In this document: in pieces, positions 1 through 64,000 of the stretch
Position numbering within the stretch: the stretch's first letter is position 1
Layout: each line of letters opens with the position of its first letter
Assembly (NCBI GenBank): GCA_900770195.1
Contig: CAAGJI010000041.1
Location: 43,719 to 107,718 of the forward strand
Reading direction: 5' to 3'
Length of the DNA stretch: 64,000 bases
Origin: Oscillospiraceae bacterium
GTDB lineage: Bacteria; Bacillota; Clostridia; Oscillospirales; Ruminococcaceae
Position numbers and translations under genes: made by a program
The notes under the pieces: model-generated
The model's input: only the letters and a program-made list of their open reading frames with translations
The model's database searches: none
Told to the model about the DNA's origin: nothing

Positions 1-640
1 TGATGAAAAAAAAGACTTTTCACCTGTTATAAAAAAGGCTCTCGAATGCGGCGGATACAAAGAAGACAGGCATATGACAGGTATGAACGGCGGAAGTTTT
101 GTTACAACAGGCTTTGCAAGAAATGCTGTTCTGGCAAATGCTGAAAAAATTATTAGCCTTGTTAAACAGGGAAAAATAAAACATTTCTTTTTAATAGGCG
201 GCTGCGATGGTGCATCCTCAAGCAGAAGTTATTACACGGATTTTGCAAAACTTACTCCGCCTGACACAATAATTTTAACTCTTGCCTGCGGAAAGTACAG
301 ACTGAACGACCTTGATCTGGGAGATATAGAAGGTATTCCGAGAATACTTGACTGCGGTCAGTGCAATGATGCATACAGTGCCTTAGAAATTGCTTCATCT
401 CTTGCAAATGCTTTTGAATGCAGTGTCAACGAACTTCCGCTTACACTCGTTCTGTCGTGGTATGAACAAAAAGCAATTTGCATTCTGCTTTCTCTTCTCT
501 GGCTTGGAATTAAAAATATCTATATAGGTCCGACAATTCCTGCCTTTATTTCCCCTGCTGTTTTGAAAATACTTGTTGAAAAATATTCACTTACACCAAT
601 AGACACACCTGAAAATGATATCAAAAAAATTCTTGGATAA
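1..640 (+). CDS. hcp: Hybrid-cluster protein / hydroxylamine reductase, C-terminal fragment (gene starts upstream of window)
   Basis: The reading frame is open from nt 2 with no stop. The product is cysteine-rich (FFLIGGCDGASS, ILDCGQCNDAY), as expected for a hybrid-cluster protein C-terminus. Stop codon at 638-640. Confidence 0.75.
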   Translation, partial: DEKKDFSPVIKKALECGGYKEDRHMTGMNGGSFVTTGFARNAVLANAEKIISLVKQGKIKHFFLIGGCDGASSSRSYYTDFAKLTPPDTIILTLACGKYRLNDLDLGDIEGIPRILDCGQCNDAYSALEIASSLANAFECSVNELPLTLVLSWYEQKAICILLSLLWLGIKNIYIGPTIPAFISPAVLKILVEKYSLTPIDTPENDIKKILG

Positions 641-647
641 ACAAAAA

Positions 648-679
648 AGAAACCTCCGCAAAAGAGGTTTCTTTTATTT
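648..679. terminator. Bidirectional rho-independent terminator between the convergent hcp and aminotransferase genes
   Basis: Stem agaaacctc / gaggtttct with loop cgcaaaa. The hairpin is flanked by T-runs on both strands. Confidence 0.6.
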
Positions 680-689
680 CTGTAATATA

Positions 690-1850
690 TTACTTTTTAA
701 GTTTATTTATTGAATGAAGTCTGTCAAGTGCTTCATTTAATGTTTCATCTTTCTTTGCATAGTGGAATCTTATATATCTGTTTTCAGGTTCTCTGAAGAA
801 ACTTGAACCCGGAACAGCTCCAACACCAACCTTTTCAGCAAGTTTTTCACAGAAATCAAGGTCGCTGTCATAGCCAAATTCTGAAATGTCAACAAGAATA
901 TAGTATGCACCCTGCGGAATAGTATGAACAAGTCCCACATCGTCAAGACCTTTTATGAATAGATTTCTCATATGAGTGTATTTATCCTGTAAAGCCTTGT
1001 AATATTCATCACCAAAGTTAAGACCTGTTACAGCAGCTTCCTGCAACGGTGCAGCTGCACCAACTGTCAAAAAGTCGTGAACTTTTCTGATTGTGTCTGT
1101 AATTTCAGGAGGTGCGATGCAATAGCCAAGACGCCAGCCTGTTATAGAATAAGTTTTTGAAAGTGAACTGCATGAAATTGTTCTCTCTCTCATTCCAGGA
1201 AGTGATGCAAAATAAATATGCTTATACGGTTCATAAACTATATGTTCATAAACCTCATCTGTAATTACAAATGTATCATATTTTTCTGCAAAATCAGCTA
1301 TTGTTTTAAGTTCTTCAAGTGTGAAAACTTTTCCGCACGGATTTGAAGGATTACAAAGAATAATTGCCTTTGGATTCTGTTTGAATGCATTTTCAAGAAC
1401 ATCAACATCAAATGAAAATTCAGGCGGTACAAGCGGAACATATATAGGTTCTGCACCTGAAAGAATTGTATCAGCACCGTAATTTTCATAGAAAGGTGAG
1501 AAAATAATTACCTTTTCACCAGGATTTACAACAGACATCATTGCTGCCATCATTGCTTCTGTGCTTCCGCAAGTAACAACAATTTCGCTATTTGGGTCAA
1601 TATCGAATCCCATAAGTTTTGACTGTTTTCTTGCAACAGCTTCTCTGAAATTCTGTGCCCCCCAGGTTATTGAATACTGATGAAAATTTTCTTTTGTAAC
1701 TTCAGCAAGTCTGTCCAGAATTTCCTTTGGCGGATCAAAATCAGGAAATCCCTGTGAAAGATTTACCGCACCGTATTTATTTGAAATTCTTGTCATTCTT
1801 CTTATTACTGAATCTGTGAAACCTGCTGTTCTGTTTGATAAACTTGGCAT
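690..1850 (-). CDS. Class I/II PLP-dependent aminotransferase
   Basis: Aminotransferase fold-type I hallmarks are present (SLSKTYSITGWRLGY with the lysine, and ...NPSNPCGKV...). The chosen start is the ATG at 1850, preceded by GGAGGAA. The ORF-track start at 1898 lacks an RBS. Confidence 0.85.
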   Translation of the reverse strand: MPSLSNRTAGFTDSVIRRMTRISNKYGAVNLSQGFPDFDPPKEILDRLAEVTKENFHQYSITWGAQNFREAVARKQSKLMGFDIDPNSEIVVTCGSTEAMMAAMMSVVNPGEKVIIFSPFYENYGADTILSGAEPIYVPLVPPEFSFDVDVLENAFKQNPKAIILCNPSNPCGKVFTLEELKTIADFAEKYDTFVITDEVYEHIVYEPYKHIYFASLPGMRERTISCSSLSKTYSITGWRLGYCIAPPEITDTIRKVHDFLTVGAAAPLQEAAVTGLNFGDEYYKALQDKYTHMRNLFIKGLDDVGLVHTIPQGAYYILVDISEFGYDSDLDFCEKLAEKVGVGAVPGSSFFREPENRYIRFHYAKKDETLNEALDRLHSINKLKK

Positions 1851-1867
1851 TTTACATTTCCTCCTGT

Positions 1868-2755
1868 TTAATTCCACTGACTGTCTATCATTTTCCACTT
1901 TGCATCTCTTGACTTCACTATAATATCAATATCACTTGAATCAAGATGTCTGAATCTTCCCTGTTTTTTAAGGTAATCTTCAACAGATGTAAATTCTTTT
2001 GGTCTGTGTGTTACTTTAAATTCACCATTTTCATATTCTGCAAGATACCAGAGTCCGCAGTCAACAATTTCTCTTGAAACATTAACTGTTTCGCTGACAT
2101 CAACACCCCAGCCTGTCGGACAAGGTGCAATTACATGAATATATTTTGTGCCTTTTATTTTTGATGCCTTTTCAACTTTATTAAGAAAATCGCTCATATA
2201 TCCTACACTTGCTGTTGCTGCATATGGTATCCCATGTGCGGCAACTATTTCAAACATATTTTTCTTCTGATGAAGGTTTCCGTGTATATTTTTTCCCGCA
2301 GGTGTTGTTGTTGTTTTTGCACCAAACGGAGTAAGACCGCTTTTTTGAATACCTGTATTCATATATGCTTCATTATCATAACATATATAGATTATGTTAT
2401 CATTTCTGTCAATAGCACCTGACAAAGCCTGTATACCTATATCAGCTGTACCGCCATCGCCTGCAAAACCTACTGCTTTAAAATCCTCTCTGCCTAATGC
2501 ACGAAGTCCTGCCTCAACACCTGTCAGCATTGATGCTGTTCCTGCAAATGTTGAAATAATTGCATTATTTGAAAAGCAAAGCTGAGGAAAGTTGAAACTT
2601 ACCGCTGACATACATCCTGCCGGCAAAACTGCAACTGCATTCTGTCCAAGAACTTTAAGTGCGTTTCTTACTGCAAGGCTTCCGCCACAACCTGCACAGG
2701 CTTTATGTCCATAGAAATATTCTTCTCTTGAAATATTTTTTGCTGTAATACTCAA
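1868..2755 (-). CDS. porB: 2-oxoacid:ferredoxin oxidoreductase beta subunit (TPP-binding)
   Basis: GHKACAGCGG and GDGG TPP-binding motifs. The likely start is a TTG at 2755 with a GGGGAGG RBS. This start overlaps the 3-prime end of porA. Confidence 0.85.
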   Translation of the reverse strand: MSITAKNISREEYFYGHKACAGCGGSLAVRNALKVLGQNAVAVLPAGCMSAVSFNFPQLCFSNNAIISTFAGTASMLTGVEAGLRALGREDFKAVGFAGDGGTADIGIQALSGAIDRNDNIIYICYDNEAYMNTGIQKSGLTPFGAKTTTTPAGKNIHGNLHQKKNMFEIVAAHGIPYAATASVGYMSDFLNKVEKASKIKGTKYIHVIAPCPTGWGVDVSETVNVSREIVDCGLWYLAEYENGEFKVTHRPKEFTSVEDYLKKQGRFRHLDSSDIDIIVKSRDAKWKMIDSQWN

Positions 2756-2771
2756 TTTCTTTGCCTCCCCA

Positions 2772-3923
2772 CTAAATGAAATTAACAAAATCTATATCTT
2801 TATCATCTGATAAAGAAAGATAAATATTTTCAATATCTTTTTCTGAAATATTTTTTCCGCCAAGTCCGCCGACAAAATTATAGCTTTTAACAAACGCACC
2901 GTATTTCAGAAGTGCAGAGTTGACGTTTGAATAAACAGTTCCCTCATTCCCAAATGAAATATCTTTTTCAAGAACTGCAACTGCTTTTGCATTTTTAACT
3001 GCCTTTGCTATTTTTTCGGATGGGAAAGGTCTTAAATATCTTATTCTTAAAACACCTGCTTTAATGCCTTTTTCTCTTAATTCATCAGCTATTTTTTTGC
3101 AAAGCCCTGCAATACTTCCAAGTGTGATTATAATAAAATCAGCATCTTCTGTTTTATATTCTTCAATCGGACCTGTATATTTTCTTCCGAAAATTTTTGC
3201 AAACTTTTCTTCTGCTTCATCAATTGCAGCAAAAGCATTAAGCATCCCTTCGTGTTCTTTTTGCTTAAAAATATAATTATATTCAGGACCTGCTGAAAAT
3301 CCTGCATTCTGCGGATTATCAAGGTCAAGTTTGTTTGTTGTTTCGTAAGGTGGTAAAAATGCATCTGCCTGTTCGTGTGTAGGAACATCAACCGTTTCAT
3401 ATGTATGAGTTAAAACAAAACCATCAAGATTTGCCATATATGGAGTTAAAACATCAGGTTTTTCAGCTATATAATAACTCATCAACGCAAGGTCAAGGCT
3501 TTCCTGTGCATTTTCTGCATATGCCTGTATCCAGCCTGAATCAAGCTGTGAAATGCTGTCACGCTGATCGCCGTAAATATTCCATGGAAGTGCTGTTGAA
3601 CGGTTTGCGTTCATCATAACAATAGGGTATCTTCCGCCTGATGCGTATGTAAGACATTCCGCCATATAAAGAAGTCCCTGTGATGATGTTGCTGTAAATG
3701 CCCTTGCACCTACTGAACTTGCACCAATTGCACATGATAACGCTGAATGTTCAGATTCAACGTGAATAAATTCAGATTTAAGACTTCCGTCTTCAACCAT
3801 TTCTGAAAGTCTTTCAACAACTATTGTTTGAGGTGTTATAGGATACGCTGAAATTACATGCGGTTTTGCAAGCCTTATTCCCTCTGCAAAAGCCTCATTT
3901 CCCGAAAGATATTTCTTTGCCAT
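2772..3923 (-). CDS. porA: 2-oxoacid:ferredoxin oxidoreductase alpha subunit
   Basis: N-terminus MAKKYLSGNEAFAEGIRLA... is typical of POR/VOR alpha subunits. The start overlaps the porD stop by 1 nt. Confidence 0.85.
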   Translation of the reverse strand: MAKKYLSGNEAFAEGIRLAKPHVISAYPITPQTIVVERLSEMVEDGSLKSEFIHVESEHSALSCAIGASSVGARAFTATSSQGLLYMAECLTYASGGRYPIVMMNANRSTALPWNIYGDQRDSISQLDSGWIQAYAENAQESLDLALMSYYIAEKPDVLTPYMANLDGFVLTHTYETVDVPTHEQADAFLPPYETTNKLDLDNPQNAGFSAGPEYNYIFKQKEHEGMLNAFAAIDEAEEKFAKIFGRKYTGPIEEYKTEDADFIIITLGSIAGLCKKIADELREKGIKAGVLRIRYLRPFPSEKIAKAVKNAKAVAVLEKDISFGNEGTVYSNVNSALLKYGAFVKSYNFVGGLGGKNISEKDIENIYLSLSDDKDIDFVNFI

Positions 3924-4213
3924 TACTTTTCCTCCTCAAGACTTATTGCATCAAGTTTGCACATTTTTACACATATTCCGCAACCTTTGCAGAAATTATA
4001 ATCAATATCCATTTTTCCGTCTTTTTCAGAAATGACCCCGTCAGGACAGTAAAAATAACACTGCATACAGCCGACACATTTATCATTATTTATAACAGGA
4101 CGCTTATTTCTCCATTCGCCATTTGTGCTTACAAGATAACCTGCTTCATAGGTACAGCCTTCAGGTATTTCATTTGCACCAAAAACTTTTTTATCTCTTA
4201 TATATGGTTTCAT
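3923..4213 (-). CDS. porD: 2-oxoacid:ferredoxin oxidoreductase delta subunit (2x[4Fe-4S] ferredoxin)
   Basis: Two CxxCxxCxxxCP motifs (CVGCMQCYFYCP, CKGCGICVKMC). ATGA overlap with porG. Confidence 0.85.
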   Translation of the reverse strand: MKPYIRDKKVFGANEIPEGCTYEAGYLVSTNGEWRNKRPVINNDKCVGCMQCYFYCPDGVISEKDGKMDIDYNFCKGCGICVKMCKLDAISLEEEK

Positions 4214-4713
4214 TGTGCTGCCTCCTGTACCGCATTTTTATTTTTTTCTCTTATTCTTTCAGGCATATATTTTTCTATTGCCGTTTTAAGTTCATCAACT
4301 GAAACAAGGTCACAAAATTTTGTGAGATACCCTGCCATAACCGTATTTACAACAGGAAGTCTTAATTTCTGTGCAAGTGCCGAACCATCAAATGAAATTG
4401 CATTTTCATATTCCGATGATGAATTTATAATCAAAGTTCCGTTTTCTTTAAGGTGTTCTCTTATTGAATCATTATACAAAGTTTCATCGAGTATAACAAC
4501 ATAGTCAGCTTTTTCAGTCTGACTTCTGTCTGAAACTCTTTTGCTGTCAAGTTTTGTAAATGCACGAACAGGTGCACCTCTTCTTTCAGGTCCGAATGAC
4601 GGGAAAGACAGTGAATATGCATTATCGCCATTTTCAATATAGGCAGCACCGAACAGTTTTGCTGCTGTAAAAGCACCCTGTCCACCTCTGCCGATCCAGA
4701 TTATTTCTTTCAT
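4210..4713 (-). CDS. porG: 2-oxoacid:ferredoxin oxidoreductase gamma subunit
   Basis: IWIGRGGQG motif. The start is the ATG at 4713, with GGTGG 10 nt upstream. Confidence 0.85.
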   Translation of the reverse strand: MKEIIWIGRGGQGAFTAAKLFGAAYIENGDNAYSLSFPSFGPERRGAPVRAFTKLDSKRVSDRSQTEKADYVVILDETLYNDSIREHLKENGTLIINSSSEYENAISFDGSALAQKLRLPVVNTVMAGYLTKFCDLVSVDELKTAIEKYMPERIREKNKNAVQEAAQ

Positions 4714-4847
4714 ATTTATCATACCACCATTACATTATTGTAAATTAAATTATACCCCAAATTCCTACATTTGTCCAATATCATATATCTATTGTATGTT
4801 ATAGATACAGACTATAACGCACTGTATTTTAATTTAATGAATCTATA

Positions 4848-5783
4848 TCATTCTGAACTTTTTGTAAGATTTGAAAGATACTCTTTTATACTTTCAATAT
4901 ATCTCTGTCCTGTATTGCTGAGAATCATATTTTTTCTTATTACATAGCCAATTTCCATATTTCCGCCTGCTTCTGACTCACTTACATCAAGCGGTATCGC
5001 TATGTAATCTGTTCCGTTAAGTTCTTCGCAAATTATTCCCGAACAGAGCGTAAAACCGTTTAATCCCACCATAAGATTAAGCATTGTCGCTCTGTCATTT
5101 GCCTTGATTGTTTTCTTGTAATTATTCGTGCTTAAAATTTCTTCCGAAAGATAAAATGAATTTGTATTTCCCTGTTCAAATGAAAGACAAGGGTATTCAT
5201 CAAGTTCTTCAAGAGTAATTATTTTATTATTTGCAAGGGGATGATTTTTCCATATGTAAACATAAGCTTTGCATTCTATTATATGGTGAAACTCAAGTTC
5301 ATTTGATTTTAAAAGCTTCATCATTGATTTTCTGTTGAAATCATTAAGATAAAGTATGCCTATTTCACTTCTCATAGTGTTGACATCTTCAATTACTTCT
5401 CTTGTTTTTGTTTCTCTTATGGCAAATTCAAATTCATTAAGGTCAAAGTCTTTTACCATTTCAACGAAAGCTTTTACCGCAAAAGAATAATGCTGTGTTG
5501 AAACACCGAATTTTTTCTTTAAATTTCCGCCTTCTCCATATTTTTCTTTTATTATGTCATACTGATTATAAAGCTGTCTTGCATAAAGAAGGAATTCTGT
5601 GCCATCATTTGTTAAAGTAACTCCCCTGCCGCTTCTGTTGAAAATTGTTATTCCAAGTTCTTTTTCAAGTTCTTTCACTGCAACAGTAAGTGATGGCTGA
5701 CTTATGTAAAGTTCTTCCGCTGCTTTATTAAATGAATTTGTTTCAGATATTTTTATAACATAATTAAGCTGCTGTAAAGTCAA
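4848..5783 (-). CDS. LysR-family transcriptional regulator
   Basis: N-terminal HTH (TLQQLNYVIKISETNSFNKAAEELYISQPSLTVAVKELE). The likely start is a TTG at 5783 with an AGGAGA RBS 9 nt upstream. The ORF-track N-terminal extension runs through the tRNA terminator and is therefore unlikely. Confidence 0.8.
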   Translation of the reverse strand: MTLQQLNYVIKISETNSFNKAAEELYISQPSLTVAVKELEKELGITIFNRSGRGVTLTNDGTEFLLYARQLYNQYDIIKEKYGEGGNLKKKFGVSTQHYSFAVKAFVEMVKDFDLNEFEFAIRETKTREVIEDVNTMRSEIGILYLNDFNRKSMMKLLKSNELEFHHIIECKAYVYIWKNHPLANNKIITLEELDEYPCLSFEQGNTNSFYLSEEILSTNNYKKTIKANDRATMLNLMVGLNGFTLCSGIICEELNGTDYIAIPLDVSESEAGGNMEIGYVIRKNMILSNTGQRYIESIKEYLSNLTKSSE

Positions 5784-5807
5784 TTCTTTCCATCTCCTAT
5801 TTTTATG

Positions 5808-5841
5808 TAATAAAAAATGCTCTGATACAAAATCAGAGCAT
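5808..5841 (-). terminator. Rho-independent terminator downstream of the tRNA-Gln pair
   Basis: 10-bp perfect stem atgctctgat / atcagagcat with loop acaaa. On the minus strand it is followed by TTTTTTATT. Confidence 0.65.
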
Positions 5842-5848
5842 TTCACTT

Positions 5849-5924
5849 TGGTTGGGGTGGAAGGATTCGAACCCTCGGAATGGAAGAGTCAGAGTCTTCT
5901 GCCTTACCACTTGGCGACACCCCA
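5849..5924 (-). tRNA. tRNA-Gln (anticodon CUG), copy 1
   Basis: Folded by hand. Acceptor stem TGGGGTG/CACCCCA plus discriminator A plus encoded CCA. D-arm GCC..GGC. Anticodon loop CUCUGAC. T-arm GAGGGTTCGAATCCTTC. Confidence 0.85.
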
Positions 5925-5975
5925 ATCTGTTTGTTAAAGCTAAAATGCCCTGACCGAAATCAAAACATTTTAATT

Positions 5976-6051
5976 TGGTTGGGGTGGAAGGATTCGAACC
6001 CTCGGAATGGAAGAGTCAGAGTCTTCTGCCTTACCACTTGGCGACACCCCA
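5976..6051 (-). tRNA. tRNA-Gln (anticodon CUG), copy 2 (identical to copy 1)
   Basis: The 76 nt are identical to copy 1, placed 127 nt upstream of it on the minus strand. Confidence 0.85.
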
Positions 6052-6103
6052 GCCTGTAAACGCACACAAACCGCATTTCCGTTTGTTGCACTCAACGCAT
6101 TAT

Positions 6104-6132
6104 ATTATACCACAAGATTTTTTGAATGTCAA
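6104..6132 (-). promoter_or_regulatory. Sigma-A consensus promoter for the tRNA-Gln pair
   Basis: On the minus strand: TTGACA (6132-6127), a 17-bp spacer, then TATAAT (6109-6104). Confidence 0.6.
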
Positions 6133-6242
6133 GTGATTTTTTTCAGTTTGTGCAATATATATATATTCAACAGTTTTATTTGTATTAATATTACAAATCA
6201 ATTGAAAAAGCTTTCTTTTTTCAGGAATTAATCGTTTTTTTC

Positions 6243-6271
6243 TTGACATAAAAAGTGATATATGGTAAAAT
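6243..6271 (+). promoter_or_regulatory. Promoter for the HD-domain / membrane protein operon
   Basis: TTGACA, a 17-bp spacer, then TAAAAT. It is divergent from the tRNA promoter. Confidence 0.45.
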
Positions 6272-6351
6272 TATATGTGGATTATATAGTATTTACTAAA
6301 TTGGCATAAGTTAAAGATATTGGCATTTAGACAATAAGTCAGGAGAACTTT

Positions 6352-6834
6352 ATGTTATACAAAAAATTTGCAGACGATATAAAAGACCTTTTAAACAACG
6401 AAAGAGTCAAAAGTATGGCGGCGTTTACTCAACATTCAGATGTGTCATGTTTAAAACATTGCCTGCACGTTGCTATAATGAGTTACATTATATGCAAAAA
6501 ATTAAAATTTAATGAAAGCAGCTGTCGTAATGTTGCAAGAGGTGCATTGCTTCACGATATGTTCCTTTACGACTGGCACGACAAAAATCACGGTGAATTG
6601 CATGGTTTCAGACACCCTGCAATTGCACTTAAAAAAGCGGAAAAATATGTTGATGACTTAACAGATTGTCAAAAGGATATTATTCTTAATCATATGTGGC
6701 CGCTTACAATATACCGCATACCTCACCGCAAGGAAACTTATGTGGTTGTTTTAACAGATAAAATCTGTACAATTCTTGAAGTTTTCAAAATGAAGAAAAT
6801 TAAACTATTCAGACAGGCTGAAAAACTTCTGTAA
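6352..6834 (+). CDS. HD-domain phosphohydrolase-like protein
   Basis: H..H ... HD ... D pattern (LKHCLHVAIMS ... GALLHDMF). RBS GGAGA. Confidence 0.65.
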   Translation: MLYKKFADDIKDLLNNERVKSMAAFTQHSDVSCLKHCLHVAIMSYIICKKLKFNESSCRNVARGALLHDMFLYDWHDKNHGELHGFRHPAIALKKAEKYVDDLTDCQKDIILNHMWPLTIYRIPHRKETYVVVLTDKICTILEVFKMKKIKLFRQAEKLL

Positions 6835-6853
6835 TTTTGTCTATAGGTGGAAA

Positions 6854-7591
6854 ATGGTTACTTATTTTTTTATATGGTTTATGCTTTACAGTTTTGTAGG
6901 CTGGCTGTATGAATCAACCTTATACACACTTATGACAGGTGAACCGACTAATTCAGGTTTTTTAAATGGTCCTTTCTGCCCTATTTACGGATTTGGTTCT
7001 GTTATGGGTATATTGATATTCTACGGAAAATCAGAATCCATAATTCAGATTTTTGCAATTTCGTTTATAGTTGAAGGAACTTTTGAGTTTGTAATAGGCA
7101 CAATACTTGAAGTTGTATTCCACAAAAAATGGTGGGACTATTCTGAACTTTCTTTTAATATAAAAGGAAGAGTCTGCCTTTTAAGCTGTACAGTTTTTGG
7201 TTTGCTTGTTATTCTCCTTGTTAAGGTTATTCATCCTTTTGTAGAATTTATTTCTTGTGCACTGCCTGAAAGATTTATATCAGGTATTGCTCTTGTACTT
7301 CTTTATGTACTTGTCAGAGATATTATTTTCACAATTGCTGCAATGTCAGATACAAATGATTCTTTTAAAAAATATCATAATGTCTGCCGAAGAATAAAAG
7401 CAAGTGATGAAAGGCTGAAAAATTTCATCTACAAAACGCTTTCAACCTCAAAAACTCTAAGCAATTTAATGGAACAGAGCAAAAAATTCACAGCAAAAAT
7501 GAATAAAAAAGAAGTTTCACGTGATTATGTTAAGCTTCACAAGATAGATTTTTCAGATTTAAAAGAAAGATTTATTGATTACTTTAAATAA
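6854..7591 (+). CDS. Integral membrane protein (putative ABC-transporter type IV / DUF1113-like family)
   Basis: Multiple TM segments and the motif WLYE...NGPFCPIYGFG. RBS GGTGGA. Confidence 0.5.
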   Translation: MVTYFFIWFMLYSFVGWLYESTLYTLMTGEPTNSGFLNGPFCPIYGFGSVMGILIFYGKSESIIQIFAISFIVEGTFEFVIGTILEVVFHKKWWDYSELSFNIKGRVCLLSCTVFGLLVILLVKVIHPFVEFISCALPERFISGIALVLLYVLVRDIIFTIAAMSDTNDSFKKYHNVCRRIKASDERLKNFIYKTLSTSKTLSNLMEQSKKFTAKMNKKEVSRDYVKLHKIDFSDLKERFIDYFK

Positions 7592-7600
7592 TAAAGTTCA

Positions 7601-7635
7601 GGCTGCATCTTAAAATATGATGCAGTCTTTTTTTA
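7601..7635 (+). terminator. Rho-independent terminator
   Basis: Stem ctgcatc / gatgcag followed by CTTTTTTT. Confidence 0.55.
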
Positions 7636-7644
7636 AAAATATAC

Positions 7645-7673
7645 TTGACATTTTTAGAGCAAAATAGTATAAT
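7645..7673 (+). promoter_or_regulatory. Sigma-A consensus promoter for the small protein plus P-type ATPase
   Basis: TTGACA, a 17-bp spacer, then TATAAT. Confidence 0.55.
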
Positions 7674-7750
7674 ATAAACTAAGTTAGAGATAACAGTATA
7701 AATTTACTGTTTTGAACCTGATTTTAAATTAAATTTGGAGGTAGATTGAT

Positions 7751-8014
7751 ATGTTAAAATGTTTTAAAAATGAAAAATTATGGTGTGCAATTGGCGGTGC
7801 TGCTGCACTTGTTGTCGGTAAAAAAATCCTTACTGCCAAGAAAACAAGAGAAATTGCTGTAAGCGGACTTGCAAAGGGAATGAAATTCCAGAATGATGCA
7901 AAGGCAAAGTTCCAGAGTATGAAAGATGAAGCTTCAGACATCTGCTATGATGCAAAAACAGAAGCAGGTCTTAATGATGATGTAACAGTTGAAGAAGAAA
8001 CAACTGAAGAATAA
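7751..8014 (+). CDS. Small hypothetical protein (87 aa) co-transcribed with the P1B-type ATPase
   Basis: Good RBS (GGAGG). It has an N-terminal hydrophobic segment and an acidic C-terminus. Confidence 0.5.
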   Translation: MLKCFKNEKLWCAIGGAAALVVGKKILTAKKTREIAVSGLAKGMKFQNDAKAKFQSMKDEASDICYDAKTEAGLNDDVTVEEETTEE

Positions 8015-8043
8015 TTTATTCTTAGAAAATGAAGTGATATAAT

Positions 8044-10140
8044 ATGAAATTCAAAATTGTATATGATAAACCGGGAAGAATACGTTTAAGATGCGGTGCA
8101 TATGCATTTGAAAAAGAATATGAAGAATCGCTTTACAACGAGATTGTTAAAAATGAATTTGTATCTGATGCAGAAATTCACTATGAAAACGGCGGTATTC
8201 TCGTCACATACAAAAAAGGACACAGAACAGATGTTTTAACATCTGTTCTTAATATAAATAAGGCATCTCTTAAAAAGTCGGATAATTCTGAATATTCTGT
8301 AAAGAAGATTGACAATAATTTTAAATCAGACATTGGAAAACTTATTGTAAAACGCTGTATTATGAAAGCGATTATTCCTGTTCCTGTTGCTAATGTGATA
8401 ACAGTTATAAAGGGAATAAAATATATTAAAAAAGCGTTGAAAAATCTTCTTGATTTCAAACTTAATGTTGAAGTCCTTGACGGTGCTTCAATATTTGCCT
8501 GCATTGCACAGAAAAACTATAATACAGCCGGTTCGGTTATGTTCCTGCTTTCAATATCTTCCCTTCTTGAAGATTACACACACTCAAGAACAAGAGCTGC
8601 ACTGACTGACAGCCTTGCAATAAAAACTGACAAAGTATGGCTTGTAACTGATGATAACACAGATGTTTTAATCCCTATGGATGACCTTAAAGTCGGAGAT
8701 AAAATACATGTAAGAACCGGTTCTGTTATTCCTGTTGACGGAGTTGTCGAAAGCGGTGAAGCATTTGTAAATGAATCATCTATGACAGGCGAATCTGCTT
8801 CTGTTATGAAGAAAAACGGTTCTTTTGTTTTTGCCGGCACTGTTATTGAAGAGGGTTCTGTCGTTATTGAAGTAAAAAAACTTTCTTCGGATACAAAAAT
8901 CAGCAAAATAATAAAGCTTATTGACAATTCTGAAAACCTTAAAGCAGGCGTTCAGAGTAAAGCTGAAAGACTTGCAGACAGAATCGTTCCGCTTAGTTTT
9001 ATAGCTTTTCTTTCAACACTTGTATTTACAAGAAATGTAACTAAGGCTGTTTCTTTGCTTATGGTTGACTATTCCTGTGCAATAAAGCTTTCAACACCTA
9101 TTGCCGTTATTTCTGCTATAAAAGAAGCCGCTGATATGGATATAACAGTCAAAGGCGGAAAATATCTTGAAGCATATGCAGAGGCTGACGCTATTGTGTT
9201 TGATAAAACAGGCACTTTAACAAATGCAGAACCTGCACTTGAAAAAGTAATTCCGTTTAACGGATATTCAGAAGAAGAGGTTCTGAAAATTGCAGCGTGC
9301 CTTGAAGAACATTTCCCTCACAGCGTTGCAAAGGCAATTGTCAAAACTGCCGCAGAACGTGGTATTGACCACGCAGAAGAACACGCCGAAGTCAGGTACA
9401 TTGTTGCACACGGAATTGCTTCAGACCTTAACGGACAGCGTGCAATTATAGGAAGCAGGCATTTTGTTTGCGATGATGAAGGCGTTATTATTTCTGATGA
9501 TGAACAGAACAAAATTGACAGTGAATCAGGTGCTTCATCAGTTATATATCTTGCAATAGGTGAAAAACTTTCAGGTGTTTTGTGCATAACTGACCCGCCT
9601 CGTGCAGAAGCAAAATCTGTTATATATGAATTAAAAAAGAGCGGAATAAAGAACATTACAATGCTTACAGGCGACAGCGAAGGTGCTGCAAAGATAACTG
9701 CTGACAAACTTGGAATTGACAGGTTTACGGCACAGGTTTTGCCTGAAGATAAACATAAATATGTTGAAAAGCTGAAAGAAGATGGTTATAAAGTTATTAT
9801 GATTGGTGACGGTATAAATGATGCTCCTGCACTTGCAGCAGCTGATGTTTCAGTTGCAATGAGTGATGCATCTGATATTGCCAAAGAAACCGCAGATATA
9901 ACGCTTATTTCCTCTGATTTAAATGACCTTATAAAACTTCGCAATTTAAGCACAAAACTTATGAAGAGAATAAGCCGAAATTACAGGTTTATAATTTCAT
10001 TTAATACTGCTCTTCTTGTACTTGGATTTATTGGTACAATAACTCCATCAGCTTCCGCACTTCTCCACAACACTTCAACAATGGCGATATGTGCAAAGAG
10101 TATGACAAAGCTTGATAAAAAAGACAAAAAACAAAAATAA
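8044..10140 (+). CDS. P1B-type (heavy-metal-like) P-type ATPase, atypical (SCA instead of CPC)
   Basis: DKTGTLT phosphorylation motif, GDGINDAP, and the TGES-like segment SMTGESAS. The TM6 metal motif reads YSCAIKLSTP rather than CPC. There is no N-terminal CxxC metal-binding domain. Confidence 0.85.
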   Translation: MKFKIVYDKPGRIRLRCGAYAFEKEYEESLYNEIVKNEFVSDAEIHYENGGILVTYKKGHRTDVLTSVLNINKASLKKSDNSEYSVKKIDNNFKSDIGKLIVKRCIMKAIIPVPVANVITVIKGIKYIKKALKNLLDFKLNVEVLDGASIFACIAQKNYNTAGSVMFLLSISSLLEDYTHSRTRAALTDSLAIKTDKVWLVTDDNTDVLIPMDDLKVGDKIHVRTGSVIPVDGVVESGEAFVNESSMTGESASVMKKNGSFVFAGTVIEEGSVVIEVKKLSSDTKISKIIKLIDNSENLKAGVQSKAERLADRIVPLSFIAFLSTLVFTRNVTKAVSLLMVDYSCAIKLSTPIAVISAIKEAADMDITVKGGKYLEAYAEADAIVFDKTGTLTNAEPALEKVIPFNGYSEEEVLKIAACLEEHFPHSVAKAIVKTAAERGIDHAEEHAEVRYIVAHGIASDLNGQRAIIGSRHFVCDDEGVIISDDEQNKIDSESGASSVIYLAIGEKLSGVLCITDPPRAEAKSVIYELKKSGIKNITMLTGDSEGAAKITADKLGIDRFTAQVLPEDKHKYVEKLKEDGYKVIMIGDGINDAPALAAADVSVAMSDASDIAKETADITLISSDLNDLIKLRNLSTKLMKRISRNYRFIISFNTALLVLGFIGTITPSASALLHNTSTMAICAKSMTKLDKKDKKQK

Positions 10141-10147
10141 ATTTTAA

Positions 10148-10181
10148 AAAGCAGCAGATTTATTCTGCTGCTTTTTTATTG
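10148..10181 (+). terminator. Rho-independent terminator after the ATPase
   Basis: Stem aagcagcag / ctgctgctt followed by TTTTATT. Confidence 0.6.
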
Positions 10182-10296
10182 GAATTAATTAGCATATGAT
10201 AACAGATTTAATTAAAATTTTTATGTATAAAAATCATAATACAAGTTCATAATATAAATATTAAATATGCAATATCACTATTTTTAAATTTTATTA

Positions 10297-10325
10297 TTGA
10301 CATATAGAGCAGAAAATGGTAATAT
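10297..10325 (+). promoter_or_regulatory. Promoter for eno
   Basis: TTGACA, a 17-bp spacer, then TGG-TAATAT (extended -10). Confidence 0.5.
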
Positions 10326-10347
10326 ATATTCAGTTAGATAAAGCTAA

Positions 10348-11757
<1,410 letters not shown>

Positions 11758-11774
11758 CGCTCCTATAAACAGCA

Positions 11775-11812
11775 AACGGCACTTGAAATTTTTTCAGGTG
11801 CCGTTTTATTTT
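11775..11812 (+). terminator. Terminator after eno
   Basis: Stem aacggcac / gtgccgtt followed by TTATTTTT. Confidence 0.45.
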
Positions 11813-13005
11813 TAAAAAGATTTTTTTATTTCATCAAGAATACAGTTTGCCGCATCAAATTTACTCATTACAGGCAGTTCATTTACTGAATCCTTTTTTA
11901 TAAGAGTAATAATATTTGTATCAGTTCCAAATCCTGCACCCTTTTGTTTAAGGCTGTTTGCAGCTATCATATCAGCATTTTTTGAAACAAGTTTCTTCTT
12001 TGAGTTTTCTATAACATTTTGTGTTTCCATAGAAAAACCGCATATAAACTGATTTTCTCTTTTGTGTTCACCAAGATATTTTAAAATATCTTTTGTTTTT
12101 TTAAGAGTTATAGTACTTAATTCCGAATCGCCTTTTTTTATTTTTTCGTCATATGTTTTTTCAGGTGTAAAATCTGCAACAGCAGCAGCTTTTATAATAA
12201 TATCGCTCTCCTGCTGTCTTTTTGTCACTTCATCAAACATATCTTCCGCCGATTCTGCTTTTACAACATTAATAAACGGCGGTATTTCCGCTGAAATACT
12301 TCCTGCAACAAGAGTGACTTCCGCTCCCCTCAGCATTGCAGCTTTCGCAATTGCACAACCCATTTTACCTGTTGAATGATTTGTTATATATCTTACAGGG
12401 TCGATTTTTTCAATCGTCGCACCTGCTGTTACAAGAATTTTTTTTCCTGCAAAATCCTTTTCAAAAGCAATTTCTTTCAAAACATAATCAACAAGTGTTT
12501 CTTCCGACGGCATTCTTCCATCGCCGATATTTCCATTTGCAAGCATTCCCTTTTCAGGCGGAATTATTACATAACCAAACTTTTCAAGTTTTTTCAAATT
12601 ATCCTGAACAATAGGATTATGATACATATAATGATTCATTGCAGGTGCTATTATTTTTTTGCATGGTGCAGCCATAACAGTTGTTGTAAGCATATCATCT
12701 GCGATACCTGATGCAAGCTTTCCGATTACATTTGCACTTGCAGGTGCAATCAAAACAACATTTGCCTTTTGTGCTGCTGAAACGTGTTCAACGCTGTATT
12801 CAAAATTTCTGTCGAATGTATCAATCAGACATTTATGTTTTGACAATGTTTCAAGCGTAAGAGGATGAATAAAATTCTCTGAATTTTTAGTCATCATAAT
12901 CTGAACATCAGCACCAAGTTTCATAAGCATTCTCGTTACATTAGCCATTTTATAAGCGGCTATACTTCCCGTTATACCTATTAAAATATTTTTACCTTCA
13001 AGCAT
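11812..13005 (-). CDS. coaBC: Bifunctional phosphopantothenoylcysteine decarboxylase / phosphopantothenate-cysteine ligase
   Basis: Flavoprotein N-terminal domain (ILIGITGSIAAYK) and a CoaB C-terminal domain. The start overlaps the upstream gene's stop. Confidence 0.9.
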   Translation of the reverse strand: MLEGKNILIGITGSIAAYKMANVTRMLMKLGADVQIMMTKNSENFIHPLTLETLSKHKCLIDTFDRNFEYSVEHVSAAQKANVVLIAPASANVIGKLASGIADDMLTTTVMAAPCKKIIAPAMNHYMYHNPIVQDNLKKLEKFGYVIIPPEKGMLANGNIGDGRMPSEETLVDYVLKEIAFEKDFAGKKILVTAGATIEKIDPVRYITNHSTGKMGCAIAKAAMLRGAEVTLVAGSISAEIPPFINVVKAESAEDMFDEVTKRQQESDIIIKAAAVADFTPEKTYDEKIKKGDSELSTITLKKTKDILKYLGEHKRENQFICGFSMETQNVIENSKKKLVSKNADMIAANSLKQKGAGFGTDTNIITLIKKDSVNELPVMSKFDAANCILDEIKKSF

Positions 13006-15649
13006 TCTGGTCGTTATCCTTTTTTCTGAAAATTCTCTTGATTAATTTTACTATTTCAACTATCGGAATTATTAAAATAGCAATTCCAAGTGCAATAAGA
13101 TATTCTTTAAAGTCAATTGAAGTAAATCCGAAAGCATTTTTAAGGAATGGGATATAGATAACAGATGTTGTTAAAGCAAGTGCCGCTAAAGCTGAACCCC
13201 AAAGCCACATATTCTGCTTTTTAATTTTAAATATCGAACCCTTTCTTGACCTTACATTGAATGACTGGAATATTTCTGCCATTGACATTGTTAAAAATGC
13301 CATTGTCATACCATCATTTGAATTTACAATTTCAAATTTACCTGCCTCAACAAAATGACCTATGAAATATGCAGCAAGTGTCAAAACCGCAACTGTAATA
13401 CCCTGATACAAAATATCAAAACCTGTACCGCCTGAGAAAATACCAGCTTTTGAATCACGTGGTTTTTGTTTCATTGCGTTTTCATCGCCATATTCCATAC
13501 CCAGAGCAAGTGCAGGGAGGCTGTCTGTTATAAGATTTATCCAAAGCATATGAACAGGTTTCAAAAGCGTGAATCCCATCATTGTTGCAGCGAAAATGCC
13601 TAAAACTTCACTAAGATTTGATGAAAGAAGGAACTGAATTGTTCTTTGGATATTCGCATATATCTTTCTGCCTTCTTCGACAGAGGCAACAATTGTTGCA
13701 AAATTATCATCTGCAAGAATCATATCAGCAACATTTTTTGTAACATCAGTACCTGTTATACCCATTCCGATACCAATGTCAGCCGTCTTTATACTCGGTG
13801 CATCGTTTACACCATCACCTGTCATTGCTGTTACTTTTCCACGTTTTTTCCACGCTTTAACAATTCTTACCTTGTGTTCAGGTTTAACTCTTGCATAAAC
13901 TCTGTATTTATCAATATTTTTTTCAAGTTCTTCATCAGACATATCATTTAAAATGCTTCCCATAACAGCCTGTGAAGGGTCTTCAAGAATACCGAGTTCC
14001 TTTGCAATTGCCGCCGCTGTGTCAACATGGTCGCCTGTTATCATAATGACTTTTATTCCTGCATCGTGACACTTTTCAATTGCCGCTTTAACTTCAGGAC
14101 GTACAGGGTCTATCATACCATATAAACCTGCAAAAATCATATCTTTTTCAAGAGATTCGGGTTCGCAGTTATCAGGAACTTTATCGTATTTTCTGTAAGC
14201 TGCCGCAAGAACACGAAGTGCCTTGTCTGCCATTTGTTTATTTGATTTTCTTATATCTTCAAGATGTTTTTCTGTAATTGGTTCAACGCCGTTTTCAGTT
14301 AAAATATAAGAACATCTTGCAAGAATTTCATCAGGTGCACCCTTTGTATATTGAACAATTCCGTCAGAACCACTGTGAATTGTTGTCATCATTTTCCTCA
14401 TTGAGTCAAATGGTGCTTCTGCTTTTCTGGGATATTTTTCTTTCAGTTCGTTTTTATTATATCCGTTTTTAAAAGCATATTCAACAAGTGCATTTTCAGT
14501 AGGTTCTCCGACTGCTTTTCCTGCTGATTCATCATATTCAGCATCACAGCATAAAGCCATTGCTTTTATAAGTGTATCTTTGTTAAAACCATATGTTTCA
14601 ACAACTGTCATCTTATTCTGAGTCAGTGTACCTGTTTTATCGCTGCATATTATCTGTGCACAACCAAGTGTTTCAACTGCTGTAAGCTTTCTTATGACCG
14701 CATTGCGTTTTGACATCTTAGTTACGCCTATCGAAAGAACAATCGTTACAACAGCCGCCAGTCCTTCAGGAATAGCCGCAACTGCAAGACTTATTGCAAG
14801 CATAAATGTATTAATAACAACAGACGGAGAAATTTCCCCTGCCTTTATTATTCCCACAGCAAAAATAACAACACATATTATAAGTACAATCCATGTAAGG
14901 ACTTTTGAAAGACCTGCAAGTTTTACCTGCAAAGGAGTTTTTTCATCTTTTGCATCAGATAAAGCACCTGCAATTTTACCCATTTCTGTGTTCATTCCTG
15001 TTTCGCAGACAATTGCAGTACATCTTCCGTATGCACATGAACTTCCCATATAAATCATATTTTTACGGTCGCCAAGTGCTATTTCAGATTTTTCTTCAAC
15101 AAGATTTTCATTATTTTTTTCAACAGGAACAGATTCTCCCGTAAGTGCTGATTCTTCCATTTTCAAAGATGCAGATTCAATAATTCTTGCATCGGCAGGC
15201 ACTGAATCCCCTGCTTCAATTGAAATAATATCACCCGGAACAATATCTTCACTTTTTATTACCGCAAGTTTTCCGTCACGCAAAACTTTTGAAGTTGCAG
15301 CTGTCATATTTTTAAGTGCATTTATGGCTTCTTCCGCTTTGCTTTCCTGAACTACTCCAAGAACGGAATTAAGCACAACAACAAACAAAATTATAAATAC
15401 ATCTGCAAAAGATTCATGCGAATATATCGATGTTACCGCTGACAAAACAGCCGCCGCAAGCAAAACTATTATCATCGGATCGGCTATCTGCTTTAAAAAT
15501 CTTGAAAATAAACTTACTTTTTTTGCTGATTTAAGTTTATTTGCACCATATTTTTCAAGTCTTTTTACGGCTTCATCTGTAGTTATTCCGTTTGCAGATG
15601 ATTTCAGTTCACTTTCAATCTCTTCAGGTGTTTTAAGATAAAATTTCAT
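12998..15649 (-). CDS. Ca2+-transporting P-type ATPase (P2A/PMCA-SERCA-like)
   Basis: DKTGTLTQN, TGDGVNDAPS and a 10-TM architecture. 883 aa. Confidence 0.9.
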   Translation of the reverse strand: MKFYLKTPEEIESELKSSANGITTDEAVKRLEKYGANKLKSAKKVSLFSRFLKQIADPMIIVLLAAAVLSAVTSIYSHESFADVFIILFVVVLNSVLGVVQESKAEEAINALKNMTAATSKVLRDGKLAVIKSEDIVPGDIISIEAGDSVPADARIIESASLKMEESALTGESVPVEKNNENLVEEKSEIALGDRKNMIYMGSSCAYGRCTAIVCETGMNTEMGKIAGALSDAKDEKTPLQVKLAGLSKVLTWIVLIICVVIFAVGIIKAGEISPSVVINTFMLAISLAVAAIPEGLAAVVTIVLSIGVTKMSKRNAVIRKLTAVETLGCAQIICSDKTGTLTQNKMTVVETYGFNKDTLIKAMALCCDAEYDESAGKAVGEPTENALVEYAFKNGYNKNELKEKYPRKAEAPFDSMRKMMTTIHSGSDGIVQYTKGAPDEILARCSYILTENGVEPITEKHLEDIRKSNKQMADKALRVLAAAYRKYDKVPDNCEPESLEKDMIFAGLYGMIDPVRPEVKAAIEKCHDAGIKVIMITGDHVDTAAAIAKELGILEDPSQAVMGSILNDMSDEELEKNIDKYRVYARVKPEHKVRIVKAWKKRGKVTAMTGDGVNDAPSIKTADIGIGMGITGTDVTKNVADMILADDNFATIVASVEEGRKIYANIQRTIQFLLSSNLSEVLGIFAATMMGFTLLKPVHMLWINLITDSLPALALGMEYGDENAMKQKPRDSKAGIFSGGTGFDILYQGITVAVLTLAAYFIGHFVEAGKFEIVNSNDGMTMAFLTMSMAEIFQSFNVRSRKGSIFKIKKQNMWLWGSALAALALTTSVIYIPFLKNAFGFTSIDFKEYLIALGIAILIIPIVEIVKLIKRIFRKKDNDQNA

Positions 15650-15666
15650 ATCATTCTCCTTATCAT

Positions 15667-16794
15667 TTATACTTTAGAGTCAATTCCATTTATTTTTATT
15701 GTCGGATCATCAAGGTCAATAAGCAGGTATCTTCTTCCTTCTTCATTTCTTGTTCTTACTTTGCTTACTGCATTTTTACCAACGTTTATTGTTATTCCGT
15801 CAGCCGCAAGCTGCATTTTATTTTCAAGCAGATTTACAGCAGGCAGATTTTCTTCACCAACAACTGTTTTATATGCTGAACGTATTGATTCTTCCTTTTC
15901 TTCCTCAACTCCCGAATCAATTAAAATATTGCAAACATCATCTTCATTGAGTGTAGGAATATCAAAATCATTTTTTGTTGAATCAACTATATCTCTGATT
16001 TTTTCATTTACATTCGATAAGAACTGATAATCAAGATTTTCACCGGCAACTGCTTCAATAATATCATGAAAAGCAATTTTCTGGTCAACTGCTGTACTTG
16101 TAAACTGACAGCCTAAAATTTCTTCAACAACTGAAATATTCGGCTTTTTAACATTTTTTGTATAATAAAGAACGTGGTTTACATCAGGACCTCTGCCTGT
16201 AAAAGTAGGATACATAAAAGCGTCCTGCGGTTTTGGTGAAACAATTCTGTCAAAATCGTGTTTCTTAACAATCGCATTTTCTTCTTCATCATAAATTAAA
16301 CCGTCAATGCGTATTTCAACAGGACAAAGACAAACATTCATAAATGAAAAATCAAAATTATTGTATGGGTCTTCTTCCTCCGCCTTTGTTTTTTTGAAAA
16401 CAGTATAGCTTGAATGTGTTATATATATCGCATATGTAGAAGAATATGTAAGGTTTGAAACTATATGTTCAAGCAATTTATCAACCGCTTCTTCATCTTT
16501 TAATTTTGATTTATAAGCATTATATATAATTTCATGCTGTTTTCCATCCTCATAGGCTTCCTTTGGAAATTCATATTCCACAAGACCTTTTCCGAGAGTT
16601 CCGCTTAAACCTGCTGTAACAGTATCTAAAATGCATTCAAGTTCTTCATCAGGTATTTCAGTAAATGACCTGTTTGTTTTGCATTTAATCTGTTTTTCAG
16701 CATCAACAAAAGCCACAACAACATTATTCACAACAAATAAATCGTTGTTTACGCTTATGTTCTTTTTAATTTCTGATACTTCTTTTCTGTTCAT
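15667..16794 (-). CDS. Hypothetical protein (DUF4317-like, clostridial)
   Basis: Soluble 375-aa protein with no recognisable catalytic motif. It sits in the same operon as neighbouring housekeeping genes. Confidence 0.5.
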   Translation of the reverse strand: MNRKEVSEIKKNISVNNDLFVVNNVVVAFVDAEKQIKCKTNRSFTEIPDEELECILDTVTAGLSGTLGKGLVEYEFPKEAYEDGKQHEIIYNAYKSKLKDEEAVDKLLEHIVSNLTYSSTYAIYITHSSYTVFKKTKAEEEDPYNNFDFSFMNVCLCPVEIRIDGLIYDEEENAIVKKHDFDRIVSPKPQDAFMYPTFTGRGPDVNHVLYYTKNVKKPNISVVEEILGCQFTSTAVDQKIAFHDIIEAVAGENLDYQFLSNVNEKIRDIVDSTKNDFDIPTLNEDDVCNILIDSGVEEEKEESIRSAYKTVVGEENLPAVNLLENKMQLAADGITINVGKNAVSKVRTRNEEGRRYLLIDLDDPTIKINGIDSKV

Positions 16795-16816
16795 TAAACA
16801 TTTTTCCCTTCTTTGC

Positions 16817-17911
16817 TTATATTCTTACATTATACTCCAAAAGAACATCGCCGTCAAGTGCTTTTATGTCAGGTTCAGAAAGTACATATGCTTCATACGG
16901 AAAATTAATACCCATTCCTCCTACTGGAGATTTTGCAGTTTTTCCGCCAAAAATCTTAGGCGCAATATACACCTGAACTTTATTTACAATTTTTTCTTCA
17001 AATGCTGATGCGTGAATTTCTCCTCCGCCCTCAATTAAAACACTGTCTATTTTCTTTTCTCCAAGATAATTCATAACAGATGAAAGCAAAATACGTCTGT
17101 TTTTTTCTTCTGCCTTAAATATTTCAACACCCTTTTCTTCAAGTGCTTTTATCTTTTCACTGTAATTTGAAAGAGTTGCAACTATAAGCGGGATTTCTTT
17201 TGCAGTTTTCACAAGTTCCGAATCAAGGGGTATTCTTAAATTGCTGTCGCAAACTACTCTCACAGGGTCAGAAGGGTTTTCACATCTGCAATTAAGCATA
17301 GGGTTATCATTTAAAACCGTTCCTATTCCAACAAGTATAGCAGCAACTTTTTTTCTTGTCTGATGTGTATGTTCTCTTGAAGCTTCATTTGAAATCCATT
17401 TTGATTTTCCCGTTGCTGTTGTAATTTTTCCGTCAGCAGTCATCGCATATTTTAATATAACATAAGGTTTTTTATGAGTTATATAATAGAAAAATATGTC
17501 GTTCAACTTGTCGCATTTTTCTTTCATAAAATGTGTAACGACTTCTATTCCGTTTTCACGAAGAATTTTTATTCCTTTTCCTGCAACAAGCGGATTAGGG
17601 TCATCTGAACCAACATAAACTTTTTTTATTCCCGAAGCAATAACTGCATCTGTACAAGGCGGATTTTTTCCGTAATGACAGCAAGGTTCAAGCGTCACAT
17701 ACATTTCAGCACCCTCAGGTGACTCTGTACAGTTTTTCAACGCATTCCTTTCAGCGTGAAGTGTACCATATTTCATATGATACCCCTCGCCTATTATTCT
17801 GCCGTTTTTAACAATAACCGCACCAACAAGCGGATTAGGATTTACAAATCCTGTTCCGAGTTTTGCAAGTTCAATTGCACGAAGCATATATCTCTGATTA
17901 TTTTCAGACAT
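16817..17911 (-). CDS. ribD: Riboflavin biosynthesis deaminase/reductase
   Basis: CMP/dCMP deaminase zinc motif (HAERNAL...EPCCHYGKNPPC) plus a C-terminal reductase domain. Confidence 0.9.
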   Translation of the reverse strand: MSENNQRYMLRAIELAKLGTGFVNPNPLVGAVIVKNGRIIGEGYHMKYGTLHAERNALKNCTESPEGAEMYVTLEPCCHYGKNPPCTDAVIASGIKKVYVGSDDPNPLVAGKGIKILRENGIEVVTHFMKEKCDKLNDIFFYYITHKKPYVILKYAMTADGKITTATGKSKWISNEASREHTHQTRKKVAAILVGIGTVLNDNPMLNCRCENPSDPVRVVCDSNLRIPLDSELVKTAKEIPLIVATLSNYSEKIKALEEKGVEIFKAEEKNRRILLSSVMNYLGEKKIDSVLIEGGGEIHASAFEEKIVNKVQVYIAPKIFGGKTAKSPVGGMGINFPYEAYVLSEPDIKALDGDVLLEYNVRI

Positions 17912-17915
17912 ATTA

Positions 17916-19499
17916 TCACCCTTTCAATTTATAAATTCCGTCAGCAATTTTTCTGAAAAGCGGTGCAGCATCTTTGTTTCCCGAGTCTGCATCTTCAACA
18001 AGAACAGTAACCGCATATTCAGGGTTATTTGCAGGAAAAAATCCTGTCAGCCAAGCATTATTCAGTTCTTTGCCATTCAAATCAAACCTACCTGTCTGTG
18101 CAGTTGATGTTTTTACTCCTGCTGATGTGTAAAAAGGCTTTGCCTTTGTTTCATCATTTTTATAAACAACATCTTTCATAAGACTTCTAAGATAAAGAGA
18201 TGTTTCTTTACTCATAACCTCAGCAGAAATATCTTTTTTTCGGTTTTTTATTGTCTTTCCGTCTGATGTGTAACCCTTTATTACTTTTGCAGCAGGCATA
18301 TTTCCGCCATTTGCAATTGCACAGGTAAACTGTGCAACTTGAAGAGGCGTTGCGGTAAGTTTTCCCTGACCAAATGAAAAATTAGCTTTTTCTCCGCTTT
18401 TTTCGATATCAGACAAAGATGGAAGTGTTCCGCTGTCTGATAAAATATCACCGCTTAAAACAATTTCTCTTCCAAATCCGAAACGCATTGCTGTTTTTAA
18501 AAAATAGTCTGAATCAATTCTTTTGCCAAGTTCTATAAAAAATGGATTACACGAATTAACAAGTGCCTTTGAAACGTCCTGTTTTCCGTGTCCGTCAAGA
18601 TTATGACAATGAAAATCCGAACCGTCTATTGTTATTTTGCCGTCGCATTCGTACATAAAATTTTTATCAGTTCCAAGTTCGTGTGCCGCAGCACAAGTTA
18701 CAAGTTTAAAAACAGAACCGACACTGTAAGCACACAATGCCCTGTTTAAAAGCGGGGAATCTTCATTTTTAAGTGCCTTGCTTATTTCAGACCTTTTATA
18801 TAACGGAAAACTTGCCATTGCAAGAATATCTCCGCTTTTTACGTCCATAACAACAGCTGCACCTTTTTTTACATTTCCGCAAACTTCTTCACATATTTTC
18901 TGAATATCCGAATCCAGCGTTAAAACAACTCCGCTTTCAACATTTTCATCTGAAACAGAAATATCCCTTCCTTTAAGAACTCCGCCCTGTGCATCAGATG
19001 AAAAAGTTATTTCAACATCTTTTCCATTTCCACGCAAAACAGGGTCGTATGTCTTTTCTATACCGCATACTCCACTGCCATCTGATGTGTAACCTGTTAT
19101 ATGAACAGCTAAATCATCATCTGAATATCTTAGAGGAATTTCAAAAACATAAATATCATCTGATTCAAAATTATTTTCAGTAACTTTGCAGACAAACGGT
19201 TTTCCCGTCTTTATATTTTCAGAAAATTTCTCTTTATCAACAACATATTTTCTTATTTTGCTGATACTTTCAGGATTCGGAATAACAACCGCCTTGTAAA
19301 CTTTTTTCCTGTTTACAAGAGGATTCATATTTTTATCATATATCATTCCGTCAATATGTCCTGCTGTGACTGTGTACTTTCCGTTTTCTGAAAAAACAGA
19401 CATATACTCTTTTGATGAAATAATAAAACATAATCTTATCATGCAAAGAAGAAACATAATTAAAATTAAAAATGAAACGAATGCAACACGTTTTTTCAT
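17916..19499 (-). CDS. Class B penicillin-binding protein (peptidoglycan D,D-transpeptidase)
   Basis: SVGSVFK (SxxK), SCN (SxN) and KTST(AQ) motifs. N-terminal TM anchor. The start is the ATG at 19499 with an AAAGGTGG RBS. Confidence 0.85.
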   Translation of the reverse strand: MKKRVAFVSFLILIMFLLCMIRLCFIISSKEYMSVFSENGKYTVTAGHIDGMIYDKNMNPLVNRKKVYKAVVIPNPESISKIRKYVVDKEKFSENIKTGKPFVCKVTENNFESDDIYVFEIPLRYSDDDLAVHITGYTSDGSGVCGIEKTYDPVLRGNGKDVEITFSSDAQGGVLKGRDISVSDENVESGVVLTLDSDIQKICEEVCGNVKKGAAVVMDVKSGDILAMASFPLYKRSEISKALKNEDSPLLNRALCAYSVGSVFKLVTCAAAHELGTDKNFMYECDGKITIDGSDFHCHNLDGHGKQDVSKALVNSCNPFFIELGKRIDSDYFLKTAMRFGFGREIVLSGDILSDSGTLPSLSDIEKSGEKANFSFGQGKLTATPLQVAQFTCAIANGGNMPAAKVIKGYTSDGKTIKNRKKDISAEVMSKETSLYLRSLMKDVVYKNDETKAKPFYTSAGVKTSTAQTGRFDLNGKELNNAWLTGFFPANNPEYAVTVLVEDADSGNKDAAPLFRKIADGIYKLKG

Positions 19500-19550
19500 A
19501 ACAGCCACCTTTTTCTACTTTATAATATGGCTATTATGTGCTTTTTTTCA

Positions 19551-19994
19551 TTATTTATCCGTATCAAGAATTATTGTAAACGGACCGTCATTGCAAAGTG
19601 ACACTTTCATATCCGCACCAAATATTCCATGTTCCACTTTTGTCTGCATTATTTCCTTTGATTTTTCAAGGAAATATTCATAAAGTTTTTCCGCTTCTTC
19701 GGGATTTTTTGCGTGAGTGAAACCGGGTCTGTTTTTTTTGCAGTCTGCATAAAGTGTAAATTGCGAAACAACAAGTATTTCACCCTTTACATCTGCAAGC
19801 GAAAGATTTGTTTTATCGTTTTCATCTGCAAAAATTCTCAGTTTGTTTATTTTATTTACAAGCCACAGAACATTTTCTTCTGTGTCATCTCTGCCTATTC
19901 CGAGAAAAACAAGAAGACCTTTTCCTATTTCACCTGTTATTTTTCCGTCAACTGAAACAGAAGCATTCAGAACTCTTTGTAATACTGCCCTCAT
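19551..19994 (-). CDS. dtd: D-aminoacyl-tRNA deacylase
   Basis: MRAVLQRV... N-terminus and the SQFTLY motif. 147 aa. Confidence 0.9.
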
Positions 19995-20003
19995 ATCTGC
20001 ACC

Positions 20004-21578
20004 TTACCAAGCCTTTATTTCTGTATAATCATCTGAAACTGTTACAGGATATTTTGCAAGATAACTTTCATATGTTGACTTGTATTTATCTGAAACCATA
20101 GCACCTTCAACTTTAGATTTCCAGGCTTCAACGCCTTCACCGCCATAGTAAATTATATATGTACCTTTTGAAAGTTCAAATTTTTCAACATCACCTGTTT
20201 TTCTTGAATCATCAAAAGTCCAGTCGTTTAAATCTGAAACAAGATAATTTTCAGTTACATTTTCATATAATCCGCCTGAATATTTTGTATTTTCATCATC
20301 TGAATAACTTACCGCAAGTTCAGAAAAAGCATCTTCTGTTTTGCCTTTTTTGTCATATTCTGATATTATTTCATCTGCCTTTGCAGAAACATCATCATAT
20401 TCCGCAGGGTCAAGATAAACAAGTCTTATATTTCTTGTTATTGACTCATCTTTTTCAGGTTCTGACAAAAGCATTACAACTGTATATGAATTATTTCCGC
20501 TGAAAATTTTTGTATCATTTACTTTTGTATTTTCATCGCAGAACCATTTGCTTCTTTCATCATCAGCTGAACATTCATAATCTGAAACTTTCAAATTCTG
20601 TATCTGTGCATCAATTTCGCTGTCTGATGCATCTTTATACTGTTCTTTTATATTTTTCTTTGCCCAGTTTTCAAAATCAGATTCTGTTTTTGACTTTGCT
20701 GCTTCCTGTGCATATGTATATGCTTTTTCTTCTGTTAAAGCTGAACTGTCTGAACCGTCTGATGAATATGAAAGTGTATAATAAATATAGTCGCAATTAA
20801 GAAAATCCTGCTTGTTTTCATCAAAATAAGTGTTTATTTCATCATCTGAAAAATCCATTGAATCTTTCAGGTTGTTATAATATTTCTGTGCAAGAAGTTC
20901 AAGTTCAGCTGCTTCCTGAATATCCTTTTCTGAAACATCATCACCATATTTTGAAACATCAAGATTTTCAACCATAGTTTCAGCTGACTTTTTTTCTTTA
21001 TCTGTAAGCTTGATTTTTTCACTTTTTGCACCTTCAGCAAAAACAAGAAGCTGTTTTATGTGCGGAACAAGATTGTTTTCCATAAGATAATCAAACCAAG
21101 TCTGTGAAGTGTTGTTGTAATACTGTTCCTTAGGAGATTTATCTTTGTCTATTCCATAGGAATCAAGATAATCAGCATAATTTGTAAGGAAAGAGTCATA
21201 TCCTTCCATAAAATAATAAGACATCTGTTCAGATGTTATTCCATAGTGTTTTGTTGAAGCAAAATATTCTTTCTTTTCAAAAATTCCTGTGCTTTTCACT
21301 CCATACCAGACACCAACAGGAACAGCTGCAACAACAACCGCCGCAACTGTTATAACCGCTGCAATTTTAATTTTGTCAGTTTTTCTTTTTTGTTTCTGTT
21401 CCTCTGCTCTTTTTTCACGTCTGATATTATCAAAATACTGCTGTTTATCGCTTTTATTTGATTTTTTCTGCTTTGCAGGCTGTTTTTTCATTGCCATTTC
21501 AGCATTTTTTTCTTTTTTCTGTGATTTTTTTAAAGCCTTTTCACGTGCTTTTTTTTCCTGCTCTTTTTTACTGCTCAT
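20004..21578 (-). CDS. Membrane-anchored parvulin-like (PpiC/PrsA-type) foldase, Lys-rich N-terminus
   Basis: Single TM after a K/E-rich N-terminus. The C-terminal segment (AFSELAVSYSDDENTKYSGGLYENV ... DWTF ... GTYIIYYG) matches the PpiC pattern. The start is the ATG at 21578 with AGGAAA. Confidence 0.5.
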   Translation of the reverse strand: MSSKKEQEKKAREKALKKSQKKEKNAEMAMKKQPAKQKKSNKSDKQQYFDNIRREKRAEEQKQKRKTDKIKIAAVITVAAVVVAAVPVGVWYGVKSTGIFEKKEYFASTKHYGITSEQMSYYFMEGYDSFLTNYADYLDSYGIDKDKSPKEQYYNNTSQTWFDYLMENNLVPHIKQLLVFAEGAKSEKIKLTDKEKKSAETMVENLDVSKYGDDVSEKDIQEAAELELLAQKYYNNLKDSMDFSDDEINTYFDENKQDFLNCDYIYYTLSYSSDGSDSSALTEEKAYTYAQEAAKSKTESDFENWAKKNIKEQYKDASDSEIDAQIQNLKVSDYECSADDERSKWFCDENTKVNDTKIFSGNNSYTVVMLLSEPEKDESITRNIRLVYLDPAEYDDVSAKADEIISEYDKKGKTEDAFSELAVSYSDDENTKYSGGLYENVTENYLVSDLNDWTFDDSRKTGDVEKFELSKGTYIIYYGGEGVEAWKSKVEGAMVSDKYKSTYESYLAKYPVTVSDDYTEIKAW

Positions 21579-21604
21579 TTCAACATTTCCTTTCACTCAT
21601 AAAT

Positions 21605-21932
21605 TACTGAACAGGTACGACACATATAAATTCAAGTATGTCATCACTGTCATTTATAAGTGAATGTTCATGACCTTTCGGGCAATAATGAACAAGTCCT
21701 TCTGAAACTTTTTCATACTCTCCGTCCATAAGCATTTGCCTTTTCCTTTAAGAACATACAAAATTTCACTGTTTATTTCGTGCTTATGCAATCCAATTGA
21801 ACAACCCGGTTCAAGTTTGCCTTTCATTATTCTGTTTTTTTCATCATTAAACATTCTTGCAGAGATAAAACCCTCGCCGCCGTTGAAATGTTCGATTTTT
21901 GTATTTTCTATATCATTAAAATTGATAATCAT
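21605..21932 (-). pseudogene. Cupin-domain protein, apparent +1/-1 frameshift near 21735-21745
   Basis: Cupin motif 1 (GLHKHEINSEILYVLKGKGK) is in one frame. Motif 2 (LVHYCPKGHEHSLINDSDDILEF) follows in another frame. The junction is in the A/G-rich run aaaggaaaaggcaaa. Confidence 0.55.
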
Positions 21933-22377
21933 CTAAATTCACCTTTCCGTCAATTATCATATCTCTTTCTGCTTTTCCGTCTATTAAATCCTGAAGAGTT
22001 ATTGCATCGAGATAGCTTGTTATTATTTTGTAAAGTCCTTTCCACATAGGCAGAGTCTGACAACTTTCTGACCTGTCACAATCTATAACATCCGTTTCAA
22101 GGCACGAAACAGGTGCAAGATTTCTTTCTGTAATTCTTAAAATAGAACCTATTTTATAATCTTTAGGCATTTTTAAAAGTCTGTAACCGCCGTTCGCACC
22201 TCTTGAGGCTTTAAGTATTCCCGCACCTGACAGAAGCGGAAGTATTTGTTCAAGATATTTTCTTGATATATTCTGACGTGCCGAAATATCCCTCACAGAT
22301 ACATATCCGTCATCCTGATTTTCAGCAAGGTCGAGAAGAAATCTTATCGCATATCGACCCTTTGTCGAGATTTTCAT
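21916..22377 (-). CDS. Rrf2-family (IscR/CymR-like) transcriptional regulator
   Basis: N-terminal wHTH (KGRYAIRFLLDLA) and a three-Cys cluster (SCLETDVIDCDRSESC). Its 3-prime end overlaps the cupin gene. Confidence 0.85.
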   Translation of the reverse strand: MKISTKGRYAIRFLLDLAENQDDGYVSVRDISARQNISRKYLEQILPLLSGAGILKASRGANGGYRLLKMPKDYKIGSILRITERNLAPVSCLETDVIDCDRSESCQTLPMWKGLYKIITSYLDAITLQDLIDGKAERDMIIDGKVNLDDYQF

Positions 22378-22420
22378 TTATATCACCTTCCAATTGTATT
22401 TTAAAAACTGTATACCTTAT

Positions 22421-22449
22421 ATTATACAACAATTTTAATAGGAATACAA
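22421..22449 (-). promoter_or_regulatory. Candidate promoter for the rrf2-cupin operon
   Basis: On the minus strand: TTGTAT, a 17-bp spacer, then TATAAT. Confidence 0.35.
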
Positions 22450-22567
22450 GTCTTTTTTTGAGAATTTGACATAAATCAATTTTTATAATGATAATTAAGG
22501 TATCATCTGCGGATATATATTCAAAAATCCCCTGAACACATCAGCATTCGGGGGATTGATTTTTATT

Positions 22568-24079
22568 TTATGTATTCACAGGAAGCGAATCACATGTTCC
22601 AACAATTAATTTTAATATTGCAAGAGTGTCAGAAGAATTAACTTGTTTATCAAGCAGGCAATCTGCTGCTTTAAGCTGTATATCTGTTAATGTGGCACTT
22701 TTAACAAGATATTTATTAATCAAAACTGCATCCGCGATTGTTACTTTTCCGTCTAAATTAATATCACCATAAATTACTGATATATTAACACTTTCTGTTT
22801 CAGATAATTCTTCAGTTGTTATTATTGTTTGTGATTCGGTTATAGGTTGTGTAAATGCAATAATTGTAATTGTTACTGAATCCGTATTTCCAACTCCATC
22901 TACAATCGTTATTTTTACAATACCAGGTCTGAGAGCCGTAACTGTCCCATCAGGACTTATTACAACTCTTTCATTATCTGATGCTACAAATTTATAATTT
23001 TCATCTCCACCTGTTACTATTATTTTAATTTTATCGCCTTGAGTAAGTTCTGATGTTTTAGGTAAAGCACTCACAGGAGCATACGTTTCTAATGTTGTTT
23101 CAATTTCACTGTTAATTGCATTCAAAATTTTAGACCTTGCATTATCAATTTTCAGAAGATTCGACTTATACGGCTCTTTAAGTGAATTATATGAAGATTT
23201 AATTTTTTCATCACTAACTTTTTTTTCGTCAAGAAATGATATTATATCGGCAGCCAAATAAAGATGCCCTGCTTGATTTGGATGAATGTCCATATCTTCA
23301 ATATTTGTTAAAGTTTCTCCATGATTTGCAAAGTTTGTGTATGTATCAAGGATTTGAATGTTATCATAACTTTTTGCGTATCTTTCATAATATTTCTTCA
23401 TTGAATCGCAATAGAGGGACATCTTAATATTTAACATATCAAGACAACTTTTATAAGGTGCCCACTCTGAACTTGATGTATCTATGCTGAAAGGATTGTA
23501 TACCGTCTGAAAAACAACTTTTCCGCTTGTATGCTCTGAAATATAATCAAAACATGGTTTAACATAATATTTAGAAATTTGTGTTGGAGAAATATTTTGG
23601 CTAAGTTCATTAAAAAAATCATCCCACATTTGCTGATCTTTTGAATTGCTAAAATCAAATACATCAAGAAGTTCTTTAAAATTTGTATAGGTATCATAAT
23701 TATAACCATACTTCTTTGTAACATTCAAAAAAATCTCAACAATAGGTGAAAAAATATCATTTTCGCCTATTGTTACAAAGACATAATCAGCTTTGCTCAA
23801 TTCAGTGTCATAATTTCCGTTTTCAAGTCCTATTTTAAGTTCTTCCGCCATCAATCCATTTTTTGCCTCGTTAATACATTCTGCACCACAATAATCTGCA
23901 AAAAGACTTGCATATGAATTATTTGTATCTGAAAGTCCATAACCTGTTGAAATGCTGTCACCCAATACTAAAACTGTTGGTGCTTTTGCTGATGCTGCTG
24001 TAGCTAATAAAAAAATTGATACAGTTGAAATAAGCATAGCCGCACCGACCGCCGCTGAAATAAATTTTTTCAAATTCAT
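22568..24079 (-). CDS. Secreted SGNH/GDSL hydrolase with Ig-like domain and C-terminal type I dockerin
   Basis: Signal peptide. GDSIS block I. C-terminal duplicated dockerin repeat (DINLDGKVTIADAVL ... NSSDTLAILK). Start at 24079 with an AGGAG RBS. Confidence 0.8.
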   Translation of the reverse strand: MNLKKFISAAVGAAMLISTVSIFLLATAASAKAPTVLVLGDSISTGYGLSDTNNSYASLFADYCGAECINEAKNGLMAEELKIGLENGNYDTELSKADYVFVTIGENDIFSPIVEIFLNVTKKYGYNYDTYTNFKELLDVFDFSNSKDQQMWDDFFNELSQNISPTQISKYYVKPCFDYISEHTSGKVVFQTVYNPFSIDTSSSEWAPYKSCLDMLNIKMSLYCDSMKKYYERYAKSYDNIQILDTYTNFANHGETLTNIEDMDIHPNQAGHLYLAADIISFLDEKKVSDEKIKSSYNSLKEPYKSNLLKIDNARSKILNAINSEIETTLETYAPVSALPKTSELTQGDKIKIIVTGGDENYKFVASDNERVVISPDGTVTALRPGIVKITIVDGVGNTDSVTITIIAFTQPITESQTIITTEELSETESVNISVIYGDINLDGKVTIADAVLINKYLVKSATLTDIQLKAADCLLDKQVNSSDTLAILKLIVGTCDSLPVNT

Positions 24080-24269
24080 TTTTTTATCGCTCCTCATATA
24101 ATATTTAATTTGTGTAATTGTTAATTACATAATTAATTATACATCTTATTGAAAAATATTGATAGATGTTTATGTTAATTTTTTATAAATTATATAAATT
24201 ATAAAACAAACACACCTCAAAGCCGACGAATAACACTCATAAAAAATATTTTGAATTTTAAAAAAAGAC

Positions 24270-24298
24270 TTGACAAACAAAAAAAAATATGCTATAAT
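24270..24298 (+). promoter_or_regulatory. Sigma-A consensus promoter for tRNA-Leu
   Basis: TTGACA, a 17-bp spacer, then TATAAT. The tRNA starts about 10 nt downstream. Confidence 0.6.
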
Positions 24299-24307
24299 CT
24301 TAAAAGT

Positions 24308-24394
24308 GCCGGTATGTCGGAATTGGCAGACGAGACAGACTCAAAATCTGTTGTCAGTAATGGCGTGTGGGTTCAAGTCCCACTACCGGCACCA
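24308..24394 (+). tRNA. tRNA-Leu (anticodon CAA), type II with long variable arm
   Basis: Acceptor GCCGGTA/TACCGGC plus A plus CCA. Anticodon loop CUCAAAA. Long variable arm. T-arm GGTTCAAGTCC. Confidence 0.85.
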
Positions 24395-24600
24395 AAAGTG
24401 AAAAGTCTATTTATAAAGTAAATCGGTTGTATCGCCTTGATATAGCCGATTTTTTTAATGGTAATTTTAATCATGATGGAAACTTATACAAAGTTAGCCA
24501 AACCTACCCAAAACAAACAAAAAAGTTGAATAAAAAAATATCATAAGTAAAGTAATAATCAAAGATAAACGCCTGATTTAGTAAATTTTTTGTTAAACGG

Positions 24601-24629
24601 TTGACAATTGCGTAGATTTATGATATACT
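24601..24629 (+). promoter_or_regulatory. Promoter for the 898-aa dockerin protein gene
   Basis: TTGACA, a 17-bp spacer, then TATACT. Confidence 0.45.
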
Positions 24630-24751
24630 TTATACGATTAGTTGAAGCTAACAAAAATATATAGATACAGGCTTGTTTCTCATTTGAAAGAAGTTTTTTA
24701 AATTAAAATACGGTTAGCATATACTAACAAATATTTACAAAGGAGAAAAAA

Positions 24752-27448
24752 ATGAAGAAAATCAAATCATTATTATGTGCTTTATCAAGCATTACAATAG
24801 CTGCAACAAGCATTGGAGCGGCTATTCCGACGGTTATGGCAGCTGAAACGGCAGAAACAACAGTTGCCGCTGATGAAGCAGCAACAGGTTATCATTATGT
24901 TTACGCAGGTCTTACATGGGCTGAGTATTGGGCAAATGAAGGCGTTTACAACGCTGATGATGTAACTTCAAGTGAAGAAAAAGATTCACATGATGAAACT
25001 GACAAAGGCGGATTTGATGCTGTTTCAAGAGCAACAACAAATCACGGACTTCACAGAGGAAGCTATCAGTGTATGACTACAATTGAAACCGAAGACGGTT
25101 CAAAATATGGAGTTTCATACTGGACAAGTGAAAAAGATGATAATGGAAAAGTAACAAAAACAATTCTCCATACAACAGACGGTGAAGAAGTTACTTTTGC
25201 AAAAGGCGTTCTTACATTTGCAGATGGCACAAGCAAAAAAATGGTTGATTATGACGTAACAGGTCTTAAATATATTCCTGTTGCTGTTGCAGATGCTGAT
25301 TATGAAGATTTCCGCAAGAATTATACAGTTGTTGAAAATGGTGGCCAGCTGGTTGGAGGTTACTCAGAAGGAAACCTTAAATCATATGACTTCAAATCTG
25401 ATGTTACAGCTGATACAAACGGCTTAAAAGAAGCTGTTAAAAATTCTGATGGAACATTTAGTTTCAAGAGCCGTTCAACAGGCAAGGGTTCAGGTATTGC
25501 TGATACAGCTTTAAAGACTGTTGCTGATACTGTTGTAGCTACTGTTAAACCTGGAGAAGGAAACTATGGTGAATTTTTAAGAGTTGACCTTACAGGTGAA
25601 GGATATGGTGAACTTGGCGAAGCAATGCAGGCTGTAAAGTGGACATACTATGGTTCAGATTCAACACGCACAAATGCACTTCAGACATACGGAACAAAGT
25701 TTGCAGCAGATAACTGGATGCACAAAGCAATGGGTATTCAGCTGGGTTTAACTGATTCAGCAAGATGCCAGCTTCCTGAAGGCACAGACGGCACAGGTTA
25801 CTGGTCACTTACTGTTTATGCTCTCGGATATGAAGATTACACTGTTAATTTTGAAGCAACAGAAGAAAACATATACAAAGAACCTGAATATGTTTATGGT
25901 ACAATGGATATTCCATATAACGACTTTTTCAAAGCAGAAGGAAAATTTGAAAAAGTTGATGCTGTTTCATCTGCAACGAAAAAGAAATTTATGATGAACG
26001 ATAAAGGTGGATTATCAGAAGGTACATATAATACGGTAAAAAAAGATGCTGAAGAAAATGTAACAGGCGGTACAATAGAGGGTGTTACATATCCTGTTGC
26101 AGTTGACAGGGCAGTAATTGAAAAATATCCTGAAATAGTTAATAAATACAATTTCAAAGAAAATGAAGATCAGACAGCTATTCCTGAAGCATACAAAATA
26201 TTTACATACGACAGTGCAGACGGAGATGTTGATTTTTCAAAAGTTAAGGACAAAACACCTGTCACAAAATCAGATGTTAAAGTTTCACTTGAAACAAGTA
26301 CAAAATATGGCGATTATCAGCTTAAATTTGAATCAGATCCATATGATAAAACAACAGATGTTTTCTATGGTGCAGTCATAACAACAGATGACGACAAAAC
26401 ATATCCTATGACAATTCTTGAAAACTGGTGGAGACCAAAGAATGAACTTGCCTGGTCAATCGGTTTCATAGGTAGTGAAAAGAGCAAAGTTCACGGTGCA
26501 AATGTACTCAGATTTGATGAAACAAAGGATCTTACGGATAAGACAATCAAGTCTGTAAAGTTCATCACATCATCAGGTTATACAACAGTAAACACAGACA
26601 TTTATCTTCCTAAGAAAACAGGTCTTGATGCTGATGTTATCAAGGTTGCAGATGCAAAGATTACAGATGGAAAATCTGCTGTTACTGTAAATCTTCCAAC
26701 AGATTACAAGACTGTTTACACTTCTGAACCATCAGGAATTACAGTTGAAAACGGAAACGTTGTTTTCTCTGAAAAAACTCTTCCTGGAAAATACACACTT
26801 ACAGTAAGCGATGAAAGTGGTAAAAATGTAAGCTATAGCACATCATTTATTCTTTCAACAGATGCAGCAGCTGCAACTGTAAGCAAAGATGGCAAGAGCA
26901 TTGCAGCTGCAAACGGAGTTTCAGCAGATGCATTCTCAAATTATATCAAGAATATAGCATCTGTTAAGGTTGGCGACAAGTCATATAGTGCAAGCGGAAA
27001 AGGCAGTGTAAAACTCATCAATGATGATGGTACTATAAATGAATCTGTTACAGCAAAGGACAAAGAGGGCAACGAAAAAACAACCGACTACATCAAGTCA
27101 GGAGATGTTATCACTATTTCAGCAAACGGTTATGCAGATATTACTTTAACATATGGTAAGGCTGCTGATGAACCAACAACAGAACCTGTTGTTAAGAAGA
27201 GCAAAGGTGATGTAAACGGTGATAAAAATGTAGATTCAAAAGACGCTGTTCTTATATTACAGTACTATGCAAAGAGCCTTGTAGACAGCAGTTCAGCAAC
27301 TATTGATATTGATGCAGCTGATTTAAATGATGACAAAAAGGCTGATTCAAAGGATGCTGTTCTTGTACTCCAGTACTATGCTAAGGCATTAGTAGACGGC
27401 GATAAAGCAGTTTCAGTTGAAGAATTTCTTAAAAGCAAAAACAAGTAA
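24752..27448 (+). CDS. Secreted 898-aa protein of unknown function with C-terminal Ruminococcus-type dockerin
   Basis: Signal peptide. RBS AAAGGAG. C-terminal tandem dockerin segments (GDVNGDKNVDSKDAVLILQYYAK / LNDDKKADSKDAVLVLQYYAK). Confidence 0.75.
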   Translation: MKKIKSLLCALSSITIAATSIGAAIPTVMAAETAETTVAADEAATGYHYVYAGLTWAEYWANEGVYNADDVTSSEEKDSHDETDKGGFDAVSRATTNHGLHRGSYQCMTTIETEDGSKYGVSYWTSEKDDNGKVTKTILHTTDGEEVTFAKGVLTFADGTSKKMVDYDVTGLKYIPVAVADADYEDFRKNYTVVENGGQLVGGYSEGNLKSYDFKSDVTADTNGLKEAVKNSDGTFSFKSRSTGKGSGIADTALKTVADTVVATVKPGEGNYGEFLRVDLTGEGYGELGEAMQAVKWTYYGSDSTRTNALQTYGTKFAADNWMHKAMGIQLGLTDSARCQLPEGTDGTGYWSLTVYALGYEDYTVNFEATEENIYKEPEYVYGTMDIPYNDFFKAEGKFEKVDAVSSATKKKFMMNDKGGLSEGTYNTVKKDAEENVTGGTIEGVTYPVAVDRAVIEKYPEIVNKYNFKENEDQTAIPEAYKIFTYDSADGDVDFSKVKDKTPVTKSDVKVSLETSTKYGDYQLKFESDPYDKTTDVFYGAVITTDDDKTYPMTILENWWRPKNELAWSIGFIGSEKSKVHGANVLRFDETKDLTDKTIKSVKFITSSGYTTVNTDIYLPKKTGLDADVIKVADAKITDGKSAVTVNLPTDYKTVYTSEPSGITVENGNVVFSEKTLPGKYTLTVSDESGKNVSYSTSFILSTDAAAATVSKDGKSIAAANGVSADAFSNYIKNIASVKVGDKSYSASGKGSVKLINDDGTINESVTAKDKEGNEKTTDYIKSGDVITISANGYADITLTYGKAADEPTTEPVVKKSKGDVNGDKNVDSKDAVLILQYYAKSLVDSSSATIDIDAADLNDDKKADSKDAVLVLQYYAKALVDGDKAVSVEEFLKSKNK

Positions 27449-27460
27449 ATTTTAAAAATA

Positions 27461-27515
27461 ATCCTGCATTGCTCTTTTTCGCATGAAAATGCAGCAAATG
27501 CAGGATATTTGTTTT
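27461..27515 (+). terminator. Terminator after the dockerin protein gene
   Basis: Stem atcctgcatt / aatgcaggat with a structured loop, then ATTTGTTTT. Confidence 0.5.
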
Positions 27516-27535
27516 ATGAGGTAAAAATAAGGGTA

Positions 27536-28648
27536 ATGAAAAAAATAATTATATATGCATCTGTTCTGGCACTTATGCTTTGCGGTTGTCAGATTGATAA
27601 AAATTCAGATAAAACAAAAGATGAAGCTACCGAATCAGTTTCAGAAACATCCCAGACAGATGAAGAACTTGCTCCGCAAATTTATGAGGGCGATGAAGAA
27701 AATCCATCAACACTTGATATATTTGCAATGGATACTTATATGAATGTAAAAGCATATGGTGAAAATTCATATGATGCTTTAATACTTTCATCAGATGAAA
27801 TACAAAAACTTGAAGATATTTTTTCTGTAACAAATAAAGATAGTGAAATATCAAAAATAAATAACTCGGCAGGAAATTTTTGCGAAGTTTCAAAAGATAC
27901 TTCAAGCATAATAAAAACAGCACTTAATTATTGCAAAAAAACAGATGGTGCTCTTGATATTTCAATTTATCCTGTACTAAGAGAATGGGGTTTCACAACA
28001 GGTGAATACAAAGTACCTGATGACGAAATAATTAAAAATCTTTTGAAAAATACAGGCTATGAAAAAATTGAAACAGATGAAAACAAAATTAAAATTCCCG
28101 AAAATTATGAGATAGATTTAGGTTCAGTTGCAAAGGGTTACACAAGCGACAAAGTCTCGGAAATTCTTTCAGAAAACGGCGTTGAATCGGCACTTTTAAA
28201 CCTTGGAGGAAATGTGCAGGCTGTCGGAAGCAAACCCGATGGTTCAGATTGGAAGGTTGCAGTTGTAAACCCGTTTGATGAATCAGAAAATTTATGCTCA
28301 ATAAAAATAAATAATAAAGCCGTCATAACTTCAGGTAATTACGAACGCTATTTCACAGATGACAACGGCAATAAATACTGGCACATAATAGACCCCAAAA
28401 CAGGTTCACCTGCAAGAAGCGGAATTGTTTCGGCTACCATTGTAGGAGAAAAAGGTGTTATTTGTGATGCACTTTCAACTTCCCTTTTCGTTCTTGGAAC
28501 TGAAAAAGCTATTGACTACTGGAATGAAAACGGAACTGATTTTGAAATAATTCTTGTTACTGATGATAAAGAAATATATGTCAGTGAAGGGTTGACAGAT
28601 TCATTTGAAAATCTTTCAGATATGAAGGTGAATGTTGTTGAAAGATAA
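27536..28648 (+). CDS. apbE: FAD:protein FMN transferase (ApbE/Ftp), lipoprotein
   Basis: Lipobox LMLCGC. ApbE family segments (DLGSVAKGY, ITSGNYERYF, HIIDPKTGSPA). Confidence 0.85.
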   Translation: MKKIIIYASVLALMLCGCQIDKNSDKTKDEATESVSETSQTDEELAPQIYEGDEENPSTLDIFAMDTYMNVKAYGENSYDALILSSDEIQKLEDIFSVTNKDSEISKINNSAGNFCEVSKDTSSIIKTALNYCKKTDGALDISIYPVLREWGFTTGEYKVPDDEIIKNLLKNTGYEKIETDENKIKIPENYEIDLGSVAKGYTSDKVSEILSENGVESALLNLGGNVQAVGSKPDGSDWKVAVVNPFDESENLCSIKINNKAVITSGNYERYFTDDNGNKYWHIIDPKTGSPARSGIVSATIVGEKGVICDALSTSLFVLGTEKAIDYWNENGTDFEIILVTDDKEIYVSEGLTDSFENLSDMKVNVVER

Positions 28649-29015
28649 AAAAAATATAATCATTTTACTTTCCATAATTGCTGTTATAGTAATCGGCTCG
28701 GTTATCGGAATATTTTATGTTTCAAGACCATCTGAATCAAATACTGTTGAAATTGTAAGCAATGGAAAAGTCATAAGAACATTAAATCTTTCAACTGAAA
28801 AAAATAATTCTTTTGAAGTTGAAAACAACGGAAAAATCAATGTCATTGAGATAAAAAACGGCAGAATAAGAGTTAAATCAGCAGACTGTCCCGACAAAGT
28901 CTGTGTTGATTCGGGATGGCTTAAATCCTCTGATTTACCTATAGTTTGCCTGCCTAATAAACTTATAATAAGATTTACTGAAAACAGCGATGACATAGAT
29001 TCTGTTTCAAAATAG
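28632..29015 (+). CDS. NusG domain II-containing membrane protein (DUF1312)
   Basis: N-terminal TM, then ADCPDKVCV. It is co-operonic with apbE and the Gx transporter. Confidence 0.65.
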   Translation: MLLKDKKNIIILLSIIAVIVIGSVIGIFYVSRPSESNTVEIVSNGKVIRTLNLSTEKNNSFEVENNGKINVIEIKNGRIRVKSADCPDKVCVDSGWLKSSDLPIVCLPNKLIIRFTENSDDIDSVSK

Positions 29016-29023
29016 GAGAGAAA

Positions 29024-29515
29024 ATGAGTGTAAAAAAAATATCACGTCTTGGACTTTTAACAGCGATTGCCCTTATACTTTTCATTGTTGAACTTAGAAT
29101 ACCGAACCTTGTTCCTATTCCCGGTGTTAAACTTGGACTTGCAAATATTGTGACAATTTTTGCTTTATACAGATATAAACCCTCGGAAACAGCACTTATT
29201 CTCATAGCAAGAATATTGCTTGGATCGATATTTTCGGGGAATATGTCATCAATGATTTACAGTATTTCAGGAGCGATTTTATGCTTTGCAGGAATGATTT
29301 TTCTTTGCAAAATAGTTCCAGAAAAATATATGTGGATAGCGAGTATATTAGGTGCGGTTCTTCATAATATAGGGCAGACAATTGCAGCTGTTATACTTAT
29401 GGGAACTTTTTCAGTTATTGCATATCTTCCGTTTTTAATGCTTTCAGGCTGTATTGCAGGACTTTTTACGGGACTTTGTGCATCTTTTCTGACATCAAGA
29501 TTAAAAATAAAATAA
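29024..29515 (+). CDS. Gx transporter family protein (heptaprenyl diphosphate synthase component I-like)
   Basis: Small polytopic membrane protein. RBS AGGAGA. Confidence 0.65.
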   Translation: MSVKKISRLGLLTAIALILFIVELRIPNLVPIPGVKLGLANIVTIFALYRYKPSETALILIARILLGSIFSGNMSSMIYSISGAILCFAGMIFLCKIVPEKYMWIASILGAVLHNIGQTIAAVILMGTFSVIAYLPFLMLSGCIAGLFTGLCASFLTSRLKIK

Positions 29516-29524
29516 ATACAAAAT

Positions 29525-29557
29525 AAAGGCACATTATCAGATTGGTAATGTGCCTTT
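29525..29557. terminator. Bidirectional terminator between the convergent Gx and polyferredoxin genes
   Basis: 12-bp stem aaaggcacatta / taatgtgccttt. It is T-rich on the minus-strand side. Confidence 0.6.
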
Positions 29558-29567
29558 CTATAATCAT

Positions 29568-30446
29568 TTATACATTTGCAAGTATCATAACGCCGATAAG
29601 AAGAACCGCCCTGATAATTGTAAACCATATTTCATTGCCTCTGAAACCGCCTGTGCAGCCTCTGCAACTCTTTTTAGGACAGATGTCAATGCATTTACCA
29701 CATTGGAAACAATCGCCATTTTGTTCCCACGTGCCTTCGTAGGGAAGTTCAAGGTCTGACGGACATACTTTCTGACAGGCTTTGCAGCCTTTAATACATT
29801 TATCTTTATTTCTTCTGATTTTAAAGAACGGCAGAACAGGAAGAAGTGAAAATACTGCTCCCATAGGACAAAGAAAACGGCAGAAAAATCTGTCTGCAAA
29901 TACCATTCCAACCATTATTGCAAGTAAAATAATTACTCCGAGTATGTATTTTCCAAAATGAATATTTCCTGAAGTTATCATTGAAAAAACGTCCCACGGA
30001 CTCCAGCCGGAAATATTTCCGTAAACTCCAAGAAAACAAAGCAGAACAATAACAAACAAAACAATATATTTTATAAAAGAAAGATATTTAGATATTTTCG
30101 GATTAATTGAAACCGCTTTTTTCTTTCTTTTTTTGCATATAAAAATATAAATTTCTCTTATAAAATCTCCAAGTGTTCCAAACGGACAAGCATACCCGCA
30201 AAAAAATCTTCCGAAAATTATTGTATATACACACAGCGAAATAAACACCGTAATAAATGCACTTAGTTCAACCGCCTGCCTGAGTCCAAACTGCGTAAAA
30301 ATATATTTTATTCCTGAAAAGGCGGAAGTAAATGCCGACGGAAAGAAAATAAAAAATATTATCTGACATATCCATCTTAATGTTCTGTTTAAAGTTTTTC
30401 TATTTTTAGGATTTTTCGCATTCGTTAGTATATCTTTTACAGTCAT
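29568..30446 (-). CDS. Membrane-bound polyferredoxin (NapH/MauN-like, 4Fe-4S)
   Basis: TM helices plus CxxCxxCxxxCP-like motifs (CGYACPFG, CRFLCPMG, CKACQKVCP, CGKCIDICP). Confidence 0.75.
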   Translation of the reverse strand: MTVKDILTNAKNPKNRKTLNRTLRWICQIIFFIFFPSAFTSAFSGIKYIFTQFGLRQAVELSAFITVFISLCVYTIIFGRFFCGYACPFGTLGDFIREIYIFICKKRKKKAVSINPKISKYLSFIKYIVLFVIVLLCFLGVYGNISGWSPWDVFSMITSGNIHFGKYILGVIILLAIMVGMVFADRFFCRFLCPMGAVFSLLPVLPFFKIRRNKDKCIKGCKACQKVCPSDLELPYEGTWEQNGDCFQCGKCIDICPKKSCRGCTGGFRGNEIWFTIIRAVLLIGVMILANV

Positions 30447-30877
30447 TTATTTTCTGCCTTTCCAAGTGCATCTTTTACCGCACCTATTATACCATTTGAA
30501 CTGAAAGTTGCACCTGAAACTGTGTCTACATCTGTTGACTGTTCATCAATCATTTCATCAATAACATAAATTGCTGAATCAAAATAAGCGGCATCTTCCT
30601 TTTCGTGAGATGTTACATCTATTTTGTTTATTTTTCCGTTTTCAACTGTTACTTCAACCGCAACAGTTCCGCCAAATCCTTTTGCTTCACCATTGTAAAT
30701 ACCATCTTTGTAATTTGATTCAGCATTTTTTTCACTTTCAATTTCTGCCATTGCCTTGTTATAGCTTTCTTTTTCGATATTTTCAGCTTCTGTACGTTCA
30801 TTTACTGTACTGTTATAAACAAATATCAATGAAACACAAGCAACAATTGTACACGTCTGTATCCAAAATTTTTGCAT
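30443..30877 (-). CDS. Extracytosolic FMN-binding domain protein (flavinylation substrate)
   Basis: N-terminal TM or signal. One FMN_bind module with the DTVSGATFSS flavinylation motif. Confidence 0.8.
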   Translation of the reverse strand: MQKFWIQTCTIVACVSLIFVYNSTVNERTEAENIEKESYNKAMAEIESEKNAESNYKDGIYNGEAKGFGGTVAVEVTVENGKINKIDVTSHEKEDAAYFDSAIYVIDEMIDEQSTDVDTVSGATFSSNGIIGAVKDALGKAENK

Positions 30878-30894
30878 ATCAAAAAACTTCCTTT

Positions 30895-32592
30895 TTATTT
30901 TTCTATACTTTTTTCAGCTGTTTCCAAAGCATTTTTAACAGCTTTAATTATCGCATCAGAAGAACAGGTTGCTCCTGAAACGGTGTCTATATCATCTGCT
31001 TTTTGTTTATCAAGTATCTGAGATACAACACCTTTTTTTCTTGAAGTTCCATTTGCTGCCCTGTCAACATACCAGTCATTTGAAGTATCATAATCATCTC
31101 CGACACCTGCTATTTCTGATATATTTGTGATAATTCCGTTTTCAAACGTTAATTTTACAGAAAGTTCATATTCTTCAAAATCCTGTGCTTCATCAGGTGA
31201 ACAAAGTGCTGAACCTGCAAAAATTCCGTTTATAAGTTTTTCATTTTCTGAAGTTTCTATCGATGGCAAAGCTGTTGCGTCGGAAATTTTTGTTGTTGTA
31301 GTTGTTGTTACTGATGTTGCAATAATAGTTGTTTTTCCCTGTTCTTCAACAGCTTTACTGTAAGATTTTGAAAGTGCATCTGAAACGGCATCAAGTATAC
31401 CATATGAACTGTATGTTGCACCTGAAACAGTATCTATATCTGCTGACTGCATTTCAACAATAGTACCACACAATGCAATGGCTTTTGAAAAATATTCCTT
31501 ATCATCGGAATTTTTTATTATATCAACACTTTTTATTTTATGTTCTGATATAGTAACTGAAACAGTAACATCACCTTTGTATCCCTCTCCTGTTCCTTCA
31601 AAAGTTCCGTCCGCATATTTATATTCTGATAAATCAGGATTATTTTCAGGAATTTCTGTTGAACTGCTTCTTGTTCTTTTTGTCGTTACAACCGTTGATA
31701 CAGCAGGTAAAGTTATTTCAGGCAGATTTTCTTCATCTGCACCTCCTGCCTTCGACAAAGCATCCCGAACAGCATTTATTATTCCTGAAGAACTATATGT
31801 TGCACCTGAAACTGCATCAACATTTGTTGACTGTGCATTTATTATTGCATCTATCAAAGATGAAGCATTATTTATAGATGGGCTGTCGTCATGATGAGAT
31901 AAAATTTTTATATTAGTAATCTGACCGTTTGAAATTGTTACTTCAACCGTTGTTATACCGCCATAACCTTGTGCTGAACCGGTGTAAACACCATCTTTAT
32001 ACGAAGATGGTTCATCTATGCTGCTTAAATTTACAGCTTCTGAAACAGGAGATGACTTTTTCGGAGTTTTTGTTTCAATTTTCTTTTCTGTTCCGCCTGC
32101 CTGTGAAAGTGCATCACGAACAGCGTTTATAAGTCCTACCGAACTGTACGTTGCACCTGAAACAGTGTCGACATTTGTGGTCTGACCTGATATTATATTT
32201 TTTAATAATGCCTGTGCTTTTGTTATATAGGGCGTATCATCATTGCTGCTTAAAAGTTTAATTTCAGCTATTTTTCCATCTTTTATTGTTACCTGAACCT
32301 TTAGTTCCCCACCATAACCTGTTCCTGTTCCAATATAAACACCATCTTTGTAAGTTGTATTTTCAGATATGTTTTTTATTGCAGGAATACTTTCCTCTTT
32401 TTTTGCTTTAACCTCTGTTTTTTTACTCGTTTCTTTTTCAGAATCAACTTTTTCCGCTGATATTTTGTCATATTTCGGAACAGTATATTCAGGGGCGGTA
32501 TATGTGCAAATTGAAACACCTGCACAAACTGCAACAACAATAGCAGGAACAACTCCTGAATAAGATGTAAATTTCTTTATTTTTTCTTTCAT
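30895..32592 (-). CDS. Extracytosolic protein with four tandem FMN-binding domains
   Basis: Four repeats ending in [VI]D[TA]VSGAT[YC]SS, joined by Thr/Ser-rich linkers. The start is the ATG at 32592 with an AAGGAGA RBS. Confidence 0.8.
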   Translation of the reverse strand: MKEKIKKFTSYSGVVPAIVVAVCAGVSICTYTAPEYTVPKYDKISAEKVDSEKETSKKTEVKAKKEESIPAIKNISENTTYKDGVYIGTGTGYGGELKVQVTIKDGKIAEIKLLSSNDDTPYITKAQALLKNIISGQTTNVDTVSGATYSSVGLINAVRDALSQAGGTEKKIETKTPKKSSPVSEAVNLSSIDEPSSYKDGVYTGSAQGYGGITTVEVTISNGQITNIKILSHHDDSPSINNASSLIDAIINAQSTNVDAVSGATYSSSGIINAVRDALSKAGGADEENLPEITLPAVSTVVTTKRTRSSSTEIPENNPDLSEYKYADGTFEGTGEGYKGDVTVSVTISEHKIKSVDIIKNSDDKEYFSKAIALCGTIVEMQSADIDTVSGATYSSYGILDAVSDALSKSYSKAVEEQGKTTIIATSVTTTTTTKISDATALPSIETSENEKLINGIFAGSALCSPDEAQDFEEYELSVKLTFENGIITNISEIAGVGDDYDTSNDWYVDRAANGTSRKKGVVSQILDKQKADDIDTVSGATCSSDAIIKAVKNALETAEKSIEK

Positions 32593-32606
32593 TTTTTCTC
32601 CTTTTT

Positions 32607-32624
32607 GATTAGCATATGCTAATC
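32607..32624. promoter_or_regulatory. Perfect 18-bp palindrome GATTAGCATATGCTAATC in the 5-prime UTR of the 4xFMN gene (candidate operator)
   Basis: The palindrome lies 4 nt upstream of the SD. A half-site GATTAGCATA recurs at 32816-32825. Confidence 0.4.
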
Positions 32625-32700
32625 TATGCATATTTTTTTAGTTTGACAGAAAAAACAGATAAATATATGCGTTAGCGTAAACTAACATAAACATAAAAAT

Positions 32701-32729
32701 ATTTTACCACACTTAAAAAAACAAATCAA
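32701..32729 (-). promoter_or_regulatory. Candidate promoter for the 4xFMN gene
   Basis: On the minus strand: TTGATT, a 17-bp spacer, then TGG-TAAAAT. Confidence 0.4.
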
Positions 32730-32834
32730 CAAGTCATTTATTGAAATATATTTTTGTATGGTAAAATATTTGTGAATTTTTAATTTTAGAATTAGAGAAA
32801 ATGAGCAAAAGTGGTGATTAGCATAAATAAACTG

Positions 32835-33668
32835 CTATCTATTGTAATCAAAACTTGTACGTTCAGACTTAGCATCAGCTTTATTATTTTGATAGTATGT
32901 AGCAATATTAATTTCAATTGCTTCAGATAATGCTTCTGTTATTTCACTCCACTCGATTTTTCTCTGCAATTTACAACTGCAATAAAACAACAAACTCTCT
33001 CTTGCAATGCATCTTTGATTTACACACGACATATATAAGTTAACATCTAAATAATCCTTTTCTTCTTTGTTTTTCAATATTGATTTTATTAAATCAGTAA
33101 AATCAGGACTTGTTGCTTTTTCTCCTGAAAGAGAATAATTTCCATCAAGTGTTGAAAATCTATTGAAGGTTTTTTTAAATTCTTCAATACTGCTTGCTAT
33201 TATAATTTTTCCCGCTATTTTAGTGTATTTTGCAACCAGAATATATTCATCTGTCCACTCGCTTTTTTTAACAGAACATAATTCTAAAGTTTCATATGAT
33301 TCGGGTTTTTGTTCATTTGAATTTTCAAAACATTCCATTAGAATATCTTCAGCAGAAGAATTTTTCTTTTTTAAACAAAGGTAATATTCACAATCATTCT
33401 TTTCACTTAAAAGCAGAACTTCTTTATCAGATACCTGATTCAAAATATAAATTTCGTTATTTATTTTGGCAATTCCTGATGTAAAATACCAAGAATCACC
33501 ACTCTTTTTTAAAGAAAAACCGGAAACAATACCATCAGGATAATCTGAATACATATATTGACGTATTTTTTCAGAATAAATATTTTGCTTATTTAACGTT
33601 TCAGCCCGAAGAACTGTACCATTTTTAAAGTCAATGTTCAATTTTCTGCCGCATTCAATTGTATTCAT
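32835..33668 (-). CDS. Hypothetical protein (277 aa), last gene of the AT-rich island operon
   Basis: Its start abuts the upstream gene (12-nt gap). No recognisable domains. Confidence 0.5.
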   Translation of the reverse strand: MNTIECGRKLNIDFKNGTVLRAETLNKQNIYSEKIRQYMYSDYPDGIVSGFSLKKSGDSWYFTSGIAKINNEIYILNQVSDKEVLLLSEKNDCEYYLCLKKKNSSAEDILMECFENSNEQKPESYETLELCSVKKSEWTDEYILVAKYTKIAGKIIIASSIEEFKKTFNRFSTLDGNYSLSGEKATSPDFTDLIKSILKNKEEKDYLDVNLYMSCVNQRCIARESLLFYCSCKLQRKIEWSEITEALSEAIEINIATYYQNNKADAKSERTSFDYNR

Positions 33669-33679
33669 ATAATCAACCT

Positions 33680-36529
33680 CTATTTATTTCCATCAAAGAA
33701 AGTTTGTGAAGCATTTTCAACACATTTTGTTACCGGTTCTGATCTTGAGTATATTGATTCACCATTATTCATTTCTTTTTTTATAGTCAACGCAATTAAT
33801 TCAGAACCAAACTTATTTGGAAAAACTAAAAAATATCTTCCATCTTCTTTGTTTGATAATTCATCAATTACCTGCTGTTTATATTGCTTGTAAGACTGGT
33901 CATCTATCATTTGTCCAATTTGTTCTGTATTAATTGTTTTAGCGTTTTCAGCAGAAAGATTAACTGTAATATAATTTATTTCTTCTCCAAAAATATTTTT
34001 AATTTTAAGATTGATATGTTCTGTATTATCAGCAATTGAAATCGGATGAATCTCATCTTTATTTATTATCTGAACTTTATTGTCATTAAATTCCGTCCAT
34101 ACACTGTAGCTTATTTTTGCAGGATTGTTTTCAATTCTTGGCTTGATATTACCAAACTTTGTGTCATATTCATAATAAACTACACCACGAACACAAGATG
34201 TTTTAAGTTCTTCTGTGTTTTTATCATCTGTAACCGCTTTTTTCCTTACAACTTTTCTAAGCTTTTTGCCTGCAATAAATTCTTTCATAAGTTCATTAAA
34301 CAATCTGATTTTACAAGATTGTCCGGAAAATCTGTAAAATTCATAATCGGTATTTTGGTCATCGTGAAAAATTCGGCTAAGAAGATTATAAATATCTCCT
34401 CTGATTAAATCATTAACTTCCTGTGCTGTAATCGTTATTTTTGGCTGAACATCTTTTTCCACAAGCGTTTTTTCATCTGAACAAATATAAATAGAAAAAT
34501 CCATAGAATGTTCATTTAAAATATTTTCGTAGTTTTCACCTACAGCTTTATCAGAAGAATCAGTAAAACCGATAAATGTTAAACGGTCTTTTTTATAAAA
34601 TTCAGTTTTAATAATTTCAGCAAGATTCCAAAGGTAATAAAAATTTCTTTTGATTAAATTCTTTTTCTTTGCATATTTCGTAAGTTCGTTATCATCTTCA
34701 AATTTTGTCGGAATAAGTTTTTCAGCTTCTGCATATTCTTCTTCAAGCTTTTTATATACAGTTTTATATCCATTACCACACTTATCATTATTTTGACTGG
34801 CTTTATAATCTTCATCAATGTAACCCAACACTTCTTCCGGTAACGGAAGAAGATCTCTTACTGAAGTTGTATATTCATCACGACCTGCGTCTATCTCATC
34901 CAAATAGAAATTTGCAAGTTTTATTTTAACAAGCTGCATAATTCTGTATGTAATATTATTTCCGCCAAAATTAGATTCACCGTCCACAAATTCAGTTCTT
35001 ATAACAAGATTTTCAATATCATTATTTTTTTCTCTGCTGATTCTGCATGAAGCAACATCTGTTGTTCCTCCACCACAGTCAATAACCATCATATTAGCAT
35101 CTTTAAAGTGATTTTCTTTATCACGGATATTGTTTCTTATAGTCTCATAAATAACAGCTGTACCTTCATCTAAAAAATTGCCATCAACAACTTCAAATCT
35201 GCCTTTAAACATTTTTTTAAACTGATTTAAAAATTTTGTCTTTAATTTTACAGGTGAAGTAAAGTGAATTCTTTTAAATTTACATTTTGAATAAATCTCA
35301 GTTTTTTCAATTATATGCAAAAGATATGCTTTAACAAGTTCAAAATATTTGATTTCAGATTCATTTCCATCTTCGTCGGTTATATTTACACTTTTATCAG
35401 AATCAATTCCAAACCATCTTTTTATTTCAAAGAAAATTGAAGCGTCAGGTATATAATCATGTTCAATTAATGCTTTCTTTGCATCATAACCAAAAAGATA
35501 AGTGTTCTTTGATGAATCTTTTTCGCAATGTTTTACATAGATAAGTGTCGGAATAATATCTGACTGAACATATTTACCATCATCAAGAGAGTTTTCAAAT
35601 TTTACATTTACAAATCTTTTTGAATCATCAGCATCATTTACAAAATAACCTGCTGTAGTATTTGATGTACCAAAATCAATGCATAAAGGTGACTCTGATT
35701 CAGGTCTTTCTCTTTCAGTAATTTTAATTGAAACATATTTTATCTGAGAAATAATGCTGTCATCTAAAGTATAATTGCCGCTTTTTAAAACTGTTTCAAC
35801 TGACTTAGGGAAAAGCAATACTTTAAACTGTACATTATTTCCCCATGATTCATTTAAAATTGCATCTGTACCGATAATAATTCTGTATTCATTGCCACAC
35901 TTTTTAAGTTTACCTGCTGCCATCACTTTGTTTTCTTTGCTGACAACGGCTGTAAGTAAGTCTGAATATATATCACCATTAAAATCAATAAGCCCGATTT
36001 CGTCTTCAGCTGTAACAGCTTCACCCACAAAATGAATGTTATCTCCGGTACAATCAACGTTCTTATCCTCTTCAAAAACAGGATTTTTTGAAAGCACAAA
36101 ACCAATTTCATTCATCAGTTTTGAATAATCAATATTCAATTTTTCTTTTTCAGAAGGTGTTTTTTCAACTGCCTTTACAGTTTCTGTAGCTTTTGTTTCA
36201 GGTATTTTTGACTGAACAGCTTCATTTTTTTCAGGTTCTTTTGGTTTTGCAGTTTTTTTCACTTCAGCAACATCATTTTCAAGCAAGAAATTACTTATTC
36301 TTTTGATGGCATTCGGTTTTGCCTGTAATCGTTCCTTTTTGTTAAAAAATAAAACATTCGTTCCAAATTTTTCATTCAGACAATCCCCAATTGCTTTCAG
36401 GTCATCTCCGCTGACACTGTTCTCATTAATCCATTTTACAAATTCGTTTACGTCTTTAAATGATTCTTCAGAATCACCTCCAATTGCTCCCATAATTTCA
36501 GAATAATCTTCTTTAGTTAAATCACGCAT
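33680..36529 (-). CDS. Large divergent Hsp70-superfamily ATPase (949 aa) with ~300-aa N-terminal extension
   Basis: Hsp70 phosphate-1-like CIDFGTSNTTAGY and phosphate-2-like VIDCGGGTTDVA. The true start is the ATG at 36529 with an AAGGAGG RBS (ORF-track TTG at 36577 has none). Confidence 0.75.
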   Translation of the reverse strand: MRDLTKEDYSEIMGAIGGDSEESFKDVNEFVKWINENSVSGDDLKAIGDCLNEKFGTNVLFFNKKERLQAKPNAIKRISNFLLENDVAEVKKTAKPKEPEKNEAVQSKIPETKATETVKAVEKTPSEKEKLNIDYSKLMNEIGFVLSKNPVFEEDKNVDCTGDNIHFVGEAVTAEDEIGLIDFNGDIYSDLLTAVVSKENKVMAAGKLKKCGNEYRIIIGTDAILNESWGNNVQFKVLLFPKSVETVLKSGNYTLDDSIISQIKYVSIKITERERPESESPLCIDFGTSNTTAGYFVNDADDSKRFVNVKFENSLDDGKYVQSDIIPTLIYVKHCEKDSSKNTYLFGYDAKKALIEHDYIPDASIFFEIKRWFGIDSDKSVNITDEDGNESEIKYFELVKAYLLHIIEKTEIYSKCKFKRIHFTSPVKLKTKFLNQFKKMFKGRFEVVDGNFLDEGTAVIYETIRNNIRDKENHFKDANMMVIDCGGGTTDVASCRISREKNNDIENLVIRTEFVDGESNFGGNNITYRIMQLVKIKLANFYLDEIDAGRDEYTTSVRDLLPLPEEVLGYIDEDYKASQNNDKCGNGYKTVYKKLEEEYAEAEKLIPTKFEDDNELTKYAKKKNLIKRNFYYLWNLAEIIKTEFYKKDRLTFIGFTDSSDKAVGENYENILNEHSMDFSIYICSDEKTLVEKDVQPKITITAQEVNDLIRGDIYNLLSRIFHDDQNTDYEFYRFSGQSCKIRLFNELMKEFIAGKKLRKVVRKKAVTDDKNTEELKTSCVRGVVYYEYDTKFGNIKPRIENNPAKISYSVWTEFNDNKVQIINKDEIHPISIADNTEHINLKIKNIFGEEINYITVNLSAENAKTINTEQIGQMIDDQSYKQYKQQVIDELSNKEDGRYFLVFPNKFGSELIALTIKKEMNNGESIYSRSEPVTKCVENASQTFFDGNK

Positions 36530-36542
36530 TATATTTTCCTCC

Positions 36543-38630
36543 TTATAATTCAGATATTTCTCCAATAATCTGTTCAAAAATTTCTGTAATTGAATCTACA
36601 TCATCTGTAAGCCAAAGATATGATTCACCATTTGATCGTGTTGAAGAAATTTCTCTTAAAAATTCTTTTGTGCGAGAATTCAAACCTGTTCCAACAGAAA
36701 TTACAGTTACACCATCTGATTTAAGCTTATCCGCCTGAGTTTTAGCTGTAGTCATACTGTCAGGAGCTCCGTCAGTTAAAATGATTACAAAGTTATTTTC
36801 ACCTTTTTCAAATTCTTTCCTGATCATATCAAGTGACTGTGATAAAGGTGTTCCGCCGGATGCATATAAATTTTCGATTGCACTATTAAGCTGCTGTGCA
36901 TTATTGGACAATGGCAAATTAACTCCTGTTTTATAACCAAATTCAGCAATTCCTATTTTGTTATATGATAAATCAACAACATTATTAACAATATTTTTTG
37001 CAGCTTTTTTTGCATTATCCAAATTTTTACCACGCATACTTCCAGATGTATCAATTGACAGGAAAATATTCATCGGTTCGGGTACTGCCGCATCAAGTTT
37101 TTTCTGCAATTCATGTTTATCATATTCAATAACAATTTCTTCATGTGCATGAGTAAATTGGTCAACAGCAGAAACTTTTAAAATACGGCTCTCATCATAT
37201 TCAAAGGTAACATCAATCTTGACTTCTCCCTTTTTGCCTTTACGAATATTACCCAAAGCGAAACAACTTAAAAGTTCACTATTGCTAAGATCTCTTCTAT
37301 CTTCGTTTGCAATGTCCTTCGTTTCATATATTTCTATATTTACAGACTTCTGATTATCCTTTGAAGTGCTGAATGTCCTTGTATATGATGTAGGATATTT
37401 GCTTCCTCTTGGAAGCATTTCAGAAAATTTGCCGTCAGCTTTTACACCAAGCGAATGTGAAAGAATATCTGTTATTACAGGTTTGTTAGCCGACATACCG
37501 CCATAAATTGCAGATGAAACTGTATAAGCACCTTTAACAACAAGTGTCGCCAAATCCAAATCTGAATAAACTTTTCCGGAGAAAATTTCCTCTATTTTTT
37601 TGCCAATATACGGAATACTACAACTTCCTCCTGCCAAAGCAACACGCCATACATTGTCAGGTGTGATATTATTGTTATCCATAAATCTTTTGAATTTTGT
37701 AAATATCTTATCATATACACCCTGACAAATTTCATCAAACTCATCTCTTGTAAGTTCAACATCGAATGTATAATAATCATTTTTATATTGAAATAAATCC
37801 GGTTCAGTCACACTTGCACTTTCAGTATCAGTTAAATCTATTTTTACTCTTCTGGCAGCTCTGAGTAATTTAGATCTTATCTTATTATATTCTTTTTCAG
37901 GTAATTTTGACTTTTCAAGCGTTGATAAATCCAGATTAGTATCCGCTTCAACCATTTCAATCATAGCTTGTCTTATACATTCATCAAAATCATCACCGCC
38001 AAGCTTTTTATCACCATCGACAGCCAATGTTTCATATTCGTTCTTATCTGAATTATACTTCAGATAACTTAAATCAAATGTACCACCGCCGATATCTACA
38101 ACAAGGAGTTTTTTATCTTCAAGATTATCTGCACTTTCTGTTATGTAGGAAATTGCAGCAGCAGTAGGTTCAGTTATAATACGAACCTCTTTAAATCCTG
38201 CGGCTAAAGCAGCACGCTTTGTTGCGTCATACTGATTTCCCTGAAAATAAGCCGGAACAGTTATTACAGCTTTTATTTCGGTTGTTTCATCATATCCGTC
38301 TTTTTTAATAAACTTATAAATTGTTTCTTTTACTGATTTTAAAATTTCAGTTGCAACATCAACAGGAGTAAATTTTCTTCCGTCAATTAAATAGACCTTG
38401 TCGCTTCCCATATCTGTTTTTGAAGAACGAATAACATTATGCGGATTTAAATACCCATCTTCCGAAGCTTTTTTACCGATTGTTATCTCCCCGTTTTCGT
38501 AATAGAGAACAGATGGCAGAACATTTCCATCACCATTTTTAAACTTCAGACATTTTACTTTGCCTTTAATATCTGTACAAACAAGTGTATTGGTCGTACC
38601 TAAATCAATCCCAACATTTACCGATGCCAT
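36543..38630 (-). CDS. Hsp70-like ATPase fused to C-terminal von Willebrand factor A (vWA/MIDAS) domain
   Basis: NBD motifs VGIDLGTTNT, VVDIGGGTFDLS and ALAGGSCSIPYI, then an SBD-like region. The C-terminus has a vWA MIDAS (DTSGSMRG ... GGTPL ... ILTDGAPD). RBS AGGAGA. Confidence 0.8.
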   Translation of the reverse strand: MASVNVGIDLGTTNTLVCTDIKGKVKCLKFKNGDGNVLPSVLYYENGEITIGKKASEDGYLNPHNVIRSSKTDMGSDKVYLIDGRKFTPVDVATEILKSVKETIYKFIKKDGYDETTEIKAVITVPAYFQGNQYDATKRAALAAGFKEVRIITEPTAAAISYITESADNLEDKKLLVVDIGGGTFDLSYLKYNSDKNEYETLAVDGDKKLGGDDFDECIRQAMIEMVEADTNLDLSTLEKSKLPEKEYNKIRSKLLRAARRVKIDLTDTESASVTEPDLFQYKNDYYTFDVELTRDEFDEICQGVYDKIFTKFKRFMDNNNITPDNVWRVALAGGSCSIPYIGKKIEEIFSGKVYSDLDLATLVVKGAYTVSSAIYGGMSANKPVITDILSHSLGVKADGKFSEMLPRGSKYPTSYTRTFSTSKDNQKSVNIEIYETKDIANEDRRDLSNSELLSCFALGNIRKGKKGEVKIDVTFEYDESRILKVSAVDQFTHAHEEIVIEYDKHELQKKLDAAVPEPMNIFLSIDTSGSMRGKNLDNAKKAAKNIVNNVVDLSYNKIGIAEFGYKTGVNLPLSNNAQQLNSAIENLYASGGTPLSQSLDMIRKEFEKGENNFVIILTDGAPDSMTTAKTQADKLKSDGVTVISVGTGLNSRTKEFLREISSTRSNGESYLWLTDDVDSITEIFEQIIGEISEL

Positions 38631-38649
38631 TTTCTATTTCTCCTTTAAA

Positions 38650-39159
38650 TTAATAATTTTTATCTGCGAATGCATCTGAACTTTTAACTTTTTCATCATT
38701 TTGTTGTGGTTCCTGATCTATTTCAGAAATGCCATTTTCATCAGAATTTTCATCTTTTGCTTCATCTGCATTTTTCTTATCTTCAACATCTGAATATAAC
38801 GGAACAACCTCTTTATGTATATCGAGTATTTTTGTATTCAGATAATCAAGCCTCTCTTTCAGAAAATATTTCTTTCTTTCATCATCTTCTTTTGATTTTT
38901 CCATTTTTTCTTTAATATCATTAATACTCTGTGAAAAAGATTCAAGGGAATTTTCTATCTTTTCAAGAAGTTCAGATTTTTTCTTCTCAAGCTTGTCTAT
39001 TTTACTTTGAAGTTCTTCTTCTTTTTTCTGATAATTATTTTTAAGCAAACCAATACTACTGTCAAGCGAATCAACTTCATTACAAAGTTCTTTATTAATT
39101 TCCGTCATCATATCAATAACTTTTTTTAAATCATTGATTGTTTCTTTATAATCCTGCAT
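38650..39159 (-). CDS. Coiled-coil protein (169 aa), acidic C-terminus
   Basis: Heptad-rich and K/E-rich (EELQSKIDKLEKKKSELLEKIENSLESF). Confidence 0.55.
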   Translation of the reverse strand: MQDYKETINDLKKVIDMMTEINKELCNEVDSLDSSIGLLKNNYQKKEEELQSKIDKLEKKKSELLEKIENSLESFSQSINDIKEKMEKSKEDDERKKYFLKERLDYLNTKILDIHKEVVPLYSDVEDKKNADEAKDENSDENGISEIDQEPQQNDEKVKSSDAFADKNY

Positions 39160-39178
39160 TTTATCAATACCTTTCTAT

Positions 39179-39466
39179 TTATTCAATTGCCTTAAGCACA
39201 GCATTACGCATATTCTTAATTTCAAGATCCTTTGATTTTCTTATTTTTTCAATCTCTGCGTCTTTTGATTCTCTTATTTCATTGATCTCTTTATTTTTAT
39301 CTCTTGTTAACTCTGCAATTTTATTATTTCTTTCTTCAATAATCTGATTTTTTTTATATTCGAAATTGGCCTCCATTTGATTAAAATCATTTTCAATTTC
39401 ACCAAGAATCTTATCTGCAATTGCTTTTAAATCGGCAATATTTTGCTTGTATGAATTAATATCCAT
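39179..39466 (-). CDS. Coiled-coil protein (95 aa)
   Basis: K/E-rich heptads. RBS GGAGG. TAATG stop/start overlap with the upstream Hsp70-like gene. Confidence 0.55.
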   Translation of the reverse strand: MDINSYKQNIADLKAIADKILGEIENDFNQMEANFEYKKNQIIEERNNKIAELTRDKNKEINEIRESKDAEIEKIRKSKDLEIKNMRNAVLKAIE

Positions 39467-40974
39467 TATATTTCCTCCACTATGATATTTTCTTTGCCAA
39501 GCGACTCATTTTTATGTCCATAAACCTCAGCTTCTATTCTGCCATCGTAACAGATTTTCAAGTCAAAAACTTCTGCTGTATCATATTTGCTGTCTGATAA
39601 ATCAAGATAACCTAAATATATTTTTTCAGATTTAGGAGTAAACTTCTGATAGAACTTCATATATCTTCTTCCATCATCAAATTTAGTTAATGTCAACGGC
39701 TTTTTTATTGTTTTATTTTCATATAACGTCTGCCTGTTAAGATAAACACCTGTATTTTCAAACTCGCCGACAATCTGATATGCACTTCTGTTTTCAAATT
39801 TAATATTTGTATTTTCTGACAGCATACCCGCATAATATGCTGCACCCAACGCAACATACCCCATATTTTCATCTTCATCAAAATCTCCTATTTCATCAGT
39901 TTCAAAATATTCTTCCAAAATATTTCGAAAATACGGTATACCCGATCCGCCTCCGATAAAATGTACACTTATTTCATCTTCATCTTTGTAAATATCTGAT
40001 TCTTCAAGCATATAATCAAACATTTTAACAAGTTTTTCTTTCAATGAATTTTTATTCAAGATGTCTTCAATTTCATCAGACGTGAAATGATAATTTATAT
40101 CTATGTTTTCGTTATTTCTTTTTATATAATACTCATCATCAACTTCATCATCTTCATCTGAATACATTCTGACTTTTTTATTATCAATCTCATGAACGAA
40201 ATGGTATCCACGTTCTTTCAAAAGTTTCCTTTCATTTGGTGTTACCGATGGAAAAATAATGTCATTTATAATGCTTTCTGTTAAATCACTTCCGCCATAT
40301 TTAATACCATATGATGAAAGAACTGTTACCTTGAAATTATCATCTATGCATTTGATTTTTATTACAGCGGCATCTATTGTACCTCCGCCAAAATCAAAAA
40401 TGAAAAAGTTTTTCTCATCTCCATCATCAGCATCTTCAAAGAAATCCTTTGTTTCTTCAAACGAAAAAAAAGCTGCAACAGGTTCAGATATTACTGCATC
40501 AACATTTATTTTTGCCAATTTAGCTGCTTTTTTAATTCGGTTTATCTGCATTTCTGAATACATAACAGGAAAAGTTATAACTGTCGTATTTGGAATATTT
40601 CCACCTTTTTTTGTAACCATTCTATTATATATCCAGGAAAATATTTCACCTGATAATTCAACTGCATCAGCTTCATATCCGTCGTGAAATTTTATATTCC
40701 AGTTTTCTTCGCATAAATGTCTTTTCACATTGTATACAAACTTCATTTTGTCTGCATCAATATCATAAAGCAGATTTTCTGCGGCTGAACCAATTTCAAA
40801 CTCATAATTTCCGTCTTTTCTTTTATTTCGTGTAATTATATTTGGTTCACATCTTTTTCCGTTTATATTATTTGACAACTTTTGCGGTGTAACTTTTTTA
40901 TTTTCATATGAAGCTACCTTCAGATTTGTTGTTCCGAAATCTATCGCTAATGAATAATTTATTTCTTTTGACAT
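39466..40974 (-). CDS. Divergent Hsp70-like ATPase (502 aa)
   Basis: AIDFGTTNLKVA, FIFDFGGGTIDAAV and FIGGGSGIPYF. Confidence 0.75.
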   Translation of the reverse strand: MSKEINYSLAIDFGTTNLKVASYENKKVTPQKLSNNINGKRCEPNIITRNKRKDGNYEFEIGSAAENLLYDIDADKMKFVYNVKRHLCEENWNIKFHDGYEADAVELSGEIFSWIYNRMVTKKGGNIPNTTVITFPVMYSEMQINRIKKAAKLAKINVDAVISEPVAAFFSFEETKDFFEDADDGDEKNFFIFDFGGGTIDAAVIKIKCIDDNFKVTVLSSYGIKYGGSDLTESIINDIIFPSVTPNERKLLKERGYHFVHEIDNKKVRMYSDEDDEVDDEYYIKRNNENIDINYHFTSDEIEDILNKNSLKEKLVKMFDYMLEESDIYKDEDEISVHFIGGGSGIPYFRNILEEYFETDEIGDFDEDENMGYVALGAAYYAGMLSENTNIKFENRSAYQIVGEFENTGVYLNRQTLYENKTIKKPLTLTKFDDGRRYMKFYQKFTPKSEKIYLGYLDLSDSKYDTAEVFDLKICYDGRIEAEVYGHKNESLGKENIIVEEI

Positions 40975-40986
40975 AATATTTCCCCA

Positions 40987-42270
40987 TTATCCAAATCTGT
41001 ATGCTGAACACGAACCCTTACATACAAATGAAGCCTTGTTGTCATCTTCATCAAAATAATTTATCATATACGGCTGTGCTTTGATTTCAAAAATTTTTCC
41101 ATGTTCCCTACGGTTTGAAGTTTTTATATAACTTGTTTCCATATTAATGCTATTGTCACCATTTGTAATTAAATCGCCAACTTTTATTTCCTTATTATAA
41201 AATCCGATTGAAGACAAATATTTATTCACAATTTCAAGAAACTCTATGTATTCGCTGTAATTATTCGCTATTCTGTCACATATTACCGGAATCACCTTTC
41301 CTGTAATTGAATTTTTTACAGCATTACCTATTATTGAAATAATTGTTTCAGATTTTTCATCATCATCAAGGTCATCAATATCTGCTTTTCTGATTTCATT
41401 TGCCAAATCTTTTTTATATTTTGCAAAAATTTTCAAATATATATCCTGATAAGATTTTTCCAATATTCCCTTATTCAAAAAACTTTCAATTTCAGAAATG
41501 TCAGCAACTTTTTTCAGATATTCATTTATTGCTTTATCATCGCTGTTTTCATCAATGCAAACCAGATTAATATTTTCCTTTAATATTGGAAATACAAAAT
41601 CAGCTGATTTGTATTCTTTTTCTACAGGTGCAGTTTCAGGTACAGCTTTTTCAGTTTTTGAAGAAGTTTTATTCTGTCCTTCTAAAGCTTCAACCCTATT
41701 TATAAGGCTTTCAAAAAGCTTATTCTGTTCAGATATTTTTTCTTCTAAACTTTTTATTCTTTTATCTTGTTTGTATACCGTGTTTTCCAACGATTCGATT
41801 TTCTGATTTTGATTTATAATTTCTTTTTTCTGTGTCTGACAAATATCTGCAAGCTGTTTTATATACTCCTTACATTTTTTTATTTCCCCGTTATAATCAG
41901 AAGAACCTGTATTGCCTTTTGCTGAAACAAAATCTGTTTTTTCAAGCGAATTAACTCTTGAATCAATTGATTCAACTTTCCTGTTTAATCTTTCAATGTC
42001 CTTATTTACATTTACTTCAATAACTTCATTCGGTGATGAAGTATTGGTGTGCTTTAATTCCTTGTAAATATCAGAAATTTTATTTTCAATTTTTAATTCA
42101 AGCCTATGCATGTCTATTGGCAATCTTTCTGAAACATTATATTTCAATTTGCTAATATCATCATTTATTGTGTCAACATTTTCAAACAACTCGCTGATAT
42201 TCTGATTGCCATAAATATTAAATACAGCCAGCTTTGATATTTTAATCTTTTTATATTTTTTCTTGCTCAT
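40987..42270 (-). CDS. Coiled-coil protein (427 aa)
   Basis: Long heptad region (EIINQNQKIESLENTVYKQDKRIKSLEEKISEQNKLFESLINRVEALEGQ). The start is the ATG at 42270 with an AGGAGA RBS. The ORF-track extension to 42435 is unsupported. Confidence 0.55.
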   Translation of the reverse strand: MSKKKYKKIKISKLAVFNIYGNQNISELFENVDTINDDISKLKYNVSERLPIDMHRLELKIENKISDIYKELKHTNTSSPNEVIEVNVNKDIERLNRKVESIDSRVNSLEKTDFVSAKGNTGSSDYNGEIKKCKEYIKQLADICQTQKKEIINQNQKIESLENTVYKQDKRIKSLEEKISEQNKLFESLINRVEALEGQNKTSSKTEKAVPETAPVEKEYKSADFVFPILKENINLVCIDENSDDKAINEYLKKVADISEIESFLNKGILEKSYQDIYLKIFAKYKKDLANEIRKADIDDLDDDEKSETIISIIGNAVKNSITGKVIPVICDRIANNYSEYIEFLEIVNKYLSSIGFYNKEIKVGDLITNGDNSINMETSYIKTSNRREHGKIFEIKAQPYMINYFDEDDNKASFVCKGSCSAYRFG

Positions 42271-43018
42271 ATTTTTTCTCCTCATACTTGTAATAAGTGC
42301 AAATGCCGTCAATTCTTCGTATTTCCGTTTTTTCTTCGTCTGAATCATAACAATAAATACAATATGGCAAACTATTAAAATAACAAATTTCGCCATGTTT
42401 CGATCTATCATTTGTAGATTTCTGATGTGACCCACTGGTAGAAATATGTTCTGATTTTACACTGTTTTCTATATCTTCAGGAACAAAAAAAACTATATTT
42501 GATAAATAGCAAACTATTTTTTTCCCTATTTTCTTCCATTCCTGTTCTTCTTTAAGCATAGACGATTCAAGAATCTTTTGCAATGAATCTCTCATCTCAT
42601 CAATATATATTTCTGTAAGTTCTGCAGATTTTTCATCTGGATCTATTTTATTTTTATCTAACTGCTTAAACATTTTTTCTTTGCATTTATTCGCTCTTTT
42701 AAGTAATAAAGCAACAATCTTTTCTTTATTTTCAGGTAAATTATGACCGTATTCAAATAAAGATTTTAAATCAGGATTTTCGTCTCCAAGCAATTTTTCT
42801 ATTATTGACTTATATTCGTCATCTGTTTTGTCAGGTGGAAAAAGGTATGGATAGGAACTTTTTTGTTTCACAAACATTTCACGTTCATTTTCCTTAAATT
42901 GATACCTGACAATTTCATCTTTATACAAATTATATTTTTTTTGCAAACGAATAATCTCTTTTTTTCTGTCTGATGAATAAGCACTGTATTTTGTCTTTAA
43001 ATCATTTAAATTTAACAT
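42251..43018 (-). CDS. Hypothetical protein (255 aa) with Cys-rich C-terminus
   Basis: C-terminal CYFNSLPYCIYC ... GICTYY, possibly a zinc ribbon. RBS GGAGGG. Confidence 0.5.
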   Translation of the reverse strand: MLNLNDLKTKYSAYSSDRKKEIIRLQKKYNLYKDEIVRYQFKENEREMFVKQKSSYPYLFPPDKTDDEYKSIIEKLLGDENPDLKSLFEYGHNLPENKEKIVALLLKRANKCKEKMFKQLDKNKIDPDEKSAELTEIYIDEMRDSLQKILESSMLKEEQEWKKIGKKIVCYLSNIVFFVPEDIENSVKSEHISTSGSHQKSTNDRSKHGEICYFNSLPYCIYCYDSDEEKTEIRRIDGICTYYKYEEKKYEQEKI

Positions 43019-43036
43019 AATCCCTCCTGCTGCTTA

Positions 43037-44608
43037 TTAAGATGCTGACACTTTGTCAGAATAAACAAGTTCTGAATCACTGTAAACGTCAACATCAATA
43101 TTAAGAGAGCCATCTTTTTCAAAAATAAATGTCAGTTTTATTTCAGTATTTTCTCTTTTTAAACCTGATGGAAGATTAATTACTGAATATTTTGCAACAT
43201 CTATTCCTTCACTCATAGCACGATTTGCTTTTGGATAAATCTGAATATCGTGTTCGTAAAGCTTCACTTCCAATTTTTCCTGATTATCACTATTAAGATA
43301 AAATATTTTTTCAACTTTTGTAGGAAGTGCAGTATTTATTGGAACTAACGGAATAAATTTATCAGGTATAGGGCCATCCTGTGCTACAGTTCCAAAAACA
43401 CAACTTGTTATATTTGAAATTTCATTAAGCTTATTTTCATTTAAAACAACTGCACCCTTTGAAATAAGTTCTGTTACTTCACCTAAAGTATCATCATCAA
43501 GAGTAATATATTTTTCAAGTTCTTTCTGAACTAAAGGTATATTTGAACTTCCTCCTGCTAAAACAATTCTGTCAATTGCTATGTTGTTATCCTCTGCATA
43601 TTTTAAACTGTCTTTTGTTATATCAATTGAACGTTTTACCAAAGGAGATATTATTTTTTCAATATCATCTACTGTAAATTCATATATATATGGTTCTAAT
43701 CCGTCTTCAGTGCGTATATTCAAAAAGTCATCGTTGCTTTCATATTCTATTTTTACATTTTCAGCACAATCAATAATCCCTCTTAAATTATCACGATACA
43801 TATCATATGGAAGATCACCATCATAAACATCTTCTTTCATAATTCTGTAAAGCCCTTTTGCGTCTTCATCAAATTCCATATCAAGATCAAATTTATCATT
43901 TACTTTCTGAAGAATATCATCTGCTATTGCCAAAGTAACGTTATTACCGCCAAATTCCTTATCACCATTTGTATATATCTGTTCATATTTAATATGCGAG
44001 TCAACTTTTGTTGCTTTCATTATCGAAATATCAAAAGTACCGCCGCCAAAGTCATAAACAAGAATTGTGCATTCATCTTTATCATCTTCAATTGTCTGAT
44101 ATGCAGCTGCCGCTGCTGCTGTTGGTTCAAAAATCAATTCAACATTATTAAGTCCTGCTTCAATTGCAGCATCTTTTATACTTTCTTTTGCTGACGGACT
44201 GAATTTTGCAGGCACAGTAATAACAGCTTTTTCAATAAAACCTTCAGCCGGACCAAACGATTTCATAATTTTGTCCTGAACATTTTTTATTATCTGAGCG
44301 ATAAAATATCCCGTTGCTTTTTTAGGAGTTACTCTTATTCTGCTACCGTCCATAGCTTTTGTAATATATCTCTCATTCTGTTCATTAAGACGGCTTTTAA
44401 AGCTGACAATAGGTTCAACATTGTTTGCAGCAGCAAGTGAAAGAGCTTCTTTTCCTATCACAAATTCATCTTCTGTTTTAAAATATAACGCTGTAGGTAT
44501 GCTTTTACTGCTATCTTTGTCACGCAGGCAAACAATTCTTCCCTTTTTATCTTTGTAAGAAACAACAGTATTTGTAGTTCCGAAATCTATTCCTATGGTT
44601 TGTCCCAT
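43037..44608 (-). CDS. Hsp70-family ATPase (DnaK/HscC-like NBD plus beta-SBD, no lid)
   Basis: IGIDFGTTNTVVSY, ILVYDFGGGTFDISIM, FEPTAAAAAAY and IVLAGGSSNIPLVQ. RBS AAGGAG. Confidence 0.8.
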   Translation of the reverse strand: MGQTIGIDFGTTNTVVSYKDKKGRIVCLRDKDSSKSIPTALYFKTEDEFVIGKEALSLAAANNVEPIVSFKSRLNEQNERYITKAMDGSRIRVTPKKATGYFIAQIIKNVQDKIMKSFGPAEGFIEKAVITVPAKFSPSAKESIKDAAIEAGLNNVELIFEPTAAAAAAYQTIEDDKDECTILVYDFGGGTFDISIMKATKVDSHIKYEQIYTNGDKEFGGNNVTLAIADDILQKVNDKFDLDMEFDEDAKGLYRIMKEDVYDGDLPYDMYRDNLRGIIDCAENVKIEYESNDDFLNIRTEDGLEPYIYEFTVDDIEKIISPLVKRSIDITKDSLKYAEDNNIAIDRIVLAGGSSNIPLVQKELEKYITLDDDTLGEVTELISKGAVVLNENKLNEISNITSCVFGTVAQDGPIPDKFIPLVPINTALPTKVEKIFYLNSDNQEKLEVKLYEHDIQIYPKANRAMSEGIDVAKYSVINLPSGLKRENTEIKLTFIFEKDGSLNIDVDVYSDSELVYSDKVSAS

Positions 44609-44627
44609 TACTTACTCCTTAACAAAA

Positions 44628-47600
44628 TTATTTTAAATTTACTTCAACCGGATTCAAAAGATATTTTTCATTATCTATTTCATTTTCTTTTGCGACTGCA
44701 TATTCAATTGCATAAGGTTTTGTTGCTCTTATGTAAATTGCAACATCTTTGTCACTGAAAGTCTGCTCTATTCTGAGATTTTTTCGGATAATACTTGAAT
44801 CAGAAATACTCAATCCGCCGTTAAGTGCAACAGGAAGCGATGTATAATAAATTTCAAATTTATCTACTTTTGCATTTTTGAACTTTATCCATTTGCCATA
44901 TTCAGAACCCATTTTCATTATAACTTTAAACATTTCTCTTTTGCTTATTCCAACAAAATATTTAAATGGTATTTCATCTTCAACATCATTGTCACTTAAC
45001 ACAAGTATCTTTCCGTCTTCACGACTGTCTATAAGCCCGTATACAACACCTGTTTTGCCTGTTGGTCTTGTCAATGAAGTTTCATCTGTTTTCTTTCCTG
45101 CCTGCTTCTGAAGCTTGTCAGCGTCTTCTGTACCTAAAGGTGGCATAAGGAACAAATTTTTCTTAAAATCAACCTTGCATATTTTACAAATATCAGGGAA
45201 ATATTCGTTGATATACTGATTAAATACGTTTTCTACTATCGGAGATTTTCCTGCATTGCCTGCAATGAATATATAAATATTACTGATTTTTGTATTCTTT
45301 GTCTTGAATTTTTCTGAACTGATTGCCTGTAAGAATCCGTGGCAGAAATTATTGATACCCTCTTCGATTTGCTTTGAAAGTATTCCAAGCAAATCAACAT
45401 GAATGTTGTCGTTCGGTGATTCAAGCTTTAATTCTATCTCTTTAAATTCTCCTTTAACATCAAATAAATTAACTTTCATCAAACCTGAATTTAAAGCCTC
45501 AAAAGAAGATTCTATTTCATAAACAGGGAATTTTTCATTATCGCTGCTGTTGTTTTTAAGATATTTGTCAGGTGAAACGCCATACTTTTCACACAATGCT
45601 GTAACATTTTTTTTGTATTCTTCTGATTCAACACCATATTCTTTCTTTACTTCATTTATGTAATAGTCAAGCTCTGCTTTTGCTTTTTCACCTAATTCTT
45701 TTGTTTCACCATCAACCAGATATATGCTTTCTTCCATAAACGGTCTGAGTGCTTCCGCTAACTGCTTTGTATTTCTCTTTGCAATCTGAGTATCTTTTAT
45801 AAGTTCATCGTGTCCATCGAACACGTCGCACTGTACAGGTTTTGTAAATGTTATTCTGTTTTCAAGAAGTACTTTTTTATTTGCCTTAAACACTTCATAT
45901 GCAAGCAATTCAAGAAGATTTTCACCGCCAAGATATTTTGAACCTGCTGCACCAAAATGTTCAATTACATAATCATAATCTTCTTCATCGAAATCATCTT
46001 CATCTGCATATCTCCATGTGCCGTAATCGAAATCAGTTGTACCGCCGCCAAAATCGAAAATACCATACAGAATAGAACTGTCGTCCCCAGGGGCACAGTT
46101 GAATTCTTTCAAAGCACAAACCGCATAACTTGCCGGTTCTCCTGCACCTGCTTTCACTTCAAATTTTTTCATTGTCGCTTCATCATTAAGAACTGTTTCA
46201 GGCAATGATTTTTTCAAACCTTTTGTAAAGCTTTCAAGTATCTTTTCTCTTACCTGCTTTTCGTAAGTTACAGGGAAAGACATAATATAACGCAGGTATA
46301 TTTTATTCGTCATATTATTTATGTATAAGCCGAGGTAGTAAGCATATATTTCGATAGGGTCGAAATCATCTTCTTTTAAATCAACATATTTATAAAGTTT
46401 CTTTTCTGTTTTTGTATTCAGTGATTTAATTGTTTCCGCTGTTTCTTTTGTTGTATTTCCGCACCACTGTTTCAAATTGTAAAAATATGAATAGAAATTA
46501 TCGCTGTCTTTCTTTTCCGTTGTATTTTTAAAATTATAATTTGCTGTATGTGAAACTTTTATATCTTCCCATGATGTGTCAGGTCTTCCTGCTTTAGCTG
46601 AATATGCCTGCATAAAAGATTCTATATCATCAAATTCAATAACAGTCGGGTTTTCGTAATCTTCCTTTTTCGCTTCCTCGCCTAATTTATTTTTACCAAT
46701 ACGCAAAAGGTGAGTAACATCTCTGCCGTTCTGATATCCCACTACTGTTGAACGTGTACCAAAATCTATACCGATAATACCATCATCAAGTACATCTGCA
46801 AGAGGGTTGCGGGCGATAAGTTTTTCAGTAAGGGCAATTTCTGTTCCCTCCTGACTTGATTTTTCCCATAAATCCCAATGACCTGCACCGTCGTCTGTAA
46901 GGATAGTTTCTTCATATGTATCTCTGTCGCATCTTTTTTTGTCAACATTAAGCAGTTCAGATTTTAATTTTTCTGTATCATAATTGTTTTTATATAACCC
47001 TTTTAACGTTTGATAAAACTCACTTTCTTTAACATCATTGTATTTGTAAAGAATTTTACCCTCAGATGCAGTTATTATCTTTTTATCGTACATATCTGCC
47101 AGCATTTTATAAATCCCTTTGAGAGAACTTTTGCTTGGAATAAGTCCGTATTTAATAAAGGTAATCAGCCTTCTTTTTGATAACCCTCTTTTTACAGGAA
47201 TTTTAATGGAATAACTATCACCCCAGCAGTTATAATTTCCATTATGTATATTTAAACGCCTTTCTGAATTTCCGCTATAATAGCTAAAAATGCAATTTAT
47301 CAAATTACCATTTGCATTTTTTACACAATCATCTTTTATAAGCGGATTGGAAGATTTATAGGTGTAGAATAAATCATACGCTTCGGAATAATTCATAGAC
47401 TTTCCTTCGCCTATACCGTCCATTTCATAATCATAACGATCATAAGGACAAACGGCACGTGTTGAGTCTGTTATCAATATATTTTTACTCTGAACAAAAT
47501 ATAATTTTTTATTTTCAATCTTAACCCATTCATTATTTTTAACAATAGAATCCAGATCCTCTTCAACAACATTAATCAGACCTATAAGTAAATCTTTTGC

Positions 47601-47654
47601 TTCTATTTCTTCATCCGTCAGATAAATTTTATCAACGCTTTTTGTTTCTTCCAT
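44628..47654 (-). CDS. Large divergent Hsp70-superfamily ATPase (1008 aa)
   Basis: IIGIDFGTRSTVVGY, GIFDFGGGTTDFDYG and FIAGNAGKSPIV, embedded in long N- and C-terminal extensions. RBS GGAGGT. Confidence 0.75.
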   Translation of the reverse strand: MEETKSVDKIYLTDEEIEAKDLLIGLINVVEEDLDSIVKNNEWVKIENKKLYFVQSKNILITDSTRAVCPYDRYDYEMDGIGEGKSMNYSEAYDLFYTYKSSNPLIKDDCVKNANGNLINCIFSYYSGNSERRLNIHNGNYNCWGDSYSIKIPVKRGLSKRRLITFIKYGLIPSKSSLKGIYKMLADMYDKKIITASEGKILYKYNDVKESEFYQTLKGLYKNNYDTEKLKSELLNVDKKRCDRDTYEETILTDDGAGHWDLWEKSSQEGTEIALTEKLIARNPLADVLDDGIIGIDFGTRSTVVGYQNGRDVTHLLRIGKNKLGEEAKKEDYENPTVIEFDDIESFMQAYSAKAGRPDTSWEDIKVSHTANYNFKNTTEKKDSDNFYSYFYNLKQWCGNTTKETAETIKSLNTKTEKKLYKYVDLKEDDFDPIEIYAYYLGLYINNMTNKIYLRYIMSFPVTYEKQVREKILESFTKGLKKSLPETVLNDEATMKKFEVKAGAGEPASYAVCALKEFNCAPGDDSSILYGIFDFGGGTTDFDYGTWRYADEDDFDEEDYDYVIEHFGAAGSKYLGGENLLELLAYEVFKANKKVLLENRITFTKPVQCDVFDGHDELIKDTQIAKRNTKQLAEALRPFMEESIYLVDGETKELGEKAKAELDYYINEVKKEYGVESEEYKKNVTALCEKYGVSPDKYLKNNSSDNEKFPVYEIESSFEALNSGLMKVNLFDVKGEFKEIELKLESPNDNIHVDLLGILSKQIEEGINNFCHGFLQAISSEKFKTKNTKISNIYIFIAGNAGKSPIVENVFNQYINEYFPDICKICKVDFKKNLFLMPPLGTEDADKLQKQAGKKTDETSLTRPTGKTGVVYGLIDSREDGKILVLSDNDVEDEIPFKYFVGISKREMFKVIMKMGSEYGKWIKFKNAKVDKFEIYYTSLPVALNGGLSISDSSIIRKNLRIEQTFSDKDVAIYIRATKPYAIEYAVAKENEIDNEKYLLNPVEVNLK

Positions 47655-47656
47655 AA

Positions 47657-48331
47657 TTATAATACCTCCACTAACGATTTTTTAACTGTTTTTCCTGATA
47701 CTGTATATTTGTATCCTTTTATTATTACCTTATCTATCATACCTGTATGTTTTTTATTTTTCTCAATATGAAAATTATCGTCCAAATGACAATTATTATC
47801 TATCATAGAATATTCAGGATTCATACGGCACATTATTTCAACAAATTCATTAAATAGATCTGTTACCTGCGGTTTAAGACTGCTGAGTTCATAACTAATG
47901 TAGTCATAATAACTGTTTAAATTCTTTTCGTTTGAAATGCTTGCAATAAACGAAACAGGGTCTTCCAATGATATTTTGACTTTTTCTTTGTATTCTTCAA
48001 GCACTTCACAAGATTTTTTGTATAAGTCAAAAATATTCTTGAAATATTCCTCATAATCAGAAAGCTGATTTTTTGCTGATTCGAGTTCTGATTTACTTTT
48101 TTCAAGTTCTGATTTACTTTTTTCAAGTTCATCTTTTACTGATTTAAGTTCTGATTCTAACTCTTCTATTTTTGGGTTATCATCATTTTTATTTTCGGAC
48201 AAGTATTTTTTTATACGTTCATCAAAACGTTTATCACAAATTTTTTCACAAACTTTTTCACAAACTTTTTCACAAACTTTTTCAATTTCTTCCCTTGTCC
48301 ATTTTTTTGATTTTTCTTCTTCAACTGCCAT
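47657..48331 (-). CDS. Coiled-coil protein (224 aa) with (EKVC)n repeat
   Basis: EKVCEKVCEKVCEKIC motif, then SELEKSKSELESAKNQL heptads. Confidence 0.55.
   Translation of the reverse strand: MAVEEEKSKKWTREEIEKVCEKVCEKVCEKICDKRFDERIKKYLSENKNDDNPKIEELESELKSVKDELEKSKSELEKSKSELESAKNQLSDYEEYFKNIFDLYKKSCEVLEEYKEKVKISLEDPVSFIASISNEKNLNSYYDYISYELSSLKPQVTDLFNEFVEIMCRMNPEYSMIDNNCHLDDNFHIEKNKKHTGMIDKVIIKGYKYTVSGKTVKKSLVEVL
48235..48282. repeat. Four tandem copies of a 12-nt unit (cacaaacttttt), in frame, encoding EKVC
   Basis: The repeat was read directly from the sequence. Unit 1 carries one substitution. Confidence 0.8.
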
Positions 48332-49009
48332 TTATCCAAGATACATTTCTCCGAGTACCATAGTATAATCATACCCAATAAACGGTAAATGTTCTCCTTT
48401 CCACATTATTTCAATATTACGCTTTATATCGCAAAGAAAATACTTTGCTAAATTTACTATGTCAATATCCTTTTCATTTTTTTCTTTATGAATATAGATA
48501 TAAGTAACTTCCGAACTTTTCTGATGATATATATTTATCAGCTTGTAATTCAGTTCAAGAAATTTTTCAAACATATTTTCTCTGTTTCCACTTAACAGAT
48601 ATTCTGAATAACAATTAAGCAATATATACCTTGTTTCATTGCTGCAACTAAGATATAACTCTTTTATTCTGTCATCAAATTCATTGTTCAATATTTTGTT
48701 TTCAATATTCATTGAATAAATATCATATATTGAAAACCCGCTGTTTCTGTCAAACATTGCCTGAAAATGAATAATCAAATTAAAAAAATCTTTATATTCA
48801 GGATTATTTTTATAATCATCAACAAGATTATTATACTTTTCTTCAGAATCAATAAATTTTTTTGAAAAAAACAAGTCAAACAATCGAGGCAACACATTGA
48901 CAAGAGTATTTTTTGTTTCTGTATTCCAGACTTCAACACCCGAAACTATATTTTCAACAGCAAGTTCATACTGTTTCTGACTTGAATAATCATTCCAGAT
49001 ATAACTCAT
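48332..49009 (-). CDS. Hypothetical protein (225 aa)
   Basis: Stop/start adjacency with the downstream gene and an ATGA overlap with the upstream gene. Confidence 0.5.
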   Translation of the reverse strand: MSYIWNDYSSQKQYELAVENIVSGVEVWNTETKNTLVNVLPRLFDLFFSKKFIDSEEKYNNLVDDYKNNPEYKDFFNLIIHFQAMFDRNSGFSIYDIYSMNIENKILNNEFDDRIKELYLSCSNETRYILLNCYSEYLLSGNRENMFEKFLELNYKLINIYHQKSSEVTYIYIHKEKNEKDIDIVNLAKYFLCDIKRNIEIMWKGEHLPFIGYDYTMVLGEMYLG

Positions 49010-50160
49010 ACTTTTACACCTACCCAGAAAAAGTTTGGATAATTATATCTCATAAAAGCAATAAAATAATTAACCCTGTCAATAAAGAAATTATCTATTC
49101 CTGAATCTTCAAAACAAAGATAACAATAATTTTTATTCCTCCTGCTTATCTCTGATAAATCATTATAACTGTAGTTATAATCCCTTGTGTAAGCTTTTAT
49201 CGCTTCTTTAGTATTAGATAAACTAAATCCTTTATATTCATCAGGATAATGATAATATGCATCAACAGCAAGCTTTATATCTGCCTCAGTAAATATATTT
49301 TTCGAAACTACCGAAATTTCATCTTTCAGCTTAGGCGAAAACATATATGATGATTTATTTATTTTATTTTCGTGAATTTCTATTTTCATAAAATCAATAT
49401 CTGAATCTGATTTCACATAAACATATTTATCAGTAATTTTAATCAAATGATAAATATCAAATCTATTTTCAGGTATTATAAATGAATTTTCATCACGGTT
49501 ATATCTGTCAAACTCTTCATCGGCAATAACAGCTTTCACAGACCTCAGTCTTAATTGATTACTTGAAGTTATCGACACATTCCACATAAGTGTTCCCTGA
49601 ACAGCCCCTGATATCTGACTTAAATCATAATTATTTCTTTTTAAATTTACAGGTTCATATTCATTTGTTTTTTCATTCAATTCAAACAATTTAAAAGCAC
49701 GTCTTGAGTACGGTGAATATATATATGGCTGATGTATATTATATAATTTAAACAAATTCGCTATTATTTTTTCCTTTTTAACAAATATATCAGTCTTTTC
49801 AAGCTTGATTTTTTTGCCGTCCTCTGTTTTTTCATAATCATTTACTTTATCATAAGGACAATCAATAAAAATAATATTACTATCATCTTCACTCAAATCC
49901 AGCATAGGATTAAAAATATTGTCGATATTTTCTTTATCTTTTTTTAAAAAAGTAAATATTTGCGGAACTGTATTTTCTTCAGTATTTTGACTGATAACAT
50001 TTTTTTCTATATGCGAAAAAAATTCCTTTTGTCTGTCAATAACAGATTCTGCCAATGTTTTAAAAAATTCTTTCTGATTATCCTTTAAACCATCTGACTT
50101 TTCTAATAACTCTTCTATTTTTATTTTCTTTAAATAACTGTTTTGATTTTTATTATCCAT
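49006..50160 (-). CDS. Hypothetical protein (384 aa)
   Basis: RBS GGTGA. No recognisable motifs. Confidence 0.5.
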   Translation of the reverse strand: MDNKNQNSYLKKIKIEELLEKSDGLKDNQKEFFKTLAESVIDRQKEFFSHIEKNVISQNTEENTVPQIFTFLKKDKENIDNIFNPMLDLSEDDSNIIFIDCPYDKVNDYEKTEDGKKIKLEKTDIFVKKEKIIANLFKLYNIHQPYIYSPYSRRAFKLFELNEKTNEYEPVNLKRNNYDLSQISGAVQGTLMWNVSITSSNQLRLRSVKAVIADEEFDRYNRDENSFIIPENRFDIYHLIKITDKYVYVKSDSDIDFMKIEIHENKINKSSYMFSPKLKDEISVVSKNIFTEADIKLAVDAYYHYPDEYKGFSLSNTKEAIKAYTRDYNYSYNDLSEISRRNKNYCYLCFEDSGIDNFFIDRVNYFIAFMRYNYPNFFWVGVKV

Positions 50161-50172
50161 AACATCACCTGA

Positions 50173-51567
50173 TCATATAATATTAAATTTTCCCGTTGTA
50201 ACATTAACATCTTTTGATGCATTAACTTCTAAACTATTTGCTGTCAACAAAATTTTTCCGTTTCCAATATTGGAAATAATATTTTTGTCTGTAATTTTTA
50301 TTTCTGCTTTTCCGCCAACATTTGAATTAATCTGATTTTTATCAATCACAAATTTATTTTTATCACTGCCTAAAACGATAGAATCATTTTTCAAAGTGAT
50401 ATTATATTCTTTGTTTTTAATATAAATTTCATTTTCATTTATTTCTCCAATATAATCCCATGCTTCAAAAGCGATTTTTTCTTTTTCTATCACACAAGTT
50501 TTATCATATATCTTTATGCTTTTATTGTCAGGATTTTTTATTTTCTCTGCAACAGCTTTTTCTCTTACACAACCATATGCAAAACATTTGTTATTCTGCA
50601 TAATAACTTCTACAATTTCATCAACGTCAGGGACAAAAAATGTTCCGCCATCTTTTGCCGTAAAATTATTAATATACTGAATCCATACCTTTTTATCATT
50701 TATAGAATCTTCAAGTTCTGTAAATTCAACCTGAATCCTTCCAAGATTTTCTTTATCTTTATTATCGGTTACTCTTGCTCTTCCAAGTGAAATTAGATTT
50801 ATCTGATTTTCCGGTTGCTTTTTGTCTTTTAAAATTCTTTCGATTTTGTAATAATACCTTGTATTGTCATCTTTGTATATTACATATGAATAAATCACAA
50901 CATACCATTGACCACTATAATTCACTTTAGTTCCTAATTCTATATACTCTTTATATTCAAACTCGATTATTTCACTATATTCTGTTATACTAATTTTAGC
51001 AGAAATAATATCTTTTTCTTCAAGTGTGAACACACTGTTTAATGAATCATCAATAACAATCTGATTATTTTCACGCTGATTTGAACAAACAAAGAGTTTC
51101 GTATCATTTTCATCTGCAATTCTGTTTGCAAACTGAAAATCCGTTTCATTTTGCTGAACAACCACATCTTCAACTGTTTTTGCAGATATATTTTCTTTTT
51201 TTATTTCAAAAGCAGCTTTATTACTTATCTTTTCAAATATATCTTTATATTTTTTCTCGGGAGACTGATAAACCCTGCTTATTTCAATTGTGTCAGACTC
51301 AATAGAGTCTGACACAACCAAAACATTAACAGCAGCACCTGAATAAGTACTCTGACCTTCAATATTCTTTATTTTACCGCACATAACAAGTTTGCTGTCA
51401 ATATCTGCTTCAACATAAGTATTAGTTTTAACAAACGAAAACAGTTCATAATTATTTTTTAAATCATTCGGAACTATATCAATGTGCATAACGGCATGTT
51501 TACCGCATTCCTTCTCAACTGATATTTTTCTTATTCTTCCTTTTACGGAAAGACTGCTGTTAATCAT
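50173..51567 (-). CDS. VgrG / phage gpD-gpV-like spike protein (short form, 464 aa)
   Basis: gpD/VgrG-like QQNETDFQFANRIADENDTKLFV. gpV OB-fold-like VWIQYINNFTAKDGGTFFVPDVDEIVEVIMQNN. C-terminal beta-helix-like repeats (ITLKNDSIVLGSDKNKFVIDKN...). Confidence 0.6.
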   Translation of the reverse strand: MINSSLSVKGRIRKISVEKECGKHAVMHIDIVPNDLKNNYELFSFVKTNTYVEADIDSKLVMCGKIKNIEGQSTYSGAAVNVLVVSDSIESDTIEISRVYQSPEKKYKDIFEKISNKAAFEIKKENISAKTVEDVVVQQNETDFQFANRIADENDTKLFVCSNQRENNQIVIDDSLNSVFTLEEKDIISAKISITEYSEIIEFEYKEYIELGTKVNYSGQWYVVIYSYVIYKDDNTRYYYKIERILKDKKQPENQINLISLGRARVTDNKDKENLGRIQVEFTELEDSINDKKVWIQYINNFTAKDGGTFFVPDVDEIVEVIMQNNKCFAYGCVREKAVAEKIKNPDNKSIKIYDKTCVIEKEKIAFEAWDYIGEINENEIYIKNKEYNITLKNDSIVLGSDKNKFVIDKNQINSNVGGKAEIKITDKNIISNIGNGKILLTANSLEVNASKDVNVTTGKFNII

Positions 51568-51582
51568 TTTTCACTCCATTTA

Positions 51583-52065
51583 TTATTCTACTTCAATATA
51601 CTGATCATAATTTCCGTTTTTCTGTACAAGATAAAGCTCAAATAAACCGTTATCGTTTTCACCATTTAAATTTTCAGATGGGAAATTTTCAGTAGGAATT
51701 TCATATCCTTCTGTATAATCAATAACAAACATATTTTCTATTTCATAAGATCTAAGCATTTCACTGTTTGAAGTACTTACATATGTTTCAAGTTTTACTT
51801 TTCGATAAATAAGATCCGAATCTGTTTCCTTAGACCAATTTGCAACATCACAAGTAGCTTTCTTGTTATTTGCTGTTATTCTTCCGATTACCCTTATTTC
51901 AGCTCGCACATCATTACTTCTTGCAATTGCGTCATCATTTAATGTGTTTGATTTGTAAGAAGCAGCGATAATATCTTCTTTGCCCTGATGTTCATTTTTC
52001 ATTGAAGATAAAACAATTTCTCCGCCCTTTGAGTCTGTTATTGTTAATCTGTATCCAAGTGCCAT
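51583..52065 (-). CDS. Hcp / tail-tube-like protein (160 aa), tentative
   Basis: Its size, its MA..hhhhI.D.KG N-terminus and its position between a large protein and the spike all fit a tube protein. The call is weak. RBS GGAGG. Confidence 0.4.
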   Translation of the reverse strand: MALGYRLTITDSKGGEIVLSSMKNEHQGKEDIIAASYKSNTLNDDAIARSNDVRAEIRVIGRITANNKKATCDVANWSKETDSDLIYRKVKLETYVSTSNSEMLRSYEIENMFVIDYTEGYEIPTENFPSENLNGENDNGLFELYLVQKNGNYDQYIEVE

Positions 52066-52069
52066 AATA

Positions 52070-54310
52070 TCATTCCTCCGTATTTTCTATTTCTAAATTA
52101 TCAAACTTGTCTTCTTTATCATTGTTAGTAAATTTAACATATGAATAAAGTTTTCCATCTTTTTCTTTACATCCGAATTCTTCCCCATTATAAAGCGGAT
52201 TATTAATGCATCCATCATAACGGTTCCATCTATGATCTGATTTATATTTGTCAAGATTTTTCTTTGAAATTGTTGATTCACCATTTGCAGCTTCATAAAA
52301 AATAAAATCTTTAACTAAAGTTGTAAAAATTCTATTTTCACCCTTAGCCATATTTCTTGCATATTTCACGAATGAATTTTTGACCTTTTCATTGTTATAA
52401 TATCCACAGCAATCGAAAAAGAAACCAAATGGTTCTTCGCTAAGTTCATCAATTAAATCCTTATCATAAGAAAGAATCTCTTCACAATTCATATTTGATA
52501 TAACTTTGTATTTGTTGTCTGAATCCTCAAAATCAAATCTTACACATACCTTAGGAAGATCTTTATTTACATTAAATTTCATCTTTTCAAGCTGCCTGCT
52601 GTCAAGTGACTTTATCACAAGTCCCGCTGCAACATATGGTGCATCTAAATACAGACCGGGATTCTGAATTGTTTCTCCAGCTGCTACCTGTATATCGCCT
52701 GCCTGTATTCCTGACATAAGTGTAAAATTCGGATAAGCAAAGACTGAATATCTGCTATTAATTATGTCTAACTTCTTTTTATATGTATCCAAAACACTCT
52801 TATTCATCTTACTAAAACCGGTTTTTTCACATCCTTTGTAACCAAAAAATGTTGTACACTTTGCTTCAGAAAGAATATCTATTATCTGTTTTGCAGTATC
52901 CAAAGAAATCAGATCCTGTTTTACTTCTGCTTCATCATCATCGTCAAGATTAATATCATCATCTATTTCAAAATCAACATTTTCATTTTGCTCAATATCA
53001 ATAACTTCGTCTTCATCATTTACAGATTCATCAGCATCAGGAATATCAGGAGTATAGAGTCTGCCTGCATTATCTCTGTTAACCAGATCTTCGTCATAAA
53101 TTTGCGGAAGCACAGCAAACCAGATTCTTTTTTCTATATTCCCATTTATGTTGGTCATATATTTTTTAAAATTTTCTTTTATATCTTTATCACTTACTAT
53201 TTCATCTGCTATACAATTAGCAATTATAACAGAACAGTTTCCGCCTGCATTATCGAATAAAGCCTTAACATCTATAATTTTTTCTATTATCTTGTTAATT
53301 GCTTTTAAAAGACTATCCTGTGATGCTTTATAAAAAGCTTTTTGAACCTCATATCTTTTCTTGAGTTTTGGAATGTCTTCACTCGCAACAATACCCGTAT
53401 TATCCGAATATGCTGAGATTACAAGTTTCTTAGTGTAAGAATCACTTTCTGAAGTATTCTCGTTGCCCCCAATGTTAGATTCCAGCAATTTAGTTGCCTG
53501 ATTATTAGCTCTTGTTTCAAGACTTATTGTCTGATTTACATTATTATTAACATCAGTAACTAAAACTTTTTCCTTTACTATATCACCGTCAGAATTATAT
53601 GCCAGTCTGTAAGTATCTCTTTTTGTTGTACTAATTTCTACGGAAGATGACTTTCCATTTTCGTCAGAGTTGATTCCCAGCTTTTTTTGCAAATCCGCAA
53701 CATTTAAACATAAAAGAGCTGTCGGATTATCCCTATATGTTTCGTTGATTTCTGTTATAGTATTTTTTATTTTTTTAGCATAAGATTTCTGTAAAGCCGT
53801 ATTTTTATTATCTTTTGCTTCCAGACACTTCTGAACTAAATAAAGATATTCTCTTCTTTTACTTTTTATCTCTTTAAGCATAGTACTTGGAGATATAAGC
53901 TTTGAAAAACAACTATAGTCAAATTCATAATTTGATTTTCCTGCAACAGCTTTTTTTTCATACATATCAATTGCTGCTTTATAAAAAGCAGTTCTTTCAA
54001 ATTTCATCGGAAGAGCTTCCGGAATATCCGATGGATCTGTTGAATAAACAAAATATCCACCATTATCGTCCTTCTGAAATCCCTGATATAAATCTGGAGC
54101 AAATCTTTCAAGAAAATCATCAAAACTGCTTACTTCAAGTCCTACAACATCAAACTGTTTGTAGTTAAATGTATCTGTATCAGGATCAACAGCACCCTTT
54201 AATGCATTTAAAATTGAAAGAGGTCTCTCTTTGCCAGCAATTTTGGCTGATACTTTATCATTGAATTTTTCAAGGACAAGTACTCGGTTAATACTATCAA
54301 TTTTTCCCAT
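52070..54310 (-). CDS. Large hypothetical protein (746 aa), candidate sheath-like component
   Basis: The true start is the ATG at 54310 with an AAGGAG RBS (ORF-track TTG at 54346). An acidic central linker (DEDEVIDIEQNENVDFEIDDDINLDDDDE) is present. The sheath assignment rests on gene order only. Confidence 0.5.
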   Translation of the reverse strand: MGKIDSINRVLVLEKFNDKVSAKIAGKERPLSILNALKGAVDPDTDTFNYKQFDVVGLEVSSFDDFLERFAPDLYQGFQKDDNGGYFVYSTDPSDIPEALPMKFERTAFYKAAIDMYEKKAVAGKSNYEFDYSCFSKLISPSTMLKEIKSKRREYLYLVQKCLEAKDNKNTALQKSYAKKIKNTITEINETYRDNPTALLCLNVADLQKKLGINSDENGKSSSVEISTTKRDTYRLAYNSDGDIVKEKVLVTDVNNNVNQTISLETRANNQATKLLESNIGGNENTSESDSYTKKLVISAYSDNTGIVASEDIPKLKKRYEVQKAFYKASQDSLLKAINKIIEKIIDVKALFDNAGGNCSVIIANCIADEIVSDKDIKENFKKYMTNINGNIEKRIWFAVLPQIYDEDLVNRDNAGRLYTPDIPDADESVNDEDEVIDIEQNENVDFEIDDDINLDDDDEAEVKQDLISLDTAKQIIDILSEAKCTTFFGYKGCEKTGFSKMNKSVLDTYKKKLDIINSRYSVFAYPNFTLMSGIQAGDIQVAAGETIQNPGLYLDAPYVAAGLVIKSLDSRQLEKMKFNVNKDLPKVCVRFDFEDSDNKYKVISNMNCEEILSYDKDLIDELSEEPFGFFFDCCGYYNNEKVKNSFVKYARNMAKGENRIFTTLVKDFIFYEAANGESTISKKNLDKYKSDHRWNRYDGCINNPLYNGEEFGCKEKDGKLYSYVKFTNNDKEDKFDNLEIENTEE

Positions 54311-54314
54311 TAAA

Positions 54315-54893
54315 CTATTCTCCTTTAAATATTTTTCTAAATCCAAGTCCGATAAAATTTTCTTTTTTCAACTTTTCATACAATATATCAGTAACATAAA
54401 CTGCATCTGAAGTTGAACCGAGAATGCGAAAAATATTATATCTTCCGCACGCACCTGGAATTATTATTGGATTTTCTATATTATAAAATGGAACTATTCC
54501 ATCATTATAATCATATTCATCTGCATCAATTATACCGCTTTTCTCAAAATCAATGCAATCAATTCTTGGAACTGAAACAATCCAGAAAATTTCTTCAATT
54601 CCCACAATATCATCTGAAATAATTACTTTTTTGTAAAACAAATAGTTTACTCTGCAGCTATCCAGAAAAGACTTTAGTTTGTCTGAAAAAAAAAGCAAAT
54701 CTTCACAACGCATTATATCAGGAATATCTATACCTCCTGATTCATCAATTGATATTGTTTCAGCGTCATCATTCAGCATCCATAATTCATCTCTGTAAAA
54801 ATGCGTTTTCAATTTTCTTATATTATCATTTATCAACGGAATTATATAATTTTCCGATATTGATAAAATATTTATTTTATAAATTTCTGACAT
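54315..54893 (-). CDS. Hypothetical protein (192 aa), putative immunity protein for the upstream AHH toxin
   Basis: It lies immediately downstream of the toxin gene with a 1-nt gap and has an RBS GGAGA. It is acidic with no TM. Confidence 0.45.
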   Translation of the reverse strand: MSEIYKINILSISENYIIPLINDNIRKLKTHFYRDELWMLNDDAETISIDESGGIDIPDIMRCEDLLFFSDKLKSFLDSCRVNYLFYKKVIISDDIVGIEEIFWIVSVPRIDCIDFEKSGIIDADEYDYNDGIVPFYNIENPIIIPGACGRYNIFRILGSTSDAVYVTDILYEKLKKENFIGLGFRKIFKGE

Positions 54894-54894
54894 T

Positions 54895-56559
54895 TTAATT
54901 CTCCAAAATATTATCTATTCTTTCTCTTATTATTCTTACAGGAGATTCATAATACATTTCTCCATTTTCTCTGCCTTCTGCAAATAAAATTATTTTCTGT
55001 TCATTTTTTTCACAGTAATCAGATACAGACTTTTCCACAATAGTATCATTAATAACATATTCCCTGTCTTTATCGATTTTCCACGGAATTACATATTCAC
55101 TATCTGTAAGATTTATAAAATACCTGACATTTTCAGCAAATTTTATAAATGAAATATCGTCTTTTATTTCAAATTCATCTAAATTTGAAAACAATATTTT
55201 GTAATTGTCTTTCTGAAATCTTGTAACATTTAATTTCACAGCATAAAATGAACTTTTTTTGTATTTTTCAAATTTATATATAATAATAATCTTTTTTCTT
55301 TTTGGAACATCAAAAGCAAATTTAAAAGCTTCCTTTGAAACATAAAATGGATAACTTTTTTTATATCCCTTTTCAAAGTCAAGTAATTTGTTCATAATCC
55401 TATTTGAAATATGATTCATATTACTTATAAATCGCTTTCTTTTTTCATCATAATTACTTTTGCGGCAGGAATTTTTTTTGTATCTGGATTCAAGCAAATT
55501 AATCTCATGGTCAACTGCTTCAACATAATTTCTGTAAAATTCTATATCTGATGAAGAAACTTTTTCAAGATACTTGCTGATTTCATCAATAGTTTCAGGT
55601 TCTAATGTATATTTATGTCCTCCCACGTGCCATTGCTGTTTCATCAAATCCATCGCAATATATCCATTTGCCTGCTTGACAGTTCCTTCTTTCCCTTCAA
55701 AGGAATGTGTTGTTGGCAATAAAACACAATTATCCGCATTATTTATATCATATTTGTAAAAATTGGCAAGCTTAACAAGATAAGGATGTTTAGCGAAAAT
55801 CTGATTTCCGGAAATAATATGATGTGCTGCCTTACTCCAATTTCCCTCTGTTGATTCCTCATTCTTTTCTTTATTTTTCTCTATATATGTATCATATTTC
55901 TCTTTATATTGATTTTTAAAATTATTTTCAAGTTCTGACGCAGAATTATTAATAGCCGACGCAGAATGTGAAGCTTTTATATAATCACATTTATCTCTTT
56001 CGCAGCAGTTCTCGTAATCACAAAGAGCGTATTCACAATAAAATTTATAATCTGTTTTTTTCTTATCATCATTTTCAATTTCAGATTTTCTTTCTTTTTT
56101 TAACTGATTTTCTTCATTTAAACTATCTGCATTATGTTCTGAAGTATCGCTGAATGAATCTGAAATTGTTGTTTTATTCCCTATATTTGCAATATCTCCA
56201 GCTTCATAAAGAAAAGAAGGACTTTTTTTCTTTTCATTTATTTTAGACGGAACAGGAGCGGATAATTTTTTAATTTTTGAACCCAGAGGACATAATATAT
56301 AAGATTTATCAGTTAACGCTGACTTTCCCTGTATTAATAATTTTGAACTTGTATTGCACCATAAACCACTTACAACTGCACACGAACAAGGTACATTATT
56401 TTGTTTAGGGCAAATTCCCGGAATTTGAAGTTTCAATGTTGAACAATTTGTCAAAACTTTAGATTTATCGGAAAATGCTTTTGCTAAAGCAACTGAAGCG
56501 GAAAAGGTTGTAGTACTGCACTCGCATTTAAAAATACAATTTTCAGTCAACTCTTTCAT
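54895..56559 (-). CDS. PAAR-like (DUF4280) - AHH nuclease polymorphic toxin
   Basis: N-terminal Cys-rich DUF4280 pattern (KCECS ... IPGICP ... CSCAVVSGLWCNTSSKLLIQGKSALTDKSYILCPLGSKI). AHH signature AAHHIISGNQ ... NCVLLP ... HVGGHKYT. The start is the ATG at 56559 with a GAGGGGAG RBS. The ORF-track extension has none. Confidence 0.7.
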   Translation of the reverse strand: MKELTENCIFKCECSTTTFSASVALAKAFSDKSKVLTNCSTLKLQIPGICPKQNNVPCSCAVVSGLWCNTSSKLLIQGKSALTDKSYILCPLGSKIKKLSAPVPSKINEKKKSPSFLYEAGDIANIGNKTTISDSFSDTSEHNADSLNEENQLKKERKSEIENDDKKKTDYKFYCEYALCDYENCCERDKCDYIKASHSASAINNSASELENNFKNQYKEKYDTYIEKNKEKNEESTEGNWSKAAHHIISGNQIFAKHPYLVKLANFYKYDINNADNCVLLPTTHSFEGKEGTVKQANGYIAMDLMKQQWHVGGHKYTLEPETIDEISKYLEKVSSSDIEFYRNYVEAVDHEINLLESRYKKNSCRKSNYDEKRKRFISNMNHISNRIMNKLLDFEKGYKKSYPFYVSKEAFKFAFDVPKRKKIIIIYKFEKYKKSSFYAVKLNVTRFQKDNYKILFSNLDEFEIKDDISFIKFAENVRYFINLTDSEYVIPWKIDKDREYVINDTIVEKSVSDYCEKNEQKIILFAEGRENGEMYYESPVRIIRERIDNILEN

Positions 56560-56637
56560 ATTTACTCCCCTCACCCAAAACAACAGATATAATAAATTTA
56601 ACGCAAAAATTAATTCAGAGTGTGTTAAAATAAATAT

Positions 56638-56652
56638 AAAAAAAAAAAAAAA
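56638..56652. repeat. Homopolymeric A15/T15 tract in the island operon leader
   Basis: It lies between the island promoter and the first RBS. Confidence 0.9.
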
Positions 56653-56673
56653 CAATGTACACTCCCACAAAAT

Positions 56674-56702
56674 ATTATACACTGTTTTCTTCTAAAAGTC
56701 AA
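56674..56702 (-). promoter_or_regulatory. Sigma-A consensus promoter for the island operon
   Basis: On the minus strand: TTGACT, a 17-bp spacer, then TG-TATAAT. Confidence 0.55.
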
Positions 56703-56933
56703 GTAGGTATGCAAATATTATCTACTTTTTGCGAATTTTGTAATGAAAATAAAGTGTATTGCCTCTTGGCTATTATTTTTACAAACCAAAATAAAAATTT
56801 TCCTTCTTAATTATTTATTCGCTGAATACTCAAATATAATTCTATCAAAAAAATTTGAAGCTCACAAATCACAAGCATCTTCTCATTCCCAATAAATATA
56901 ATAACACATTTTTAAACATATATAAATATAAAA

Positions 56934-56971
56934 CAGTTCCGAAAAAAAATTAAATTTTCGGAACTGTTTTT
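56934..56971. terminator. Strong bidirectional hairpin terminator in the intergenic region
   Basis: 12-bp perfect stem cagttccgaaaa / ttttcggaactg with a 9-nt loop. T-runs on both sides. Confidence 0.55.
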
Positions 56972-57120
56972 AATTGACTAAATAATATTTTTAGACGATC
57001 TGCTTAATTATGATTTTATATCAACAGATTTTTCCCTGAAATATCTTTTTGAATTATAAAAATAAATCCCTATCAAAATTATGATTTAATCTGCCGGAAA
57101 ACTTTTTATATATAAAAAAA

Positions 57121-57150
57121 ATAAGAGGCAGAAACTGCCTCTTATTTTGT
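57121..57150 (-). terminator. Terminator of the GH26 gene
   Basis: Stem aagaggcag / ctgcctctt with loop aaac. On the minus strand it is followed by TTTTTTTT. Confidence 0.6.
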
Positions 57151-57168
57151 ATTTATTCATATTGAAAG

Positions 57169-59703
57169 TTATTCAACATGAGGAAGTGACTCATATGTAC
57201 CAACAATCAATTTAAGAATTGCAAGAGTATCATCTGAATTAACATCAAGTGCTGTTGCTGCCTTTACATAGTTGCAATCAGCTGCATATAAAGCTGAATC
57301 ATTGAGTGTAGCACTCTTTACAAGATACTTGTTAAGAAGTACAGCATCTGCAATAGTTACCTTACCATCAAGGTTTACATCACCATAAACGATGTCTGTA
57401 GGTCTCTTGAAAGGATTTTCAGCCGTTTCTGATGTTGCTTCGCTTGATTCGCTTGTTGAAGGTTCTGTTACTTCAGTAACTGTTGTGCTTTCAGTTGGTT
57501 CTGTAGCTTCTGTTGTTGAAGTTGTTGGTTCAGCTGTTGTTGCTTCTGTCGGATCTGTAGCTGTTTCTGTTTCAGTAGGATCTGTTCCGGCAGTTGTTGA
57601 TTCCTTGATATAAGCCTTTATGAGCTTGAGGTCAGATAAATCCTTTATTTCTTCCCATGAAGCATCAGCAGCATACCATTTCTGGAACTTACCTTCTTTA
57701 AGCTTCATAACCTCCTTGCCAAGTGCTTGAACTAATTCTGCATCTGCACCTGTTGGTGTTACCTTTGAATCCTTAACTGTAACTGTTTCACCGTTTGCAT
57801 CTGTATAAGTTACATTTGTTGGATTTGCAAGGTTAATTGTTGCTGTTGAAGTACCTGACTTCTTTGTTTCCCACTGGTAACCTACCCAGTAATCAACATC
57901 ATTATATTTAACATTGAAACATGCACCACCGCATGTATAACCCATATTTGAAGGTGTTTCTATATCAAGATAGAGTTTTTCACCCATTGGTTTACTGAAT
58001 GAGAATGCTGTTCCGTCATCTTCTTCAACAAGTTTAGCGTCAACGTCTTTTATTTCTGTTGGAGCTTCTGTTGGTTTTGATTCTGTTGGTTCTTTTGTTT
58101 CTGTAACAAATTCGCCATCGCCTGAATAAAGATTCTTTGGAAGTTCCTCTAAAGTAATGCAGTAGTCACTCTGATACATTTCTTTAAGGTCTTCTTTTCT
58201 GTTGAATATTTCATTGGAAACAAAATTAATGTTGTCGCTTCCGCCATCATACCATGGGCAGAAGTAAAGCCATGTTGCATGTTCTGTCTGAAGATTTGAA
58301 AGTGTTGAAATACAGTCACATTCTGCAAGTGCAACCATCTTGCTCTTATTTGTAAGATTTACAAGACTCCAATATGTTTTACCTGCTGCTGTATCGTCAT
58401 GTTCAAGTGATGCCTGCCAGTTGTTTTCAGCGAGATACTTTGTACAGCTGTACTTATCATATCCAACGAGGTCAACATATTCATCGCCAGGATACCAGTC
58501 ACCTGATGTTGCGTAGTCATAACCATTCCATTCCCAAATCAGGTTATGAATACCATAATCTTCTGTAAGAGTTTTATATGTAAGTTTCCAGAGTTCTTTA
58601 TAAACCTTAGAACCGCCAGTTCCCCACCAGAACCATGAGCCCTGTTCACCGCCGCCGCCTTCAGCTTCGTGAAGAGGTCTGAATATAAGTGGAACACCTG
58701 CATCCTGAATCTTAAGAAGTGATTCTGAAAGCTTCTTGAGGCAAGCCATATAATATTCATTTTCTTTTGTTCCTTCAACAAGAACATTTTCTGTTTTAAA
58801 TGAACTTACTGTGCCTGTTTTAGTGCTGTTCCAGCCTTCATATGTAGCACTGCCCCAGTCAATCTTGTCACCAAGTTTGTAGCTGTCAAAATCTTTTGGA
58901 ACTGTAAGATGCCATGATGCTGTTGCAATACCTGCTGAACCGTACTGATTTGCACTTGTACACCACTTAATTATTCTGTCTGTTGTGCCATCTTCACTTC
59001 CATAAAGAATATTTGCTTCATTAAGGAAGTCAAAGCCTCTGATTGCAGGAGTTTCGCCTGATAAATTTCTGATATATTCAAATTCAGTTTCAAGGTCATG
59101 TGGACCATACTTATATATTTCCTGTTGACCTGAAATTGTATGTTTTCCGTAAACAGAAGCCATATAACTCATAAGAGATTTTGCTTCTTTTGTTGCCTTT
59201 GAGTCAGAAAGTGAAGCATTACCTGTTACTGTATCGTAAACCTTTGGTGCAACTTCAATATAGTCAAATTTTGTCCAACCCCATGAAGATGTTATTTTAA
59301 TCGTATTTTCACCTGCATTGAGTTTTACAGTTGTTGCAGTAAATGGTGTATATGTTCCTGTACCTTCTGAAAAAGACATACTTCCGCCTGAAACGTCATT
59401 AACATAGATATTATTCTGTTTTGCACCGCCAACACCTTCAGCAGCCATTATAATATCGTACATTCCTTCTTTTTCAACGCTTACTTTCATTGTGATAGTT
59501 CCATTGTCTTTCATATAAAGAACTGAACCACCACTTGCTGCTGAATCAGCTTCTTTTTCAACTTTTCCTGAAAAATCAGCATCTTCAAATTCATATCTTT
59601 TTGTTTCATCAGCTGAACTTGTAAATGATGTAAATGTCATACAACTGGCTGAAATGACCAATGCAGAAACCGCTGCAACTGATCTTCTAAAATTAAACTT
59701 CAT
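57169..59703 (-). CDS. Cellulosomal GH26 beta-mannanase with N-terminal CBM6/35-like module, Thr/Pro/Glu linker and type I dockerin
   Basis: Signal peptide. YEFEDADFSG ... FDYIEV carbohydrate-binding module. GH26 catalytic segments (IFRPLHEAEGG ... WFWWG). C-terminal dockerin (GDVNLDGKVTIADAVL ... NSDDTLAILK). RBS GGAGGG at the ATG at 59703. Confidence 0.85.
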   Translation of the reverse strand: MKFNFRRSVAAVSALVISASCMTFTSFTSSADETKRYEFEDADFSGKVEKEADSAASGGSVLYMKDNGTITMKVSVEKEGMYDIIMAAEGVGGAKQNNIYVNDVSGGSMSFSEGTGTYTPFTATTVKLNAGENTIKITSSWGWTKFDYIEVAPKVYDTVTGNASLSDSKATKEAKSLMSYMASVYGKHTISGQQEIYKYGPHDLETEFEYIRNLSGETPAIRGFDFLNEANILYGSEDGTTDRIIKWCTSANQYGSAGIATASWHLTVPKDFDSYKLGDKIDWGSATYEGWNSTKTGTVSSFKTENVLVEGTKENEYYMACLKKLSESLLKIQDAGVPLIFRPLHEAEGGGGEQGSWFWWGTGGSKVYKELWKLTYKTLTEDYGIHNLIWEWNGYDYATSGDWYPGDEYVDLVGYDKYSCTKYLAENNWQASLEHDDTAAGKTYWSLVNLTNKSKMVALAECDCISTLSNLQTEHATWLYFCPWYDGGSDNINFVSNEIFNRKEDLKEMYQSDYCITLEELPKNLYSGDGEFVTETKEPTESKPTEAPTEIKDVDAKLVEEDDGTAFSFSKPMGEKLYLDIETPSNMGYTCGGACFNVKYNDVDYWVGYQWETKKSGTSTATINLANPTNVTYTDANGETVTVKDSKVTPTGADAELVQALGKEVMKLKEGKFQKWYAADASWEEIKDLSDLKLIKAYIKESTTAGTDPTETETATDPTEATTAEPTTSTTEATEPTESTTVTEVTEPSTSESSEATSETAENPFKRPTDIVYGDVNLDGKVTIADAVLLNKYLVKSATLNDSALYAADCNYVKAATALDVNSDDTLAILKLIVGTYESLPHVE

Positions 59704-59740
59704 TTCAAAGCCCTCCATCTTAAGCTAATATTCCAATACC

Positions 59741-59772
59741 ATTATAATACCATATTTTTTGTATAAAGTCAA
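59741..59772 (-). promoter_or_regulatory. Candidate promoter for the GH26 gene
   Basis: On the minus strand: TTGACT, a 17-bp spacer, then TGG-TATTAT. Confidence 0.4.
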
Positions 59773-59861
59773 TAAAATTATTACATTTAACGAGTAAAAT
59801 TTTCGTATCGTTTTTTGTGCATTTTTCACAAATTAATCATTGTTTCCACAAATAAATCCGC

Positions 59862-59900
59862 TATAATAAAAGAAAATCCGCACACTGAAAAAGTGTGCGG
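59862..59900 (-). terminator. Terminator after the ABC permease genes
   Basis: Stem ccgcacac / gtgtgcgg. On the minus strand it is followed by ATTTTCTTTTATT. Confidence 0.5.
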
Positions 59901-59921
59901 AAATAATATATACAAGGAAAA

Positions 59922-60830
59922 TTATTCTTTTACACCACCGAGTGCAACACCGGCGATGATGAACTTTGAAAGTATAAGATAAATAATAACTATAGGTATA
60001 ATTGAAAGTGTGATTGCTAAGTAGTTTACACCATAGTCAACCTTCTGGTGGTTGTTCATAATTGCCTGAATCATCATAGGAATTGTCTTCCACTTTGACT
60101 TTGCAGACATAAGAATCATTGACTGTGTATAGTAGTTGTTCCAGTTCTGAACGAATGCGAAAATACCCTGAACGGCAATAGCTGGCTTCATCATTGGAAG
60201 TGAGATTGTGCAGAATGTTCTGAATTCATTACATCCATCAATTCTTGCTGCTTCAACGATTGAATAAGGGAAGTTAGACTTCATATATGATACCATAAAG
60301 AAGATAACTGCCGGGTTTGCAATTGCAGGAATGATAAGTGGAATATAAGAACCGCTTAAACCGATTTTTGTCATGAACTGAACAAAACCTGTTGATGTAA
60401 CCTGAATAGGAATCATCATAACTGCAAGGATAAATGCATACGCACCGCTTCTTGCTCTGTACTGGTAAACAGTAAGACCATAAGCTGTCATTGCTGAGAA
60501 GAACGTTGTTAAAATTGTTGTTGATGCAGCAATGATAAGTGAGTTTCTGTAACCAAGTAATGCATTGAACTGAATTTTATAGTCAGTAACAGTTGTGAGC
60601 TTTTTGAAATTATCGCCAAGAGCAGAACCAGGTATGAAAGAAATACCTGCGGTACTGATAGCTGCTGATTCACGAGTTGCATTAAGTATCATAATAATGA
60701 TAGGAACAAGACAGATAAGTGTTAAAAGAACACAAACTGCAAATACAAGCCATGAACGAAGGGCTACTTTAAAATGATAGTTATCCTTGACTGTTTTCAT
60801 GCCAGGATCGCTTGAATATTTTATACTCAT
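59922..60830 (-). CDS. Carbohydrate ABC transporter permease (MalG-like)
   Basis: Six TM helices. EAA-like loop. RBS AAGGAGG. 1-nt overlap with the upstream permease gene. Confidence 0.85.
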   Translation of the reverse strand: MSIKYSSDPGMKTVKDNYHFKVALRSWLVFAVCVLLTLICLVPIIIMILNATRESAAISTAGISFIPGSALGDNFKKLTTVTDYKIQFNALLGYRNSLIIAASTTILTTFFSAMTAYGLTVYQYRARSGAYAFILAVMMIPIQVTSTGFVQFMTKIGLSGSYIPLIIPAIANPAVIFFMVSYMKSNFPYSIVEAARIDGCNEFRTFCTISLPMMKPAIAVQGIFAFVQNWNNYYTQSMILMSAKSKWKTIPMMIQAIMNNHQKVDYGVNYLAITLSIIPIVIIYLILSKFIIAGVALGGVKE

Positions 60831-61849
60831 TACATAGCCTCCTTCTTTGCTGCCTGAATTTCAGCAAGTCTCTTTCTTGCTTCCTTATTCTTCTTCTTTC
60901 TTGCAATCTCGTCCTTATCTCTGTTCATATAGAAGCAGAATGAACCAAGAACGGCTGTGATGAAGAAGAGGATAACAGATGCAGCTGCTGAGTAACCATA
61001 GTTAGCCTGTGAAGGTGCTGTATGGAAGTTTTCATAAACGAATACGGCAACTGTTCTAAGAGATTCTGTAACGTCAACTGTTTCGTGGAAGAGGTACGGA
61101 ATATCGAACATCTGTAAACCACCTATCATAGAAGTGATAAGTGTGTAAACCATAATAGGTCTTAAAAGAGGTAATGTAACCTTAAAGAACTGCTGTGTGC
61201 TTGAAGCACCATCGATGTCAGCTGCTTCAAAGAGTGACGGGTTGATACCCATAATACCTGACATAAGCATAATCATTGTGTTACCAAACCAGAGCCATGT
61301 CTGAATGAACATTGTAAGTCCTCTTGCCCAGACTGTGTTAGTAACAAATTTAATAGGGCTTGAAATAAGTCCTGCACCTATAAGAAGTGAGTTGACAGCA
61401 CCATACTTTGTATCACCGAAAAGTGAAACATAAAGTGCAGCAACTGAAGCTGCTGTAATGATATTTGGAAGGTACATAACAACCTTGAAGAAGCCCTTGC
61501 CTCTGATTTTGAGCTTAGCATCTGTGAACCATGCTGCAAGAATCAAAGAAAGAAGAATCTGTGGTATGAAGTTACCAAACCAAAGAATAACCGTTGTAAC
61601 GATTGCTTTACTAAACTTCATCTGAATAGCTTTTTCCGCAAATCCGCCACCCATAAGGATAGCCTGGAAATTTGCCATTCCAACGAAGTCTGTCTGTGTT
61701 TTTCCGTTTCCGTAGAATGCCAAGATAAATGTGTTAATCAGAGGCCATAACTGGAAGAAACAGTATACGAGAAAGAACGGCGCAATGAACATATAGCCAT
61801 ATTTAGCATAGCTGATAGATTTAATGCGTTTTTGTGCCGCTGATGCCAT
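60830..61849 (-). CDS. Carbohydrate ABC transporter permease (MalF-like)
   Basis: EAADIDGASSTQQFFKVTLP EAA motif. The start is the ATG at 61849 with an AGGTGG RBS. Confidence 0.85.
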   Translation of the reverse strand: MASAAQKRIKSISYAKYGYMFIAPFFLVYCFFQLWPLINTFILAFYGNGKTQTDFVGMANFQAILMGGGFAEKAIQMKFSKAIVTTVILWFGNFIPQILLSLILAAWFTDAKLKIRGKGFFKVVMYLPNIITAASVAALYVSLFGDTKYGAVNSLLIGAGLISSPIKFVTNTVWARGLTMFIQTWLWFGNTMIMLMSGIMGINPSLFEAADIDGASSTQQFFKVTLPLLRPIMVYTLITSMIGGLQMFDIPYLFHETVDVTESLRTVAVFVYENFHTAPSQANYGYSAAASVILFFITAVLGSFCFYMNRDKDEIARKKKNKEARKRLAEIQAAKKEAM

Positions 61850-61993
61850 ATAATCCACCTCTCAAATTATTAAAATAAAATTGTAAGAAAAAAATTGTAA
61901 GTAATAAATCATAATACAGCCTATGAGGCATGCCCCATAGGCCATATATTTAAAACTGTTTAGTTGTATAACTATCTAAGATAACAATATGAA

Positions 61994-63466
61994 TTATTCA
62001 ACAGTAATATCTGATGCTGCTGCAGCGAGATCTGTCTTGAATGCGTTCATAATTGTATCCTTATCCTTGCCCCAGTTGTTTGTGATTGCATTGTTGAATG
62101 CATCCTTACATGTCTGGTCATACTTTGTAACTGTATCGCTAAGTGTGATACCGTCAGCAACTTCTGTAAGAACTGCGAACTGATTCTGACCGCCAAGTGC
62201 TGGGTTTGAATAGTCGCCTGATACAACTGTGCTCATAGCTTCCTTGTTGTTTACAAAGTCACCATATGTGTTAGCATAGTTTGTCATAGCGTCTGTATCA
62301 ACTGTGAAGTGCTTGATAAAGTCATGAGCAGCTGTAACGTTGTCACACTTAGGTGAAGCAACGAGCCATGTACCGCCCCAGAAGTAGTTGCAAGGACCTG
62401 TAACGATGTTCCACTTACCATATGTAGCACCTGAAGTACCGCCTGAAGCCTGTTCAAGCTGAGCATCTGAAGTGAGACACCATGTTGAGAAGAAGTAACC
62501 GAATGCACCGTCATCCTGACCTTCAGCAAACCATGCATCTGTCCACTGAGCTGTTTCGTCAACGTAACCATTGCTGATTGCATTTTCGATCATGTCGACG
62601 TAATCTTCACAGCCGTCTGTGTTAAGTGACATATCGTCGTTAACCCAAGTCTTGTTCATAGCTGTTGAATATGCCTGCCATACACCTGCTGCTGTAGCTG
62701 CCATTCTTGTCTTGCCGTCTGAAGCCTTCTTAACTTCTTCAGCTGTTGCCCAGAATGAATCCCAGTCAGAAATCTTAGCCTGCATATCTTCAGGTGACTT
62801 AACGCCGAGGTAGCTGTCTGCGAGGTCTGTTCTGTATACATAACCACCAGGAGCAGCCTGCCATGTAGCACCCATAAGTGTGCCATCTACTGTAGCTGTA
62901 TCAAGTGTGTACTGATAAGCGTTGCTGTAGTCAGCTGCGTTGAAACCAACTTCGCTAAGTGGTGCAGAATACTTTGAATCTGTGATGTATTCAAGAATCC
63001 AACCTGCTTCTGCACAGTAAAGGTCAACGTCTTCGCCGCCGTCGAAGTATGTTGTATACTGTTCCATAGCTTCTGTACCTGAAGTACCTACGAGCTGGTA
63101 AGCAATCTTAGTACCGTTAGCGTCTGCACCGCCTTCTTCATTTCCAACATAGTCCTTGAACATGTTAGCAAGGTCGTTTGTTGTCCATGTTACGATTGTG
63201 AGCTGGTCGCCGTCATCCTTGAGTGATGAATCAGCAGCTGTCCATGTGTCAGCAATGCCTTCGCCGTCAGCTGATGCGTCGCCGCCTTCGCTGCTTGAAT
63301 CTTCTGCTGCACCGTCTTCTGATGAAGAATCTTCTGAAGCTGCTTCTGTTGTAGCTTCTGTTGTATCTTCCTTCTTGTCGTCGCTGCTTGATCCGCATCC
63401 TACGAATGCTGTACAAGCAAGACCCATAGCTGCAACTAAAGCTAATGTCTTTTTAAGTTTGTTCAT
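61994..63466 (-). CDS. ABC transporter extracellular solute-binding lipoprotein (sugar)
   Basis: Lipobox AFVGC. Acidic Ser/Asp/Glu-rich linker, then an SBP fold. RBS AAGGAGG. Confidence 0.8.
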   Translation of the reverse strand: MNKLKKTLALVAAMGLACTAFVGCGSSSDDKKEDTTEATTEAASEDSSSEDGAAEDSSSEGGDASADGEGIADTWTAADSSLKDDGDQLTIVTWTTNDLANMFKDYVGNEEGGADANGTKIAYQLVGTSGTEAMEQYTTYFDGGEDVDLYCAEAGWILEYITDSKYSAPLSEVGFNAADYSNAYQYTLDTATVDGTLMGATWQAAPGGYVYRTDLADSYLGVKSPEDMQAKISDWDSFWATAEEVKKASDGKTRMAATAAGVWQAYSTAMNKTWVNDDMSLNTDGCEDYVDMIENAISNGYVDETAQWTDAWFAEGQDDGAFGYFFSTWCLTSDAQLEQASGGTSGATYGKWNIVTGPCNYFWGGTWLVASPKCDNVTAAHDFIKHFTVDTDAMTNYANTYGDFVNNKEAMSTVVSGDYSNPALGGQNQFAVLTEVADGITLSDTVTKYDQTCKDAFNNAITNNWGKDKDTIMNAFKTDLAAAASDITVE

Positions 63467-63637
63467 TGGTAATTTTCCTCCTTAAATATCTATACTATAT
63501 TTTTTGAAATATAATATATCATTAGAAAATATAAAATATGAATTTTACCGCCCTATACACGCGGTACGAAAAGCCCACAATTCCCTTCTGTATGCCTGTA
63601 CGACATAATCATGGCTTTGTGCACTTTTGGTAAGTAT

Positions 63638-63666
63638 AATATACAATATTTCCGCCTAAAAGTCAA
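63638..63666 (-). promoter_or_regulatory. Candidate promoter for the ABC transporter operon
   Basis: On the minus strand: TTGACT, a 17-bp spacer, then TATATT. It implies a ~170-nt leader. Confidence 0.35.
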
Positions 63667-63863
63667 GACTACAAATTATTATTTAATAGATTTTGGATAT
63701 AGCACACAATTTCAACAGCCATATTTTGTGTATTATCACAATATTTTCTTACTGTTTTGGCTATTTATTACAAATCCGTAACACGATATTTTTATATAAA
63801 TTTCATCTTGTTTGGCATAAGATACAAGACAACTATTATTTTTTTGATTTTTATTATATAAAA

Positions 63864-64000
63864 TTATTCCATGTTTTCATTTTCTACATATAAATATTTT
63901 TCTACTTCACAAAATAATGTTTTTGTCATACCGTCAGCGTATAAAATTTCGTAAATGTCACTGAAATGCCCTATTTCATCACGCAATTCCAGAATATTTT
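63864..64000 (-). CDS. 3-prime end of an unidentified gene running off the window
   Basis: About 45 stop-free codons on the minus strand ending in a TAA at 63864-63866 (...LYADGMTKTLFCEVEKYLYVENENME*). Confidence 0.3.
   Translation of the reverse strand, partial: NILELRDEIGHFSDIYEILYADGMTKTLFCEVEKYLYVENENME

Follow-up and report, generated by a model that had tools for sequence, protein, structure and literature searches.

A putative CIS operon with Hsp70-superfamily ATPases in an Oscillospiraceae bacterium

[quoted passage not shown] In known CIS and T6SS, the ATP-dependent jobs are done by ClpV/ClpB or by an Afp15-type AAA+ ATPase. The CIS of Anabaena is thylakoid-anchored and that of Streptomyces is cytoplasmic. 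Hsp70 proteins are found in conflict systems such as the TerY-P triads. Other Hsp70-containing conflict systems are CoCoNuT type III with CnuD (PMC11090510), the GAP1-N2 GTPase systems with Hsp70/GrpE/DnaJ (PMC7159879), and DnaK-like fusions to EACC1-protease modules (PMC12642450). According to a 2025 metagenome survey, CIS of the human gut are nearly confined to Bacteroidota. Firmicutes are known to carry DUF4280 (PAAR_H2) and Phage_GPD genes with no T6SS or eCIS neighbours (Lays et al. 2016, PMC5349215; Zhang et al. 2021, PMC8651086). In the literature that we searched, no paper couples a CIS with Hsp70-like genes. Here we describe a gene block in a 64,000-nt stretch of DNA (the window) that combines Hsp70-type ATPases with a CIS core, a combination not described before.

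Layout and gene content of the block

The block is present at 32835-56559 of the window, with minor corrections to a preliminary description that had placed 19 genes there, all on the minus strand. The ORF listing gives 18 co-directional minus-strand genes (g1 to g18; the coordinates below all refer to this strand). There is no space for a nineteenth gene because the intergenic spacing is only -20 to +19 nt; gaps of 1 to 20 nt or overlaps had been described. The GC content of 32835-56703 is 0.298 (29.8%), in agreement with the 28-30% estimated before, compared to 35.0% in the flanks (left 0.345, right 0.373). The drop is real yet modest, and since the third-position GC of the block (0.20) is inside the range of the flanking genes (0.16-0.32), composition alone is no proof of foreign origin.

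The top promoter-like site of the region, TTGACT-17-TATAAT, lies upstream of g1 at 56674..56702 on the minus strand. It had been described as a consensus promoter and, with a score of 11/12, it is indeed the best site; however, the count of promoter-like sites is not above shuffle expectation, so the assignment is a positional argument only. About 110 nt of 5' UTR separate this site from g1; a T15 tract can be read there directly from the sequence, and a strong ribosome-binding site, GAGGGGAG, precedes the g1 ATG at 56559. The gene upstream of the block has a terminator with a 14-bp stem at 57148-57118. The claim that the block lacks internal terminators holds for strong ones; a weak 5-bp stem at 40782-40770 is the sole minus-strand terminator-like site within it.

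At the level of fold or family, g3 is shown to be a sheath, g4 a tube and g5 a VgrG-like spike, and g1 a PAAR-like tip with an AHH DNase whose cognate Imm11 immunity protein is g2. The g1 product (54895..56559, 554 aa) fuses DUF4280 (Pfam E 3.5e-6, 28 bits, over the cut-off of 26.3) to an AHH (HNH/EndoVII) nuclease toxin domain. The match to AHH (Pfam E 1.6e-4, 22.0 bits) is just under the cut-off of 22.3, and the region carries the AAHH motif within KAAHHIISG. In sister loci g1 has only about 110 aa, corresponding to DUF4280 alone. Imm11 is matched by g2 (54315..54893, 192 aa, Pfam E 3.7e-8), and AHH-Imm11 is a documented toxin/immunity pair (PMC3482391). The contractile-sheath-fold protein g3 (52070..54310) has large helical insertions and a length of 746 aa, or 758 aa if an upstream TTG start is used, and g4 (51583..52065, 160 aa) has an Hcp/tail-tube fold. 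Both were undetected by standard profiles; their best structural matches are extracellular/cytoplasmic CIS and R-type tailocin proteins. The spike protein g5 (50173..51567, 464 aa) matches Phage_base_V (Pfam E 7.8e-11) and more weakly Phage_GPD (E 5.7e-5), with NCBIfam VgrG_rel and TssI matches under cut-off. The order of g3-g4-g5, namely sheath, tube and spike, is the gene order typical of tails. The spike and toxin module of the preliminary description is hence borne out by the matches of g1, g2 and g5, but its content was incomplete in that a sheath and a tube are also encoded.

Two further proteins, g6 (49006..50160, 384 aa; by comparative analysis) and g7 (48332..49009, 225 aa; by HMM), are co-conserved with sheath and tube. 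The former is found in all architectures, aligns with a type-B homolog of 438 aa (hhalign 96%), has no match in Pfam or PDB sequences, and is a candidate baseplate or initiator part. The g7 HMM matches 31 of the 33 long sheath loci described below, as well as Lysinibacillus, and a search of PDB sequences gave no significant match. The g18 gene (32835..33668, 277 aa) was noted for its co-occurrence with g17, which it always follows; a robust family or PDB match was not found for it. Profile searches did not bring up a baseplate wedge (gp25/TssE, TssF/G/K), a tape measure, a terminator or a tail fibre, and no membrane-spanning segment was found in any of the 18 proteins.

Five Hsp70-superfamily ATPases of 502, 523, 695, 949 and 1008 aa had been reported, and both their number and their sizes are correct. 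Three are found by Pfam (g10, g13 and g16) and two (g9 and g17), which have no Pfam match, by profile-profile comparison only. The 1008-aa g9 (44628..47654) consists of a variable N-terminal region, a nucleotide-binding domain at about 293-817 and a conserved C-terminal domain; its family profile aligns with the Hsp70 profile over the nucleotide-binding domain (hhalign 99.0%, E 4e-18), as does that of the 949-aa g17 (33680..36529; 99.4%, E 3e-21). A lidless Hsp70 with nucleotide-binding and partial substrate-binding beta domains is encoded by g10 (43037..44608, 523 aa, Pfam HSP70 E 1e-47), which scores 126-169 bits against DnaK/HscA models with cut-offs of at least 620. The 502-aa g13 (39466..40974, Pfam HSP70 E 7e-24) is an Hsp70 nucleotide-binding-domain protein, while g16 (36543..38630, 695 aa) joins nucleotide-binding and substrate-binding beta domains to a C-terminal vWA (Pfam HSP70 E 1e-83, VWA E 1e-20). 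The phosphate-1, phosphate-2 and adenosine motifs of the Hsp70-like proteins are invariant. NCBIfam scores of 85-286 bits against cut-offs of 620-1019 rule out ordinary dnaK/hscA/hscC paralogs.

The report of at least four K/E-rich coiled-coil proteins was likewise accurate. These are g8 (47657..48331, 224 aa), the partner of g9, g12 (40987..42270, 427 aa), the small g14 (39179..39466, 95 aa, 29% K+E) and g15 (38650..39159, 169 aa, 31% K+E). All have 23-32% K+E and match generic coiled-coil models only, the matches of g14 and g15 being spurious. Homologs of g12 come after g10 in Selenomonadaceae and Megamonas loci. The 255-aa g11 (42251..43018) has no family match in profile searches including Pfam-type and PHROGs, and its conservation is limited to close relatives.

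Conservation of the core and of the g8-g9 module

The census covered 33 metagenomic loci, each centred on a sheath gene and at least 15 kb long, with 10 sheath clusters below 50% identity and at least five architectures. A tube gene is present in 33/33 of these loci, and so is at least one Hsp70-like gene, which holds for all 10 clusters. The Hsp70-like partner most constantly tied to sheath and tube is g17, found in 24/33 loci and also in Lysinibacillus. In locus L095 it comes immediately after g7, and L099 and L152 have the same gene set. Comparative genomics shows a conserved core of sheath, tube, g6, g7, g17 and g18, and shows that the window operon is this core with two modules (g8-g9 and g10-g16) set between g7 and g17. 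The g10-g16 module contains two lidless Hsp70s, coiled-coil proteins and the Hsp70-vWA fusion. The complete gene set is kept at 55% identity in L004 and is also found in Megamonas (L091). In Selenomonadaceae loci the g8-g9 pair sits at the front, so the association is preserved despite rearrangement.

In the Lysinibacillus and type-B variants, sheath, tube, g6, g7, g17 and g18 are accompanied by a DnaJ domain, two FHA proteins, PP2C phosphatases and vWA, and the Lysinibacillus locus has a Ser/Thr kinase as well. No VgrG or PAAR gene was found within 10 kb in the type-B loci, so that injection may not be what all of these systems do. An Agr-like quorum-sensing cassette adjoins the type-B loci.

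The g8-g9 pair forms a module of its own that is widespread and usually accompanied by a HerA-like ATPase in defence-island settings. More than 3386 g9 homologs are spread over many phyla. Most loci with a g9 homolog have a g8-like gene immediately upstream of it (54 of the first 87 loci retrieved), and g8 is detected by HMM in 51/79 genome loci. The HerA-like partner matches PADLOC mad8 and HerA models, and the neighbours in these defence-island-like contexts include PemK, Abi_alpha, dynamin, PIN, GmrSD, HEPN and a WYL regulator. In 72/79 genome loci (about 90%) the pair occurs without CIS genes, and therefore part of the operon may act independently. The Hsp70-vWA gene and g17 also occur alongside g8-g9 in loci with no CIS gene visible in their short flanks, and in L005 and L016 g18 is present too.

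Proposed function and alternative explanations

We consider it probable that the operon represents a previously unclassified Firmicutes CIS lineage joined to Hsp70-superfamily ATPases, and we infer its function as follows. The tube and the toxin-tipped spike would assemble on a platform of g6, g7 and g18, and the sheath would polymerise around them. Contraction would drive the spike and the DNase into a neighbouring cell, with Imm11 shielding the producer and kin cells. The catalytic motifs of the Hsp70-type ATPases are intact, and a dedicated J-domain protein is found in sister variants. These ATPases may replace ClpV/ClpB or the Afp15-type AAA+ ATPase: they would keep subunits and the toxin-loaded spike ready for assembly and take the contracted sheath apart, akin to Hsc70, which uncoats clathrin. 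A further role may be to gate assembly or firing. Scaffolding or tethering could fall to the coiled-coil proteins and the vWA domain, and g8-g9 could be a borrowed sensor/regulator module that serves HerA-type conflict systems elsewhere. The earlier suggestion of a chaperone machinery for an injection module fits the strict co-occurrence of sheath and tube with Hsp70. It is supported in part, because the operon is composite (g8-g9 being mostly without injection genes) and because parts of the association were already on record (PMC5349215, PMC8651086). The lack of membrane segments counts against the CIS reading, as a cytoplasmic device would have to be anchored or to cross the thick Gram-positive wall. 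The undetected baseplate wedge, tape measure, terminator and tail fibre also count against it.

A rather unlikely alternative is an intracellular defence-type system, in which a tail-like assembly that stays in the cytoplasm and is fired inside the producer, as in the CIS of Streptomyces and Anabaena, would lead to regulated cell death or abortive infection, with Hsp70-like sensors detecting phage proteins or proteotoxic stress. It would suit 18 proteins without membrane segments, the defence-island-like contexts of g8-g9 with their HerA-like partner, the DUF4280 without toxin domain of many sister loci, and the type-B loci without detectable spike. In addition, cytoplasmic CIS mediating cell death are known in Gram-positive Streptomyces (PMC10066040). 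However, a tip-fused polymorphic AHH nuclease with adjacent cognate Imm11 is a hallmark of toxins against neighbours and not of self-killing, and the Agr-like cassette beside the type-B loci suits population-level antagonism. The system is not listed by PADLOC, which gave weak PDC-M61B matches only, and no phage-related trigger is evident.

That two or three uncoupled systems share one operon, namely a toxin/CIS cassette and one or two Hsp70-based conflict or chaperone systems (g8-g9; g10-g18), seems to us improbable. Although most g8-g9 loci (72/79) have no CIS genes, the link is obligate from the sheath side in all 33 long loci, across divergent clusters and architectures, and in the simplest loci g17-g18 come straight after g7. 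Ruminococcus and Selenomonadaceae do differ in where g8-g9 lie with respect to the CIS genes, and the Hsp70-vWA gene and g17 do occur near g8-g9 without a visible CIS gene, albeit with short flanks. Yet in the Bacillales variant J-domain, FHA and PP2C genes separate the tube gene from g6/g7/g17, and gaps of at most 19 nt together with start/stop overlaps indicate translational coupling. We give very little credence to the idea that the block is a decayed prophage tail or what is left of an R-type bacteriocin (tailocin), combined with stress-chaperone paralogs. Sheath, tube and spike folds do stem from phage tails and the GC is below that of the flanks, but PHROGs, PADLOC and a viral-contig scan did not reveal a recognisable prophage, ICE or listed defence system. 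PHROGs had no family match for g3-g8, no g9 relative was found among phage genomes and no relative of the sheath family in the viral contigs scanned. Capsid, baseplate, fibre, lysis and integrase genes and a flanking tRNA were not found either. Moreover, the Hsp70 paralogs are far under the DnaK and HscA cut-offs, and the gene set is common to Oscillospiraceae, Negativicutes and Bacillales, with evident selection.

Comparison with known systems

The operon shares with T6SS (especially the non-canonical Francisella T6SS-ii and Bacteroidota T6SS-iii) the sheath, the Hcp-like tube, the VgrG spike and the PAAR-like (DUF4280) tip bearing a nuclease effector whose immunity gene is next to it. In both, a class of ATP-dependent chaperone is encoded together with the apparatus. 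In Francisella T6SS-ii, IglG is the DUF4280 tip and ClpB recycles the sheath. The FHA/PP2C genes of the sister variants, with the Lysinibacillus kinase, recall the Fha1/PppA/PpkA control of T6SS. In contrast to T6SS, the window operon has no TssJLM-type membrane complex or any membrane protein, and the TssE/F/G/K baseplate, TssA and ClpV were not detected in it. Its sheath is one polypeptide (about 750 aa) that carries large helical insertions and not TssB plus TssC, its host is monoderm, and its ATPases belong to the Hsp70 superfamily and not to AAA+. The same spike-and-tip logic is found in eCIS and cytoplasmic CIS (Afp/PVC, AlgoCIS, CIS-Sc, Anabaena tCIS, haloarchaeal CIS/T6SS), some of which work inside or from a monoderm cell, and in tailocins (pyocin R2, diffocin). 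Unlike the window, these clusters are recognised by standard profiles and have a conserved baseplate, cap and tape measure; an AAA+ ATPase and fibres are often present as well.

With the Hsp70-containing conflict systems the operon shares divergent, often lidless Hsp70-like ATPases, coiled-coil proteins and vWA domains; kinase/PP2C pairs, HerA/FtsK-type ATPases and a defence-island flavour are also common ground, and the g8-g9 cassette with its HerA-like partner is alike in style. However, none of those systems has sheath, tube or spike genes, and the window has no McrB GTPase, HEPN domain, tubulin, GrpE or caspase-like protease. Canonical DnaK/HscA/HscC share the ATPase fold and its intact catalytic residues, and the substrate-binding beta domain is retained in g10 and g16. 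The window proteins, however, score far under the family cut-offs and lack the helical lid, the operon has no DnaJ or GrpE, and both ends of g9 and g17 bear additional domains of 250-300 aa. Finally, the sheath, tube and accessory machinery were not identified in the papers on orphan DUF4280 and Phage_GPD genes (PMC5349215, PMC8651086), whereas a sheath, a tube and obligate Hsp70-like partners are identified here. The link between Hsp70 and CIS may explain the orphan "type VI-like" spike genes in Gram-positive gut bacteria.

Operon layout and the probable injection-system genes

The eighteen genes of the operon, numbered here in transcriptional order as g1 to g18, all lie on the minus strand within 32835-56703. 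The preliminary description had counted 19 genes; the ORF listing gives 18, and the tight packing that it reported holds, with gaps of -20 to +19 nt between genes. The promoter placed upstream of g1 (TTGACT-17-TATAAT, 56702-56674) was confirmed as the top promoter-like site of the region, and the 5' UTR downstream of it carries a T15 tract and then a strong ribosome-binding site ahead of the ATG at 56559. This homopolymeric T15 (coding strand) occupies 56638-56652; homopolymer tracts of this length can vary via slipped-strand mispairing. A strong terminator (57148-57118) closes the gene upstream of the operon. Inside the block, for which no terminator had been claimed, the only terminator-like site on the coding strand is a weak one. 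The view of the block as an AT-rich island was borne out only in part. The GC content is 29.8% versus 34.5% and 37.3% in the left and right flanks, respectively, but third-position GC of the operon genes (0.20) falls inside the range of neighbouring genes, so that composition backs the label weakly and a foreign island was rejected on composition alone.

Identical or near-identical copies were found on human-gut metagenome contigs, and among named relatives a metagenome-assembled genome of Ruminococcus callidus is the closest. Directly downstream (29568-32631 and beyond, annotated via the relative loci L001 and L002) are genes for two FMN_bind proteins, a Fer4 protein and ApbE, and further for heptaprenyl diphosphate synthase component I, NusG_II and a dockerin-bearing PBP-Tp47 protein. 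Taken together, these genes recall loci for flavin-based extracellular electron transfer, and the dockerin fits a cellulosome-type Ruminococcus.

The product of g1 has a DUF4280 (PAAR-like) domain above the Pfam cut-off, fused to an AHH nuclease domain (E 1.6e-4, 22.0 bits versus a cut-off of 22.3) with an AAHH motif in the sequence. The next gene, g2, begins 1 nt downstream and encodes Imm11 (E 3.7e-8). AHH toxin with Imm11 immunity is a listed pairing (PMC3482391), and g1-g2 can be classed by sequence as a Tox-AHH/Imm11 polymorphic toxin-immunity pair with g1 as a predicted nuclease. The g5 product is VgrG-like, with Phage_base_V (E 7.8e-11) and Phage_GPD domains. The proteins of g3 and g4 had no match in Pfam, NCBIfam, PHROGs, PADLOC or PDB sequences; their identities, a sheath and an Hcp/gp19-fold tube, come from structure prediction, the sheath model of g3 having medium confidence. 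Since Foldseek against PDB did not recover the sheath similarity of g3, we consider the contractile-sheath assignment of the model probable and not certain. It is supported by the sheath-tube-spike gene order and by the strict linkage of g3 and g4. Of the general components of a contractile injection system (CIS), the operon has a probable sheath (g3), an inner tube (g4), and a spike with PAAR-type tip (g5 and g1).

For baseplate wedge (gp25/TssE, gp6/TssF, gp7/TssG), tube initiator and terminator or cap, no gene of the operon gave a Pfam, NCBIfam, PHROG or PDB-sequence match. We regard g6, g7 and g18, which are co-conserved, as candidates for baseplate, initiator or terminator parts. PDB-sequence profile searches with the g3, g4, g6, g7 and g18 families returned nothing useful, and weak-match Pfam scans of members of the g3, g4, g6 and g18 families pointed to no consistent family. 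One g18 family member weakly matched bacterial Death-like domain 3 (E 7.6e-4) and the other six members did not; this adaptor domain of prokaryotic conflict systems is only a hint for the family. Among relatives of the g4 tube, one homolog (P0224) is attributed to a metagenome-assembled genome of the archaeon Methanobrevibacter, which could reflect horizontal transfer or binning contamination. Two distant members (P0221 and P0230) are named "membrane-associated protease 1" in NCBI/UniRef; the Hcp/tail-tube fold found for g4 does not support this name, which has probably spread as an annotation error. No membrane segment is predicted in any of the 18 proteins (no 19-residue window of at least 1.6 on the Kyte-Doolittle scale).

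Hsp70-superfamily ATPases and the g8-g9 module

The five divergent Hsp70-superfamily ATPases of the preliminary description were all recovered. Pfam HSP70 matches g10 (523 aa), g13 (502 aa) and g16 (695 aa, with a C-terminal vWA domain), and the match stops at model position 524 of 599, ahead of the helical lid. Neither g9 (1008 aa) nor g17 (949 aa) has a Pfam match or an NCBIfam Hsp70-family match; their families align to the Hsp70 profile with hhalign probabilities of 99.0% (E 4e-18) and 99.4% (E 3e-21), respectively, and the family alignments have invariant phosphate-1 (DFGT), phosphate-2 (D-x-GGGTTD) and adenosine motifs. These motifs, in a two-lobed nucleotide-binding domain, are those of the Hsp70/actin (ASKHA) superfamily. 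A PDB-sequence profile search with the g9 family gave one marginal match, to the DnaK nucleotide-binding domain. Canonical DnaK, HscA and HscC score above curated cut-offs, have a helical lid and work with DnaJ and GrpE partners. The proteins of the operon differ in each respect: best NCBIfam DnaK/HscA/HscC scores are 286 bits for g16, 169 for g10 and 96 for g13 against cut-offs of 620-1019, and Pfam scans found no J-domain or GrpE gene in the window. The cut-offs exclude ordinary dnaK, hscA or hscC paralogs, the outcome that the preliminary description had set against its own proposal, and judged by these profiles the five are not housekeeping chaperones.

Homologs of g9 number more than 3386 and occur in Clostridia, Bacilli, Negativicutes, Campylobacterota, Gammaproteobacteria, Zetaproteobacteria, Fusobacteriota, Bacteroidota, Fibrobacterota and Spirochaetota. 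In most loci the g9 homolog adjoins a gene like g8, which encodes a coiled-coil protein; as a rule this gene is the one immediately upstream (54 of the first 87 loci fetched). The sheath is also present in just 7 of 79 g9 genome loci. Gene neighbourhoods thus mark the g8-g9 pair as a separate, widespread module. It is most often accompanied by a HerA/FtsK-type ATPase of about 1000 aa, which in these other loci matches PADLOC mad8 and generic HerA models, and by two small proteins; PemK, Abi_alpha, dynamin-like, PIN and GmrSD genes are neighbours of the cassette elsewhere. The two small proteins (C4 and c16) were considered as hidden tube proteins and rejected (hhalign 0.1%). On an Acinetobacter piscicola plasmid (NZ_CP048660.1, 33722-45516; L088) the cassette adjoins a WYL regulator and a HEPN protein, and all of it is annotated as hypothetical except the ATPase ("ATP-binding protein"). 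The g8-g9-HerA cassette recurs in many phyla; further examples are in L007 (4717-13105), L009, L013, L018, L044, L045, L052 and L025. Three or four g9-like paralogs, each of about 930-1130 aa, stand in tandem in a Fusobacterium metagenome-assembled genome (L073) and in Selenomonadaceae (L077, 9689-3516), the latter immediately upstream of CIS genes; such arrays suggest diversification of the g9-type ATPase. From its gene content, the g8-g9 and HerA-like cassette looks like an uncharacterised conflict or defence system of its own, and is separately of interest as a widespread candidate. The g8-g9 module looks to have been recruited from such a conflict system to the CIS in some lineages.

Relatives of the sheath locus

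Another assembly (L004) has the complete gene set at 55% identity, and the set is also found in Megamonas funiformis (L091). Several Selenomonadaceae genomes have the complete set with g8-g9 ahead of the CIS genes and not after them. Recurrence despite this relocation indicates that the combination was kept through rearrangement, across two Firmicutes classes. In a library of 1.84 billion proteins, the sheath family forms about 205 representative clusters. In order to survey its gene neighbourhoods, metagenome contigs were scanned with a 7-sequence sheath alignment, which gave 80 loci, and these were scored by HMMs of the window gene families. Many of the metagenome loci are near-identical strains, and redundancy was handled by clustering alone. 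All 33 loci of at least 15 kb contain the tube, and all 33 contain at least one Hsp70-superfamily gene; g17 is present in 24 of them and g9 in 11. The long loci represent 10 sheath clusters below 50% identity, and Hsp70-like genes occur in 10/10.

Three architectures can be distinguished. Architecture A has the gene order of the window, where g8-g16 are inserted between g7 and g17. In architecture C, g1-g7 are followed directly by g17-g18 (L095); the gene set of L099 and L152 is the same. Architecture B, found on human-gut contigs and in Lysinibacillus, encodes in this order Hsp70-vWA, sheath, two tube paralogs, a J-domain protein whose gene directly follows the tube gene, two FHA proteins, PP2C, a second PP2C-like protein, g17, a g6 homolog (hhalign 96%), g7 and g18. 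No VgrG or PAAR gene was visible in type-B loci. A 549-aa type-B protein was considered as a hidden VgrG and rejected (hhalign 0.3%); it looks like a PP2C domain with helical repeats. Examples of type B are L145 (2994-21990 of contig SCPN01000445.1) and the Lysinibacillus telephonicus loci L089 and L090. The former has an Agr-like quorum-sensing set (radical SAM, LytTR response regulator, GHKL kinase and AgrB) immediately upstream, and the Lysinibacillus locus additionally has a Ser/Thr kinase. By comparison of the gene content of the three architectures, the conserved core is sheath, tube, g6, g7, g17 and g18. Sheath (with probable identity), tube, spike, tip-toxin, immunity protein and five ATPases are identified by fold or family, and comparative genomics shows their linkage to be obligate.

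Proposed mechanism and comparison with known systems

A possible reading, which we put forward tentatively, is that monoderm Firmicutes, among them the abundant Ruminococcus of the human gut, and diderm Negativicutes such as Megamonas have a cell-associated, T6SS-like contractile weapon whose sheath and tube have diverged beyond profile detection. Hsp70-type ATPases would replace ClpV/AAA+ proteins, and possibly baseplate and membrane complex, for assembly, firing and recycling, and sister variants would add a dedicated J-domain protein and control by FHA/PP2C proteins (in one locus also by a kinase); this would be the system postulated in 2016 and 2021. In the mechanism that we favour for the CIS, the tube and toxin-tipped spike would assemble on a platform of g6, g7 and g18, and the sheath would polymerise around them. 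Contraction would drive the DNase-bearing tip into a neighbouring cell, and Imm11 would protect kin. The Hsp70-type ATPases would perform the ATP-dependent steps of ClpV, ClpB or Afp15, keeping subunits and effectors competent and dismantling the contracted sheath; the ATPases could plausibly grip the large helical insertions of g3. They may also gate assembly or firing, and the coiled-coil proteins and the vWA domain may serve as scaffolds. The main weakness of this injection model is that no membrane anchor, baseplate or route through the monoderm wall was found in the operon.

With no predicted membrane segment, all 18 proteins look cytoplasmic; this and the habitual place of g8-g9 in defence islands would also suit an intracellular device for cell death or abortive infection, such as that of Streptomyces. 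However, the toxin-immunity pair and the quorum-sensing neighbour of a type-B locus argue against such a device, and we judge it unlikely. That independent systems merely share one operon is harder still to accept, given the linkage of sheath and Hsp70-like genes in 33/33 long loci and the interleaved gene orders. Least probable is a prophage or tailocin remnant combined with chaperone paralogs. The preliminary description had allowed for a known prophage, but every phage-directed search was negative, with no PHROG assignment, no g9 in phage genomes, no sheath family relative in viral contigs and no flanking tRNA, and the NCBIfam cut-offs speak against chaperone paralogs.

CIS play a major part in bacterial warfare and in interaction with hosts, and engineering is adapting them to deliver proteins. 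In Gram-positive Firmicutes they had been regarded as essentially absent, tailocins excepted. The scattered DUF4280/VgrG genes of Firmicutes have posed an acknowledged puzzle since 2016. Two papers noted that DUF4280 (PAAR_H2) and Phage_GPD genes occur there without T6SS or eCIS neighbours (PMC5349215, PMC8651086). A 2025 metagenome survey placed human-gut CIS almost only in Bacteroidota (PMC12210884). In a non-exhaustive literature search, we found no link between CIS and Hsp70, and no resolution of the Firmicutes orphan question in work since 2022 mentioning DUF4280. If the locus is the CIS that it appears to be, common gut commensals would carry a CIS lineage missed by current detection profiles, and its energy-dependent steps would be performed by Hsp70-type ATPases (with J-proteins in sister variants) instead of AAA+ unfoldases. 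The orphan-gene question would then become testable through the named set of sheath, tube, g6, g7, g17 and g18.

Hsp70-like proteins are shared with other conflict systems, namely CoCoNuT CnuD (PMC11090510), GTPase-centred systems (PMC7159879) and EACC1-protease fusions (PMC12642450), but the defining components of these are missing here. CoCoNuT, MoxR-vWA ternary and GTPase-Hsp70 systems were rejected on the absence of McrB, MoxR or GTPase components from the operon. A listed anti-phage system was likewise rejected, as PADLOC-DB v2 gave only weak PDC-M61B matches of the Hsp70-like proteins among the 14 of 18 window proteins scanned. The published quinone-transporting filaments of Bacillota are unrelated to the operon. 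In T6SS, the TssJ/L/M membrane complex anchors the baseplate, a two-part TssB/TssC sheath is used, and recycling is by ClpV/ClpB AAA+ proteins. In contrast, the operon has no TssL or TssM profile match and encodes no AAA+ protein, and its sheath, formed by one polypeptide of about 750 aa, has no VipB/TssC profile match. The Afp15-type AAA+ protein, Afp16 cap, fibres and tape measure of Afp/PVC eCIS were not detected with Pfam, NCBIfam or PHROGs, g8 having weak, coiled-coil-type matches to tape-measure PHROGs (E about 2e-3). On the strength of sheath, tube, spike and tip, the locus is therefore classed as a CIS; it belongs neither to T6SS, as it has no membrane complex and no ClpV, nor to Afp/PVC-type eCIS, as it has no AAA+ ATPase, cap or fibres.

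Follow-up and report, generated by a model that had tools for sequence, protein, structure and literature searches.

Can a nuclease fused to a spike-tip domain be exported from a Firmicute, and if so, by which machine? This question is raised by a two-gene unit on the minus strand of the window, by which we mean the whole 64-kb stretch of DNA that was analyzed. Our analysis indicates that the first gene product, a 554 amino acid protein, is probably a DNase effector carried at the spike tip, paired with an Imm11 immunity protein and delivered by a contractile machine into neighboring cells. The features of this unit and its immediate surroundings, from upstream to downstream, are:

57118-57148, minus strand: intrinsic terminator of the upstream GH26 mannanase gene, a 14-bp stem followed by a T run
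56674-56702, minus strand: promoter-like site TTGACT-17 nt-TATAAT, matching at 11 of 12 positions and lying roughly 115 nt ahead of the toxin start codon
56565-56576, minus strand: ribosome-binding site GGGTGAGGGGAG, purine-rich and 5 nt before the ATG at 56559, as read from the sequence
54895-56559, minus strand: toxin gene, 554 amino acids, with a PAAR-like head, a linker, an AHH nuclease and a family-specific C-terminal extension
56260-56559, minus strand: DUF4280/PAAR-like cone, amino acids 1-100, all β, with conserved C12, C50, C58 and C90
56038-56259, minus strand: low-complexity linker, amino acids 101-174, variable in length and predicted to be disordered
55315-56037, minus strand: amino acids 175-415, comprising a cysteine cluster, the AHH core and a helical extension (based on Pfam AHH, conservation and the structural model)
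54898-55314, minus strand: C-terminal β-β-β-α-β-α domain, amino acids 416-554, RNase H-like fold
54315-54893, minus strand: immunity gene encoding a 192 amino acid acidic protein of the Imm11 family, 1 nt past the toxin stop

The start codon of the toxin gene is the ATG at 56559. A longer ORF with a GTG start, reaching position 56682, was discarded because all 31 aligned homologues begin at the methionine of 56559, the public gene call is likewise 554 amino acids long, the -10 box of the best promoter would lie inside the GTG extension, and the ribosome-binding site fits the ATG at 56559. The TTGACT-17-TATAAT site is the top-scoring promoter-like site in the interval 54000-57400; since the total of promoter-like sites in this interval does not exceed that of shuffled controls, its assignment as the toxin promoter is suggestive only. 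The GH26 terminator marks the upstream edge of an island, and GC content falls from 0.36-0.40 outside to 0.26-0.31 within it. Together with the promoter-like site, these features agree with the original prediction that the island begins with the toxin and immunity genes, although this holds for the window and not for related loci, in which orthologues of the island's 1008 amino acid protein lie upstream of the toxin gene. The toxin has 78 full-length homologues (550-600 amino acids, 24-100% identity).

The N-terminal 100 or so residues had been recognized as a PAAR-like DUF4280 domain, an assignment now borne out by both profile score and conserved cysteines. DUF4280 (PF14107) passes the Pfam gathering cut-off at amino acids 11-97 (28.0 bits against 26.3, E = 3.5e-6) and is matched by 26 of the 31 family members. 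C90 never varies in the alignment of these 31 sequences, C12, C50 and C58 each reach at least 90% conservation, and the metal site of DUF4280 consists of four conserved cysteines (Lays, 2016; PMC5349215). The domain has the conical β fold of PAAR proteins, and a Foldseek search with the whole toxin model returned a PAAR-like match, the only others being weak matches to RNase H folds. In the following linker, residues 102-171 are modeled with pLDDT values below 50, and the corresponding columns cannot be aligned among toxin homologues.

An AHH nuclease signature in the middle of the protein had also been proposed, and the quoted motifs are indeed present as AHH (245-247), NADNCVLLP (274-282) and QWHVGGHKY (309-317), with the toxin's own Pfam score falling just short: AHH (PF14412) covers amino acids 231-320 at 22.0 bits against a cut-off of 22.3, that is 0.3 below it (E = 1.6e-4). 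The same profile is matched by 28 of the 31 family members (E <= 0.01, best 5.8e-8), and a homologue 87% identical to the toxin bears the NCBI name 'AHH domain-containing protein'. This core, of the HNH/EndoVII type and corresponding to nt 55600-55869, is preceded by a cluster of cysteines (C175, C180, C185, C186 and C191). The Tox-AHH signature, [AG]HH, N, H, H and Y (PMC3482391), is complete in the window toxin and its residues are invariant in the family: H246, H247, N273, N277, Q309, W310, H311, H315 and Y317 are unchanged down to 24% identity, and A245 is at least 90% conserved. Amino acids 175-415 are modeled with pLDDT values of 80-97, and in the model, at high pLDDT, the AHH motif lies on one strand (242-247) and the NCVLLP motif on another (278-283) that leads into a helix. 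The matches listed in two fold searches with the whole toxin included no HNH structure, no solved relative of the AHH region was found by sequence, and a PDB profile search with this region matched a designed protein, a match judged to be due to chance. From its sequence, the toxin is most readily understood as an AHH-type HNH/EndoVII nuclease, presumably endowed with the metal-dependent DNase activity that has been shown for MXAN_0050 of Myxococcus.

The tail that follows the AHH core had been estimated at about 190 amino acids but measures 234, and the model divides it into a helical extension (amino acids 321-415), which ends in a conserved SYPFYVSKEA motif, and a β/α domain (amino acids 420-550). 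The latter, RNase H-like domain is confined to this toxin family and missing from one of its subclades, and a survey of domain architectures found the conserved C-terminal extension in no other architecture. A second, RNase H-like nuclease was considered and dropped as the likeliest reading, since no acidic residue of this domain is conserved in the 31-sequence alignment and since the subclade without the domain keeps both AHH and Imm11. Our reading is that the domain would help in loading, packing or DNA binding.

Downstream of the toxin gene, the small acidic ORF of the original prediction begins after a gap of exactly 1 nt (TAA-A-ATG) and encodes a protein with a pI of 4.53. Its proposed role as the immunity gene now has a family name: Imm11 (PF07791) passes its cut-off at amino acids 67-188 (33.3 bits against 22.1, E = 3.7e-8), and orthologues of the 192 amino acid protein in four loci (L001-L004) carry precomputed Imm11 matches. 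Imm11 is the documented immunity family of Tox-AHH (PMC3482391), and its pairing with toxins, in which the Imm11 gene comes directly after one for an AHH, HNH or SHH toxin, is also described in PMC12077181. In Myxococcus, the DNase MXAN_0050, whose immunity protein is MXAN_0049, is exported by the T6SS together with a PAAR protein, and the AHH/Imm11 pairs of that genus show the same charge contrast as is seen here between the toxin (pI 8.2) and the immunity protein (pI 4.5). The Imm11 gene directly follows the toxin gene in every toxin-bearing locus, its stop codon lies 4 nt before the next gene, which encodes the sheath, and pairwise identities of AHH domains and Imm11 proteins are correlated (rho = 0.74). 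We infer that the Imm11 protein binds and neutralizes the toxin.

The claim that the island delivers this toxin is strengthened independently by the next three genes, which encode a sheath homologue, an Hcp-like tube protein and a VgrG. The remaining features of the island are:

52070-54310, minus strand: contractile sheath homologue, 746 amino acids, with large helical and acidic insertions, identified by fold comparison
51583-52065, minus strand: Hcp-like tube protein, 160 amino acids, identified by profile search against the PDB and by Pfam TssD
50173-51567, minus strand: VgrG-like spike, 464 amino acids, with a gp27/GPD-like N-terminal part, a gp5 OB fold and a C-terminal β-helix
48332-50160, minus strand: two conserved genes after VgrG, encoding 384 and 225 amino acids, recognized by synteny in about 45 loci
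32835-48331, minus strand: rest of the island, with five Hsp70-superfamily ATPases (one fused to a vWA domain), coiled-coil proteins and others

The sheath surfaced through fold comparison only, with a model of moderate confidence (pLDDT 66) built on a shallow alignment of 15 sequences. It is a single chain, with a modeled fold closer to the sheaths of phages and eCIS than to TssC. By sequence, the 746, 384 and 225 amino acid proteins gave no match in Pfam, NCBIfam, PHROGs, PADLOC or the PDB, and a homologue search with a six-sequence sheath alignment returned the same 18 close relatives and nothing further. For the tube protein, a 35-sequence profile has Hcp1 (6bdc_A, E = 0.0012) as its sole PDB match, and Pfam TssD is matched by two of six tube family members (E = 0.0024) as well as by the tube homologue of the sister loci that we call class B (E = 0.0022), which lends moderate support to homology between the 160 amino acid protein and Hcp. 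The spike matches Pfam Phage_base_V (7.8e-11), weakly Phage_GPD, and NCBIfam VgrG_rel, and its family profile finds the T6SS VgrG structures 8gra_I (5.8e-12) and 9jg8_G (7.5e-10) in the PDB. The 384 and 225 amino acid proteins are candidate baseplate or cap parts.

In the mechanism that we propose, the DUF4280 cone would cap the blunt end of the VgrG trimer, whose gene lies three genes further downstream, and a flexible linker of about 70 amino acids would tether the AHH-type HNH/EndoVII DNase, whose metal-dependent active site would comprise the histidines of the AHH motif, the N residues and H..H.Y. The helical extension and then an optional RNase H-like domain, probably non-catalytic, would follow the nuclease. 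The Imm11 protein, putatively coupled to the toxin in translation, would block the nuclease in the producer and guard its sister cells, and the pair would be co-transcribed with the sheath, the Hcp-like tube and the VgrG spike. Contraction of the sheath would then drive tube, spike and tip, together with the DNase, out into a neighboring cell, whose DNA the nuclease would degrade.

The locus holds the core of a canonical T6SS, namely sheath, Hcp, VgrG and PAAR, and lacks a recognizable baseplate, membrane complex and ClpV: no island protein matches TssE/F/G/K, TssJ/L/M or ClpV in Pfam, NCBIfam or PHROGs. From the eCIS part list, sheath, tube and spike are present, and baseplate, tape measure, cap, AAA+ ATPase and fibers were undetected by sequence; sequence searches of the island likewise recognized no AAA+ ATPase, tail-fiber or lysis gene. 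Divergent baseplate proteins could be present among the unassigned island proteins, and a 224 amino acid coiled-coil protein gives weak matches to tape measures (E = 0.002-0.005). A remnant of a prophage tail or tailocin was rejected, given that no PHROG matches and no capsid, terminase or lysis genes were found and that synteny with the Hsp70 genes is kept across classes. A known anti-phage defense system was also rejected, since the Hsp70 paralogues gave PADLOC only weak matches, to a candidate model. In three related loci (L002, L003 and L004), the gene for the protein of about 215 amino acids is followed by one for an Hsp70, and two others (L013 and L006) have ORFs of the size of that Hsp70 gene at the corresponding position; the class B loci encode DnaJ, FHA and PP2C proteins. 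It is tempting to speculate that the Hsp70-like ATPases stand in for the AAA+ unfoldase (ClpV or Afp15) during assembly or when the sheath is recycled.

All 18 island proteins lack membrane-spanning segments. This finding counts against a machine that injects other cells, which would have to anchor, cross a thick wall or be released, and together with the lack of a recognizable membrane complex, tail fiber or lysis gene it would suit a cytoplasmic machine turned against its own cell, comparable to the Streptomyces contractile systems of regulated cell death, or an abortive infection system. Such a machine would fire inside or through its own envelope on stress or phage attack, and the AHH nuclease would destroy own or phage DNA once Imm11 is removed, toxin and Imm11 acting as a toxin-antitoxin pair. 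The Hsp70, vWA and coiled-coil proteins of this island and the DnaJ, FHA and PP2C proteins of class B do resemble sensing or regulatory modules, and the weak matches of the Hsp70 paralogues to the PADLOC candidate-defense model point the same way; PADLOC, however, gave no firm match, and the loci examined lie outside obvious defense islands. Overall we regard a self-directed machine as unlikely, given that the combination of PAAR, VgrG, Hcp and sheath is a puncturing or export device in every characterized case and that Imm11 proteins have been characterized as immunity against incoming AHH toxins.

The pattern of conservation bears on the same issue. About 45 toxin-bearing loci, all of which combine AHH with Imm11, keep the gene order toxin, Imm11, sheath, Hcp, VgrG and two genes (about 430 and 215 amino acids), and their hosts are Clostridia and Negativicutes. 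Within the locus, conservation is strongest in the toxin (AHH) and immunity genes: mean pairwise identity is 0.45 for the toxin domain and 0.41 for the immunity protein, compared with 0.33-0.35 in sheath, tube and spike. Toxin domain and Imm11 each diverge in step with the sheath (r = 0.92 and r = 0.86, respectively). An interbacterial arms race usually leaves the opposite pattern, in which toxin and immunity diversify, and the constancy of the pair and its co-divergence with the apparatus count in favor of the self-directed machine. Near one related locus, however, a second VgrG-like gene adjoins an RHS-repeat protein, an arrangement typical of antagonistic effector modules and one that fits an antagonistic weapon. 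Our preferred reading remains a machine that would inject other cells.

If instead the apparatus were released by lysis as extracellular particles of the Afp, PVC or tailocin kind, with a DNase cargo and perhaps with rumen or gut eukaryotes as targets, the lack of a membrane complex in the island would be accounted for. We consider this very unlikely. The VgrG lies nearer to the T6SS (5.8e-12) than to Pvc8 or Afp8 (0.17 and 0.72), the tube protein matches Hcp1, no tail fiber, tape measure, cap, AAA+ ATPase or lysis cassette is recognizable, and the dedicated immunity gene argues for a bacterial target.

The original prediction had also called the toxin polymorphic, a description that the survey of related loci did not bear out. 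No diversity of C-terminal cassettes was seen across the roughly 45 toxin-bearing loci, no orphan toxin or immunity cassettes were found in the 64-kb window, and the family does not show the diverse C-terminal toxins, generated by cassette recombination, that define polymorphic toxins in the strict sense. Polymorphic cassette swapping was dropped on the basis of the locus survey and the co-divergence, with the exception of one module exchange, in which the sheaths of two loci (L052 and L100) are 59% identical and their AHH domains 96% identical. Variation otherwise takes the form of presence or absence: two loci (L064 and L076), about 90% identical to a third (L067) in the flanks, lack the end of the linker, the AHH domain, the extension and the Imm11 gene through clean deletions of about 1.7 kb with different boundaries, leaving a stand-alone PAAR tip and an intact sheath gene, and a further locus (L069) likewise has a bare PAAR tip. 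Such clean losses and the single exchange would be expected of a selfish AHH-Imm11 toxin-antitoxin cassette, inserted by chance behind a PAAR gene and unrelated to delivery, but this explanation is hardly credible in view of a nuclease that is joined in frame to the PAAR domain at some 45 loci, with identities from 24 to 100%, that co-diverges with the sheath, that carries a conserved extension peculiar to this architecture, and that was not found as an AHH-extension-Imm11 unit without PAAR or CIS genes in the architecture survey.

Returning to the contractile machine that would deliver the DNase into neighboring cells, the toxin-immunity pair itself belongs to a familiar type and is unremarkable apart from its new, conserved C-terminal extension, and the machine is apparently of an undescribed kind in gut Firmicutes. 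A literature search on VgrG, Hcp or CIS in combination with Hsp70, vWA or Firmicutes retrieved no account of the system, although most papers in subscription journals were not covered, so that this absence is not proof. As a marker, the toxin pair points to a conserved cluster of roughly 24 kb with sheath, tube, spike, tip and a battery of Hsp70-like ATPases, and gives it a functional annotation. This cluster can be tested through its predicted DNase cargo and predicted antidote, with the natural toxin-less variants as controls, and cultured carriers exist (Anaerovibrio lipolyticus An883 and Lachnospiraceae 29-84). If Hsp70 paralogues did service the sheath, they would represent a novel way of assembling or recycling it.

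Among the known systems closest to this one are the 'evolved' PAAR and PAAR-like effectors of the T6SS with nuclease C-termini, such as MXAN_0050 of Myxococcus xanthus with its Imm11 protein MXAN_0049, the PAAR-like-VRR-Nuc protein TseV of Salmonella bongori, and BtpeA of Bacteroides on VgrG (PDB 9jg9). They share with the present toxin a PAAR-like tip that carries or recruits a nuclease, an AHH-type domain, an acidic Imm11 protein encoded downstream and a VgrG nearby. In contrast to these effectors, the host here is a Firmicute, the surrounding genes do not make up a canonical T6SS, the toxin has a conserved 234 amino acid extension made of helices and an RNase H-like fold, and the toxin domain is constant among related systems; furthermore, the PAAR domain is mostly a separate protein in Myxococcus, whereas here it is fused to the toxin. 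The arrangement of trafficking domain, linker, toxin domain and adjacent immunity gene is also that of polymorphic toxin systems, and both Tox-AHH and Imm11 are in the catalogue of Zhang, de Souza, Anantharaman, Iyer and Aravind (2012; PMC3482391). The locus differs from those systems in that its C-terminal cassettes are not diverse and that AHH and Imm11 co-diverge with the apparatus.

The adjacency of sheath, Hcp tube, VgrG and PAAR-like tip is shared with the T6SS (above all type iii of Bacteroidota), the type iv system of Amoebophilus, eCIS (Afp/PVC) and the cytoplasmic CIS of Streptomyces. Unlike in these contractile systems, the sheath here is invisible to sequence profiles and has large insertions, and recognizable TssE/F/G/K, gp25/gp6-like baseplate proteins, TssJLM, ClpV/Afp15, tape measure and fibers are lacking; five Hsp70-superfamily ATPases, a vWA domain and coiled-coil proteins are found instead. 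Tentatively, and at what we judge to be slightly below even chances, the toxin may be the dedicated warhead of an unrecognized class of contractile injection systems in Bacillota, covering monoderm Clostridia and diderm Negativicutes, in which the sheath escapes sequence profiles and Hsp70-family ATPases (DnaJ in the sister class) replace AAA+ unfoldases, and which would be the suspected DUF4280/VgrG phage-like translocation system.

[quoted passage not shown] By description, the Firmicute pattern of those studies resembles the present locus in having DUF4280 (PAAR_H2-type) beside a Phage_GPD/VgrG-like gene with no recognizable T6SS or eCIS genes nearby. In the present locus, homologues of sheath and tube lie between the PAAR-like and VgrG genes. 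The locus offers a concrete, testable candidate for the Gram-positive DUF4280-tip translocation machine, a question that has stood since 2016.

Two minus-strand ORFs occupy the whole of the 54315-56559 span, laid out with their upstream signals as follows:

56674-56702 (-), promoter-like site TTGACT-17-TATAAT, the best-scoring site
(-), purine-rich ribosome-binding site GGGTGAGGGGAG, last base 5 nt ahead of the toxin ATG at 56559
54895-56559 (-), toxin gene, ATG at 56559 to TAA at 54895, 554 amino acids
54315-54893 (-), immunity gene, 192 amino acids, pI 4.53

A longer toxin ORF from a GTG at 56682 was rejected because the same Met starts all 31 aligned homologs, the public gene call gives 554 amino acids, and the best promoter-like site would fall within the added stretch. 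A one-nucleotide gap separates the toxin stop codon from the start of the 192 amino acid ORF, and 4 nt separate the end of this latter ORF from the next gene, so that the three genes are packed in an operon-like manner.

The original prediction described an N-terminal DUF4280 (PAAR-like) domain followed by an AHH nuclease signature, to be checked in Pfam. DUF4280 (amino acids 11-97) passes its cut-off (28.0 vs 26.3 bits), whereas the toxin's own AHH match (amino acids 231-320) falls slightly under it (22.0 vs 22.3 bits). This marginal score is backed by the family, since 28 of the 31 homologs match AHH (down to 24% identity; best 5.8e-8); DUF4280 is matched by 26 of the 31, also down to 24% identity. 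The four cysteines defining DUF4280 (PMC5349215) are conserved in the toxin (C12, C50, C58, and C90), which also holds all residues defining Tox-AHH, namely [AG]HH, N, H, H, and Y (PMC3482391). The homolog alignment shows no substitution at H246, H247, N273, N277, H311, H315, or Y317, and conservation of A245 reaches at least 90%. An AlphaFold model of the toxin, with the 31-sequence alignment as input (mean pLDDT 77), comprises:

aa 1-100, head rich in beta structure
aa 102-171, disordered linker
aa 180-415, helical and nuclease region, predicted well
aa 420-550, C-terminal beta-beta-beta-alpha-beta-alpha domain

A little ahead of the AHH domain lies a cysteine cluster, C-x4-C-x4-CC-x4-C (amino acids 175-191; window 55987-56037, minus strand), in which C180 and C191 are invariant and which may form a small metal-binding knuckle outside the Pfam AHH model. 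The conserved tail after the AHH domain measures 234 amino acids, rather than the ~190 first estimated. Among 1.84 billion representative proteins searched, only 92 contained this C-terminal extension, nearly all with the match at the same C-terminal position in proteins of ~550-620 amino acids; the remaining matches are shorter, fragment-like sequences. In a subclade of related loci (L034, L036, L039, and L051), the protein stops straight after the SYPYYVSK helix, without the beta domain.

The small ORF encodes a protein of the Imm11 family (33.3 bits vs a Pfam cut-off of 22.1), which is listed as providing immunity to Tox-AHH, Tox-HNH, and Tox-SHH (PMC3482391). The Myxococcus xanthus AHH protein MXAN_0050 has DNA-degrading activity in vitro, is bound by the Imm11 protein MXAN_0049, and requires a T6SS and a PAAR protein for its delivery. 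The present toxin is basic (pI 8.2) and its partner acidic, a charge pattern shared with the Myxococcus pairs. A metagenome scan was seeded with the downstream 746 amino acid gene, the sheath homolog, and 100 loci were annotated by family HMMs. Two of them, L064 and L076, with flanks ~90% identical to L067 at the DNA level, lack ~1.7 kb comprising the linker end, the AHH domain with its C-terminal extension, and the entire Imm11 gene, so that toxin domain and immunity gene were lost jointly. The deletion boundaries differ between the two loci, and both deletions spare a stand-alone PAAR-like protein of 124-128 amino acids as well as the next gene's ribosome-binding site; a bare tip also occurs in L069. 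This natural experiment supports the toxin-Imm11 pairing, and the machine can dispense with both, as expected of cargo plus antidote.

The toxin had also been called polymorphic, which a co-divergence test on pairwise identities across 23 non-redundant loci does not bear out for this family. AHH-region identity follows sheath identity (Pearson 0.92), as do Imm11 (0.86), Hcp (0.89), and VgrG (0.90), and AHH is the most conserved segment (mean identity 0.45 vs 0.33-0.35 in sheath, tube, and spike). No alternative toxin domain was found in any of the 100 annotated loci, and the only clear exchange of a toxin-immunity module between systems involves L052 and L100 (sheaths 59% identical; AHH 96%, Imm11 91%, C-terminal extension 95%). 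The toxin is therefore a fixed, dedicated effector and not a cassette-swapping one.

Delivery had been argued from the spike-tip fusion alone. Directly behind the toxin and immunity genes lie sheath, tube, and spike genes, the latter two being:

51583-52065 (-), tube protein, 160 amino acids, no Pfam match as a single sequence
50173-51567 (-), VgrG, 464 amino acids, Phage_base_V 7.8e-11

A six-sequence VgrG family profile matches the T6SS VgrG structures 8gra_I (5.8e-12) and 9jg8_G (7.5e-10). The sole PDB match of a 35-sequence tube profile is Hcp1 (6bdc_A, E 0.0012), and some tube-family members match Pfam TssD at about 0.002. The order toxin, Imm11, sheath, Hcp, VgrG, and two conserved genes of unknown fold (~430 and ~215 amino acids) is kept in ~45 loci. 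Their sources are Oscillospiraceae, Lachnospiraceae, and other Clostridia, together with many Selenomonadaceae, among them the isolate Anaerovibrio lipolyticus An883. These neighbors bear out an island predicted to export an effector. An Hsp70 gene is annotated next behind the two unknown-fold genes in L002-L004, and L013 and L006 have ORFs of matching size at this position.

Upstream of the Anaerovibrio lipolyticus locus, L013 encodes an HTH-WYL-WCX regulator (6822-7871, plus strand) that may sense for or regulate the system. An RHS-repeat protein (Pfam 8.9e-29) adjoins a second VgrG-like gene, from the same family (L004 2-1871 and L018 11-406, both minus strand). The two lie ~8 kb upstream of one Selenomonadaceae locus and look like an auxiliary effector module. 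Sheath, VgrG, or toxin frames are broken into several pieces in L012 (11314-13464), L022 (11021-14582), and L094 (4767-8190), through degeneration of the system in certain genomes or else through misassembly.

In the window, an upstream terminator, the promoter-like site, and a GC drop precede the toxin gene, in agreement with its proposed place among the first cistrons; this does not extend to L002 and L004, where orthologs of the island's 1008 amino acid Hsp70-like protein stand before the toxin gene. GC content is 26-31% in the island vs 36-45% in its flanks, which encode a CBM35-GH26-dockerin mannanase (57169-59718, minus strand) and a protein with four FMN_bind domains (30895-32631, minus strand). 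The dockerin suggests a Ruminococcus-like host of the cellulosome type.

Taken together, the toxin is probably a PAAR-like spike-tip DNase that Imm11 would neutralize inside the producer and that sheath contraction would expel, on a VgrG/Hcp shaft, into neighboring cells; we infer DNase activity, neutralization, tip-VgrG binding, and export alike. The original observation is confirmed and its interpretation supported, with "polymorphic," tail length, and "first cistrons" corrected. The toxin-immunity pair is already of a known type, and the novelty lies in the extension it carries and the surrounding machine.

The main alternative, which we consider unlikely, is a device that stays in the cytoplasm and turns on its own cell, in cell death or abortive infection. 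No membrane-spanning segment was found in any of the 18 island proteins (window 32835-56559, minus strand; 19 amino acid hydropathy window above 1.6), and this absence, the conserved toxin, and the regulatory look of its partners would suit such a device; however, it runs contrary to all that is known of PAAR/VgrG/Hcp devices and Imm11, and to the RHS-repeat protein that adjoins a second VgrG-like gene close to one of the loci. Release as eCIS-like particles is a minor and rather improbable alternative, and a hitch-hiking toxin-antitoxin cassette is the most improbable of all.

The machine around the toxin departs from standard contractile systems. The island proteins are almost all acidic, and baseplate, membrane-complex, AAA+, tape-measure, fiber, or lysis genes are not recognizable among them. 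Five Hsp70-superfamily paralogs (33680-47654, minus strand; 1008, 523, 502, 695, and 965 amino acids, the 695 amino acid one fused to a vWA domain) are interleaved with several coiled-coil proteins. One 224 amino acid coiled-coil protein (47657-48331, minus strand) has weak PHROG matches to tail tape-measure proteins (E 0.002-0.005) and is a candidate length ruler. In a sister set of ~30 loci in the scan (class B; L080 4345-13391, L068, L078, L086, and others), many from human-gut metagenomes, the order is vWA, a 247 amino acid unknown, a 725 amino acid sheath homolog, two Hcp-like genes, DnaJ, FHA, FHA, and PP2C, with VgrG, DUF4280, and AHH genes absent within 6 kb. The island Hsp70s and this DnaJ suggest that Hsp70-type chaperones may service the sheath. 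Two papers report DUF4280 genes adjoining Phage_GPD genes in Firmicutes, without T6SS or eCIS genes (PMC5349215, PMC8651086), and our literature search, which covered few subscription-journal papers, found no description of a sheath, tube, spike, and tip combined with Hsp70s and without recognizable standard CIS parts. The locus may well represent a class of Bacillota contractile injection systems yet to be described, with a sheath fold nearer phage and eCIS sheaths and VgrG and Hcp sequences nearer T6SS proteins.
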